Of a DNA stretch of 64,000 nt, positions 1-64,000 are shown in pieces. A model generated the notes under the pieces. That model did not search any database, was not told the DNA's origin, and saw only the letters and a program-made list of their open reading frames with translations. Positions within the stretch are counted from its first letter, which is position 1. Every line of letters starts with the position of its first letter. This stretch comes from Amoebophrya sp. A120. Taxonomy: Eukaryota; Protista; Dinoflagellata. The stretch covers positions 4,703,795 through 4,767,794 of the forward strand of contig CAJINV010000006.1 in the NCBI GenBank assembly GCA_905178155.1. The letters are read 5' to 3'. The translations under genes were made by a program, and so were the position numbers.

Positions 1-99
1 TCCTGTCTCTTAGCCAAATCAGCATTACAACCCCCATTTCTCCTTCTGAGAAAATTTGTATTGCGAGTTTATACTAGTACGATGCTTTTGTAATGCATA
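1..99. mobile_element. Introner family A (right part only)
   Basis: Ends tactagtacgatgcttttgtaatgcata. Confidence 0.8.
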
Positions 100-3000
100 A
101 CAACGGCGGCACCACCATTGATTTCGACGTCTTCTACAAAACACCGAATTTCGGCACCTACGCGCGGTTTTTCATCGTGCTGCTTTTCACTCTATCAACT
201 GTAAAAATGTCTGGGTCTGGAACATTCCGACACTTTTCATGCACGTTTTGCATGAGCCCTGATGTCTGTGATGCATGCCCTAGCATCACAGATTTTTTCG
301 GAGCTTCTTGATGCCTATTCCGCATGACAAATGCCCTCTCCGCGTAGCAAAAATTACATTGCTTTTGGTACTCATGCAATACAGATTTTTTTGGAATCCA
401 AATGCAGCATGACAAGTTGCATTCTTCCAGACACAGACACTTTTACATTTGATACACTCTAGAAGCTTGCCTCCGGTTTGCCATCGCGCCGCAGCGGAAG
501 CAGTTTTGGTTCCAGCCGAACAACGTCGCGGATATCATTTCGGTTTTGCTATCCTGTGCAAAAGTATCGTACTCCCACTCGTAGTTGTATATTGCAATCA
601 TGCATTACAAATTTTTTCGTTTTCCCTAAGGTCAATCTGCATGACAAATTCGATTTCTCAACATGGTGAGGAAATTTGTAATGCAATTCATGCTAGTTGT
701 GCGATGCTTTTGCTTTTGCTATTCATATTTGCCCTACTGGTGCAACAACGTTTGCCAGCTCCACGAGAACCTTTCCGTCTACTTTCACGTGATCAGCATC
801 TTCAGCAGCTTCTTCTGGCTCTTGAAGTTAACCCGCTACTTCTCCGGCTGGTTCTTACTCAGCCGAGCCTTAACGGACGCCGGAAGAGCCTTGATGGTGC
901 CCGTGTTTTTTCTCATGATCGTCGTCATGTGTGGAAGCTCACTGTTGTATCCAGGAAAAAATACACATTCTCATCCATTTTTGGCATTACAAACACTGCA
1001 AATTATGCATGTTTTGCATGACAAATTGGATGGGGATGGGTGTTTTTTCATGGATATGCTGCTCCTCTTCGAGAAGGCGCATGCGGAAAACACGCCCGCG
1101 CCGGTAATTACTTCCACAACGGATGAGGAGGAGCTTTGCCCGGAGTTGTCCGATTGCGTCACGATAGATTCTCTCTTCAAGGCGATTCACTACACGATTG
1201 TGTCTGTCGTCTCCATTCAGATCACCGAGGTTTACGGGAAAGATGTCGCGAGTAACGGGGGGAGAGTGTGGTCGGTGATCATGATGTTTCTCGGTGTGAT
1301 CTTTCTCTCCATGCCGATCGCGATCGTCGGCACCAGCTTTTCGAAAACGTGGTTTGAACAGGACATTATCATAGTGGTCGAAAAAGTCCGGTCCAGAATG
1401 CGGCAGCAGGGGTACACGACGGACGATTTGCGGGAAGTCTTCAACGAACTAGACGAGGATGGATCCGGTTCGATTGAGTTCAACGAATTCAAACGGATGC
1501 TGGAGGCGTTTCACTTTTTTGGGTCTTTGGCCACTTGTCGGAAGCTATTCAACCACTTCGACTGCAACGGAACCGGGTCGATTTCGTACCAGGAGTTTGT
1601 TTGCGGAATTTTCCCCGAGATCATAGACGTAGATGAATTGCTGGAGTATGATGAGGAGTTGGAACATATCAGAGGAAAAAGTGGTAACGTAAACGGAATT
1701 TGTGATGTAGAAAATGCATCACAAAACGTGCCCAAGTTTGTCATGCGTAGCATGCATACTAGGCAAAATCTGTCATGCATATTTGCAATCTATGGAAACC
1801 GTTAATGTTACCGCTTTTTTGTTTGATAGAACAGATGGAGAACGCGAAAAACTCTTCGGGGTCGGCGACGGCAAGTCTTTTTTCCGGAGAAGAGGAAGAG
1901 GATTGTTCCGACGATTCCGATTTCGACAGCAATGATGAAGACGAGGAGGGTGACAAATCTGGAGGTTCTTCCGACAGCGCGTCATTACCCTCTAGCAGCA
2001 ACTCGTCGGGGGCGGGAGAGCAGCAGGGACGAGCTGCTGAGAAGAGGAAAAAGAGGAAAAATAAACGGAGTAGAAGATCAGGAACTACAGCTGGAGCTGG
2101 TCTAGGTCTAGGTGCAGGTAGTGTTAATACCGGCAGTACGAGCATGCCCGGCAAGAAAAAGACAACCTCGTCCTCGGGCGGTGTAACATCTACAGGAAAC
2201 AATAAAGTCGTGAACTTCAACACAAATCTCAACGTGACAAAAACCTTAAGCGCCGAATCCGCCGCGCCGGGTTGGACGTCAATGATACCGACGATCAACA
2301 TTTTCGGGCACACTGCACCGTCGGCGAACGGCAATGCTAATAATGCGGCGAATAGTAATTCTGTTGCAACGACGAATCAAAATTTGACCACTTCTATTAT
2401 GTCCACAGACAGCAAAGCGCTGGGCGGTGGTATAGTTCCGGGAATTACAGCTGGCAACGCAACCACGATGAGTAGTACAACAGCTGCCCACTGCTCTGAC
2501 TCCCTGGACCTCAAAAAGCACGCCTTTTCATCCGTGACGAAGCAGTTTAGCACTGGGAATAATGCTGTCACAAATCAGATTTCCAGTGGAGGCGGTGTGG
2601 GAAGCAGCAATTTCTCCTCCATGATCCACCACACAAATTCCTCTCCAAAAAACGCGTTTTTGAAAAAGGGTTTTCAACGGTCCAGTACCAGTGGCAATTT
2701 GGAAATCGGCGGCTCAGGAGGCGCTTCTTTAACCGGCGGCGGAGCAGCCGGGGGGATACACGGTGGTGGTCACCACGGCGGGTTTAACCAAGACCATCAC
2801 GGAGCAGGCGACATTGGTAACGCTCACGTGAACAAGCAGGGCAGTCTTGGCCGCGGCGGAGGTCACCAGAACGTTGGAACAAGCGGTCCGCCTCGGTTTC
2901 AAAATCAGTTCATGGGCGGTGGAATGAACCGCGGGTACGGGAACATGGGGATGTACGGCTACGGACCGGGAGGCGGTATGGGGATGATGAGTCAACACGG

Positions 3001-3568
3001 GCAGTTTGGCGGGGGCGGGAGTAACAATATCGGCATGATGAACAACGACGGAGGATCTGGAGGAGGCGGTTTCAATAGCAACAGCAACAGCGGTCATCCT
3101 CATCTTCACAACAATTCCACGCTCCAGCAACAACTGTCCGCGAATAAACTACTATGAGAGTCAGTGCACAACTCCCTCTCCCCCTCATTTGTATAGCATG
3201 AACGGCAATGCAAGCATCTGCAAGAGTGCCGGTTTTGCATGACAGATTTGCACCGGATTGTCGTGCTACTTGGGCTACCAGAACTTGTCATGCAAACAGT
3301 ACCAAGAGACAATGCGTGGATTGGGTATTTTGCATGACAAATAAGGGGGAGGGGCGGGGGTTGTGCACTGTCATAACTACAGGCGAAAGTGAGTCTGGTG
3401 GAAAACAAGTGCAAATCGATAGAAGAGGACATGAAAAAAATCTTGAAACACTGTCAGGCGCAGGCGAGTGAGATTGCACGGTTGCAACAGATGAACGTTG
3501 TGATCATGCGGACGCACTCGCCGACGCCCAGTCAGGGAAGTAACAGGAGTGGGATTGTTTGTGCGTGA
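1..3568 (+). CDS. Voltage-gated K+ channel-like 6TM ion transport protein with two EF-hands and a long low-complexity/coiled-coil tail (5' end outside the window)
   Basis: After removing introners 193-454, 550-727, 948-1056, 1667-1828 and 3153-3375 the frame reads LLFTLEACLRFAIAPQRKQFWFQPNNVADIISVLPYW (S2-S3), LLKLTRYFSG (S4 end), S5, pore, S6 FLSMPIAIVGTSF, and EF loops DEDGSGSIEFNEF and DCNGTGSISYQEF. Stop TGA at 3566-3568. Confidence 0.85.
193..454. mobile_element. Introner family B (TIR TATCAAxTGTAAAAxTGTCTGGGTCTGG)
   Basis: DR cactc/cactc. Confidence 0.92.
550..727. mobile_element. Introner family A (TIR TATxxxTGCAAAAGyATCGTACT)
   Basis: DR tttgc/tttgc. Confidence 0.9.
948..1056. mobile_element. 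Introner family C (TATCCAxxAAAAAA..CCATCCCCATCC)
   Basis: DR tgttg/tgctg. Confidence 0.85.
1667..1828. mobile_element. Introner family D (TATCAxAGGAAAAAGTGxTAACG)
   Basis: DR gaaca/gaaca. Confidence 0.9.
3153..3375. mobile_element. Introner family E (TATGA..GTGCACAACTCCC)
   Basis: DR actac/actac. Confidence 0.9.
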
Positions 3569-5513
3569 GTTTATGGTGGAGTTGGTGACGAGAGTGATTT
3601 TCTATAGGCCATGAGAGGCTGTTGACCGTTGCGAGATGATCACGTTCACGACAACGAAATCGTCGGCGTGCACAGTGTTTTTCTTCATATGGGAAAGATA
3701 TTAGTGAGTGTGAATTTACTAGTTTTCATTTTGCACAAAAAGAAAAAGCTCGTTTACATGTCAGGTGCGAAAAAGAATTGGGTTAGGCTTAGCGCAAAAT
3801 ATCGACACACACGAAAAGCAAACTTCGCTTCATAATGTGGAAAAAAAAATATAGAAGAAAGGTATGGGCGACGACTTTGTAACCAACTTGGAAAAAGTTG
3901 AGTTGAAGTATCTCTATCTTTATCTATGGTGGAGCTGATTACTAAGAAGATGCTTACGCAGTTGTGAAAAAGCTACAGACGTCAAGATGTAGTTGTACAG
4001 AACTGCACATACAAGCAATTTCATCAAACTCGGCCGAGCAGCAGGCTCGCAAATCTGCTTGCTTGTTGCGCCTGACAGTCTTGCTCATCAAGATCAAAAT
4101 AAACATGAACTAACTAATATCAGTGTTTGCTAAACCCGAAGGGAAGTGGAAAACGAGACAGCGAGCGCTACTACTAGTCAAGGGGCCATACGCAGTCCTG
4201 CAGCACGAAGGTAAGTGCACATAACTGAGCAGAAGCCAAAAACTGCCTTGAGAGAGTTTGAAGTTGAGAAGTGAGCGTAAAAGCGAAGGGAAAAAGGAAA
4301 CAAGGCACAACAAACAAAACATTATGGCCCACCACTTGAAAAATTATGCGAGTTTCTTGACATTGTTAGCAAACCCACGACCGAGGCAACAAGGAGGGCG
4401 CACGCGGCGAGTGCCTTCGTCATTCGCCTCGGCTGCCTGTGCCAGGGAGGAGTCTCCGCGGCCGGCATTCGTGGTTAATTCGCCCCCCCCCCCCTTTTGC
4501 GTCTTGCGGGCGCCTTTTCCAGGTCGCGCGGCCGTTCGAGCCCAGGCGGCCGGCTTTGGGTCGACATTGTGGCCGCGCGTCAGGCCATTGCGTGGCATGC
4601 ATCTGCATGAACGTCGGCCGCTCCGCGTGGCCGCCTACGATCGCAAAGAGCCACAACGGGCCCTACAGCGGACGGAACGAAGGAGCGCCCGGCACCTACC
4701 CCCGCAGTTGTGTCTGTGGGCCCAGGCCTTGGGATGTTTTCCGGGCCGCGCCGGTGGCCCTCGGGCGCGTTCGTTGGTATCTGCTGCGGCGCCGCGCTTG
4801 TCTGTGTCCCCACTGCCTGGGGGCCGTGGCAGTTAGTTTGTGGGCCCGGGGCCGATCGAGGCCGACGGGGGGCGGGGAATCGATTGCGCGCGCCCACCGC
4901 GCGCCCGGGGCGCCGAGGGTATTTGGCTTGGCTGGGTTGCGATTTTGCTTAGCCTGGCTCTGAGCCCTGGCATTCTGCGGACGCCGCAGCCGGGCGCCTC
5001 GCTCTGCGTGCCGCGGTTCTTCCTTGGCGCGGGTAGGTTGCTACCATTTCGCGCACTGCCAGCCCCGCCGCCCAAGAAAAGGAGACAGAGCGGTGGTTAT
5101 GAATGCCGTGACCAGTGGTGGCAAGGGCGAACATGAACGGGTCCGCGTTCCGGGCAGTGGCCTACCTAAGTAATTGGTCCGGCTAGTGCAAGCCTACCAT
5201 TTCCGCTGGTTTGATCTAGATCTGTGGAAGCTGCATGCGCCAGAAAAGGCGCCCGCTGCTAATATGGCGCCAAGCAAAGCGCCTCGCGCGCCCTGGTGTT
5301 GAAGTTGATGCGCTGTGTTGTTCCTCATGGCCCGTCCTCCCAAAGAGAGCAATACCAATAGTTGACGATCCGGACCACGAACTATTTGCATTTCAATTTT
5401 GTTTTCTGACCGGCGTGCAAGTCATCCTTTTGCTTGCAACAGTGCGGCGTCGGAAGCAGCCTATCTTTGTGATAGCCAGGCGTGGACAACGAACCAAAAG
5501 CTGCAGAAAAAAG

Positions 5514-8500
5514 ATGTCTCGTTCCGCCAGAGCATCTCTGGCAGACCAGGCCTGCTGTACACCGAAGAAGCACCTCCTCCAGAACAAGTCTTCCACATCA
5601 TCTTCGTGTTCTCTGCAAGATATCTTTCGCCAAAACGACGTCGATCAAAACCAAACATCCACCGCCCCCGACGATATCAACTTCCGGTCCCCCGACGTCA
5701 GCCACAAGCAGCGCCTCCGCGGCACAAAACCACTGCTAGATCAACAGTTGGCTGCGAAGGCACTTCTTGTTGGTGAAAAGAATCGAGCATTGGGGGAAAA
5801 TGAAAAACAACTGTCGACGTCGGTAGAAGATGCTGACAAGAAGAAGAACTACCACAATACAAATGCAAATCACACGACGACTTCTGCAGGAGCAGGTTCT
5901 TCCGCCGCTCTTTCTGCGCCAGGCGACTACAGGATGAACAAGAACACTCTCCTCGCCAAAGCAGGCGCCGCCTCCACCTCCTCATCCGCCAACCGTGATT
6001 GTTCCCGAAGCCGCGCCCGGCCCAGCACGTTGCAGTCCGAGCGGTACCGGCGCATGGAGTGGGCGCCCGCGAGTGGATATCGTGAGGAAAAATCCCCCCT
6101 CCCCATGTCAAAACGAAGTTTCTGATGCTGGATTTCCGTACACAAATCAGATTTGTCTTGCAGTAGAGGACTGCAGGCATATGCCAAGCCTCAGTCGAGA
6201 GGTTTTGACGTAGGCACCTAGCATGACAAACGTGTATGCTCTAAGCCCAACAGCGTCACAAACTGCCTGCAAAATGCGGGGCGATCTCTGAACTTGCCTT
6301 CTTGCAAGACAGACAGGATTTGAGGTCACAAATGCTAATGCACGTCACAAATTTTCGGACGGATAAAGTTTTCAATATGGGGAGGGGGGATTTTTCCTTA
6401 CGATAGTGGACGGAAGTTGGAAAAGCAGGGCGTGAAGAACGTGCACAAGTCGCTCTTCCCGAAAAAGAAGCGAAAACGTCGCACCCTGCGGACGAAAAGG
6501 AGATTGGAATTAGCTTCGGGTCCGGGTCGTGCAGAAACAAGATCAGATGCGGCAAGAGGAGCAGGAGAAGGACAGGAAAGCGAAAGCGGGGAGAACGCAA
6601 TAATAAGAAACCCCGGCTCTACTTCATTGGCGGCAAGGAATCCGAATCGGAACAATCGCAGAGGACTACAGCAGGGCGATTTGTTTCCACGCGAGGAGGA
6701 TCTACTTCGTGGAAGAACCAGTAGTGACGACGAGGAGGAGAATGACGACGAGTCCTCAGATGAACTATCAAATCGAAAAATGTCTGGGTCTGGAAGAATG
6801 CAAGATTTGTGATGCTGGTTTTCCATGACCCATGAGGTCTGGAATGCGAGACCCAGCATGACAGATTCTGTGAGAGTTCTACCATGCCTATCCTGCATGA
6901 GAAACTCTCTCTCAACTTGGTCAAAAGCGGACAGCTTTTGGCACTCACGCAACACAGATTTTTGCATCGTTTAGATTTCGCATGACAAGTTCTAATCTTC
7001 CGGACCCAGACATTTTTACATTTGATATGAACAACAGTCTTCTGATTCGTCTTCCGTCAGCTCCTGCTCTTTTCGGTCAATACCACGAGGTGGAACATCA
7101 AATCTAGCTTCGAATAGGGTATTACGGAGCAGTAGATCTCCGTGCTCCTCCGCCCGGGTCTTTCCGTGCAGTGGGAATAGGGAGGAAGACAGGCAACAGA
7201 ATAAACTTTCCCGTTGCTCTTCCGAGGAAGACCTGCTCGAGCCGGTATTTAACAGTGGCTTGCGGGATGTCGGGGCGTCGAAACAAGACGACCGGAGAAA
7301 TGCTAGCAGTGGTAGCCTAGTTTTTCCGAACAACAGGCCGCAGGGTGGACGTCAGCAGGCAACAAGAACAACTTCCCAACTTCTACAACAAAACCCGCGA
7401 CATCCCACCAGACACTCCTCCTGCCCCCGCAGCTCACCCGGACTGGACGTCCAGATCGGAGGGGTTGTGAACAATAAAGGCGGCAAGATTAACAACTACC
7501 ATCGGAAGAAAAAACGGGAGCCGAAGTCCGATATGAAACGAAAGTCCACGCTGGCGCAGCTGTTGGTCGAGGGTGGGTATGCATTGCAAAAGCATCGTAC
7601 TAAGTAGTAATTGCATTACAAACTACTTGCATAGCATTACAAATGAAATCTGTAATGCTGTTTCAGCTTAGTAAGGAGATTTGTCATGCACCATAACAGC
7701 AATTACTACGAGTATGATACTTTTGCAGAGCATAGTGGGTCGAAGGCGAAATTAGTGGGGAAGAGGAAACTGTTTGCGTCGCCGGATGAGGCAGCGAAGA
7801 AGTTGAGGTAAATAGATACGTTTGTGGCTTCTAGTAATTTCAAGCTCTTGCTCTCATGCATCTACTCAGCATGATAAAATGGTATCACTTTTGAAACTCT
7901 GCATGACAAACACCAGCCGCGCCTTCGCCTCTGATGTCGAGTCTTCCAGCGCGGCTTCGAGCGCCGTGAACTCCCTTATGCTTGGAAAAAAACCTGTCCC
8001 CACCCGCATCTGATTTGTCATGCAAAAAAAACATGAAGCATAGCCTGAAATCCAAATCTGTGATGCTCAAAAGAGTTGCGAGGTTTCGGTTTTTTTTCCT
8101 CTGGATATCCCCCGTGCCGAATTTCCAAGTCAACCCCTGGCTCTTAGACGTCAGCTCCAGTGGAGGGGAAGAAATTGTGTCGCCGGCTGCTAATCATCTC
8201 GCGAGGAGGGCACGATCGGTTGGAGCGCATCAACATCCTGTAAATTTGTTTTGGATAATGTAAAAATCTTCAGCAAGCAACACGTCGTCGACGCTTAAAA
8301 TATTATGATGCTGGAATCTTCTTCTTTGTGGGTTGGCAGCTGCCGGCGTAGGCTAACATTCTTGAACAGTCACTGCCAGTACCATTACAATCAACATCAT
8401 CAAATACAGGTTGACGCCAGCACGACGGAGAGCCAATCTAGCATCGCAAATCCTGGTCCGCCAGCTTCTAGCAGTTCCACTGCGACGAGCTCTGCTTGTT

Positions 8501-9675
8501 CTAGCTCCTCCTCCGCGTGGTCCTCGCATGCGGAAAGCAGCAGCGCCGCTTGCTCCACCTCCGGCGCCCAAAATACTAACCCACTCGACCTTCCCTTTCT
8601 CGACCACGTCACGGCAAACAAAAGCAAATCGGTCTCGAAGGACTCCTCCGTGTCCGCACGGTCTGTGTTCCAGAACAGTTGCAGGGCGCTACCTACTTCC
8701 ACGACCGAGTACAATACGCCAATATCGCGACGAACGTCGCTCAGCCCGGACCGACGGCCACCTGCTGCTCCTCTCAGGTGTCGCAACATGTCTTTGGTGA
8801 GCGGGGCCGGGTCTTTGGCCGCGAAGTTCCGGGAGTCGGTTGCAGCGGCACGAGCAAGTCCGTTGGGCAGGTAAGTTTTTTCTTCAGTCGATTTATTCGT
8901 CATGCAAGCAGCGGATTTGTGATTGTGAAACCTAATTAGTCGTCGAGTTTCATGACAAAGAACTCTACAAACTCCATCCAATCAAGGTTGCAACTACTCG
9001 AGGAGAAGTCGCCGGAGGTTGTGGTTGGAGTGTCTCTGTCCGCCGCGAATCACGATAAAGCGGCCGACGTGGTGAAATCGAATGAGGTGCAGCATGACAA
9101 AAAATCCAACCTTTTCCCTCTTTCCCCCTCCGGGTCGAAAAGTTACCCTCCGTCCGCAAGCGCTTCTCCGTCGTGTAATGGAGGGGATGGAAATTATACC
9201 AGTGGTGATGGAGCCACAAATGGATTGGGAGAACAGGTGGTTTTCAGGAAAACGGAACCACTGGAGCCCATGGTAATATGATGAGTTTCTTCTTGGTTCT
9301 GGAGTTTGTCATGCAGAAGTCGTAAAAAAATGTATGTAAATACCAAAACACCAGAGGAATATCAAATAAAATGCAAGGTTGTGCTCAAAACTTGCAAGCA
9401 AGTTTCAAAAATCTTGAAAATGCAACACACAACAACAGACCGGCGCCGTCGTTTCCGGCGGGGAAGTTGTGAAAATTGCGCCGCAAAGCGTCGACAGGAA
9501 GGAAATCTTGGATTTGGTGGGACGAGAGCAGAACATGACGGATTCCGAAAATAACGCGTTTGAAAACCTCTTCAATGGGGGAAAAAAAGCGGTTCGGAGA
9601 ACGAGTAAGAATCCGGGAATAACAAATGACGAAGACGCGCCGAAAAGACGCAGGCTGGAATTGGAAGAGGAGTGA
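5514..9675 (+). CDS. Hypothetical low-complexity Ser/Arg/Lys-rich protein (9 exons)
   Basis: Frame is continuous across introners 6078-6405, 6766-7027, 7578-7734, 7977-8107 and GT-AG introns 7808-7916, 8240-8409, 8871-8986, 9273-9438. It ends ...PKRRRLELEEE*. Start ATG uncertain. Confidence 0.6.
6078..6405. mobile_element. Introner family F (TATCGTxAGGAAAAATCCCCCCTCCCC)
   Basis: DR gtgga/gtgga. Confidence 0.9.
6766..7027. mobile_element. Introner family B
   Basis: DR tgaac/tgaac. Confidence 0.9.
7578..7734. mobile_element. Introner family A
   Basis: DR gtggg/gtggg. Confidence 0.9.
7977..8107. mobile_element. Introner, singleton TIR (tatgcttggaaaaaaacc / ggtttttttttcctctggata)
   Basis: DR tccct/tcccc; frame restored. 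Confidence 0.75.
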
Positions 9676-10564
9676 GTTGGTAAAGGGGGGACGGGATGCC
9701 GGGTAGTACAACATGAGCAACAAAGAAGATTTCTAGATATCGTTCTTTGCGCTTCTTTGTTGTTTAGACAAGTGTGACGATGTTGACTCTAAGGCTACGT
9801 GCGGCCAGCAGCAAGAAATTTTATGATTCGTACAACTTTCCAAATGAAATTTTTTATGGCAAGTGGCCAAAATAACTAACAATAGTGCGGTAGACCCGCA
9901 GGATGAATCAATGACCGTGACGATGTCCTTTCGCATAGAAAACTTTTTAGAACCGAAAAAGCGATAATGAAGAAATCCATATAACTGGATTTGAAAAGTT
10001 AAAAGAATATATGCGCAGCTCGGTAGAAGAACAAGAACGAACAGTGAAGAGTTGTCGCAGAGCAATAGCTTGCATCACCTGCTGCTCAATTTCCTTTTTC
10101 ATAGGCTTGTGAAGATGTTTCATGACTTGACAACTTCGAGCAGTCAAACTTACCTCCTTGTTTCTTGTATCAACAACTTTATAAAACGAATTTACTGACA
10201 ATTATGTGCTTTCATCGCGGATCCATACGAGGAAGATTCGATTTTTTTTGTACGATTTCCACAACACGAAACAGTTTATCGCTTCATTGTAAAATTTGAA
10301 TTTGCAACACCGAATAAGACAACAGTTTTACCTTTGTTAAGCCGCACGCAAACTAGAGGACGAACATCACCGGATGAAGACGCTCCTTGTATAATGTTTC
10401 AGGTGTTCCTTGAGAGGTGAGAGCTGAAGAACAAGGTGGCGACCACCGGGGTCTTCATGATCATGTATAAAAACAGAATTGTTGGAGGCTAGATGATATA
10501 ACCAATAGCAGGGACAGCGAGAGGAAGAGGCGCGGGGGTATAATTGCAGCGATACGAATTCTTA

Positions 10565-10640
10565 TTTTTGGTTCAGCCGCCCTACCATTTTGGTTCAGCC
10601 GCCCTACGTATATTAGCCATTTTGGTTCAGCCGCCCTACC
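10565..10640. repeat. Three copies of ttttggttcagccgccctac
   Basis: Read directly from the sequence. Confidence 0.85.
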
Positions 10641-10879
10641 CAGGATCGGTTGTTGTTCCACGAAGTATGCTAACGCGCCGGACACAGGCACCACTATCGA
10701 TGTAAAATGAAAGGAAAAGAAACTATAGCAAAATGACCGCAGCAGCAGCACGCACGACAAGTCGAGGTCGGGTAGTCCGTCAACGGCGTGATGATTTTCG
10801 TTCGGGTGGTGCGGCCGGACTTTTTGTACTGAGAATTGCATAAAAGGAGGTCCTAGTATTATAGTACTAGTGCGGATGG

Positions 10880-11147
10880 TATCAACTGTAAAAATGTCTG
10901 GGTCTGAAAGATTCGGACGCTTGTCATGCACGTTTTGCATGATCTTGATCTATGATGTCTGTGATGCATACCCTAGCAACACATATTTTTTGAGGGCTTC
11001 TTGATGCGTATTCCGCATGACAAATGCCTTCTCAGCGTAGCAAAAGTTGCATTCTCTTTGGTACTCATGCAATACAGATTTTTTTGGAATCCAAATGCAG
11101 CATCACAAGTTGCATTCTTCCAGACCCAGACATTTTTGCATTTGATA
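10880..11147. mobile_element. Introner family B at a start codon
   Basis: DR gatgg/gatgg. Confidence 0.9.
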
Positions 11148-11148
11148 G

Positions 11149-11670
11149 ATGGTGTGCAGGTCTTTCCTCCTCTTCGCCTTCAATGGCTTCCCAGCCACTG
11201 TCGTGGCTCGCAATATCCGAGTGGATTTCGACGTGCCTCGCTACGGTCCGCGGTGTGTGGAGGCGAGTCTGGGTGACAGCGTCACGTTTCACTGGGACGA
11301 GCACCATAACCTGCACCATTTAGCCAGCGAGAACGACTACCGATTCTGTAATTTCGCGGCCGCCACCAAACTTGCGAATGCCGGACCGAATCCACGTGGC
11401 GTCACCGTGGGTCCTTGGACCACCGCGGGGGACCGCTTTTACTCGTGCTCCAAAATTTGCTCCACGAACGGACACAAGGTGCGCGTGTGCGTAGCAACGG
11501 AGTGCACTTGCAGTGAGGGTGCGATCTACAACGGGGAAAGCAGCTCCGGTGGGAGAAGCAGGAGGACATCAGGGATTCATACCTCGGTTGGAGAACGGTT
11601 TTGTATGATGCTCGCATTTTTTGCTACTGCAGCAGCAGTGCTGCTGAACAAGAACTTGACCTTGGCCTGA
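11149..11670 (+). CDS. Cupredoxin/phytocyanin-like protein with signal peptide and hydrophobic (GPI-like) C-terminus
   Basis: GDSVTFHW..HNLHHL..ENDYRFCNF..GDRFYSCSKICSTNGHKVRVCV resembles the phytocyanin pattern. Hydrophobic N- and C-termini. Introner 10880-11147 sits in the ATG context (DR gatgg). Confidence 0.6.
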   Translation: MVCRSFLLFAFNGFPATVVARNIRVDFDVPRYGPRCVEASLGDSVTFHWDEHHNLHHLASENDYRFCNFAAATKLANAGPNPRGVTVGPWTTAGDRFYSCSKICSTNGHKVRVCVATECTCSEGAIYNGESSSGGRSRRTSGIHTSVGERFCMMLAFFATAAAVLLNKNLTLA

Positions 11671-12271
11671 AATTTTGATAGGACTATCCGATCGGGACGA
11701 GTGGTCGTGGGCATGTTCTGAATTTTTCAACCTGGTCGACGCAGTGGCCACCCTGCACCTGCTGCACTGCACTCACTCGTCCCCGCAGAAAAGTTTTCGA
11801 ATAGTTGCAGACTCATCGATCTCAGTCGACGTCCAGGTTTTTTACACGACCAGCAGAACGAACTTGTTCTGAACTTCGAAATGGACAGCTGTCGTTCACG
11901 TTCTCGTCGTTGTTTCTTCACTAATCGTGGAGCATCGTTACATATTGTTGAGACAAGATGATGAGCGATAGGTCCATGAGGGATCGAGGAAAGAACGAAC
12001 TGGGTCGCCTCTCTTTGTTCCTTTGGAGCGAGCATCAACATGATGAAGATGATCATCTTCATGCCGGCATTCGTTCGTACAAAGTAGTGCTAAAATTTCA
12101 TCGCGAGCGCACCAATACCAATGAAACACTTCGCTCAACACCAATCATGATGATGTGTCGCAGTATCAATCATTCTGTCATGAAGCAGAAGTTGAGCAGT
12201 TTTTGCTCTAGTAAAGGCAGACCTAGCGTTCTAGTAGTTCTTACAGCATCTGCTTATTCGCAGGACATCAA

Positions 12272-15200
12272 ATGACGTCTCCTACGCCGGATGCTATTCC
12301 CGCTCTATCTCTCCCGCAAGAAGAACCGCAAGAGCAGCAGCAGGAAGAGCTTCTCCACGATCAAGATTCCGGTCCGCGCGACGTGTCTATCTCCTGAAAA
12401 CTAACCATCCCTAGTATGATCCAATTTGTCATGCAAAAGTAAAAGATGTAGTCAGTTCTGTTTTTGTCATGCATGATGATGCAGAAAATGGATGGGGATG
12501 GTTCATTTTCAGGGAATAATGTCTTTCCAACTGGAAGAAGCTGTATCAAGTGTAAAAAAGTCTGGGTCTGGAAGGTTGGAGCTTGTGATGCTAACTCTGG
12601 ACTCTGAAAAAATCTGTATTGCATGATCACCAAGAGGAGCCTACTTTGTGCTAAGGGGGGAAGGCATTTGTCATGCGGATTAGGCATCAGGAAGCCCCCT
12701 TAGAATCTGCGATGCTAAGTCATGCATTACAGACATCCTGGGCCATGCAAAAGAAGCATGATAAACCCGGCAAAATTCCAGACCCAGACATTTTTGCATT
12801 TGATAAGCGGTAATCGAAAACGAAACCTCCAAAAGCAGCATTCGAGAACCCGAAGACGGTGTTGATGATGAACGCGGGAACCATCGTCCTGGCGATAATT
12901 TTTCCAAACCCGCAACAAAAACGACACGTACACGAAGTCGAAAGATAGCACCCACAAGTAGCTCACCATATTGTTCTAAATCGGCATCGTCTTCTGCTCC
13001 AAAATTATTCACCGCGAATGGCAAGGAGAAAAGCGGTTGGCAAGCAAACAGAAATGATCGGCGAAGAACGACAAAGAGCACGGCAGCGGGGGATCATGAT
13101 GGTGCCGATGCGGACAGCGATGGAGGTGGCAGTAGAGCTAGTGGCTCTACTCCTCGCGAGATGAACTACGAGAGCAGCAACGGCTCTTCCCTCAGTCTGA
13201 CTTCTTCATCTGACGACAATGCAAAAGCGCAGAATGATCACGACAATCGTCCCCAGCCTCCAGAACTACCGTGTACAGGAGCGCCTAGAAATAAAGGTTC
13301 GGGCGAGCAACTGAAATTTGTTCTGCGAGACCGAGGGAGCAAAAGTAAAAAACGCAGTACAGGTGGTGGTCACGGTCAACATCACGCTCGTGGAACGGAT
13401 GTGTGTGGAACAACCGGTGCAGGAAAGAAAAACAAAAAATCCTCTCCTCACAAACCTTCACATCCACAACATCGAAGGTCCAAGCCAGCCACATCTGGGC
13501 GCACCACGGCGAGAGGCCACCAGCATGGGAGCAATAAGCCATCATCTACTACAGCATCAAACCGTCACGATCATCACAAAAACACGACCAATAAAGAGGA
13601 CGATTTCACAATCGCGATGCGGTACCTGGTGAAAGCCCCCATTCGAGCTGCAAGATTTTGCTTCTCCGAGATTTTCGAAGGGAGTGGCGTGTTTTTGGAG
13701 GAAGACGAGGAGGATTTTTACAAGTACAGAAAGAACACCGGCAGGACAAGGCGGAGAACAACAAGTCGGGGAAGAAGCACCAGTGAAAGAAGAGCTGCAC
13801 CACGACGAGCACCACCACGTATTCATCGAAGGATGAATAAACAAGAGCCTTCATCCAGTCCCGAAATCACCACTTCAAAGCGCGGCGGTGGCAGAGCTGG
13901 AAATCGGGAAGATGATGTTGATCGAAACCGAAAGCTACGATTTGATGAGGAAAATAAACGGAGAAATTTCAATGCAGATGAATCCACAGGAGCTCCTCCT
14001 GCTCCCCTTCGACTAGGGCTAACCGACGATGAGCAGAGCTTTCTGATGAAGCACAAAAACGAAGAAACTATTTCGTTTCAAATGCCAGGAGGAGGACAAG
14101 AAGACCCCATCAATCTCGATCGGTCGGGGTTCTTGAACAACAGTTCGGTGAACAGAAGCCGCGGGACCATGACGAATAGCATAAGTACAACATCCAGCAA
14201 TAGCTTTGTTCGTCGAGTATGAAATGCAAAAGCATCGCGCTAGTGGAATCGCATGAAAAATTCCCTCAGCATGAAAAATGGAATTTGTAATGCGGATTTA
14301 GATTATTAAGGAGGAGATTTGTAATGCATGACTTCTACGAGTACGATACTTTTTCACAGGATAACGAGGAGCGCATGACAACTTTTCCGATGATCCAGCA
14401 GCCGCCAGCGAAATTTCCAGTTTTGTGGACTTGCAGCTGGCGGCGGTATTGCACCAGAGAATAGGGAGAATTTTGAAACAAGCAAAGAAACGAACTGGTA
14501 ATTCTTCCTCCTCTTCCGCATCAAGAACTACATCGGACGACTTGCAAAAAGAGGACCAAAAAGCGAGGAGAGCAGTTTTCAAAATCCTCGAAACCGCGCT
14601 GGCCACTGCTTGCGCGACGAGTACGAGCGCGAGTAGTGGCAAGAAGTCTGCCAGCACCAGCAGTACTAGCGGTAATAAAGCCACAACCTTCAACCCCACC
14701 CGCCTGCAGTTCGCGGCAAAATTGGCCCAGATTCAGAACAAAACCTTCCTCGCGTTTCTTCTCCACGTGTATTTCGATTTCGAACCTGGCATGGGGACGA
14801 GTAGTTGGTTTGGGAACGTGCATATGCACTGCAAAAGTATCGTACTCGTACTAATTGGACTTATGCATTACAATTTTTTTTCTTAAGGTAGATCCGCATT
14901 ACAAAAAATTTAATCTGTAATGCTGAGCAAATTTGTATTGCGATTTCTACTAGTACGATGCTTTTGCAATCCATAGCGCAACTCCCGTATTTCTACGGAA
15001 CCAGTTCCTACGTCGGGCTAGAAACCGGGGCATCAACAGCGGGACGAAGTGGAGGCGGGGGTTTAGGTCTTCGGTGTACTAGCAGTAGCACCTCCGCTAG
15101 CACCAACTCGATAAACGTCAAGTCCCTTGTCGACACGCTTTCCTTCGTGTTAAAAGACCGGATGTATCCACAGTAAATTTCATCTTCCCGTACTACACGT

Positions 15201-16693
15201 TCAACTGCGGTTTCCGCATGACAAACCTTTCCACTAAATCCTATGACACCATGACAAGCGCGATGGTGAAAGATCATGTGATGCAGTTTGTGCACGCGTG
15301 CGGGAAGTTTGTGTTGCATAGGATGGCGAAGGACAGAGACGGGTTTTTCGAAGACGAAAACAACGTGACGGTCGCGAAAGGGATGCTGCGTCTGTTCGCG
15401 TTCTGCCCCCTGGACCCCTGGGGATACCTCGGCTACTGCTCCATGACGAACAATTTCAAGACGCGGGCGAGGCTGTATTGGATATAAATGATGATGCGTG
15501 ACTTGAACTTGTGATGCAGAAGCATTTTGAGTAGTCTTCTCTGTCATGCACGTTCGCCATTATTTCAACACATTTCCATTATGTGCAAAAACCCACCCTC
15601 TACTTCTATCTTCAGGTCTCTGGAAGTCCGCGCCATTTTGCTTCCCCTGCATTCCACCGTCTTTGTAGAAGAAATTACCCTGACGAAAGAAGAGGATCAC
15701 GACTTCATCAGGAATTCGAAATTTCAGACGAAAGACCTAGCAGCAGGAGGACCAGGACCTGGACCAGCAGCAGGAGTAGCAGCTGCAGCTTCATCGCACT
15801 ACAACAAATCATTACCCCACCATTCCGAGATCGGGTACCTAACTCCTATTCCCCGCCACGCGGAGTCTCTAAACATGGAAAACGACGATTTACTGGCTCC
15901 GACTCCTTGGACGCCGGAGGAACAATATCGACACGGGGATGAAGTAGATCATTTTCACGACCAGTTGTACTATGGAGGAGAAGAGGAGGAGGTAAATGTA
16001 AATCTAAATCCGCGGTTTCAAAGTTTTTTCCGGAACAACGTCCGAAGTAGTACGGGAACGAATGTTGGCGGGAAGAAAAGTCAAAGAGGGAACAACTACA
16101 AAGTTTGCGGGGACTTTCATCATGGAGGACGAGCTGGCTCTGGAGGTTCCAAGAACTACTGCAACAACTTCAATGCCTCTTCGTCTTCCAAGAAAACGAT
16201 TTTATCAAACGCAAAAGCTGCATCGCACAGGCACAACTCGTATTAATCGCAGTCATGCATAACAGATTCATGAAGACCTGACGGAAGTCAGCATTACAAA
16301 CTGCTTTTCATCTTCTCTCGGACAAAGAACTTGTATTGCGATTTCTACTAATGCGGTCCTCACGTTTTTGCGATGCATAGATCTCAACTAACGACAACAC
16401 GGAAGACGGAGTCTTCGATTCGGACGACGAGGTGGGCGGATTGAGAGGCTTGTTGCCGAAAAAGATGCTGCAGGCCATGCAGTATGCATTGCAAAAGTAT
16501 CGTACTACAACTACTAGTGTCAATCGCATTACAAATTTGATGATCAGCATGAAAAATGGAGTTTGTCATGGTGTTTCACCTTGAGAAGAAGATTTGTCAT
16601 GCATATACTGCAATGTATGAGTGCGAGTGCGATGCTTTTGCGTAGGATATGCAGCAAACGAGTTCTTCGAGTGAGGAGGAGGATTCGGATTGA
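12272..16693 (+). CDS. Hypothetical protein (7 introners plus one probable GT-AG intron 15475-15615)
   Basis: Frame restored at every junction from MTSPTPDAIP to SSSEEEDSD*. No domain recognised. Confidence 0.6.
12388..12518. mobile_element. Introner family C
   Basis: DR gtgtc/atgtc. Confidence 0.8.
12544..12805. mobile_element. Introner family B
   Basis: DR agctg/agcgg. Confidence 0.88.
14218..14363. mobile_element. Introner family A
   Basis: DR tcgag/acgag. Confidence 0.88.
14823..14975. mobile_element. Introner family A
   Basis: DR gtgca/gcgca. Confidence 0.88.
15165..15320. mobile_element. Introner family G (TATCCACAGTAAATTT..CCCG)
   Basis: DR ggatg/ggatg. Confidence 0.85.
16203..16379. 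mobile_element. Introner family A, degenerate
   Basis: DR gattt/gatct. Confidence 0.75.
16483..16649. mobile_element. Introner family A
   Basis: DR tgcag/tgcag. Confidence 0.9.
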
Positions 16694-18602
16694 AGTGTTT
16701 CTTTCCAAAACAAGCAAAGCCTCATGAGTGGAAAGTAATCAGCTTTCATCGGCTTTTGTAGTATCCATCTGTGAAGACCAACAATACGATTTTGCTTCTT
16801 CCGGTATCTTGAACTTGCGATTTTTTGTAGAATTTCACTTTTTACTTGTTTCTGTTTTGTTTCCCACCAGGATGAAATTGTGTGAAAGATGACCTACTCC
16901 TCTATGTACTTAGGCCACAAGTGTTATTTCGTCTCAGTGTTGTTTCAGCTCCGTTGTGGTCATCACGCGAAGTAGAGCACTGGATTACAACGCGAAAAAT
17001 CTACAACAAAACACCGCCTGGCAGTATCGTTTCCTGGGACTCCGAAGTTGAACATGTCGGCGATGTCTCTGCACGACTTTGCTCTCAAATGTGTTGCCAC
17101 TTAAGTGTTTTGGTTCATCGCGCTGCAAGCTGAAGCTGGCGTAGGCTGCTATGTCTTCTTTTTGTTTTCACGGTGCGAATTCGAGTAGTAGTACCTGCGT
17201 GCCGAGTCTTTGCAGACTGATTAACATCAAAAGGAGTGCGAGGTGGGAGTGAGCAGACCTACAGACTAGAGGCACGCGTGAGTACATGCGCACTGAGGCT
17301 ACGAGAAGCAAAGAGAACGCCAAAGCTGCCTCGCTGTGTGCGTTGGGTTTGTTGTCTTGTTATCGTCTTGCAAGCAGCCGCGTCGCTGAGTTGCGAACTA
17401 CTTAGAATGATGAGCGCCGCGCTGCAAACGGCGCGCGCCGGCCTGCGCCTGGGCGGGCCTACCTTGTGGGCCTGTTGGCCGGTATTGGCCGTCGTCTGTT
17501 GCTTCATGCTTCCGCGACCTTCCAAGCGGGCGGGCGGGGCCGCCCTCTTTGGTTCGGTGTTGTTCCGCTGCCCCGGCCCGTTGTTCCAGCGAGCGCAAAG
17601 TTCCGGGCCCGCCTCGTTCCCAGCCAAGGGCGATGGCCCGGGGGGCCGTTGTGTTGGCCCTGCCTAGAGGAGGCCGATATCATGCAACCCAGCGCGCAGG
17701 GGCGACCAGGAACAGGAACAACGCGCGCCGCCCCCGCGCCTCCCCGTCCCCTTATTTTGGCCCGGCGCCCTATATATTGCCGGGCCCCTTTGGCCGGCCG
17801 TGGGGCGCCGCTTTGTGCGCCCGCATGAATGTGGGCGCGCCAAGCAGGAGGCCCGCGACTGCTCGGCTCCGCCCCCCGGGCTGGTGGCTTTGTGTTGCGA
17901 GCGCGCGGCGCACGCGCGGAGCCGATTGCCCTTGGTGGCTTTGTGTAATGTTAATGTATGCATGCAGATAGCGCGTGGGCCCGGTAGTGTGGTAGCATCT
18001 TGGTTGCAGCCGGGGCGCCCCCGATCGGTCGCTCTTTCTTTCTACGTAAAGTAGGCATCGTTGGGCTTTTGTGTATTGCGCGCACACAAAGGCTGTCTGC
18101 CGCCAGCCTGCGCTTTGGTAGATTTTCCTTGCCAGCGACTGGAGCTGCGTGTCCTGCTCGTTGGACGAATGCGACGGGCCGCATCCCAAATATCGGTCGG
18201 AAGAACGATTCGAGCCCAAATACCTTATGCCGCGAGCAGAACCCCAGTCACAAGGTGGTCTGGCTCAGCTAAACCGATTTCACCGACCGCAGTGGAATTT
18301 TTGGCGTATGAAAAATCGCCATAGGCGTAGTCTGTGTTCCGTTTCAGTGTAATCTCGGAATTCTGTTGAGGTTTAGCGTCGGCGTCTGGCGATCCATCTT
18401 GGAAAGTTGTCTCGACCGGAGGTAAGGTGGGTCCCCTGGGTAGAAGATTGCGCTCAGTGATATGGTGTGTGGTTTACAGACATCCAACCCTCCTGCCAAC
18501 ACGTTTTGAGGAACACGCTGAAGCTTCCTCGAACATGTGAGGACTGGTCAAAGACCCGCCGTGGACTGAGACAGCAAGTCGTCCTCGCGCAACTCTACTG
18601 CG

Positions 18603-21600
18603 ATGTCCAGTCTCACGGCAAGCAGCGCAGTGGCCACCAGCACGCCGCACTCCCGCATGAACCCGACCCTTCTACAGACGCTTCCTGGAGGTCAAGACGA
18701 CTCGCAAACAGTGGAAAAGGCCACATGTTCGCCGCAACTCTCAGCTACTTCAACCACCACCACCACCACCACCACTCAACACCAGCCCCTCGACCAAAAA
18801 GAGCTCTGCCGTGTCCTCCTCGGCAGCCTGTCTGGGGAAAATTGGCGTATACGCCATTCCTTCGTGCTCGGTTGGAACGACTACCCTCTGGCGACGACTC
18901 AACAACTGGTAGAACGGTCGTTCAAGAAGGTGCTCGCGAGAGCAGGGCTGCTCGGAGGAGGTGTATCCTGTGCAAAAGTATCGTACTCGTAGTAATCGCA
19001 GTCATGCAATGCAAATTTTCATCTCAACTCAAGGCAAAACAGCATTACAAATTCCATTTTTCATGCGGAGCTAATTTGTAATGCGATTACTACTAGTAAG
19101 ACTACGATGCTTTTGCACTTCATAAGGTGGTCGTGGTGGTGATCCTCCTGGGCAGACAGAAGGGGAAGAAGAACAAGAAGAAGTTGTTCCTGCTGGTGAT
19201 GATGTTGATGCAAATAATCTTAATCCAAATAATGCCGACGTAGTGGTAGTTCATGAAAACAACACCACGACGTCTCCGGCGCAGCATCAAAACTCCATCA
19301 GGAGTGTTACCTCCGCGTCCGCAACAAAAATCCAAAGCAGCAGATCTCCCCGAGCAGGAGGTGGGACCACTCTAGTACCAAATTATGCTGACCTCCAAAC
19401 GCAAGAACTCCAAATCCACAAAACCAAATCGAGTAGCCGTCCTTCCTCCCGCGCAGCGCTGTTGAAAAATCAGGGAAACAACAACAAAATCACGGAAAGA
19501 CAGCTCTCGCTCATTCTGGACGATTTGTTCCGGCGGTCGCAAAGTTACGACGAATTTCAACTTTTACGGACGAGAACTGCTGGCTGTGGTGGAAGTTTAC
19601 TCTCCAGAACGAGAATCGGGCCGGTGAGCAGCTCGTTATTCGCAGCTTCGTCTCGTAGTTCGCCAAGCAGCAAGGGTCCAGTTTCCACTAGGAACGCCGG
19701 GGTAGCAGGAGGGGTAGTCGCAGTCGCACCAGCTTCGAGTACAACATCAACACTGAATCAGAAACAAGATGATCATACTGTGCTAGATCCTGACGTCGCC
19801 CTATCAAACGCCGCAGTTGTCGACTTGTACCTGCTCGACGACAATGTTCTGGATGTGGAGCTGGTGATCGATCAGGTGCAGGCATTTCTGGGCATTAGAA
19901 TCAACGTGATTTCCGCCACATCAGCATCATCTTCTTCCCCAGCAGCTGCAGCTGCCGGCGGACCCACGACCGGCGGTGGCGCGGCAGTACTAGATCCTCG
20001 GGCCTCCTCTCCTTCTTCACCTCCTGCTTCGCCGACCAGTCCTAACGCTCCGATCGGACAGAAGCGAGTTTCTATTTCACGACAAGCGACCGCCGTCGCC
20101 GGTTCTTCTTCAGTTGTAACTACATTGTCATCTGGAGCAACTACAACTTCATTAAATGTTGACACAGCCAACAGCTCTACAACAACTTCAAAGCTGAGCA
20201 ACAACGCGATTCGCTGTAATGCCATCGCCCAGGGCTGTATCGTGAGAAACAACCTAAGCCGCGGCAGAAACATCAACCGAAACACACCTTCTTCCATGAC
20301 CAAACGGGGGCAGCCGGTGGTGGACGGGAACTTGGCGTTGAACTTGATCGAGCACGACAGAACGAAACACTTGCAAAAACTAAACACGAGAGCGGAGAAC
20401 GGGGAGGGGAGAAATTTGTGCGCTCTGGCGCTGACCAGTTTTGAAGTAGTGGGTAGCACGAAAAGCAGTAGTGGGAAGGATAGCGGGCTGACTGGTGGAG
20501 GTGTTGTTCTTGCAGGTGGAGGCGCCGCGAACCAGAACTCTTCCGTCGTCGGTGCAGGAGCTATGACAGTGCACAACTCTCCCTCCCCCACGTTTGTCAT
20601 GCAAAATCCCAAATCCGCCGCCCTTTTCTCTTTGGCACTTCTTGCATGAAAGGTTTCAGAAGCCGAAACAGCACTAGAACCGATCGGGAATTTCTCATGC
20701 AAAAGCTGCATTTATGCCAGCACTTGTGTTGCTGCTTATGCCCTTCAAATGAGCAGGATTGGGGGAGCTGTGTGTTGTCATAGCAGCAGGAGAAACCTTC
20801 CGGCGTCGAAGATCGTTGACGACGGGCACGATTCCGGAGGACGGCCGGCTTGTTGGAAGTGGAACGGCAGCCAGTCGAATCCCAGGTCTCTACGCAGCCT
20901 CGAACACTGCAGCAAAGTCAGGAACAAAGCCTCCTCCAGGAGCCATGTTCTTGACAGCAACAACTCCAAATAGTTTCAACACCCATCAGAGCCAGCGCGG
21001 CTCTGCGTCTTGTGTCTCTTTTGACGACGAAAAGCGGATTGCGGTTTTGTCCACAACAGGGCTCTCTTCCGCGACTGCGGGAGGGACGAGTAAGAACCAA
21101 CCACAGGAGCAAAAGCGGACAACGGCGAGCAACAGCGATACGGTTCGGAAACCGATCAAAGTGACGAATTTGATCCGAATTTTGACGAGAGAAGTGCTGT
21201 TCCTTTGCGGGTTTAAACTGTGTTTTCTCTACCAGTGCCTGATGAATCCGACCCGGGAAGACATGGCAATTGTGAAAAACAACCAAAGTAGCGCAGCTTC
21301 TATTGCACAGAATTATCATCTTCATTCCCACACAGATGTGGGCGGGACAACTGCTGGTCATGGATCTGGTTCATCAGCGGTATCACCCTCAAATAACCCT
21401 CCTGCGACGAACAACAACGCGAGTACCATTATGAAGGCCTCGGAGCAGACCATGCAGCAGCATTTTGAATATGCAGACAAAAAAGTGCTACAGTTACACA
21501 CTGTGTTGCAAGACCGGCAACAGAGAAAACCTTTCTCATGCAGGAAATGCTTGGGGGCCTCGTTTCCCTCCTGTTTTCCCTTACGATCTTCGCATTACAA

Positions 21601-22043
21601 GTCTTCTCTGCCACACAAAGAAAATTTGTGTTGCTGAAGTTACAACAAATGTGTAACTGTAAGACTTTTTGCTTGTGATATTGAACAGTTGGGGAAGAAC
21701 ATGTGCCGGCTGTGCCCGATTTGCACGAGAAAGTTGCTGTTGTTGAATGGGCAGGATCCATTGAACCGGTTTTGTTGCGCGGAAAATATGTATTGCAAAA
21801 CTAACATACTACTTGCTTCTGCTTGGTACAACTTGCATTACAAAGTTTCTCTGCTTGGAGAATGGAGTTTGCCATGCTGATTTGCCTTGGGAAGCAGATT
21901 TGTCATGCAGATCTGCAAGTAGTACGAGTGCGATACTTTTGCAGTTCATAGAAAAGGGATTGCAGCAACTCTTTCCGGCGGAAGCGGGGGAGTTGCGGCT
22001 GCAGGCGGAAAAAGTCGGGTGTCCGACGCAGGGGGCGAGCTGA
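18603..22043 (+). CDS. Hypothetical Ser/Thr-rich protein with a Cys-rich C-terminal segment (CRLCPIC..RFCC)
   Basis: ORFs 18603, 19243, 20759, 21689 and 21813 join in frame after removing 4 introners. Confidence 0.6.
18964..19124. mobile_element. Introner family A
   Basis: DR aggtg/aggtg. Confidence 0.9.
20562..20782. mobile_element. Introner family E
   Basis: DR ggagc/gcagc. Confidence 0.85.
21470..21680. mobile_element. Introner family H (TAT..AAAAAGT..TACAGTTACAC)
   Basis: DR ttgaa/ttgaa. Confidence 0.85.
21787..21950. mobile_element. Introner family A
   Basis: DR gaaaa/gaaaa. Confidence 0.88.
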
Positions 22044-22055
22044 GAAGGAGGAGCT

Positions 22056-22145
22056 AAAAAAGTATCGAACTCGTATTGCAATCATGCATTACAAATTTTT
22101 TTCTCAAGGTAAATCCGCACTACAAATTTTATTTCTCATGCTGAG
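22056..22145. mobile_element. Truncated family A remnant just after a stop codon
   Basis: aaaaagtatcgaactcgtattgcaatcatgcattacaaa..ctcatgctgag with no termini. Confidence 0.75.
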
Positions 22146-22836
22146 TTGAGAAAAAGGAGCTCTTGCGCTAGGTTTTTTTTTCGACGCTTTATGGTGAGTT
22201 AGAAAGTGGTGTGTGAAGACGAAGTAGAAGTGAAGTCTGCGTTTATTTTGCTAGTACATTTTTCGAAATCACAAAAAAGGCACAAAGAAATAGTATCAGT
22301 GCGCGTGATGTTATTGGAAATGAAGGCTCTGCAGTAAGTACATGATAATGCGCGCCTTGCAAAAAGGCTTCGGCTTGTGGTTGAGACAGTGGAGGCACCT
22401 AGCTCAATTGATGGTCTGAAATTGTGCCTCGGATTCCTATTTGGGTTAGCTACTGGCACGACCGCGAGGAAGTCAGAGGACGACTTCGCACCGGTGCGTC
22501 ACGTAGTTCCTCCTTTCCGACAGCGCGGAGTTTTGTTCGTGATGTTGTGCGCTGCGGCTGGAGGTATCTCGTCGCCAGCACTGCTTTGGCTTGGCAGGTG
22601 CTGTCGTGTGCGGGATTTCGCCATTCCCCGACCTGATAGATAAAGTAGTAGAAACCTAGTAGGCAAACCTACGTGGTGATGAAATAAAGTGTCGTCAATG
22701 TTGTATATGTAGTCGAGGAGGTCTTCTTGTTGTCTCCTTGCGCGACGTCGCCGAAAGAACCACTACTAAAGTAAACAAGAAGGAAGATGAAGATTCCGTT
22801 GTTCCACATCACAGTTTAGAAAGAGGAAACCAAGAA

Positions 22837-25800
22837 ATGGCATCATCCTCCCCCTCCCCCCTGGAAACTTTCATCCAAGCCAACCACGCCCGCCTTTCCC
22901 AGGATATCACAGGAAAAAGTGTTAACGTTTAGCGGAATTTCTGATGCGGCAATGCTAATGCATCGCAAAGCGTGCCCAAATTTGTCATGCATAGCATGCG
23001 CACTAAAGATAGATAGATAGAAAGGCTAAATTTGTGACGCATGGCTGCAATCTGTGAAAACCGTAAACGCTAACGCTTTTTCTGGTGATACCGGATGCCC
23101 TCGCAGTCGGCCTCGCCCGCGGGATCGGCATGTTCCCCGACCCGGAAGGAACCTCAAACACAGACACAGAGAACCAAAATCACGGTCGCAGCAAAGCGAA
23201 TTCCCTCGGGTACGCCCTGACCCCCCACCCGATCCCGAAAAACGGCTACCGTTTTCTGGCTCAGGAAGGCACGCCGCTCAACGTTCTGCTCTACGACGCG
23301 CTTTGTCACGAGCCGGAGGAATTCCTCTACCCCGCGCTGAAAAAAGCCGCAGAGGTGGATGAAATTACGAAAAATTTGATCGACATCGGGAAGAAAATCT
23401 ACAACAACAGCACACGACAGTATAAGAATGAACTCCGGATGTTCATCGTCCGGAACGACTTCATGATCGATCACGATTTCACGCTGAAGCAGATCGAACT
23501 CATATCATTTGTAAAATCGTCCCCACCCGCCCAGAGTCAAGGTTGAAAATGATCTTCTGCTGGACAAATCCACGAGCTGTGGTTGTGGCGCATGACAAGT
23601 TCCGGATCGAAGTGTAGTCGTGTTCAGCACCTAGTTCGGCAGCATCACAGATCCAAGACATTTGCCTGATTCGAGCATCACAAGTGCAGAAATACCCTTG
23701 GAAAACATTTGTAATGGGGCTCCACATGAGAAACATTGTAAGCATGCAGATTTGCATGACAAATCTGCGGTGGGGACGTTTTCACTCAGGATAACCCAAC
23801 ACCTTCGCGGCGTCGTTTCAGGGCATGAGCGACGAGGTGCAGTGGATGCAAGGGTATTTCGCCAAAAAGTGGTTTGGAGGAAGAGCTTATCAAATGTATA
23901 AAATGTCTGGGTCTGGAAGGTTGGCTTGTGATGCTAACTTTGGACTCTAAAAAAATCTGTATTGCATGACCAGCAAGAGGAGTCTAGTTTGTGCTATGCG
24001 GGGAGGGCATTTGTCATGCGGAGTAGGCATCAGGAAGGCCTCTAAAAATCTGTGACGCCATTACAGACATCCTGGGTCATGCAAAATATGCATGACAAAC
24101 CCGGCAACATTCCAGACCCAGACACTTTTGCACTTGATAGACCTGAGAACCAGAATCTTCTCTCCCATCATCACCAGCCGTGCTTCGCGAGTCAGGAACA
24201 GCAGCAGAAAACGATCATCGCCTGTCGAAAGGGGGAGCGCGAGCAGGTGGATGCGGTAGAAGACGAAATATTCGACGTAAACGCGGAGTTTGCTCAACCG
24301 CAAACCAGAAGTCCATTTTCCTCCACAACGATGGCGGGTTTTGGAACGGCGTTTCGGGATCTGAGGACGGCCTATGAGGCGATGTTTTTCAGTTCAACGA
24401 CAAGCAGAGCTGGTCCTAGCAACGGGAACGGCGCATCAACATCGCCATCTGGTCGAAGATCAGCCTTGACCAACAGTTCCTCAAACAACCCCTTTGCCGT
24501 TCTTTTCATCGCGGATGACGACGAACGAAACGAGCTGGATCACAGGAAGATGTACGAAATGCAAATATGTGTACTTGGTCTGGAATGATCCGAGTTTGTG
24601 ATGCGAATTCTACATCATGACAAAATCTCTCATGTATGGCCAGCAAAAGGCCAGACTTCTTGTCACCGAAAGAGGAGATTTGTCATGTGGATTATGCATT
24701 GGTAATGGTCTGCAGATGCACCAGTGGTGTACCTGCTCGAAGTCTGTGATGCTAGGGCTTGCATTCCAGGCGATCTGGGTCAGGCAAAAACCGCACGACA
24801 AATCTTGCATTCTTCCCTTCCGAGACCACATATCTGCGTTTGATAAGATGGAGCTCGCCATCCTAGAGCACAGCGACATGATCTGCATCCGACGGTCCTT
24901 TGCCGCGGTTTCGGAAGAATTCGCCAACGGAGATTTGGTTCTGGAAGAAGGGAGCAACGCCCTGTACTTTTTCGGGACGGAGGGGAACGGGATGTTAGCG
25001 AGCAGCGGTACGAAAATACATGCGGATTTGCAAGCACAGCATCAGCATGCTCCCTCCCTGAAACCAAAATCCGCAGTGGAAATATGAGAATGCACAACTT
25101 CATCCCCTCGACGTCCCCGTCATTTGTCATGCAAAATACCAAATCCCCCCTTTGCCTGTTGGCACTTTTCGCATTACACGTTCTGGAACATCAAGAAGCT
25201 CAAACAAAACCACAAGCCTTGGTCGTGAATTTGTCATGCAAGATCTGCACGGTTGCCAACGCTTGTATTGCTGTTTGTGCCATGCAAATGATTAAGGGGG
25301 CTGTGCACCTTCATAGGAAATTGTCGCTGTCTACTACCGCTCCGGTTACTGGCTATCCTGTGCAAAAGTATCGTACTCGTAGCAATTGCAATCATGCATC
25401 ACAAATTTTTTTCTCAAGGTAAATCCGCATCACAGATTTTACTTCTCATGCTGAGAAAATTTGTAATGCATTTATACGAGTACGATGCTTTTGCAATTCA
25501 TACTGGCCAGACCACTACAAAAACCCGAAAAACCCGGCGGCTGATTTTTGGGGCGTCCGGTACTTTTTGGAGAAATCTCGCGCGGCGAAAGTTCCCTCTG
25601 TTCTCGGCCAACTGGTCGGGCAAAAGAAGATCCAGCAACTGCTAGCACTGTACGCCAGCGCGAACTTGGACTTCAGGATACGAAGGATTTCCGCAAGTGC
25701 TTCTGCTGGTGCTGGTCAAAGCATGACAGACCGGACCTCAGCGTACCAAAGCCGCAACACAAGTTCCGCGACGATGATCGTGAAACACAGCTACCAAAAG

Positions 25801-27743
25801 TTCATCACGGAGAACAGGTACGGATCGCAAAAGGTATCGTACTGTCATTCTAGTATCACTGCAGTTTGTGCATGGCAAATCTCCTTCCCGAACTAAATCT
25901 GCATGAGAAACGAGTAGATTAAGATTTTCCTTTTCCAGCTTGCTAAGCGAATAACTTGTGTTGCAATTACTACTAAGCGCGATCCTTTTGCCACCTATAC
26001 TAGTGGCTTCATGGCAATTTTGGAAAAACTCCTCCCATTCTTCGCCGAGCAGTTCGACCCGTCCGAGGAAATCGAAAAGCACCTCAGCCGGAGATTGGAA
26101 CGCCGTGAGCTCGATCTTCTCCGCGAGATGGCGCCGATGGTGATGCATTTTTGCAGCACCATCAACAAGGACCACCACGAAGGGAGAATAATCCACGGGG
26201 ACGAGTCCAAAAACTTCGCGGACCACCACCCCCAGGCCTACGCGACCCTGGTTTCTTTTCTCCCCAATCTGGCGAAACCGTTGCTAAACGTGAACGATTA
26301 TCCTGTGCAAAAGTATAATCGTACTCGTATTGCAGTCATGCAGCGCAAATCTTTTTCTTAAGGTAAATGCGCATTACAAATTTTATTTCTCATGCTGAGG
26401 AAATTTGTAAATAATGCATTGATACGAGTACGATACTTTTGCAGTTCATAGCGATTACGTGATGAAGTCGCAGATCGAGGGTTCCGGCGCGGTCATTGTC
26501 GGGGTTGAGTTGGTATGAACTGCAAAAGCATCGTAGTAGAATAAATTGAAATTGCATTACAAATTAGCCCAGCACTACAAATTAAATTTTGAATTTGTAA
26601 TGCTGGTTTGCCTTGAAAATTTGTAAATGCATAAATGCAATTACTACGAGAACGATACTTTTGCAGTGGATAGTTGGGGGACATTTTGGCGGAAGCGGTT
26701 AGGTACGCACTGTAAAAGTATCGTACTACTATAAATCGCAACACAAATTGGGTCAGCATTACATACAATTTGAGTCTGTAATGCTGATTGTCCTAACCAG
26801 CTAGATTTGTAATGCATAACTGCGATTACTACGAGCGCGATGCTTTTGCATAGGATATTAGGCAGTTGGTGCACAAAATTTTCGAGAATCACGGATTGAT
26901 TGACGAGGAAATTGATCCGTTGTTGCTGAAGAAGAAAATGACGAACAAATCGGCTAGCCAAGAGTTGGAGGAGGAATTTGGAATTGGGATGTTGAATACC
27001 AATGTCGGGGTGGAAAACGAAGGGGAGAGCTCCGCGAAATTTTCGAAAAAGTACTACGAAGAAATCACCAGAAAAGCGAAAAACCTCTCCGAGTTCATCA
27101 TCATGAGGAAGGTGAAGTGCCCGAGCTTCCTCTCCCCGGTCTTGATCCCGAAATTGAGCCAAATCATCTTGAGGAAGGATGCAATCGGGGAGCTGGGGAT
27201 TTTCAGTTGCTTCATCGGAGGCCGGAACGGACAGCTATCCAGGAAAAAACAACCATCCCCATCGATTTTATGCATCACAAACACAGGACTTCATACATGT
27301 TTTGCATGACAAATTGGATGGGGATGGTTGTTTTTTTGTGGATAGCAGTGCTTGAAAAACTACAGCTACGGTATCCTGATGAAAAACGTCCCCACACCAG
27401 AGTTGTCATGCAGATTTGCAATGACAAAGACATTTGTGATGCGCATACCCATGGTAGACATTTCCAATCGTGTTTTGGAATTTGTGATGCTGAGAACAGG
27501 ATAAGCAGATGGATCTGCGATGCGGCTGCACTTGCTACCTTGCACTACACTACGGAGTGCAACTTGTCATGCGCGACTCCCAAAACTCCTAGGCTTGCGT
27601 TGCAAAATCCCCATCTTGACTATGGGGTGGGTACATTTTTACACAGAATATACGGGCACTTGGTGCGGAGCAAGGGGGTGAAAACGGATCAGGGCGGGGT
27701 GTTTCTCGGACATGCGACGCTGGATGCGCCGGTTTTGGTTTGA
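22837..27743 (+). CDS. GSS: Glutathione synthetase, eukaryotic type (13 exons)
   Basis: Spliced motifs RNDFMID..LKQIELNTFAASFQG, VLFIADDDERNELDHR, EIVAVYYRSGYWPDHY, LEKSRAAKVPSVLGQLVGQKKIQQLL, YVMKSQIEGSG, GELGIFS and GHLVRSK..DQGGVFLGHATLDAP match eukaryotic GSS in the correct order. Confidence 0.92.
22905..23090. mobile_element. Introner family D
   Basis: DR cagga/ccgga. Confidence 0.88.
23503..23793. mobile_element. Introner family I (TATC..AAAAxCGTCCCCAC)
   Basis: DR actca/accca. Confidence 0.88.
23888..24139. mobile_element. Introner family B
   Basis: DR gagct/gacct. Confidence 0.88.
24553..24845. mobile_element. Introner family B, diverged (TAC start)
   Basis: DR agatg/agatg. Confidence 0.85.
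25083..25315. mobile_element. Introner family E
   Basis: DR ggaaa/ggaaa. Confidence 0.88.
25354..25502. mobile_element. Introner family A
   Basis: DR ctggc/ctggc. Confidence 0.92.
25818..26003. mobile_element. Degenerate family A introner now bounded by GT..AG
   Basis: aacag|GTacggatcgcaaaaggtatcgtact...cgatccttttgccacctatactAG|tggc. Confidence 0.75.
26299..26450. mobile_element. Introner family A
   Basis: DR acgat/gcgat. Confidence 0.9.
26514..26672. mobile_element. Introner family A
   Basis: DR gttgg/gttgg. Confidence 0.9.
26704..26857. mobile_element. Introner family A
   Basis: DR ttagg/ttagg. Confidence 0.9.
27236..27344. mobile_element. Introner family C
   Basis: DR acagc/gcagt. 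Confidence 0.85.
27372..27650. mobile_element. Introner family I
   Basis: DR tacgg/tacgg. Confidence 0.9.
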
Positions 27744-28385
27744 TGAGGCGTTTCATGAGCAACTAGAAATAGTTGAGGCAAATAAACCAGGTTTTGCTAT
27801 GAAGCTCAAGCTACTTCAACTATATGGATGTCGATGTTGTCGAATTTTGCTCCCTGACGTATCTCTGTCAGGCTGTACTAAAAAAATGGACGGACGCAAA
27901 AAACATCTCAAGAAGTGAAAAACACAGTGAATTTCTCGAAATATGGTGTGTTTCGGTTATGGTTTTTTTTGAAAAGCTTCTGCTTCTCGTACACCACTTT
28001 GCTTTTGCGTTTTCTTTGATTTTTTTCGTACACTACGAACGAGGTTGACTACAGAGCGATGGTTTTTTCTTGAAGAGCGACAAATCATCTACAACTTCAC
28101 CATCATCGTCTTTGTGAAGACTCACAAAGCATGTAATTTTCCGTTCCATACAAGCAAGCCACGAAACGTTTTTGGTTCCGTCGTTCCCTGTTATGGTTCA
28201 CGATCCTCGCAGAGATCCTAGCAAACCGCCCTTGTGGGCGCTTTGCTTCCAGACGTGCGTAAGTAGTTCTCCTCGACGTCCCCCGTGTAAAGATAATCAT
28301 TTATCGTTGCAATTGCAAAAGAGGCGCAGGCGTTCGTACAAGAACTTCTGCGCTCCAAAATCTAACGAGACAACCCAAGAGCAAG

Positions 28386-29432
28386 ATGACAACTACCGTT
28401 TCTGACACAACTGCCGCTCCTCCGTCTGCTTCTCCACCGACGATAGAAGGAGACTCGTCCTCACCAAAAGCCAAAATCCTCGATGGCAAAGGTTGCGCGG
28501 CGCAAATAAGGTTGGAAATCAAACAGGAAGTGGAGGAGATTTTGGCGAAATCTTCCAAAACACCAGCACCACAACACCATCTTCCCCCCGGCCTCGCGGT
28601 CATTCTAGTTGGAGAACGACCGGACTCCGCCACCTACGTGCGGAACAAGACGAAAGCGTGTGTCGAATGCGGCTTCCACGTGGAGGACTTCAAATTGGAA
28701 GAGTCGACATCGGAACAGGAGCTATTGACTTTGATGGACAAGTTGAATTTTGACGAAACTTTTCACGGAATTCTAGTCCAACTCCCACTACCGAGCCACA
28801 TCAACGCACACAAAGTGTTGGAAAGAATACGAGTGGAGAAGGACGTGGACGGATTTTTAGCCTACAACCTGGGTTGTTTAGCCGCCCGGGACCGGCATCC
28901 ATCCGCGACGGCGTGCACGCCCGCTGGGGTTTTGGAGTTGTTGAAGCGGAATAACATTGAAATCGCCGGGAAAAAAGTGGTGATTCTAGGGAGGTCGAAC
29001 ATCGTCGGAATCCCATTGGCGTTACTCATGCTGCACAGCGACGCAACGGTGGTGATTTGCCACAGCAAAACGCCAGATTTGGAAACCGAGTGTAAGCAGG
29101 CGGACATCCTTTGTTGCGCCATGGGGAAAGCCGAGTTTATTGACCAGCAGAGCTTCATTAAGGAAAACGCGGTGGTGGTGGACATCGGAATAAATTCGAA
29201 AGACGCGCCGGAGTTGAAAAAGGGATATCGGCTGTGCGGGGATGTGAAATTTGACGAAATTGCGAAAGTTGCGTCTTTCATCACCCCGGTTCCGGGTGGG
29301 GTTGGGCCCATGACAATTGCGATGCTGTTGAAAAACACGCTGGAGTTGTGGAAGAGGTCGAGAATTGTGGAGGGTGTGATTGAGAATGAATGCGAAGTAG
29401 GACAGGATGAAATGCTGAAGAAGGCAGCATGA
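28386..29432 (+). CDS. folD: Bifunctional methylenetetrahydrofolate dehydrogenase/cyclohydrolase, intronless
   Basis: ILDGK, PGLAVILVGERPDSATYVRNK, HGILVQLPLP, KDVDGF, CTPAG, GRSNIVG, TPVPGGVGPMTIAMLLKNT. Confidence 0.97.
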   Translation: MTTTVSDTTAAPPSASPPTIEGDSSSPKAKILDGKGCAAQIRLEIKQEVEEILAKSSKTPAPQHHLPPGLAVILVGERPDSATYVRNKTKACVECGFHVEDFKLEESTSEQELLTLMDKLNFDETFHGILVQLPLPSHINAHKVLERIRVEKDVDGFLAYNLGCLAARDRHPSATACTPAGVLELLKRNNIEIAGKKVVILGRSNIVGIPLALLMLHSDATVVICHSKTPDLETECKQADILCCAMGKAEFIDQQSFIKENAVVVDIGINSKDAPELKKGYRLCGDVKFDEIAKVASFITPVPGGVGPMTIAMLLKNTLELWKRSRIVEGVIENECEVGQDEMLKKAA

Positions 29433-30190
29433 AAGTCATGTAATGTGTCACGTCTACCAACATGATTATCTGCAAGCAAGAAACATCATCAGTTTTTGCA
29501 ATAGAATCACATCACACCTTACTTCACAGCTTCATCTTGTACTTGTTTTCTGGTTGTTCGCCACCAATCTGTTTCAAATTGATGTCGATTCGGTAAAAGC
29601 CGGTGCCGGTCCGATGATAGATTCGCGTCGGTACAAGTAACAAGCTGTATTTACACCAGCTGATGAACTATTTGCACGTGGTATCAATATCTGTAGCGTA
29701 GGCGTCAGCTAATTGTGAACTGCAAAGTTAAAGAACTCGAACTTGTCTTGCATTTTTTGAAAGTGTTGAGCAACAGGTTATCAGCATTCTGCTGCTCCGC
29801 CTGCGATTTGAATTCCTTGAAAAAAGATGTCGGTTCGTACTCAACACCTTGCTGTCGTTCTTATCCATCGTAGTACTATTCGTGCGCAATCATCAGAGTC
29901 GTTCAGCTCACCAAAAACATCTGGCTACTCTCAGCTACTTTCAACATATTCGTGCTCGTAAATCATTGCAGCGGCCCTAAACAATACAACCCCTTACCTC
30001 GTCCCCAGTTTACTCTTTCATGATCAACATGTGCGCATTTTTTGTAATGCAGCTGCGCTAGCGCCGTCTTATTTTTCAAAATCCTTACCGTTACCCGATT
30101 ATCTTCGCATTCGCATTTGTTACGTCCTCATAACCAGAACTTGAAGTACTACCGTTGGTCCCCATAGACACAAAGAATAAAAAATCGAAG

Positions 30191-33100
30191 ATGTTTCTCC
30201 GTCGTCTCTTTAGTAAGCTGGGGGGGGACAAGAGCAAACCCCCACCAGCTGAAGACGAGGATTCCGACGTTGAGGAAGCTGCAGGACCACAAGATAACCA
30301 CCAGCAGCTTTCGATTTCTCTCCCGTCTGAACAACAAACCCCAAGCGACGTTCAACCATCTTCACCGAACTCGCAGTCCAGAGCGATTGTGACTGCCAGT
30401 TCCCCCTCCGCCATGTCCGTGCCCCAAAGCTACCTCCAGCAACTGCAATCTCCACAGCGCTCCAACAGCATGAAGGGGAATCTGGTCATCACCCAGCACG
30501 ACGAAGACTTAGATTCCGACGACCGAGAATTCAAACGGTTGTCCCAACGGAAGAGAAACAAGGTCGACCACAAGGGCCGGCCAGTTTTGTACTCCGATGT
30601 CCGCAGGTTCACGGAATACCGGCTCCACGACCGCGTTTCGGTTTTCAAGCGGCTCCAGCAAGCGAAAGCAGAGAATCTCTACAGTCGGGACATCGGGGGG
30701 AATGATGATATGTACGTGCCGAAATTGCACCGAATGCACAGTCAGATCGTGCTATCCACAGTAAATTTCCCGTACACGTAGACGTACAAATGGAAATGCT
30801 GTCTCTGCATGACAAAACTTGGCTCCGATCCTAGTTTAGCATGACAAGTGCTACACGCCGAATTGGCGAAATTTGTGATGCACTTTGTACATGTACGGGA
30901 AATTTGTATTGCATACGTGCACGGGAAGTGGGTGCCGGGGATCATCATCGAGGAAACGGATGGGAATATCCGGATAAAACTCGGTCGGACTGGGAAAAAC
31001 GACACCCGATGGATGCCGAGAAACTCCGCGAATATTCTCCCGAAGAAGCTGTTTATCGAGAAATTATTCGATAAAGAGATGAAAAAACTGAAAAAGGGAA
31101 AGTACTCTGCTGAAGCGGCAGAAGAAGCTTTACAGCGCATGTCCTACGCGGAACGGCTGATGCAGTCACAGCAAGTCACCGGCCGCTCCGGCACGAAAGA
31201 GTCAGTTTTGACGTTCACGGCGAACAAACAAAACGCCGCAGAGATGAAAGATGAGATGAGGAGATCGCTGTTGAATTCCAGCGACGGCTACGGTTTCCAC
31301 GCCCAGCACCTGCAGCAAATAACCGACTTGTTTGGGGAAAAGCTCTGGTATGCGGAGGATTATGTGGAGAAAATTAAGCCCGGGGATATGTCTGAGGACG
31401 AGGAGGATGAGGAAGAGGATGGTGGTCGTGCACTAGCGGAACAAAAGCCCGACGGGAGTGCAGCGGGCACGGGGAGTGGAGATATGCCCGGGACTGGGTC
31501 CGGGAAGCCAGGGACAGGGACGAGTGGAAAGCCAGGCACAGGATCCGGGAGTAGTCCGAGTAACAAAGACCAGGCGAAATCGAAAAGCACAGGTCTTGCG
31601 ATTAAAGACAAAAGTCCAGAAAAGAACTTCCAACTCGCCAACCTCCACGGGTTCGACCGACCAAAAGATGTTGATGGCGACCTCAGCTCCTACAACTCCG
31701 ACGAGGAGCAAACCATCTATGGCGCTCTCAACTGTTACATTCTCAACTGTTACATGAATTTGTGATGCAAGAATAGAACAGGTGAGACGGAGAACCATGC
31801 GCGTCTTGCATTACAGGTTTGATCCGGATTGCAGTGCTATTTAGCCTTCCGAGAATTTGTCATGCGAAGCAGCTTGATCGTCTGGCGGGTCATGGTCATT
31901 TTGCATGACAAATCATGTAACAGTTGAGAATGTAACGGTTGAGAACCCCATACCGTCCATTCCAACGGTTTGATTGTCGGGGACATGCAGTCTTTTTTCG
32001 TAAAAGTGTATCAAAGTGAAAAATGAAGCCCTCCCAATATTGAAACGGAAATTTCTGTTGCTGGATTTGTGTACACAAATCACCGCTGTATTGCAGCAAG
32101 CGCTTGCAGGCATTTCCTAGGACTGGTTAGGTATGCAAAAGGCTAGCACTCAGGCATGACAAACAGCTTTGCAGTAGGCAAAAGCGCATGACAGATTAGC
32201 TGTGGAACGAATGCGCCACACGGCTCCACTTGCCTCATATGCAAGACAAAGCTGATCTGTGGCCACAAATCAGCATCACAAATTTCATTGTGAGCATGGG
32301 AAGGAGGGATTTTTCCTTACGATAAAGTGAAATGCACGTTTTCCGGGAACATGGATGAATTAGCAACGCATGTGCAAGAATTCCGGAAAATGATCCGGAA
32401 CCGGGAGCGGGAAGAGCAGGCGAACCGGGAATCCACGGTCCGCCAGGGCCGGGTGAAATTTCGGAAGTTGAAGAAATTTCTCTTCCCCGAACCTCCGCCG
32501 CCGAGACGAGAGCCGCCGAAAATTGTGTTCGTCGAGGATTTGGTAGCCGATGTGTCGATATGCATTGCAAAATTGTCGTACTCGTATTGCAGTCATGCAT
32601 TACAAATCTTGTTCTTTAGGTAGATCCGCATTACAAACTTTATTTCCCATGCTGAGGAAATTTGTATATGCATTTAAATACGAGTACGATGCTTTTGCAG
32701 TTCATAGTCGAAGAAGGAGAATAAGCACGGCGGGTGGATAAAGCTGTTGACGAATTACTCCACGGCAGACCCGTACGAAACGTTTATGATCCGGCAGCCG
32801 GAAAAGATCAATGGGGTGGTGAGAGATGAATTCGCGATCGCGAATGTCATGATGAAAAACGCCGGATTGAAGATGTCGAATTCTAGGCCGGTCACGCCGA
32901 AAATGAAGGTCGTGAAAAGGAAAAGTAGTCGGGACAACATTTTGGAAGAGTCGCATGGCGTTCTTGGGGCGATAGAAAACGGGGAAAACAACTTGGCGCC
33001 GGTGGCGACAGAGGGTAGTACCGGAGGTGAACAGGTTCCATCTATCAAATGTAAAAATGTCTGGGTCTGGAAGAATCCAACTTGTCATGCTGGTTTTGGA

Positions 33101-36100
33101 TTCCAAAAAAAATTGTATTGCATGAGCAGCAAAGAGAGTCCAAGTTTTGCTACACGGAGAGAGCATTTGCCATGCGGTATAGGCATCAGGAAGCCCTCAC
33201 AAAATCTGTGATGCTAGAGCATGCATCACAGACATTAGGAGTCATGCAAAATGTGCATGACATCTTCCAGACCCAGGCATTTTTACATTTGATGCCATCC
33301 CCTGGTGAGCAACAACCACCTGGCGCAGAAGGCAGTGCGGACCAGCCTACTGCGGCTGGAGAAGAGCCAGCGACTGCACCGCAAGAGGGTGAAGCAGCGC
33401 AAAAGCAGGAGGGCGAAGGTGGGGAGGAACAAAATAAACCTCCGGCTGAGGGAGAAGTCAAACCGGAGGGAGAGCAAGTTCCTCCCGTAGAGGGAACTGA
33501 GCCAGCTGCTGCTGCTGCAACCGGTGATGGCGAGCAAAAACCAGTGACTCCGCCTGCAGCAGGCACAGCAGCGGCCGAGGGCGAGCAAGCAAAGCCAGAG
33601 GGTGACGGTGCCGCAGGAGCGGAAGGCGGCGATAGTCAATCACCAGCACCTGCAGGTGAAGGAGAACAGCCTGACACTGCAGCTGCGGAAGGCGAAGCAA
33701 CATCGCCTGCCGCTGCGACTGCAGGCGAGCAACCTGCTCCCACGACTATGAATTGCAAAAGCATTGTACTAGTAAGTATGAATTGCATTACAAATCTCCT
33801 CAGCATTAGAAATGGAATCTGTAATGCTGATTGACCTTGGGAAAAAGATTTGTAATGCACAACTGCAATTACGATACTTTTGGTTTTGCACTGGATAACG
33901 ACCGAGGATCAGCAACCTCCCGAAGACGACGAGTTCGCTCGATTAGTCGCGGAGGAGGAGGAGGAGGACGAAATGGATTTCGACGACGAAATCGCGAAGA
34001 ACATCAAGCGGTTGGCGGCAGAGCAGGAGTTAAAAAAGCAGGAAGCGGCGGCGAAGGAGGCGGAGAAGCAGCGAAAATTGGCCATGGAGGGCATGGAAAA
34101 CGAGATCAACGGGATTTATTACTTCTGTCTCGTGACCGGAGAAGCAAGCTGGATTCGGCCGAAAAAGTTCAACGACGTGCGCATTGTCCAGTTCACGAAG
34201 CGGTTTATTTGGGCGCTGCAGAATCCAGAAACGACGGAAGAAGTTTTCCGTTTGCGAACGTCGATCCGGGAAAAAGCCATGCCGCTGGACATCCGCCACG
34301 CAGAGACAATATCAAATGTAAAATGTCTGGGTCTGGAAGGGTTGGAACTTGTGATGCAAACTTTGGAACACACAGAAATTTGTGTTGCATGAGCGCCAAA
34401 AGCTGTCCATTTCTTGGCACGCAAGTAGGAAGTTTCTCATGCGGGACAGGCATCATGAGGCGTGATCAAAACCTGTGATGCTTTCGCCTGCATCAGACGC
34501 CACTTGCGTGATCCGAAATATGCATGACAAATCTCAGAATCTTCCAGAGGACCCAGACACTTTTACATTTGATAGACAACCGATATCATCCAGCGCCTCT
34601 ACGCCGGGCACTGCCCGATCGATATTCCGACTGGCGGAAAGTTGACGGTCGTCGGCGATGTGGAGGAGGGTGCGAAGTTGTTCGGTATGCCCTTAGACAA
34701 TTTGACGCAGAGGGCAGAAGCGTATGAGAAAAAACTTTCGCAGCAGAACAAATTCGGAACTACGATAGGTGCCAGGACGATGGGAGCTAGTACTTCTACA
34801 ACCGCTGTTGGCTTCAAACCTTACGGGGGTGTCAGGATTGAAATCGTCAAAGTCGAAATGATTTGTCATGCATAAAATGCGATACAAAAAGCGAGTCTAT
34901 TGCAGAGGACGCACGGGAGGTAGAGACTATAGTCCTGCGGTAAGGGTCAAAAGTTGAACGGCTGACTGGCATGACAGAAGGCAGCTCTTTTGCCCTAAAC
35001 CGCATGACAGACTCGCTTCCAGGACCGGGAAAATTTGTCATGCACCGACTACAAACTGTAGCTCTAACTGGTATCCGTTTTATGCATGACAAACTATTTC
35101 AACTTTGACAATTTCAAACCTGGCACTTCCATAAACCTCCAGGCGAAACTACATCAGAAGAGCAGATCACCTACAGACACAGATCGGTGAACGAATTGTC
35201 CCGGATGGTATGAACTGCAAGAGCATCGTACTAAGTAGTGATTGCAATACAAATTGCCTCAGCATTAGACATGGCATTTGTAATGCGGATTTACCTTTAG
35301 CATTTCCATTTGGATTTGTGATGCATAACTGCAATTAGTACGAGCAGTGCGATGCTTTTGCATTGCATAGATGGTCAAGACGAACGATTTTCACGGGATG
35401 AAAATGGAGCCGCACCAGTGGGTCCAGTCGACAATCCGCGAGGAAACTATGGATGTGTCAGAGTTGAAATCGACAAAGTTGCAATGATTTGTCATGCATA
35501 AAATGGATGCTAGTTGGAGCCCAGCTTTCAAGTGGCGCATGACAAATTTCGGCGGTCCCTAAATCCAGTTTGTCATGCTGTTTAGGCAAAGAAGAGCGAT
35601 TTTCTCGCGCTACTTTAGCAGCTCAAGCTGTCACCCCAAACAGGCCTACAGTCGGCCTCACTTGCCTGCTCTGCAACACACGCGCCTCGGGTCATGCATT
35701 TTATGCATTACAAATTATTTCAACTTTGACGATTTCAAACCTGACGCTTCCATAGAAACCCGGACGACGAAGATCATCTCCTTTCAAACGAGTTTGATGA
35801 GCAAAACCATGCCAAACAAGATGTTTTCATCGCATGACAGATCTTCAAAATCAGGCTCGGACCAAAACCTCTCTTCCATCCCAATCTACGGAAGGGGCCA
35901 CAACCTCCGCATGCTGAACGCGAGCCAAATCCCCGATCACAACAGCTCGCTATGCAGTGCAAAAGTATCGTGCTTGTAGTAAAAATCGCAGTCATGGTGC
36001 ATTAGCATTACAAATCTCCATCTCAAGGTAAATCAGCATGACAAATTTCATTTCTCATGCTGAGCTAATTTATCATGCGACTTATACTAGTTGACGATGC

Positions 36101-37942
36101 TTTTGCAATGCATACTATCGCACGGTGAACAAATTCGATTTCCGGATTGATACGGATATGAAGAAACAACAAAAGGAGTTGATGGCGAAGAACCCAGAAC
36201 GGCCGCAGAGAATAGTGTACGAAACGATGGAGGATGGAACCATTCGCAGAAAGCCTTTCGGCGAAGCGCCGTTGAAGAAATTTTTGAAATCGCAGACGAA
36301 GCACTTGCACAGATCTCTGTCCACGATTGGAGACGAAGACCATTTAGGGGCGACGTTGGAACAATCCATGCTGATGGGGAGCAAGGATGAGTTATTCCCG
36401 GGGGACGAGGAATTGAACAATTTGCTGAATTCGTCGATGTATCAAATGTAAAAGTGTCTGGGGCTGGAAGAATGCAACTTGTCATGCTGCATTTGGATTC
36501 CAGAAAAATCTGTATTGCATGAGTACCACAAGGAATGCAATTTTTGCTACGCGGAGAGGGCGTTTGTCATGCGGAATAGGCATCAAGAAGCTCTGAAAAA
36601 ATCTGTGATGCTAGGGCGTGCATCACAGACATCAGGGCCCATGCAAAACGTGCATGACAAGTGTCACAATGTTCAAGACCCAGACACTTTTACAGTTGAT
36701 ACGACGAATTTATCCAAACAGTCCTTCTTCTCCCAAAAATCGCGGGATTCTCTATCTCCCTCCCAGAAGTCCGCCGGTGTGATTTCCAATTTGGAAAAAA
36801 TGCGGGGGGCAAGCTCGGATGAGGGCGGGGTGAGTGATCCGTTCGGCATGTCCGGGTTGATGAACTTCGGGAATGAGACGACAGAAATGAACGACAAGAT
36901 GTATCAAAAAATCGCGGAGGCGGAGCGGGTCGCGAGGGAGAAGCAAAAACAGAAACAGCTAGAAGAGGAGAACAAGATGAACCAAACAGCATCGTCCGGT
37001 TTCGGCAAGTTCATTTCGAAAAGAAGGCAGTCGCGGTCCAAATCCGTAAGCAGATTAGGGTCGGAAGAAGGCGGCGAATTATTCGACAGCGCTTTGTTGG
37101 ACAGCCAAGAGTTGTTCGACGACGAGGATAATGATAAAACCTTCCTCTTCACATCGAAAGACGACATGGAGGCCTGTAACCTTCACGACAGACTCTACAT
37201 CCGGGGCGACAAATTTTCGAAGCCGACGGGTGAGATATCAAATGCAAAAATGTCTGGGTCTGGAAGGATGCAAGGTTTGTCATGCTTGTCTGGCATGACT
37301 GAAGAGCTTGTGATGCGTGTCCAAGAAGATACCGCTTTGCTTGTCATGCAAAACGCAGTTTGTCATGCGGAAAGCGCAAGACTAAGCCGCGCAAATTTTT
37401 CTCATGCTTGGCTGCGCATTACAAAGAATTGGAATTCACTATTCACAACTCAGCATTACAAGTTTCCAGACCCAGACATATTTGCATTGGACATGAGACG
37501 ACAAAAACGGATTTCTCCTACAAAAAAGTCGTGCGAAACTGGGGCTATATGGACGTTATGCATTGCAAAAGTATCGTAGTACTAGTATGAATTGCATTTT
37601 TACAAATTAGCTCAGCATCACAAATGCTAATGCAATTTGTAATGCTGTTTTGCCTTAGGAAAAAGATTTGTCTATGCATATGTTGCAATTACTACGAGTA
37701 CGATGCTTTTGCAGAGCATAGATATGAAGGAACAGGCGGAACTACCGCATTTCAAAGCGGGTTTGAAACAGATGACGGGGGTGAAGGAGGACGACCGGGT
37801 CCCGATCCAATCCTGGACGAAAACGTACGGGTTTCAGCGGATTGGGAGAGCAGTGACAGGGCAGCCACAGTTTCCCTTCATCATGACGGATTTGACGAGG
37901 AATCAGAGGTCAAAAGTGCTGTATCCGAGGTGTAATAGATAG
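30191..37942 (+). CDS. Large hypothetical protein (14 introners) with a WW-like segment, PGTGSGK repeats and a Pro/Glu/Ala-rich region
   Basis: Frame continuous across all 14 junctions. GIYYFCLVTGEASWIRP resembles the C-terminal half of a WW domain. Confidence 0.65.
30753..30915. mobile_element. Introner family G
   Basis: DR cgtgc/cgtgc. Confidence 0.9.
31718..31952. mobile_element. Introner family J (TATGGCG.TCTCAACTGTTACATTCTCAACTGTT)
   Basis: DR ccatc/ccgtc. Confidence 0.88.
32009..32324. mobile_element. Introner family F
   Basis: DR aagtg/aagtg. Confidence 0.88.
32559..32706. mobile_element. Introner family A
   Basis: DR gtcga/gtcga. Confidence 0.9.
33043..33294. mobile_element. Introner family B
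   Basis: DR ccatc/ccatc; ends gatg. Confidence 0.88.
33747..33897. mobile_element. Introner family A
   Basis: DR acgac/acgac. Confidence 0.9.
34310..34574. mobile_element. Introner family B
   Basis: DR gacaa/gacaa. Confidence 0.9.
34822..35133. mobile_element. Introner family K (TAYGG..GTGTCAG..TTGAAATCGxCAAAGT)
   Basis: DR aacct/aacct. Confidence 0.88.
35209..35369. mobile_element. Introner family A
   Basis: DR gatgg/gatgg. Confidence 0.9.
35448..35754. mobile_element. Introner family K
   Basis: DR gaaac/gaaac. Confidence 0.9.
35951..36114. mobile_element. Introner family A
   Basis: DR ctcgc/ctatc; frame restored. Confidence 0.82.
36440..36701. mobile_element. Introner family B (opposite orientation to 193-454)
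   Basis: DR cgatg/cgacg. Confidence 0.9.
37236..37493. mobile_element. Introner family B
   Basis: DR tgaga/tgaga; ends gaca. Confidence 0.88.
37557..37720. mobile_element. Introner family A
   Basis: DR gacgt/gatat. Confidence 0.85.
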
Positions 37943-38621
37943 AGGAAAGAAGTAGTTGTATACTTTTGGTTTTAGATTCCGATTTGATCATGTGGATCGA
38001 AAACTACGATTACCATTACCTCAACCCTATTTACACGTATCGAAGGGTCCGCTGCATCCACCACTTTGATTTGCATGCATGATCTTGTTCTGAAACAGAA
38101 TCATTCCACCAAGCTACACGAGATACACGACGCAAATTGATATTCATCTTTTTACGGCAACGAATATTATCGGTGTTGATTCGAAAATGAAAACCTCCAG
38201 ATCGTGTCCGATTTTGGGCCTGTAGTTTCTCGGTGTGCTTGAAATGATGTTTTTCCACCGACGACGAGTGTTCCCTCGAAAATTTGAAGTAGAGCAGCTC
38301 AGAAATGAATTTCGAAGTCGAGTTATCAGAACATCAAAACACATAGCACCAGCATTGTTCCTGCCCTGCAATGACAACGAGGACGAAAAATGAACCCTAC
38401 TTCTGTGCTCTGTTCTTTGTTTTTGCAGGCTACTTCCGAGTCTTGGTCTCTTCGGTGCTACGCTCGACTGCCTTTTTGTGAAGTAGCTTGTTTCCTGTCT
38501 ATTGTCAAGATATTATCTAAGCGACGATCTATTTGATACGGCTGAGAGAAGTAGATAATGAAGATCTAGCGTAGCTTCCATTTAAGTATTTCTTTCACGA
38601 CTGTTGCTCTATGGTCTCACT

Positions 38622-41600
38622 ATGACCCCGAAGAGTGTTTTGGCTTTGTACTCGATTATTACCAGCTTCATTGCGTCAACCACCTCAGTGTCTTCAACAT
38701 CCAAGCAGGAGGTTCTTCCGCCGCAAATCTTCGTCCGGGCTGCAGAACAACTTTCTTCCGTCGGTCGTCCACAAGAGCCAGACCCCGCGCAAGCGGCTCA
38801 CGCGAAGAAAGACCACGACGCTCACCTCCATAACAAGGGGAGCGCACGAACCCCTCGCCACCGCGGCGGTCGATCTTTACAAACCTCCACTTCTCTTACG
38901 GAACGTGGAAGCCGGCGCAGAACGTTCCCGCCCACCCCAGGAACCTTATTGGAACAACGTGATTCCGCGGTTGTTTCGTCCGACGCTGAGGCGGAAGAGC
39001 CCTCTGTTGAAGGTGGAGCTTCCGCCGTCAGGCCGCATCATCACAACACGAACAGGAACATAAATCACGATAACGAAAATTACAAGCAGCAGCGAGACAC
39101 TGAAAAGACCATGGTGTTATCGCAGCAACTCGCCGGGAATAATTACCCGGATCAGCCAGGAGTTGCCAGTTCCTCCCTAGCAGCGGATCAACATTCTGCG
39201 ACCGCTAGTACGGGCGGCACAGCGACTCACCATACTTCCAGCGGATCTTTCCGACCCGGGAATTTCTGGGTCCAGCCACTACTGTTCTCGGTCATCGCCG
39301 GCGCGTCGACCTCCATCGGCGCATTGATCGTCGTTCTGAATCAGGGGCGGATGACAAACCGGATGATGGCATTTTCTCTCTCCCTGGCTTCCGGCGTGAT
39401 GACCGCCGTGTCGCTTCTCTCTTTGCAGGAGGTTTTCGCTAAGGAAAAACACGAACAGGCGCATACGGTGAAAGAGATTTTCGGCTCTCTGTGCTTCATC
39501 GCGCTGGGGGCGGTGTTTTACTTTATGTTATCCAAATTCGCGCTGCCGGACACCCAGGACTACGTTTTGGATGACGTAGAGCAGCAGCAGTTCAAAGCGA
39601 GGCGCTCCGCAGGTGGAACTACAGGTCTGGACCCCTTTTCCAGCAAGGATGACCCCGACAAACAACTTTCCCATGACACCCAGTGCCAGTCCGACCCGGA
39701 CAACAGTTCCCACCCGAACTCCGACCCGGAGAAAGCGGCGATTTTAGGAAAAGAGCACCACCATCGGACGATCTTGAGCCCCGATGTGGTACGAGTGCAC
39801 TCCGGGTCTTCCATCCTTCAAAACGACACAACGGCCGCGGGGAAAAAAATCAGCTACAGCGATTCGCCGCCTGCATGGGTGGGGGCGGGTGGTTCATCTC
39901 CGCGGGGACGCGGGCCGAATAATTCGAAGGCGGCCGCAGCAGCTATGGCGTTCTCAAATGTTACATTCTCAACTGTTGCATGAATTTTCGATGCAAGGAT
40001 GGCAAAAGTAAAAGGAAGGACCTTGCGCGTGTTGCATGACAGATTTGGAACAGATTCTAAGCCTGGTTGGCCGTCTGAGAATTTGTCATGCGAAACAGCT
40101 TGATGGCGTCGGTAGTCAAGGCAATTTTGCATGACAAATCATGTAACAGTTGAGAGTGTAACAGTTGAGAACGCCATAGCAGCTCACCAGCTAGAAGGAC
40201 CAGTAGTAGAGACATCAAGAACCATCTCCGAGCACAGCAGCAGCAGCACGAACGCAACTGCTGCGGATCACAGGATGATCCGGGTCTTAGCCAGCCCAAC
40301 CTCAGTGTCGACCCCCCGGACGGAACAGGAAATGCACATCGCCGGAGGTGCGATTCTTGCGGCAGAGCAAAATACTTCTAACCAAGGCGATAATAATTCC
40401 AAGTCCACCTCCGTTCTCTCGTCTTCCTCCAGCCACCAGGGCGCTCTTGCGACTAGGAAACGGTCGTGGCGAATCACGATGCTATTATTTCTCTCCCTCT
40501 TGTATGCATTGCAAAAGTGTCTGGGTCTGGAAGAATGCAGCACTTGTCATGCTTGTCTGGCATGACGCTTGGATCTGTGATGCGTAAGCAGGAACGGGGC
40601 CTCCTGCCTGTCATGCAACAACGCAGTTTGCCATGCAGAAAACGAAGCACATGGCACGTGCAAAAACTTGTCATGCTTGGCTGCGTATTGTAGTGCGCCC
40701 ACGATTCACAGATTTGCATCACAAGTTTCCAGACCCAGACATTTTTGCGTTTGATATCTTGCTTCACAACTTCCCGGAAGGATTAGCCGTCGCGATTTCC
40801 ACTCTGGAAAACACGCAACTCGGGATCACCATAACTTTCGGGATTCTAGTCCACAACATCCCGTATCAAGTGTAAAAATGTCTGGGTCTGGAAGAGTGCG
40901 CGATTTGTCATGCTGTTTTTCCATGACCCATGAGGTCTGGAATGCCGGAGCTAGCATGACAGATTCTGCGAGACCTTTCTAATGCCTATCCTGCATGAGA
41001 AACTACCTCCCGACTTGGTCAAAATTGGGCGACTTTTGGTAATCATGCAACACAGATTTTTGCATGCTGCAGATTTAGCATGACAAGTTCCAATCTTCCA
41101 GACCCAGACACTTTTACATTTGATATCCCGGAGGGGATTGCGATCGCGGTCCCCTGCCTGGCAGCGAAGCCGAACCAACCGAAACTCGCCTTCTGGCTCG
41201 CGAGTCTTTCCGGCATCGCCGAGCCGATCGGGGCAGCGCTTGGGCTGCTCTTCGTATCAAATGCAAAAATGTCTGGGTCTGGAAGGAGGCCAGATTTGTC
41301 ATGCAGCTTTTCCATGACCCATGAGGTCTGGAATGCGGGATCTAGCATGACAAACTACGTGAGGTCTTTGCCATGCCTATGCTGCATGAGAAATCCCCTC
41401 CCAACTTGGCCGAAAGTGGGCAGCTTTTGCCACTCATGCAACACAGATTTCTGCATGATGACGATTCAGATTTAGCATGACAGGTTGCAATCTTCCAGAC
41501 CCAGACATATTTGCAATCCATACTTCGTGTCCGTGAGCAACGGGAATTCCAAAGACAACACAACCCTGCCGGTGAAACCGTGTTTAGCTTTCGTGTATCA

Positions 41601-42044
41601 CAAGAAAAACATAAAAGTGTTAACGTTAAACGATTTTCAGATTTTTGCAGTCATGCATCACAAATGTAGCCGAACATGCATGCTAATGCTATGCATTACA
41701 AATTTTGGCACGTCTTGCGATGCATTGCTGCATCACAAATTCCGTTTAAGATTAACACTTTTTCCTGTGATATCGTCGCGGGGGTCATGATGATGGTGGT
41801 GGTTTACGATTTAGTGCCGGAGTCTCTCCGTTGGGACCCGGTGAATAGCGGAAGTGCGACCAGCACGCCGACAGGGATGAACAATAATGCTTTCGCTCAC
41901 CAAACGTCGAGGATGACTACAAAAGTTTCCTCGACTTGGAAAGACTTGGTGAATTGGAACAAGTATTTTTGGGTGAAAATCGGCTTCGCGGCGGGAATGA
42001 TGGTCATGGTCTTCACGGAAATGCTACTGGATTCTGTAATGTAG
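38622..42044 (+). CDS. ZIP family (ZupT/GufA-like) divalent metal transporter
   Basis: Spliced motifs AGASTSIGA, SLASGVM, LLHNFPEGLAV, ILVHNIPEGIAIAVP, SGIAEPIGA, AFVAGVMMMVVVYDLVPES. Five introners. Confidence 0.93.
39944..40178. mobile_element. Introner family J
   Basis: DR gcagc/gcagc. Confidence 0.9.
40503..40756. mobile_element. Introner family B with an A-like outer terminus
   Basis: DR tcttg/tcttg; starts tatgcattgcaaaagtgtctgggtctgg. Confidence 0.9.
40864..41125. mobile_element. Introner family B
   Basis: DR tcccg/tcccg; splits HNIP|EG. Confidence 0.92.
41255..41522. mobile_element. Introner family B
   Basis: DR cttcg/cttcg. Confidence 0.9.
41596..41772. mobile_element. Introner family D
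   Basis: DR tcgtg/tcgtc. Confidence 0.88.
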
Positions 42045-43796
42045 TTATGGCTTCATCACTAGCATGAGAAGATCTCGATGTGATCGAGATTGAAGGAGGG
42101 TCTAGTTGTACCTAGAAGTTTGTCATCACGCCGATTAACTACACCGTGTGTAAGCAAGACCACCACGACCAACAACATCCATGTGTGTGGTTGCTGTAAC
42201 TTTCCGGCAGTGAGGATAGAGGCGATCACGAATCGAGACCTCGAAAAATCACTGTACTCGTCTCAGTACTATCCCATATTCCGCAGTAGGGTCGTTGCTC
42301 CCTTCGTCCTTCTTTACGCTTCGCACTTAGTCCGTGCGATAGATGATGAAATGGTATACGTAATATACTTGAGTGTTCAAAAATAATATTCAGCAGCTGC
42401 ATGATCCCATTGATCTACTATAATCCTTATGTCACAGAGACGAGATCTGACAAGCCACACAGGTTCATCTTTTCGGAAAAATTGATGTTGTTCTATTGGT
42501 AGAAGGCGAGATCATGATCATCTGTTGTTTTTCAATACGAGAAAGAAATTTTTTTCTACGTGATGATGATTCTGGTGAAACGGACAGCGGAACAGACGCG
42601 AGGTATCTTCATTGGGGGATTTTCCATTGTTCTTGAGCTTACCGTCGCGCTTGGCCGATTTCGGCTCCTGAAGGGGGTCAATCCGGGACCTCCTTTTTGG
42701 CCTCCCCCGAGAGCGGGAACCACGACGGTATGCTGGATCTCGATAGAGGTCCTTTTTGGGGGGTTTCTGCGATTCAAAAGGGCCTTATTTGAATCGGCAA
42801 ATTGCAAAGCCGTGGAATTTGCACTTTCCGCATTACATTCTATTCAAAAAGTGCCGCGATCTGCTCTTTTTGTGCAGGTTTTTGGCGGATACGCGGCGGC
42901 ACGCGGCTGATGCACGGCGCCAAGGCTGAAGAAATACAGGCGGAGCCCCGCGCTGTTGCCCAATAAGCTTTGGCGGCCAGAAGAAAAGGACCACGAACAA
43001 AAAGGCCGCCAGCCAGAGACGAGGGTCTTCCACTGGTGGGGGGACCGGCAAACGCTGCCCCACCGATCACAGGCACCTACAGGAAAGGCGCAGAAGCTGC
43101 CGTGGGGTGGGCCCAAGTGGAGATATAGCACATCGTAACGCCCGGCCAAGGCGGCATGCTCAGCAGCACACTTGGAAAATTGCCAAAAGTCCGCACCGCT
43201 AGCACCGGGCCCCTGGGTAGCCTGGCGGCGCAAGCGTCATGTGTTTTTATTCGGTGGCGCTGCGCCATGTTTGGCAATGCGGCCGCAGCGTGTCTTTTTC
43301 CCTCTCCCGGTGGCAACGCCTGTAGCCCAAACTGAAATCGGCCACGCCACCATCCTCCACAAGAGGTCTGCCAGACTTTTCGTGGCCCGCAACCAAGAGA
43401 AAAAGCAAAGCGGATGACGAGAGTGGCGCCGCATTGTGTCGGGGTTGGGGCCCCCACTACGCAACGGCGGGCGCGTTTTTCGTCGCTAGGCTTTCGGCTC
43501 CTTTTTCTTTGTATGTATGCGAGAAAAACCGCGCAGGAGACAGCGCCACCTAGGCGGTGGCAGAATAATGGACCGCGCGTTGGCGCCACTCTGACTAGCT
43601 CCGGTTGGGGACGGCCCTGCTTTTTTAGGTGCATAGCCCGTCGCCTCTCTGCCGCCGCTCACGTGAAGCCGCTATTTCCGACAGCGGTTGCGGCCACGTT
43701 TTGGGGCCAAGTAGTGGAGGGCGTGGGCCTGGGAGGCATCTGTTGGATCGCCTACTCTGTTGGCCCTTGCTTCTGCAAATGCTTCGGGTTCATGAA

Positions 43797-45258
43797 TAGG
43801 GATGGACGAAGTACATAAAGCGCAATGTTGCAAATCCGAATAGATATGCTGTTTTGCGGCGCTAAGGCGAGCGGCTCGCCCGATGCCAATGCCGTTCGGG
43901 CCGCCTTCTAGCTGATCGTAGCGTTCTGGGCGTGGTCCGCAGGTTGTTATGGGTGTGGTGCGCGTGCCTGCACTTTATCCCTTCGGGGGCCGACTTCGTG
44001 TGGGCGCGCAGTCGGTTGAATGTTGGCCGCCATGCGCTCAGGCGCGCGCGCGCCTGAGCAGATTGGGGGGATAACCAGCCCCGCGGCGGCCAAGCAGCCG
44101 CGGGGGCCTTGGGTTCTTCGGAATACCGGAGACGGCGCGCCTCTGTTAAAGGTGGCCCATTTCAGTGGCCGGCATTTAGTGGCGCCAGCTGGGGCGCCGC
44201 CAGGACAGGCACACGCGCAGCAGCTGTGAGGCGGGCCAGGACCAGGGCCAAGAAATAGCCAGTGGCGCCAGTTGTGGCCGGACGGGGGGTTGGGGCGTAT
44301 GCGTCCAGACAGCTGGCCGCGCGCCCAGACAGCTGGCGCACTGCTTGACTCGGCGCGGCCATGCAGCCCCTAAGTGAAGCTTTGGCCGGGAATCGTGTTG
44401 GCAGGGTTCCGGGCTGCACGGCACGGCTTTGCCGATGCCTTCGGTTCGGGCGGTGTTCGCTGGGAAATAGAATTCGGACCATTGCCGAATTCTATTCGGC
44501 CGGTTGGCCATTTTCCCGCACGTGCGCGCTTTCTGGCCAACCGGCCAAATAGAATCCGGCACGGGGCCCAATTCTATCGGCTGCGGAGACCGTCCAGGGT
44601 GGGCTTTGGGTCCGGTTCACGCTGGGGGTTGCTTGTGTGCGTCGTGTTTGGCAGGCGCACCCCCTCCCCCCCTCCGGTGGCCCAGCGCTGACCTTTTTCA
44701 TTGTTGTTTGTGCCGCCCGTCGCAAAGCCCCGCGCCTTCCCAAGCTCGCACAGGGACCAGCAACAACGCAGCGGCCCCCTTGGGTATTGCAGTCCCTGTT
44801 GTTCTGCCGCCCCGTTTCTTTGTGGATGCAAAACCCGACGGCGCGCGCCGGCGGGCAATTTGCATCGGCAGCACCATGCCATTGGGGGCGTTGCGTTGCC
44901 CTCCACAAGTTGAAACGCTCCCTGTTGGGCTATTTCCGTGGGCCCGTGATGGTAATTGTCGGAGCCGTGGCAAGGGGCTGTGAATATCTTGGCCCCTGTG
45001 TTGGCAATTTGTCGGGCAACCTGCGGCCCGGGAGGTGCATACATCAACATCAGCCGCGCGACCGCGCACCAGTTCAATTTGGTGAAGTGTAGCATCTCCC
45101 GAACAATTGCAGGGGCGTGGCATTCCGCGCTCCAACAATTGCTCCGCGCATTGGGAGACTCCGGATCTTCATAGGCCCAAACAGTTCGGTGGGATGGCCA
45201 AAGCAGCCATATCTATCGGAAGTTGCAACATTGCGTTTTTGCATTTTGTCCAACCATA
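43797..45258. mobile_element. hAT-like non-autonomous foldback element, about 1.46 kb
   Basis: 8-bp TSD ttcatgaa; TAGGG.. terminus; degenerate TIR of 60 bp or more; central palindrome at about 44445-44595. Confidence 0.65.
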
Positions 45259-46373
45259 TTCATGAATGCAGGCGCTCGCCTTGCCCTTTCTTATTTTTAT
45301 TGCGTTCACATATGCCAAAGTAACGAGCTCAACCTCAAGTCGAGATCGGCCTAGCTGTTTCGTTTGATACTCTTCTGGGCGACGTTTCGACGAGGGCAAA
45401 AAAACATGCAAAATGCAGCACAGCAGCAGCGCTGTTTTTTTCAAGACTCAGGAAATGCCTGGAATGTGAAAAAAAATTTTTGAATCGCTTGACTTTGAAT
45501 CGCTCAGACGATCTCATAGATGATGACTCTGGTGAAAGAAACGGACAGCGGAACAGACGCGAGGTCTCTTTTATTGAGATCATTGCGCTTTCTTTTTTCA
45601 GATCAACAACGACACAAATCGACAACACACAATGACCACGCGTTGTATATATATTTATAAGTATATTACGACGCTCCTTTACGCGCGTCAAAAAATTTCA
45701 TATTTTATTTTTAACAAAAAAAAAATACGGCATTTTTGAAGTAGTTCTAGAGCGCGAGGTTCTTCCTCAGATGTTCACAGATCTGTAAAAGAGAGACTTG
45801 CACTGCATAGAGAGATGGGAGAGATAGCTTGCAGCACCGATTCCGAGCTCTCTTGATTTCCAGCGAACGAAATAAGGCTGGAGCCGCAGATCATGATCGA
45901 TCTGCATCCTGTCGGCAAACGGGATGTAGGTTTAGGCCGGCGCTTAAGGCGATAGGTGAAGACGTTCACCACCAGCAGACCGCAAGAATCTAAACATGAA
46001 AGAATTCGCTCTCAATTCGCTCTCTCACTCTTCACTGCAAATCTGTAATGCTATTTTACCTCCAGGCAAAGAACTGCAACGTCCTGCTTCTCGATCATTT
46101 TTCTCCTCCTTCGCTCCAATGTGCACATGCTTTTAGCATGGTATGGACATGATTTCGAAAAATGATATCTATTTGTCTTTGCCTCCTTCCTTCCTCTTCA
46201 TTGTTTTTGCGTAGCAAGCGAAGTTCCATTCCACAGGCAGAAAATCAAGTGCAAGGAAAACGCGAAAGTTTAAATTGCTACTAACGAAGTAGTATTTGCC
46301 ATTTAGTTTTTTGTTTTTGTTTACTTCAAATGCATAAAAGATGTATCTCTATTATCACTTTTTTCCTTCGATA

Positions 46374-47534
46374 ATGTTGAAGCAGTATTTACTACGCACC
46401 CAGCTCGCAGTTTTGCGGCGCTGCGTTTGTTTTCTGCTGCTCGGCGGTTGCATCAGCCGATTTTGGTTCTTTCAAATAAATTATGGCGAACCGAACCAGC
46501 AGCCACAAATAAGCTTGCAGATGGTAAACGCAGTCAAGCTCACCTCTTCTAGTCGCAGTGCGGATCCGCAGCCGGTAGTCCCCGAACGACCGCAGCAGTT
46601 GCAGCACCCGACTTTTGAAGAGGACCCCGATCAGGTATTAAGAAGCTGGAACGTCTGGAATCGCGAGATCGTCCCCGCGGTAGCGTACCTCAGAAACCAC
46701 CAGGACCAGCACCTTCCAGCCACCTCGTCCCGGTCAGCGCGTCGGGAAGATGACAACGGCCCGGCGGTCCCGCGTCTACTTTTCTCCTACGCTGCGTGTC
46801 CACTGGCGCCCCATCCGCGCGACGTGCCGTTTCCGGAAAAACTGCTTTCTTGCTACCCGTATAATTCGCCTTCCGCACACGAACTGCGTCTGACGAGACT
46901 CGGCCTATTATTTCCGCAGCAGCCACAGCAGGAGCCCTACGAGTGGTCGGCATCGGGTGACAAATCATCCAGTTCTACTACGTGGTCTACCGACGGCGAC
47001 CGGCAGGCTCACTGGTTCTCCGGGACCGGCCACGATCTTCTGGATGTAGTCCCGTCCTCCACCTCCAGGAGGACGGTGAGAAATTATACAGGCATAACTG
47101 ATCGCGGTGGTCCAGCTGTCTTGAGTGACGAGAAAAACGCCGTTCTTGACCTCGTGGCGGGCAGCGGCAGTACTGATCCGGTTGACCGGCGGGGCACAAG
47201 AACCACCGGCGGCGCCGACGTCGAGCAACCAACAGTAGCAGCAGCAGATGACAACCACCCCAAACCGCCACCACATCCAGCAAAAGCAAAACCTGAACCC
47301 CGCCGCCCGCTTCCCCTTTCCGCAGCCGAAAAGGCGAAGACCCGAGAAGCTCTGCTCAGCACTCGCGCTGAGATGGACGCCCGGGTGCGGTCTCCCCTGA
47401 TGTTGAAAAGCGCCCACAAGGTCAGCGCTGTGGACGCGTTGATGCTTGAGCTGCCTGCGACAGTTGCAGCAGGACGGTGGAAGGAACCTTCAAAAGCCTC
47501 AATTTACGCACGGGGTCACAATTCTACTTTTTGA
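46374..47534 (+). CDS. Secreted hypothetical protein, paralog 1; 3' end interrupted by a TIR element
   Basis: Hydrophobic N-terminus. Shares NVWNREIVPAVA.LRNH and CPLAPHPRDVPFPEKLLSCY with the gene at 50714. The homologous ending (tgtttag) reappears at 49432-49438. Confidence 0.65.
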   Translation: MLKQYLLRTQLAVLRRCVCFLLLGGCISRFWFFQINYGEPNQQPQISLQMVNAVKLTSSSRSADPQPVVPERPQQLQHPTFEEDPDQVLRSWNVWNREIVPAVAYLRNHQDQHLPATSSRSARREDDNGPAVPRLLFSYAACPLAPHPRDVPFPEKLLSCYPYNSPSAHELRLTRLGLLFPQQPQQEPYEWSASGDKSSSSTTWSTDGDRQAHWFSGTGHDLLDVVPSSTSRRTVRNYTGITDRGGPAVLSDEKNAVLDLVAGSGSTDPVDRRGTRTTGGADVEQPTVAAADDNHPKPPPHPAKAKPEPRRPLPLSAAEKAKTREALLSTRAEMDARVRSPLMLKSAHKVSAVDALMLELPATVAAGRWKEPSKASIYARGHNSTF

Positions 47535-49360
47535 CACGGGTTCCAGCGCAAAAACCAAAGGGCAAAGCGGGGCCGCAAGTAGGTCGTGGCAGTTGCTTCG
47601 GTTTGAAAAATCACAAACAGATGAAAAACTAGGGCGCGAAACAAGGCGAAGGAGCGGCATCACATGGAGAAGCAAAATGCTGGATAAGCCCGCTCGTGCT
47701 GAGGGAACAGAAAAGCACTTTTCCGGAGGTATCTAGGGGGCCAAAAATTCCTGCATGCGTGTCCTCCACGCGGGCGGCCCCTGGGTGCGTCGCTATGGTT
47801 GTCAATCCGCGTGAGGGGTGAAAAGGGATTGGGCGTAGCAACTCACGCCGTTGTACCTTGAGCCATCCAAAGTGCCGACATCGCAAGCTTTGACACATTG
47901 ATCTTGTAGTCCACAAGTCTCAACTAAGTGTGTGCAGATCTGGCGCGACAGGTTTTCGGCATTCAGGGCATTGGTGTCAACCTGAAGCGTCGCTTATTGA
48001 GACTTGTGGATTATGAAATCGATGTCAAGCGTGTTGCAGTGGGAGGTTTTTGGCTCAAGGTATTGCGTCGTGACTTGTTATGCCCAGTCCCATTTCACCC
48101 TTCGCGCGGCATGGCGGGTGCGCAATTCGCTTTGTAGCCCTTGAGTTTTCCGTCGGGAGTAGGGCTCTGCAGCATGGCCTGGTGCGCGATATTAATCCGC
48201 GCCCCATACCATGGTGGCACATTTTATTCTGGGTGGTACGCTGCAGATGTCTTCTGTAGTTGATGTCTTTGGAGGCTCGCCGACTCTGATCGCCGGAGCC
48301 CACCCGGCGATGTGAAGCGCCATGATTTGGATCCGACGAACAAGGGTGGGCTAGGTTGTCTGTTTTCCAAAAAGTTCTAAACCCCGCTAGTGGGTGGGCA
48401 CTAGCGGGGGTTAGGGTCAGACGAATGTAACCCACCTTTGTTCATCCTAGAACAAATGAACAAGGGTGGGCTGCATTCGTCCGAAGCTAACCCCCGCTAG
48501 TGCCCACCCACTAGCGGGGGTTAGACCTTTTTGAAAAAAAGCAGATGTAACCCACCCTTGTTCGGCCATGTCAAAGAGTGCAGAAAGTAAGCAGCCTGCT
48601 AAAGTCAGCAGCCGGGATGCCAGCCCCGGTGGATATGATCGGGAACGACCATGCTTCTGAAGTGCAAATATTTTTGTAGAACTTTATTCGCCATGGAGTG
48701 GTCGTCTCTTAGCAGGTATCTTTCTCTTTGCTTTTGATAAGATGTCGGCCCAGCAGGACTTCTAGCAACAAAGAGAGGGAGGTGGCTGGTTGGGTGGTCG
48801 GTTGTGCGGGTGTTGCCCTTCGCTCCCAATGGATTAGTGCAAACAAAAGGACAGAGCAGCTGTTGCAGAAGCTGACCCAGAGCCAGCAGTCGACCCCGGC
48901 AATTCAAGTCGCCGCGGGCTCTGCAGCGCTGGGAGGCCCTGTGGCGGATGAGTAGAGGCATGCCTGAAGAGGTGGATTGCCGGGCACCTATTCTGTGTCA
49001 GATTCATTCAGCGCGCCCCGAGTATCTTTTGCGATGCCTTTCCGCGCGCCATTTTGAGGCAGGCAGGCGCTGCGCGCGTGAGCGTGCTTTGTAGACGGCC
49101 CGGCGTTGTGCTATGCATGTGCCTACTAGACACTATCATAGAAGAGGGCACTTTGGCACTGACTTAAAGTGCCCTCTTCTATGAATGCGGCGGCTCGGGG
49201 GGCACTAAAACAGGCGCAGCCGCAAAAACAGGCACAGAAACAGCTACAGACACAAGCGGAAAATCAGGCACGCAAAAAGGTGCAAAAACAGGCACAAACG
49301 CAAGCGATGCGGGCTAGGCGCACCAAGCCCAAAAAGAAGACAATTGTGACCCCGTGCTTA
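47505..49360. mobile_element. TIR element, about 1.86 kb, inserted in the 3' end of paralog 1
   Basis: tacgcacggggtcacaattctactttttg / caaaaagaagacaattgtgaccccgtgctta, flanked by aatt on both sides. Confidence 0.7.
48337..48564. repeat. Compound palindrome / MITE-like element
   Basis: Two inverted arms of about 110 bp, each with gaacaagggtggg..cccacc(c/t)ttgttc ends and a ccccgctagtg..cactagcgggg hairpin. Confidence 0.8.
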
Positions 49361-49967
49361 AATTCCGATAGTCGAAGTAAATTGGACCGACGGCGCGCGA
49401 AGAAATTGACAGAGCAGTCCTCCGCGTGGTCTGTTTAGAACGCATAATTTGTCAACTTTGTCTAGTAGTTTCTTACCTCGTTTGATGGGCAACAGAAGTT
49501 TCTGCTGCAGCCTGCAGCGTCTGCTGTGCTGCGTACCGAAGGAACAATAGTGCCGTCGGTCGTTGAGACCTTATGGCACTAGGCAAAACTCGAGAAAATT
49601 TTTCTGTAGGCAGAACCCGACAAAAAAATTTTTTGAAAATCGTGCTTTTCGACGGCTTTTCTAAGCTAGATGCTCACTCATCTGCAACTCGCCAAGGCCA
49701 GCCCTTCGGGAAATAATGAAAAGAAAAAACAAGAATTACTCCTTCGCATAGTGTAGTTGTCATCTCGATGAATTAATCACACGATAACCAAGCGCAGCTA
49801 CATTTTTCTACTTCTTGTATGCACGGCTCTGGCCGCACAGGCGTTGAAGACATTTCCGGCAAGCTTTTGTGGACTACAACTTCTGACGATGCTGATAAAG
49901 GACAAACTGCGAAACGTTTCTTGGAAGAACCCTGTGTCTACTGCGACAACAGGTTTTGAAGTTCTGG

Positions 49968-50048
49968 AAGAATTGTAAAATCCATTGAATTGCAAAATCC
50001 AAGAATGCGTGTGTAAATTGCAAAATCCAAGAATTGTAAAATCCAAGA
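49968..50048. repeat. Four copies of aattg(t/c)aaaatcca
   Basis: Read directly from the sequence. Confidence 0.75.
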
Positions 50049-51724
50049 CCTTCTCCATCGCAGACTGCGTGCGTAAATACGAAAGAGTTTTTGTTCCTAG
50101 GTTGCTTCGCACTTGGTCCGTGCGATAGATGGTGAGATGGTAGCGTAAAAGCTACTCCAGTGATGTTCAGCCGCCACTGTGTGCGCATCTCATTGATCTA
50201 GTCGAAGACCAAAGAGGGATGCAGATCTAAGCCATAGAAAGAAATAAAGAAAGTGCATCGACGTTCCGGTGGCATTGATGATCTGGAATTGTCCTACTGT
50301 AGTTTTTTGACGAGATCTGTTATTTTTTGGCACGCGAAAACGCTTGTTTTTCTATTTTTCACGCGATGGTGTTCATACCAGTCTTGTTTTGGTGAACAAA
50401 AGGAAAGAGAAACAGAGGCAAGGTCATCTCTTGTTTGAGATTGTGCTTTCTTTTTGCAAGAAGATCAACAAAACGACAATCACATTCAGTATATGGACCT
50501 TGCAATTCAAATTCTAAATCTAATTTCGTCATCAAGCTTTTTTTTATTTCTCTACTCCGACCTGTATCTTCTTCTAAATTCTATCTTTATTGCCGCTTTT
50601 CATAAGCGAGTCCAAGTTCTATTCCTTTTACCCCCTTATTGTATTGTCGTACTTACTTCACTTACTTTATATCTGCGAAGTACGAAAGCCCCAGAGCGGC
50701 CAGAAAGTAGAAAATGAAGCAGTACCTACTACGCACCGCGCTTGCGTTGCGGAGCTGGATCTTCCTCCTCGGCAGTTGCAGCCGATTTTGGTTTCAAAAT
50801 GACGGACCGAACGAGCAGCCACAAGTAAACGTGCACATGGTAAACGCAGTTACGCTTATCTCCAGTCGCAGCACGGGTGCAGCAGCAAATTATGCCAACT
50901 TTCTGGAGCGACCGCAGAATGATGCGGCAATTCAGTTTCCACAGCCGGTTCGCTGCAGCGGACTCGCATCGCCATCAAGTGGGGTCGCCGGTCTGGCAAT
51001 GCCAATACCCGGACCGGAATTGCAGCACCCGATTTTTGAAGAGGACCCCTCTGTAACAAGAAGCACGAACGTCTGGAATCGCGAGATCGTCCCCGCGGTA
51101 GCGCACCTCAGAAACCACCTGCACCTTCCGACGACCTCGTCCCGGTCAGCCCGTCGGGAAGATGACAACGACCCAGCGCTCCCACGTCTACTGCAACTGC
51201 CCTCCTACACTGCGTGTCCGCTGGCGCCCCACCCGCGCGACGTGCCGTTTCCTGAAAAACTACTTTCGTGCTATTCGTATTCGCAGTTTGATGTTCCCCC
51301 GCGGCCACACAACTGCGATTTCACCGAGAGGAATTCTTCCCAACTGCATCTGTCGAGACTGTATCAAAAATTTACCGACAAATACCAGCCACAGGACTGC
51401 CGTGTGCTGCACGCTCCCGGGGGGCTACCGCTCTCCATCTTGCGGCCCCGAACTGGCAGTGAGGACGCAACGGAGGGGGGGACGACATCGACACATGAGG
51501 AGCACTACGATTCGGGTTGTTACAACCTGCAGCAGCCCGAAGCCGAGCCACTTCCGAGTGCCGTTTCGTGGGGTGGGGCGACGGAGTCGGGGAGTACCAC
51601 CGAAGGACCTGGTAGCAAAATCCCCATCCTGACTCTGGTGTGGGTACATTTTTACTCAGGATACTTGAAGATGTTGTTCCGACAGATGATCCACCCACGG
51701 TGTGTCGCTGCTGCATGGCGGTGA

Positions 51725-51876
51725 TATCGAATGCAAAAGCATCGCACTCGTATAAATGCATTACAAATTGTTCACTTAGCAATACAAATTGAATCTGTAA
51801 TGCGGATTTGCCTTGATAAAAAGATTTGTAATGCAGAAACGCAATCAGTACGAGTACGATACTTTTGCACAGGATA
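51725..51876. mobile_element. Introner family A (in captured fragment)
   Basis: DR ggtga/ggtga. Confidence 0.9.
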
Positions 51877-51911
51877 GGTGAGCAAAGATGTTGATGATGG
51901 TGTCCCGGTCT

Positions 51912-52169
51912 TATGCATTGCAAATATGTCTGGGTCTGGAAACTTGTAATGCTAAAAGTGAATGAGAGTTCCACTGCAATACGGAGCCAAGCAAGACAAA
52001 TTTTTTGGGCTCCTATGTGTTGCGTGTTCCGCATGGCATAGCACACTGCGTTTTTGCATGACAGATGAGAGGACCGCTTCGTGCCCATGCATCACAGATT
52101 CTTGAGTCATGTCAGACACGCATGACAAATGTAGGAATCTTCCAGATCCAAACATATGTGCATTTGATA
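51912..52169. mobile_element. Introner family B (in captured fragment)
   Basis: DR ggtct/gctct. Confidence 0.85.
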
Positions 52170-52238
52170 GCTCTGCTGGTCATGCGGGGTCGTGGTGGCC
52201 AACATCTTCCCGGACGTACTCTGCCCGAGCGGACTCTG

Positions 52239-52493
52239 TATCAAATGCAAATATGTCTGGGTCTGGAAGGAGTCGTGCTGTTTTTGCATGACACAGAGGC
52301 TCTGGCATGCAAGCCCTAGCATCACAGGTTTGGAAAAGATTCCGCAATTATTAATCCTAATCCGCATGACAAATCCCCCACTTTGGTGGCAGTAAATCTT
52401 TTGCTGCCTACGCATGAGAGATTTGTGTGTTTTGTGAAATGCGCATCACAAGTTCACACCCTTCCAGACATCCAGACATATTTGCAATGCATA
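52239..52493. mobile_element. Introner family B (in captured fragment)
   Basis: DR ctctg/ctctg. Confidence 0.88.
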
Positions 52494-52564
52494 CTCTGCA
52501 AGGCGGACTGAAAGGTCGGGGTGGACCCGCGACTGGAGGTTTTCGAGCCAGGTAGTAGCCCGGT

Positions 52565-52931
52565 TATCGTGAGCAAAAACGTCCCCACACCAGAGTCAAG
52601 ATGGGACATCTGCTAGACAAATCAACCAGCTGTAGTTGCTTCGCATGACAAGTTTTGCCTCGTACTGCAATCCTGTTTGAGGTAGGTCAGCAGCATCACA
52701 GATCTGCCGATTCCAGCATCACAAAATCCAAAACACGACTAGAAAATGCTTCTCATGGGGCTCCGCATGAGAAACTTTTTTGGCCCGCATGAGAAACTTC
52801 TCATGGGCTCCGCATGACCCACCCGCCCTGCGTGTCAAGCCATCTGCGGCCATGGTACAATGGGGGGGCAAAGTGTGTCGCATTTTGTTTAGCATGACAA
52901 CTCTGGGGTGGGGACGTTTTTACTCAGAATA
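52565..52931. mobile_element. Introner family I (in captured fragment)
   Basis: DR ccggt/ccggt. Confidence 0.88.
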
Positions 52932-55016
52932 CCGGTCTGGTAGGAGCGCACGGTGTAGTAATCCTGTTCATTCGGGCTGATGCTGGTCGAGCCTGCTACT
53001 GAGTGGCCGCTTGTCCCCGCCCGCAGGTTGGAGGGCGGCAGCGCTGGAGCGGCAGCGCGCTGAAACATGCTGGTCCACAGCCGCTTGGCGGTCACGGAGA
53101 CGCAGCAGTTTACCGGCTCTTCCACAGAAACGCTGTGCTCTACTTGATGCCTGTCCCTCGCGGCTGCAACGGCAGCGCGTGCAGCCAGGTCCTGGAAAGA
53201 TGAAGAAAAGTGGTCCTGCTCCTGTGGGGAGAAGCTTGTGCCGCTGTAGTCTTCGCCGAAGTCGGTTTGCGTAGAAATGCGACGAGTGATCCGACCACTC
53301 GGGACGTTTCGTGGGGTGGGGCGACGGGGTCGGGGAGTACCACCGAAGGACCTGGTAGTGATGCGGCAGCTGCATCTTGTTCGCCCACCAACAGGTACTC
53401 GATGGGCAGCCGTGGTTCTTGCGACGCTGCGTCCGCAGCATCTAGCAGTGCTGGTGGAGCAACGGGGTATATTGCAAATGCTCGCGCGCAGCACAAATCG
53501 AAATCCAGCTCTGCGTCTACAGACGGCAAGCCGCAGTTCCAATTTTTCTTCGGTACCAATCACGACCTGGATGTAGTAGTCCCGTCACCCAGAAAGAAAG
53601 GCATCACTCATCGTGGCAGCAGTGGTCCAGCTGGCATGGAGAAAAGCGACGAAGATGACAACGGGGGCAGCAGCAGCATTGAGATTGACCATGGTGACCG
53701 GGGTTGTAGTACCACCGGCGGCGCCGACGTCGAGGAACCAACAGTAGCAGCAGCAGATGACCACCCAAAACCGCCACAACCAAAAGCAAAACCGGAACCC
53801 CTTCTGCTTCCCCTTTCCGCAAGCGAAAAGGCGAAAACCCGAAAAGTTCTGCTCAACACCCTCGTCGAGAGGAAACTGCAGCCCACGGACGCCCGGGTCC
53901 AGTCGCTCCGGGACGAAATCCATTCTCGCCGCGGGGCAATTGGGGTTTTATCGTGGGGCTACCCGTTCATCAGCGGTCACAAGAGCGGCTTTTTGAATGC
54001 GGCGATGCTTGACCCCCCCGCGGCGGTGCGACGTGGGTGGGTGGAAAAGCTGGGGGAACGGGCGGAGGAAGTTAAGAAGACCGTGCCTGTTTAGAAGACA
54101 TAGTTCGTTAATTTTTTCTACATGTTATCTCGTTTTGTGGGCAACAGAATTTTCTGTTACTAAAGAACAAAAAACCATGGGTCCGTGTCCAGTTGTTGAG
54201 ACCTTCTGGTACAATTTGAATTTTTTTTTTGCCGTGTGGTCATTGTGTTTGCTACAAACATCAATGCGATTTTTGTTATAAGCGAGGCTGAGTACAGGAG
54301 CACACCAGCTGGAAAATTTACCTGCTTCGGCACCCAGCATAGAAATGCCCCCAGAACAAGAAGATGAAGACATCTGGTTGCCGCCACTACTTTCATGTGA
54401 GAAACGACCGAAAAATCTGGTCGAGGGCAAGTTTTGATTGGGAAGTTTTTTTTCATAGCGAGGCCAGCAGGGATACTTGATATTGGCCTCCTGATTTTTC
54501 ATCGTAGAACTCTATTTGTTGTACTTACGGTACCACGATCTAGATTGCAGATGATACCGCAATAACAAAATGCACACAAAGAATACCAAGACCCCCGCGA
54601 ACGTACAGCCCGCTTGTGTGAAAACGACAGAGTTTTTGTTTCTAGGTGTTTTCGATCGTGTTTCCCATTTCCGTCGTTATCTCGTCGGTATTCGAGAGAG
54701 GTCAGCACCGTCGTGCTCCTCGAAATTATTTTGGGCTGGAATTGAGTGACGAGTAAGTTGCTCGTGAAACCACGACCACTTTGCCTTTTTAGAGAGTAAG
54801 GAAGAAAAGTTCGACAAGACGACGAGAGAACCAAATACAAATCGTTATTCCGGCCGGGTGCAACGACAGCAGCTACTCGGATTTATATCATCGTATACTT
54901 GTCATAGTAGGACGAGAGGGCGAGGAGGAGCGCGAGCGCCATACAGACGCATCGTGTCAGAACAACAAAACTTTTTACTGAACCCTACGAACGAAGAAGG
55001 AGGCGTTCAATCGAAG

Positions 55017-57794
55017 ATGTCGATCACGACCACCAAGCCGGCCCCGGTTCAGAAACCGGGAACAAAAAGCTGCACAGCTGCAATGAAGAAACCAACCACC
55101 TCCCACAAGTTCTCTTCCATGAAGACCCCCGCAACCCCGGTTGTTCCTCTATCCACCAAAAAACAACCATCCCCATCCAATTTGTCATGCAAAACATGTA
55201 TGAAGTCCTGTGTATGAAGTCCTGTGTCCGCCCGCCCCCCGGGGAGGGGATCCTTGACCTGTGGCGCTGGGTGCGGGTGTCCACTACATGATGATGATGA
55301 TGCATAAAATGGATGGTGATGATTCTTTTTTCCTGGATATCCTCCGATCAAAACCTCCAAACTTCACGAGGAGCTCTGGAGCAAGTGGACGCCGGCGGAG
55401 AAGAAAGTTCTCGAGAAACTCAACACCCCGGAAAAAATCCAGCTCTACCTGGACAACGAGATCAAGTACGGTGGGGAAGACGGCTGCCGGTCCATCCGGC
55501 ACACCCTGAAAACGAAGGAGGCGCACTGTCTCGGTGGGTCCTTGCTGTCCTACTACCTGCTTACCCGGCACGGCTACGAAGCCTTCTGCATCGGTTTGGA
55601 AGCCGTGAACGACGACTGTCACGCGATTTGCGTCTACACGGTGACGAGCCCGATCTCCGGGAAGAAGTACTACGGAAGTCTGTCGAAGTCGTATCGACGG
55701 CAGAAGTAACGTACTAGTAATTTGATCAGCACGAGAAATGAACTTTGTAAAAATGCTGGTTAGCGTACACGGATAGATCTGTCGTGCATGACTGCCCTTA
55801 CTACGAGTACGATTTATACTTTTGCCATGCATAAGTGGAACTTCACCCTGATCCGGTCCCGAGATGCAGTCTACTCCTCCCTCCGCGAACTGGTGATGAG
55901 TTACTGGGATTTCTACTTCAATACGGACGGAGAAAAAACGCTGGTGTGCTACACGAAACCGTTCATATGAACTGCAAAGGTATGGTACTCGTATGAATGC
56001 ATTACAAATTTCCTTAGCATGAGAAATAACGTTTGTCGTGCGCATTTACCTTACGAAAAAAATTTGTAATGCATGACTGCCATTACTACGAGCGCGATAC
56101 TTTTGCACAGGATAGCTCAAGGCGTTCACCGATTTCAAGGGGGTGAAGGGGAAGGAGGACAAGTTTTCCTGGATGTTCAACGAGTCCGGAAAGGATGCGA
56201 AATATGCATTGCAAATAAAGCGTCGTGGAGGTGTTGGTGTAACTGCAGAACAGCATGACAAAATTTTGAAAACGCAAAACTCAAAATCGTCACTTTGTCA
56301 TGCTAGACCTGCCTACACCAAAGGTCCTTTGTATTGCACAGTCCTGCTCCATCAATCTGTAGTCAGATTACATTAACTAGCAATATGACACATAATGCTC
56401 CAATATGACATTTGACCAGGACGACATGAAAAACCTGCCAAAACGCGCATTATCATATTGTAATATTGTCATATTGTCATAATGCATATTGCTCGCGACA
56501 GCCCGGCGGCTGAAAATTGGTCCCACCCGACACGCTGCCGGCCAGGTGTTGCGATTCTAGGACCCTTTAGGCGGGTGCGTATGCATTTGCGGAAAATTTG
56601 GCGGGGCGATGAGCCGTACGCACTTCCTCCGCCCCTCTCGCCCTTGCCCAGGGGGCGTGGCGCTCGTGGCGTGGCCCCTCTCGCCCCTCTTGCAGCGTCG
56701 CATTTGTAGCGCGTCCTAGTGCACTGCAGCTTTTAGCACCAGCATCGCCCCGGCTCTGGGGCGTCATCGCTTATTGTACTCCGAAAGCACAACGCACGAA
56801 GCTGATCGCCACACCCACACCACAAATAAAGCATTATGACGCAATGGCTGCTGAATTTTGAGCAATTGGATTCGCGTGCGGAATAGAATTCGCATGAGAG
56901 CGGGCGACCCGTGGCAAAGTCATTCGGGTCGCAACGGCCCAGGTCGCGCACATGTTCCTCTGGTTCGGACAATTGTGCCCTTTTCGCCGCCGCTAAAACA
57001 AAACGGAGGGACAGGAAGCAGGCCTTGCAGCGCCAGTAGTGCGTGGCGGGCGCTGCCGGGCCCGCTTTCGGGGGCGGGGGTTCCGACTTTCAACACCTTC
57101 TGGTCATTTTGCTCAAAATGCCGCAGTCATATTGTCATTTTGTCATATTGCCATATTGCATATTGGTAAAAGTGTCGAAATTTTGCTAGTTAATGTAATG
57201 TGTGTAGTTCGTCTGCGACGTGTAGTTTGTCCTGCATAAGCAGTACTGTGAGCAGGTGTTTGACGAAATGGACACGGTTTCGCTCTTTCCGGCGGAGGAC
57301 CAGGCGGCTAAGAAGAAGATGATGACGGCTTATGCAATACAAAAGTACACTCAGAAGGACAAACCGCATGACAAATTTACTTGAGTTTCAGCTACACAAA
57401 TACGAGAGAAGAAGTTTGTCATGCAGGGACGCATCTACTGTTGGTGATGATGTTGTTGTACTTTTGAAATTGGATATCGCAATGAAGTCGCTGAAGTACG
57501 ACACGCGGAAAGAGGGGAAGAAGCAGGAACACGTTTCGTGTTTTGGAAAATCCGTTTTTACCGCGCCGAAGATCTTGGTGGAGGGAGGGATATGAACTGC
57601 AAAACAAGTATCGTACTCGTATAAATGCATTACAAATTTCCTCAGCATGATGAGAAATAAAATTTGTAATGCAGATTTGCCTTGGAAACAAGATTTGTAA
57701 TGCAAGACTTGCATTGGCATTTGTACGAGTACGATACTTTTGCACAGGATAAGGGACTCTGGACAGCAACCCGGATGGGCTGTACCAGTGCTAG
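55017..57794 (+). CDS. Transglutaminase-like (Cys-His) protein of a bacterial-type hypothetical family
   Basis: Spliced LNTPEKIQLYLD..CRSIRHTLKTKEAHCLGG..LEAVNDDCHAI..GSLSKSNFTLIRSRDAVYSSLRELVMSYWDFYFNTDGEKTL..DGLYQC*. Six introns. Family assignment is from recall, not a search. Confidence 0.7.
55150..55339. mobile_element. Introner family C with an internal GC-rich insertion
   Basis: DR tcctc/tcctc. Confidence 0.88.
55692..55833. mobile_element. Introner family A, diverged
   Basis: DR agtcg/agtgg. Confidence 0.82.
55966..56114. mobile_element. Introner family A
   Basis: DR gttca/gctca. Confidence 0.88.
56203..57238. mobile_element. Degenerate introner hosting a nested TIR element
   Basis: tatgcattgcaaa...tttgtcctgcata; DR decayed; frame restored (AK|YCEQVF). 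Confidence 0.65.
56364..57202. mobile_element. Non-autonomous TIR element, 839 bp, nested in an intron
   Basis: TIR cagattacattaactagcaa / ttgctagttaatgtaatgtg; 6-bp TSD tgtagt; subterminal (a)tattgtcat repeats. Confidence 0.8.
57331..57476. mobile_element. Degenerate A-like introner
   Basis: tatgcaatacaaaagtac...gtacttttgaaattggata; weak DR cggct/tcgca. Confidence 0.65.
57591..57751. mobile_element. Introner family A
   Basis: DR aggga/aggga. Confidence 0.9.
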
Positions 57795-59006
57795 TGCAGT
57801 TGAAGGTGAGGACGAAGGTAGGAGCGAGTGCCGGAAAAATGCTTTCAAACTACGATGTAAAATGTAGATGTACTAGTATTTGCGTGTCTTTCACTGTTGA
57901 TACAGATACTTACAGATACTGCAAGAAAGGCGGGCTTTACCGGAATCGAATTGATTTTCTTCCGACGATCGAGAGTTCGACTGTAAGATCAATGCTTTAT
58001 TGTACGACCGTTGTAATTCTGTTTGTGACTGGACTGAAAATGCAATCCCACGCTTATGTCGATGTTTGGAACGAAAAGAAAACAAGTGTGGGCCGCTCAT
58101 GTTTACTTGCCGCAGCTAGTAAAAGCACACTTCTACTGTTTCATCTACTTTTCTCAAACCCAGTTTAGTCTCCTCAAACGGCCGCGAGCAAATGCTAGAT
58201 TTCCACTCAAACCGCAAGCAATCGTGCCTGTTTTGTAAAGGTGGATGGTTAGGCTATGGCACAACAGCATATCAAATTTTCCCAGCACGGTTATTTTCGT
58301 TTTGACCACGACCTGGTTCCAAACCTACACCCAAATGAACCTTTTCTGATTTTCCTAAATGCTCCTTGTATCTGGATTCGGATTTCAACCTGGAAGTAGG
58401 CGACCTCCATGCGCATCTGTCTGCATGTTGCTGGTGTGCTAATGACCGTGTAGTAGAAGGTCCTACTTACAACTTCTCGCACGAACATGTTCATTGATAA
58501 CGGGCCAAGGCTGACCGATGAATGTTGACGCGGTAACACCACAAAGATGTTGGCCAGAGATTCATGACTAAAGATCCTTGCCACAAGGCGAAGGCCACAG
58601 TGTCGCTGTTGTACGACCGAGCTCCATAAGCTGCTACTCGTAGCCAAGACGAAAAAGAAGGCCAAGGCTAACGCGAATGAGAATGAGAATGAACATGATC
58701 CCTGAAATGGAAATCTAACTGGTTTTTGTGAGAACAGGATCCTTTGTTGTTTTTTGGAGATCCAGCTTCTGCTGCCCTGGCACAGGTGAGATTTCTTCCA
58801 CCCCCCGGCGCTGCTGGATATGCAGTTCCTAGCTTCGCGACAGAAGCAAAAGCATCCATCATGTTGAGGCGCAAGCACGGTGACAGAACCGCCCGCCTCT
58901 CAGAAAATTGCGCCCCTGCGGCTTGCGGCAGGGACCAACCACTTTTGATGGTGTCGTGTTGAAGCACCACACGGCGCCGAGCGAGCAGCAAAATTTGAAT
59001 TTCGTG

Positions 59007-62000
59007 ATGGCGAATACGTCAACGGCAGCCCCCGCGGGTCTCCTCCTGCGCTTGTTCATCTCTTCTCTCGCTTTACTGAAGGCGAGTTTGTTCCTGCTCG
59101 AGCTTCGTGCAATCGTGGCAACAGAAGTTGCCCCCGATGCCGAGAGCAACTACATGCAGCAAGGCGCCTCCAAGCCAGACAGTGACCGCTCCGCGCACGC
59201 GGATAACGAAGATGTTAACCCCAGACAACTCCACCTTCACCCAACTCTCCGGGCATCAGGAGCTGCATCGGATTCGTCATCATCTAGAAGGGCACGACAG
59301 CCAGAGCAGGCAGATCAGGAAATTTCCGCAGGCCGGGACGACGCTCGAGATCATGCAGCAGGTACTGTACCGTCTACGTCTTCTGGCGCAGCTGCTGGGG
59401 CTGCTGCTGCTGCTGCACCACAGTTATTGCCATCTTCCGACGAGAATCCAGAGGAGCAAGACTCGTCGGCTACTACTTCATCCGACGAAAACGACCACAC
59501 ACTTGTCCTCAACGCACCCGCAAATATTCCGCCCGCACTACCGCCACCACCAACAGTACCGTACATGCTCTTTCCCTCCAGCACCACAACAACTAACGCG
59601 ACCAATAATTTCCGCAACAAGGAACAGAAACGCTGGAAAAATTTCCGCTTGCAAGTCGAAAACACTTTCGACACAATCCTATCCGATGCAAAAGTATCGT
59701 ACTCGTACAGATGCAAGACTTGCATTACAAATCTTACTCCTAAGATAAATCAGCACTACAAATCTGATTTCTCATGCTGAGGAAATTTGTAATGCATTAT
59801 TATACGAGTGCGATACTTTTGCAGTTCATAAATCCTAGAGAACTACAAATCAAAATTCCCCCAGGCGGGCCATGATTTAAAGAAAAAAATCCTCATTCAG
59901 CTGCACCGAAACAAGTACAAGATTCTGCAAACGGGAAGGTATGCATTGCAAAAGCATCGTACTAGTATCAATTGCAATACAAATTTCCTTAGCATGAGAA
60001 ATGGAATTTGTCATGCGGATTTGCCCTAATAAAAAGATTTGTAATGCTGGTGCAAGACTTGCCTTTATACGAGTGCGATACTTTTGCAGAGGATAGGAGG
60101 CTGATGCTCGCGACGAGGCGGAAATACGAGGAGGAACAGGAGGCGGAAGTGCAGTTGTATATGCAAAAAATGATGCAAGCGTTGCAACAGGGCGCGAGTG
60201 AAGTACAGAGCGAGCTAGTGGCCGCGGGCGTGGACGAACATGATCAAGGTGGTCAAAATCATCACGAAGTTCAAGTGCAACTTCAACTTCCAGTATTGCA
60301 ATTGAACCTCGGGGCGGGCAAAAGAGCAGGGAAAACGATGATAAACCCGGTAGAACTAGAGGCCGCGTATTCTGCCGGTTTCGCAAATGCTCTCGTTCCC
60401 CCGAGCGGCGGCATAATTGCTGCTAGAGATGAAGTAGACCAAGCTTCTACTGGAGATCCACAATCAGAACAAGTTGATCCACAGCAGCTACAAAAGCTGA
60501 TGCTGGATCTGTTGCTCAATACACAAGTCCAGGCGGCGATGGCGAAGGCGTTGTCTGGTTCTGCCGGCGGTCTGCAAGCAGGGGCTGTTGTTCCAGCTGC
60601 ATCGTCTTCAAACGGAGATACTAGCGAAGGTGTCGTGCCAGAAGTGCCTGTCCTGCTACCGCAGCCGCAAATCCAGTTTCAGATGCTGCGACCAGGACAT
60701 CAGGCCGCTGCGTCTGCACCTTTGCCGAACCAGCTCCAGTTGGAACAAGCGCAAAATGCCGGACTAGAGCTTTTTCACAATAACGCGCCTGGTATTGCGT
60801 TTCTGGTCAACACGGATGCGGAGGGGAAGCCGCAACTGGAGAAACTTAGCGACAGTGATGCTGCGCTCGCACTTGCCGATGTGGCCGTGGGGGCCGCGAG
60901 TGAGGGGACCGTGCTGAACCTTCTTCCACCTGGTGGTGACATAGCTGGGGCTGAGGCCGCATCTTCAGAGGAAGGACCTGCTGAGCCTACCCAATCTTCT
61001 GAAACAAAAACGACCGAAGATGGTCTTGAAAGCAGAGTCGACGACACAGCTTTCTTCACCCGGCCTTCCTCTCTAGATTCAGTGGCAGAGCCGTCAAAGG
61101 CACAGGCTGCTTCTTCCGGAGACGAAAGAACTCCGACCGCGAGCCAGGAGGCCGCACAACTGCAAAGAAATGATGTTGGAGTTGTCCCTGCGGCCAAAAA
61201 CATCAAGAAACGCAAAAAAAGGCCGACCAAAGCTAGAGCCGACGCCGACAACACTTCCCCCGCAACACCGAAATACCAAGGCAAAACGGAGCTGGACCTG
61301 GATGAGAAAATCAAACTTTTTCTGGAGCACGAAAAGATGAAGGATGATTTGAAAAAATCTGTCATGGCAAAGGTGAAAGCAACGATGCAGAAAAGGGTAG
61401 AAAAACTGTCGCTCATGGACAGTGCGGAAGATTTGCAATTGCTTCTTGATGTTGATACTACTTCGGGGAACCAGCATGTTGACAAATTTGCGGAGCAGCA
61501 GCACAAATTTTTTCTGGAGCAGCAACGGGAGGAGGCAAAGAGAATGGTGCAGCAAAAGGCAGAAATGGAGAACAAGAAGCAGCATACGCAAGAGAAAGTT
61601 CTTTTACCACCACCTCCATGGACCATGTGCGCGTCCAACTCCATAGCTAATTTGCGATGCAGCGTAAGACGTGTCGAGAGAAAGAGATCTGTCATGCGTT
61701 TTTTTAATTTTCAAGGAGTCGGGGTGGGGTAGATTTCCTGTCAATAACGCACGAAGAGGTAGAACTGGATGCGATGGATGATGACTCAAATGCTGAGGAG
61801 GAGAAGGACCAGAAGGATCAGCTTCAACAGGATGAACTACCTCCTGGACGATCCGCGGACGTCATGAAAAAAGAAAGTCAAAGTCTCACCATCGACGCCG
61901 TAAAAAGCTTAGTCACCGAAAACGACTGGGCTCCGGACATCGAGCTGCAGCTCAACCCCATCCCGATCCAGCTACTCGGGCAAATTGCCAATCAGGTCAG

Positions 62001-64000
62001 CGTACAGGCACAGATGAAGGCACAGAAGCAAATGGAACGGGAGAAAGCCGCTGCCGCTGCCGCGCAAAATGAAGACCAAGGTCAAGCTCCTGGAAAGGAC
62101 GGCGCAGAACAGGCCCAGACTGAAGGTTACCCGGCGACAGATGGAGCGCAGGCCGTGCAGCCGGAGCCGAAGCAAGGGGAAGGGCGAGATGTGGACGACA
62201 GTGGTGCCCCTGCGCCGCGACCTGCTGCTGCAGCAAGCGCAACTGATGTAGAAACTGGAACTTCTCAGACCGAGATGGGAGGCGAACAGCCGCAACGAGA
62301 CAACACAGAGGGTGTCGCAAGAGAGCCAGACGATGCCCCTCCGGAGTCGAACAAGTGTACCGGTGTTGCAGCTGGTCCAGAACCTGCTTCAGTGCAGGAC
62401 ACAGCTCCTTCAACGGAAGATACCGCCACGACAACCTCCTCGATTTCCAAATCCAAACACCTCTCCCGTGCCATCCGCTTTTTCGTGCATTCGTTTCCCA
62501 TGCTGGAAAAACCGATGACCGTGTGGCATCACCGTGCGTCGGAGCGGAAGAACGGCGTGTTTCTATGCGTGGCAAATTATAAAGCATCGTACTAGCAGAG
62601 ATTTATATAAGCAATGCGACTCGCATTGAGTCGCAAACCGGTCGCGGCTTGTCGCATTGCTCGCATTGCCCGCATTGCTCGCAAATCGCGAGGGTCTGCC
62701 AGCAGTCAGGCGCGCGGCAATGAAATCCCCGCCATGCCGTCGCGATTCGCGAGCTACACGGCAGCGCACTGGCCTGCAAGTACAAAACTGGTTATCCTGC
62801 CCTGGGGCTTCTGTAGTGGCGGCTTCGCTCTCTTACCCAGGAGCGCAGTGTTTAGGTTTTAGATTTTTCTCGGGGAACAAAACACAAACCATGATGGAAG
62901 GCTGCCGTCGCGGGGCCCGCGCGAGGTCTAGCGAAGCAGGTGCAGAAACGACGACGGTGTGGGTGTGTGTTCGATGTTTCGGCGCACTTGCGGCGCATCT
63001 TGTTGGATGACCTGTTTTCACGTTCACCTGCCGGCACCCACCCCGACCGAGATACTAGGTAGCTTCGTACGTTAGATAGGAGTAGGACTATGGCGCCCAA
63101 CTAGGATCCGAGCGTGGGCACTCGCAGACGAACTTGCGAGAACGACTCGCAACACTTGCGACAGATCCGCGTGTTCGCAACTCGCAAGACCTCGGATCGC
63201 TGTCGCATTGCTCGCAAATCGCGGCCGGAAATTCCTTATATAATTGGCTGTACTAGTATGAATTGCATTACAAATTTGCTCAGCATGAGAAAGGGAATTC
63301 GTAATGCTGATCGACCTTAGGAAAAAACGATTAAGATTTGTATATGCAAAACTCACATTCATACGACAGGAGTACGATACCTTTGCAATGCATAATTTCA
63401 GTTTTTCAACAAAAAACACGACACGGACGCGAATTTGCGAAACACCTTCCACCCCTACGACCAAGTGAAGTTTGGGGGCCCGCACCAGCCTAATCTGCAC
63501 GAGGAGGTAGAGTTGAGCAAGTTTTTGGACACGCTGTTGCAGGTCAGGGATCCAGCAGTCGTGCCGTCACAAGGAGCAGGATCAGGGCAATTGTCGTCCA
63601 AATTATCGGCAGACGGACACACAGCACCTTCAGAAGGTGGGGGTTCTTCAGGAACGGATTATACCAGAAGTTCCGAAACTGCGACTGAAAAAGACGCAGT
63701 TGTACTAGAGGCACCACAGCAATCAGAGTCGGAACTACCCGGCGCTCTGATCCACGCCCGGCCGACCATTTTCACGATTCTCGGCGTGGACAAAAACGAC
63801 AATGGCTTGGCCACGGGCTTGACAAAGTGGGACGGTGACGGGAACAAAAGTGTTTGCCCCTGGGATCTGAACGTCAAAGTGAATCTGCACGATCATCAAA
63901 GTCTTGTTGGGCGCCATCAGCATGACAAAATCAACAAAAAGCATTACCGAATAGAAATCTCCCCCTGGCGCTGGCCCTATTGCTATCGGGTGGTTAAGAT
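59007..64000 (+). CDS. Large secreted hypothetical protein (3' end outside the window)
   Basis: Signal-like LLLRLFISSLALLKASLFLL. Frame continuous across 59680-59830, 59940-60095, 61585-61746 and 62564-63394, and open to the window end. Confidence 0.6.
59680..59830. mobile_element. Introner family A
   Basis: DR aatcc/aatcc. Confidence 0.9.
59940..60095. mobile_element. Introner family A
   Basis: DR gaagg/ggagg. Confidence 0.88.
61585..61746. mobile_element. Degenerate singleton introner
   Basis: Weak IR; DR cagca/acgca; frame restored (KQH|EEVELDAM). Confidence 0.55.
62564..63394. mobile_element. Introner family A hosting a nested TIR element
   Basis: DR gtttc/atttc. Confidence 0.85.
62596..63250. 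mobile_element. Non-autonomous TIR element, 655 bp, nested in an introner
   Basis: cagagatttatataag / cttatataattggctg; 6-bp TSD tactag; internal cgcattgctcgc repeats. Confidence 0.8.

Follow-up and report, generated by a model that had tools for sequence, protein, structure and literature searches.

A constrained 12-base word lies at regular spacing in nearly all introners of an Amoebophrya A120-like genome

Results

Occurrence of the motif

The 12-base word GCAT(G/T/C)ACAAAT occurs at regular spacing in nearly all transposon-derived introns (introners) of an Amoebophrya A120-like genome, and its fixed bases are under purifying constraint, while its center base is free apart from an excluded A. 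With moderate confidence, we read GCAT[G/T/C]ACA[A/G][A/G]T as a cis-element of the introner superfamily with TAT...ATA ends and 5-bp target site duplications (TSDs), namely, as a constrained array of double-stranded DNA sites with the mobilizing enzyme as putative reader.

The window analyzed here is a stretch of 64,000 nucleotides from A120. A sequence-only reading of it had proposed that GCAT(G/T/C)ACA recurs in introner families and in GT-AG introns, and the recurrence was borne out: GCATBACA was found 191 times on both strands of the window, compared with 7.18 ± 2.75 (maximum 15) in 100 dinucleotide-preserving shuffles, a 27-fold enrichment, and GCATGACA is the most frequent 8-mer. Sites named in that reading were recovered at 7901 (+), 9307 (−, preceded by TTT), and 15510 (−), and the one near 8950 is present as TCATGACA, a match at seven of eight positions. 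Throughout the 115.5-Mb genome, the 11-mer GCATGACAAAT occurs 24,689 times (12,440 and 12,249 by strand) and its reversed control 22 times (10 and 12), which corresponds to an approximately 1100-fold enrichment. Inside the elements, against a baseline of dinucleotide-matched resampling, words with a central G (GCATGACA, 243 observed versus 3.6 expected), T (GCATTACA, 122 versus 2.1), or C (GCATCACA, 134 versus 4.8) were enriched 28- to 67-fold, whereas the word with a central A (GCATAACA, 2 versus 1.7) remained at approximately 1-fold. The resulting consensus is hGCAT[G>C≈T, never A]ACA[A/G][A/G]T.

The motif was detected in 170 of 180 elements (31 clusters, at least 14 families), and the consensuses of all 14 multi-copy families have two to six exact copies. 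RNA-verified non-canonical introns contain 15 copies in 973 nt, and the single copy in 4209 nt of RNA-verified exons, at 9092..9099 (+), is at chance level (0.39 expected). The density in detected introners is 10.5 copies per kb, and the enrichment survives correction for composition.

Introners that carry the motif

The motif hosts are introners of a MITE-like type, flanked by 5-bp target duplications and bounded by inverted ends that read TAT…ATA. We used a strict set of 38 elements and a relaxed set of 180 (for which a Markov null yields 1). Most elements of both sets have ends of the TAT-N7-AAA type, and the families have in common TAT-N7-A-rich termini, 5-bp duplications, and the motif spacing, except that families F, H, and J start with TAT but have no A run. 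Of the 38 strict elements, 27 have a perfect duplication. With terminal inverted repeats (TIRs), a target duplication, a small size (109–405 bp), no coding capacity, and many copies, the elements have the properties of MITEs; 14 multi-copy families were found in 264 kb, and family 7 has at least 40 copies with 95 to 99% identity.

Joints in RNA-type contigs omit the element together with one copy of the target repeat. These contigs lack 7573–7734, 7972–8107, 10875–11147, and both introners within 12389–12804, all with non-GT-AG borders, and in silico removal of elements with one TSD yielded ORFs of up to 2814 codons. Because 292 of the 294 classifiable introners are located in a coding context, exact removal is essential for them.

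Farhat et al. (2021, BMC Biol, PMC7789003) described A120 introners as non-canonical introns with inverted repeats of TAT, 7 nt, and an A run, with 3- to 5-nt direct repeats spanning the borders and the potential to form hairpins; they belong to many strain-specific families and contain no transposase. The elements analyzed here are the same, with TAT-start inverted ends, border repeats, and non-GT-AG removal. That study covers the terminal repeats, and neither GCATGACA/TGTCATGC nor any shared internal motif appears in its text or supplement; the shared internal motif, its constraint, the lattice, and the strand symmetry are additions of the present analysis. Additional metagenome contigs stem from this organism or one almost identical to it and therefore enlarge the sample without providing independence.

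Arrangement of motif sites

The motif sites, two to seven per element, form a regular lattice. From each terminus inward, the first is reached after 32 to 45 nt, directly past the family-specific inverted repeat (at 72% of 344 ends, this distance is 30–49 nt), and further sites follow approximately 16, 32, or 48 nt apart. Neighbors in the same orientation are separated by 30 to 33 nt in 15 of 23 cases among the family consensuses and in 16 of 23 in a wider set of 12 cluster consensuses, and inverted neighbors by 15 to 17, 34 to 35, or 45 to 50 nt. The first site is directed outward relative to the end in families A, D, F, H, and J and inward in B; such family dependence is unusual for a fixed transposase-end geometry.

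The family A/0 introner at 193..454 (+), with TATCAACTGTAAAAATGTCTGGG... ends and TSD CACTC, has motifs at 267 (−), 283 (+), 322 (+), and 407 (+), and another at 10880..11147 (+; TSD GATGG), skipped in RNA contigs (10875–11147), has four. Three motifs each are present in the introners of family G/10 at 1667..1828 (+; TSD GAACA; 1716 (+), 1739 (−), and 1771 (−)), family J/4 at 3153..3375 (+; TATGAGAGTCAGTGCACAAC..., TSD ACTAC; 3237 (+), 3286 (−), and 3332 (+)), and family I/11 at 30753..30915 (+; TSD CGTGC; 30807 (+) and 30839 (+), which are 32 nt apart, and 30874 (−)). The family B/1 introner at 7578..7734 (+; TSD GTGGG), of which the RNA contigs skip 7573–7734, i.e., the element and one TSD, has four (7613 (+), 7634 (+), 7651 (−), and 7682 (−)), as do the family F/6 introner at 31718..31952 (+), where orientations alternate and which has a further copy at 39944–40178, and the family H/5 introner at 35448..35754 (+; TSD GAAAC), where all are exact. 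The RNA-supported non-canonical intron at 7972..8107 (+; TAT...ATA, TSD TCCCT/TCCCC) has motifs at 8016 (−) and 8059 (−), and the family D/3 introner at 6078..6405 (+; TATCGTGAGGAAAAATCCCCCC..., TSD GTGGA) has one exact motif at 6221 and degenerate copies. The presence of both orientations, which the sequence-only reading stated for almost every element, is not universal; family E/2 and three small families have a single orientation. The four motifs of the family E/2 introners at 23503..23793 (+) and 27372..27650 (−) are all (+), without an inverted partner, and all (−), respectively, and that at 52565..52931 (+; TSD CCGGT) has four direct copies.

GT-AG introns also contain the motif, as had been noticed from the sequence, with two exact copies in 561 RNA-verified nt (chance 0.05). 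In the RNA-supported intron at 7808..7916 (+), an exact motif at 7901 is preceded by one-mismatch copies 32 and 49 nt upstream, and its 3' part can be aligned with the family 7 interior (score 25, compared with a shuffle maximum of 20; z 7.2). The RNA-supported intron at 8871..8986 (+) has one-mismatch motifs at offsets 27 ("<") and 79 (">"), and that at 9273..9438 (+), also RNA-supported, has the exact antisense motif at 9307, 35 nt from its 5' end, and a one-mismatch sense motif 9 nt from its 3' end. Judged by sequence, GT-AG introns that carry the motif look like eroded introners.

Constraint on motif bases

The fixed motif bases change two to seven times less than the spacers at all depths of divergence, which answers the earlier call for a comparison of motif and flanking positions. 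Within each of six families, the frequency of non-consensus bases was 0.04 to 0.15 in motif columns and 0.17 to 0.36 in spacers (permutation p ≤ 0.0004). We also compared the closest independent pairs of copies, binned by identity. Changes affected 6.9% of motif and 17.5% of spacer positions in 104 pairs with 80 to 90% identity (p = 3e−55) and 4.4% and 8.7% in 47 pairs with 90 to 95% identity (p = 2e−8); at ≥95% identity, where only nine pairs were available, there was 1 change in 240 motif positions and 27 in 957 spacer positions (p = 0.03). In these nine youngest pairs, changes were depleted in the motif but not in the ends. The center base changes at the spacer rate or above.

Strand symmetry

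For 294 introners, a transcription strand could be inferred; 418 of their motifs are sense and 429 antisense, with mirror-image positions. Exact sense motifs are absent from 47 of the 294 introners and exact antisense motifs from 57. A separate count gave 200 sense and 206 antisense motifs, and in it 5'-proximal antisense and 3'-proximal sense motifs are equally retained (57 and 63). A direct-repeat family is inserted in both directions in ORFs (10 sense-only and 7 antisense-only). Furthermore, the family C/9 introner at 12388..12518 (+), whose two motifs (12427 and 12465) are both antisense to the + transcript, is spliced out in the RNA contigs; the family A/0 introner at 12544..12805 (−), separated from it by a micro-exon, is spliced as well. 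The symmetry and the spliced antisense-only element argue against a strand-specific RNA splicing code, and whatever recognizes the introns is therefore independent of a one-stranded internal RNA word. The idea that splicing in the absence of GT-AG could have its missing code in the motif is thus not supported for a word read on the RNA, and the guide RNA or RNA-binding protein proposed with it does not agree with the 47 introners that have no exact sense copy or with a one-orientation family inserted both ways. By contrast, the other part of that interpretation, a sequence-specific reader with a transposase or chromatin protein among the options, stands.

Discussion

Since the sites are alike on both strands in number, position, and retention, double-stranded DNA is the simplest form in which they could be read, and the recurrence of a single word in families whose ends differ calls for a reader with sequence specificity. 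This reader is most likely the enzyme, or an accessory protein, that mobilizes all of the non-autonomous families; its identity and the link to transposition are what we infer, and the enrichment, constraint, lattice, strand symmetry, and antisense-only splicing are what we observed. The role of the shared motif array and of the TAT-N7-A-rich tips would lie in transposition, and the family-specific inverted repeats would need only to pair, forming the hairpin proposed for splicing. Descent of GT-AG introns from motif-bearing elements would best explain why they hold the motif.

Internal transposase sites have precedents in Ac/Ds (AAACGG hexamers), En/Spm (12-bp TnpA sites), and P elements (internal 10-bp sites, inside the 31-bp TIRs), and Sleeping Beauty and Tc3 have IR/DR ends. 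As in such subterminal repeats, the sites described here are short, lie just inside the TIR with several per end and in both orientations, are common to non-autonomous derivatives, and remain conserved as the spacers diverge. Unlike repeats of the Ac/Ds type, they are common to families with almost completely different terminal repeats, fill the whole element of 110 to 370 bp at a regular spacing of approximately 16 or 32 nt, and belong to elements that act as introns.

No autonomous TAT...ATA element was found in the 264 kb and 322 kb searched, where the long candidates proved to be introners that had received nested inserts and contained no Pfam domain; a transposase-encoding master that shares or binds the motif is thus putative. 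The genome has 30 rve domain matches, and of ten rve-domain loci (1.5 kb on each side of the domain), nine are motif-free and one has a single copy. Gozashti et al. [quoted passage not shown] Duplications of 5 bp would be consistent with an enzyme of the integrase type.

All families must also share the host excision machinery, so that commonality does not single out a transposase. It is possible, although unlikely, that the lattice is a strand-independent intron mark of the host, read after insertion by the non-GT-AG excision machinery and helping to define the intron; its readable form could be short RNA helices of motif and anti-motif within the intron hairpin, or a factor bound to the DNA could recognize it during transcription. 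The families would then have converged on the word or kept it, since only carriers would be tolerated in coding sequence, which agrees with the coding context of the introners and with the confinement of the motif to introns, including GT-AG introns. The nine youngest pairs, depleted of changes in the motif but not in the ends or spacers, hint at constraint after insertion and hence at a use by the host; a purely transpositional signal would not lead one to expect this, although the numbers are small (p = 0.03). Likewise, in the family 7 alignment, a GT-AG intron without recognizable ends has better preserved motif bases than spacers, but this alignment is anchored on the motif itself. In the family A introner at 40864..41125 (+; TSD TCCCG), the end stem continues into the subterminal motif pair (RNA fold z −8.9), yet a helix requires complementarity and not one fixed word across families, the center base has no pairing requirement, and the single-orientation families, whose motif copies are mostly unpaired in folds, are inserted both ways in ORFs. 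We know of no host reader of such a mark.

Quite unlikely, in our judgment, is a structural module inherited from one ancestral foldback-like element, in which the motif would survive as the stem of nested hairpins with no sequence-specific reader. Inverted neighbors 15 to 17 nt apart form local hairpins, and 78% of motif bases are paired in folds compared with 61% of other interior bases; however, stems allow compensatory change, and yet every family retains the same seven fixed bases amid scrambled spacers. A central A is excluded despite being able to pair. Pairing modules for nested stems, which the sequence-only reading also considered, were recovered in part: in minimum-energy folds, 38% of motif copies pair with another copy, but none do in family E, where the end stem of the introner at 27372..27650 forms and the motifs of the direct-only array have no mutual pairing. 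As pairing alone can do without one fixed word in all families, stems explain only part of the pattern. Kinship is likewise partial. With ends trimmed and the motif masked, 19 of 91 family pairs have z > 3 (f12-f13, 15; f3-f5, 7.3), and f3 and f5 have sites at identical coordinates, whereas approximately 70 pairs have no residual similarity. The families had been described as having no other interior similarity, which mostly holds, but f12-f13-f8, f3-f5, and f4-f5 are still related, and the family consensuses are therefore partly non-independent. The non-conventional introns of euglenids also lack GT-AG and have ends brought together by pairing; to our knowledge, they have no repeated internal word or lattice.

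A strand-specific RNA signal is very unlikely, whether it resembles a branch site (U-B-A-C), acts as a GCAUG-type intronic splicing enhancer, or is targeted by a guide RNA; on this reading, elements would have copies in both orientations so that either insertion direction splices. Rbfox (U)GCAUG enhancers and branch sites are read on a single RNA strand and are sense-biased. The motif resembles them as a short intron-restricted word whose commonest variant contains GCAUG and whose U-B-A-C is similar to yUnAy, but it has no sense bias, its T and C variants break GCAUG, which is missing from approximately half of the copies because the center varies, and the A that would make the best classical branch site is the sole excluded base. 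Each of the four RNA-verified GT-AG introns does have a sense motif-like site 8 to 29 nt ahead of its 3' splice site, and the outward/outward layout of six families places a sense copy approximately 40 nt from the 3' end in either orientation; against this stand the absent sense excess, the equal retention of 5'-proximal antisense and 3'-proximal sense motifs, the introners without an exact sense copy, the one-orientation families inserted both ways, and the spliced antisense-only element. U1 was reported missing (PMC7789003), and U2 gave no match with Rfam RF00004 or with three patterns of its conserved 5' region, but the complementarity of U6, of which ten copies were found, to the motif was no better than chance. 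Finally, a neutral relic or composition artifact, for which the remote kinship of some families is the only argument, is already refuted by the enrichment over shuffles in the window and within elements and by the lower rate of change at motif bases.

Amoebophrya A120 and A25 are an extreme case of transposon-made introns, with more than 60% of introns lacking GT-AG. If the lattice conferred intron identity, which we consider doubtful, it would license the exact removal of introns without GT-AG where U1 is reported missing. A constrained 12-base word with tens of thousands of copies is a concrete handle on the movement and removal of introners: it defines a superfamily without recourse to the variable ends, can be used to hunt the autonomous element, and readily suggests itself as bait for pull-downs with DNA or RNA. 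The motif separates what must be read from what must pair, i.e., the ends, and its strand symmetry narrows the search for the splicing mechanism.

Occurrence of the motif and its carriers

The window is eukaryotic nuclear DNA with a G+C content of ~50% and comes from contig 6 of an assembly that totals 115.5 Mb in 401 contigs. GCAT[G/T/C]ACA has 191 matches on its two strands, compared with 7.18 ± 2.75 in dinucleotide-preserving shuffles, and the commonest 8-mer in the window is GCATGACA. Genome-wide, the 11-mer GCATGACAAAT occurs 24,689 times and its reversed control 22 times. The recurrence noticed in the sequence-only reading was thus borne out, and the motif coordinates that it gave were confirmed in the window. 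Alignment of all the copies lengthened the motif to hGCAT[B]ACA[A/G][A/G]T[T/c].

The window is crowded with short elements that start with TAT, end with ATA, have inverted ends of 20–35 nt, and are flanked by 5-bp direct repeats. They match the A120 introner elements of Farhat et al. 2021 (PMC7789003), whose inverted repeats consist of TAT, seven less conserved bases, and an A run, with direct repeats of 3–5 nt over the borders. The introners themselves are already known. The internal motif is mentioned neither in the text or supplement of that paper nor in the available parts of the 2025 PNAS (PMC12130899) and G3 papers, although it may be described elsewhere; a literature search with the motif string matched only primers and unrelated sequences.

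A detector based on TAT...ATA ends and a 5-bp repeat was run on 264 kb, including 200 kb more of the same genome, and found 180 elements, compared with 1 in Markov-simulated sequence. These elements formed 31 clusters, 14 of which were multi-copy families. At least one exact motif copy was present in 170 of the 180 elements (usually 2–4), every family consensus carried 2–6, and the density inside elements was 10.5 copies/kb, 47 times the expectation. Relative to dinucleotide-matched resampling of element interiors, the variants with G, T, and C at the centre base were enriched 67-, 57-, and 28-fold, whereas the centre-A variant was not (2 versus 1.7 expected); the one-mismatch forms GCAA[B]ACA and GCAT[B]AGA were also enriched, by 16- and 13-fold. 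Introners are absent from the G+C-richer region (53–56%) at 42000–50500, where the motif occurs just three times, at scattered positions; this region also contains a near-perfect palindrome (48337–48564), whose 109-nt arms are 85% complementary and 10 nt apart.

When the detected elements and one repeat copy were deleted, reading frames as long as 2,814 codons opened, which is an independent line of evidence that the elements are exact introns. Among 294 classifiable introners from the window, two further stretches of the genome, and metagenome loci, 292 had at least 60 stop-free codons continuing on both sides after element removal, and only 2 lay in a clearly non-coding context; introners are almost confined to coding sequence. 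The 306-bp introner of family 7 (TATTACAGTGAAAAATGCCCCCC...) has at least 40 genome copies with 95–99% identity, so this family was active recently, and its inverted ends reach ~69 nt, far enough to take in the first motif site.

RNA-type contigs from public runs, whose RNA nature is presumed and is backed by their exon-only structure, were aligned to 7400–13399. These contigs skip introners from three families (A, B, and C) and also another intron with TAT...ATA ends, in each case together with one repeat copy. The non-canonical introns verified in this way hold 15 motif copies in 973 nt, and the verified exons hold 1 copy in 4,209 nt (chance 0.39), which agrees with the earlier impression that the motif is sparse in exons. 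A micro-exon at 12519–12543 separates the introners 12388–12518 and 12544–12805, and only 13 letters stand between the two joints in the RNA contig. Two raw RNA-seq runs (2026, labelled as the same species as the DNA) gave only two reads each on 7400–13399; they probably come from another strain or stage or carry a loose label.

Constraint on the motif bases

In six families, motif columns were off consensus in 4–15% of copies, spacers in 17–36%, and ends in 9–13%, and the permutation p value was ≤0.0004 in each family; the centre base varied in 17–46% of copies. To come closer to recent change, we then relied on closest-pair comparisons, in which each element is compared only with its nearest relative and is used once. 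They replaced a singleton-rate test for constraint after insertion, which is biased in variable columns and in which no difference stood out clearly for the large families. Metagenome contigs were added to enlarge the set; with repeats 96–99% identical to those of the genome, they stem from the same organism or one nearly identical to it, form no independent lineage, and hence offer no cross-species test.

At 80–90% pair identity (104 pairs), the motif differed at 6.9% and the spacers at 17.5% of positions (p = 3e-55); at 90–95% (47 pairs), the values were 4.4% and 8.7% (p = 2e-8); and at ≥95% (9 pairs), they were 1/240 and 27/957 (p = 0.03). In all three classes, pair divergence may mix change before insertion, in propagating lineages, with change after it, and the sample is ~1.5% of copies. 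The ends were less protected than the motif (0.65–1.2 times the spacer rate), and the centre base changed at the spacer rate or faster. Neutral decay, which the sequence-only reading had set against its own proposal, was therefore not what the six families and the closest pairs displayed; the motif is constrained. A search for duplicates that arose after insertion yielded only one identical pair.

Spacing of the sites and relatedness of the families

Among 344 ends, 72% have their first site 30–49 nt from the terminus; in the 14 consensuses, 24 of the 28 ends have it at 32–47 nt. In the family consensuses, same-orientation neighbours are 30–33 nt apart in 15 of 23 cases, where simple arithmetic from a mean spacing of ~45 nt gives an expectation of ~1; twelve cluster consensuses from the enlarged set gave this step in 16 of 23 cases. 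Inverted neighbours cluster at 15–17, 34–35, and 45–50 nt, and the pairs at 15–17 nt are small hairpins. The step of 31–32 nt was seen in at least eight family groups that have no detectable kinship, and the spacers between sites are conserved in length but not in sequence. About 32 bp corresponds to three turns of B-DNA. This lattice is an addition to the earlier observation.

The families had been described as unrelated inside. After 35 nt had been cut from each end and exact motif copies masked, ~70 of the 91 pairs of family consensuses were no more similar than shuffles, so the description holds for most pairs; it fails for f12 and f13 (z 15), f3 and f5 (z 7.3), f8 with f12 or f13, and f4 and f5, and z exceeded 3 in 19 pairs overall. 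In f3 and f5, the motif sites stand at identical coordinates despite unlike ends. On this evidence, the families form one superfamily with a deep, partly erased common descent, whose surviving traces are the motif and the extreme tips of the elements.

The motif in GT-AG introns

Four GT-AG introns on the + strand, at 7808–7916, 8240–8409, 8871–8986, and 9273–9438, are supported by the RNA-type contigs. Together they contain 2 exact motif copies in 561 nt (chance 0.05), which upholds the claim that GT-AG introns carry the motif; with 7 one-mismatch sites added, the simple arithmetic expectation is ~1.1. Each of the four has an antisense-oriented site toward its 5' end and a sense-oriented site toward its 3' end, the same outward layout as in introners but nearer to the borders. 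The intron at 7808–7916 has two sites 32 nt apart, and an alignment of its 3'-most 59 nt to the family 7 interior scored 25, when shuffles reached at most 20 (z 7.2); none of the remaining three verified introns matched a family. Introner-like repeats have been reported in 15% of canonical A120 introns (PMC7789003). The simplest reading is that the verified GT-AG introns are eroded or converted introners. Their sense sites lie 8–29 nt upstream of the 3' splice site, which keeps a branch-site role alive for the GT-AG class only, with low probability. Prediction of further GT-AG introns by ORF continuity was dropped as non-specific, because it gave like counts on both strands.

The main rival to an enzyme shared by the families is a host-level mark that labels introns independently of strand. 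Protection in the youngest pairs still extends to the motif but not to the ends, introns devoid of such ends retain the motif, and the host excision machinery is necessarily common to all the families; for these reasons, we retain such a mark as an alternative, albeit an unlikely one.

Pairing between motif copies

The sequence-only reading had also offered the motif as a pairing module. In minimum-energy folds, 38% of the copies pair with another exact copy, 35% have a different partner, in many cases a degenerate copy, and 27% stay largely unpaired. Folding is strong for an element of family A (z −8.9), whose end stem continues into the subterminal motif pair; for an element of family E it hardly exceeds that of shuffles (z −2.0), and no copy in this family pairs with another copy. 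Pairing is thus a frequent consequence of the presence of both orientations, but it accounts neither for one fixed word in all the families nor for the exclusion of A from the centre base. Covariation of the centre base in predicted motif–motif helices (59 of 94 Watson–Crick versus 28 expected) was set aside because the fold itself favours complementary partners and the copies are related.

Strand symmetry and splicing

The transcription strand of each introner was taken from the long ORF that spans the insertion point once elements are removed. The strands are thus ORF-based throughout, apart from the 6 kb covered by RNA contigs, where they agree with the direction of the GT-AG introns. If the word had to be read on the pre-mRNA strand (branch site, enhancer, or guide-RNA target), one would expect sense copies to be in excess or better retained, or one-orientation families to be biased in their insertion. 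In 140 introners, we counted 200 sense and 206 antisense copies at mirror-image distances from both ends (at 30–50 nt from the nearer end, 57 antisense copies on the 5' side and 63 sense copies on the 3' side), and 27 introners were without an exact sense copy and 29 without an antisense copy. The enlarged set of 294 introners gave 418 sense and 429 antisense copies, with 47 and 57 introners lacking an exact sense or antisense copy, respectively. Inside ORFs, the one-orientation family, which has 4–5 copies of the motif, is inserted 10 times sense-only and 7 times antisense-only, and a 109-nt family three times each way. None of these three signs was found in either the 140 or the 294 introners, and the element at 12388–12518, which has antisense copies only, is spliced out in the RNA contigs. 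The proposal that the motif is the missing recognition code for splicing without GT-AG, read on RNA, is not supported by these counts.

Complementarity between the motif and U6 snRNA, which has 10 genome copies, was at chance level (best 9/12 including G-U, reached by 17% of shuffled 12-mers). The Rfam model of U2 had no match in the whole genome, and three patterns for its conserved eukaryotic 5' region, which may misfit this lineage, gave nothing usable; four near-matches to them were rejected as not U2 by Rfam. In published A120 work, U2 was missed by BLAST in the assembly and recovered only from RNA contigs, U1 was not found, and >60% of introns are non-canonical (PMC7789003).

A putative reader of the motif

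The equivalence of the two strands makes a protein that reads double-stranded DNA the parsimonious candidate, putatively the shared enzyme of all the families. Subterminal repeats that bind transposases form constrained multi-copy arrays just inside the terminal repeats, as in Ac/Ds, En/Spm, and the internal sites of P elements. They are the closest kind to the motif, whose array is likewise element-borne, constrained, multi-copy, and just inside the terminal repeats. The motif departs from them in being regularly spaced, in being common to families whose ends differ, in having an array that fills the whole element, and in being borne by elements that are introns.

Gozashti et al. 2025 (PMC12130899) reported that A120 has TIR-flanked, intron-generating elements with integrase-like ORFs. 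The 5-bp duplications would be consistent with an integrase-type enzyme, whose link to the motif we infer. A search for long TAT...ATA elements returned no autonomous element but only introners with nested inserts, and the rve loci examined are too short to show element ends. One such introner, of family B with a perfect target duplication GCGCC, spans c2:13831–22464 in an extra genome stretch (L019:3831 to L020:2464 in the added loci; G000:C2:3013831–3022464 in the whole genome). A G+C-rich insert of ~8.5 kb splits its interior; the insert holds two identical 1,085-bp elements with TAC... ends, both with the target duplication TAAGC, and its ORFs of 176–351 aa had no significant Pfam match. 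The others lie in added loci, at L069:1547–2930 (family E) and L104:2079–3384. Nested in the former is a repeat of ~840 bp (L069:1628–2468; metagenome contig JACKZZ010008497.1) with at least nine genome copies of 93–99% identity and no motif copy. This repeat is apparently a different kind of mobile element, young and prone to insert into introners.

If an enzyme shared by all the families recognises the internal word together with the TAT tips, the ends would need only to pair with each other. Such an enzyme would explain why the ends are free to vary from family to family and the internal word is not.
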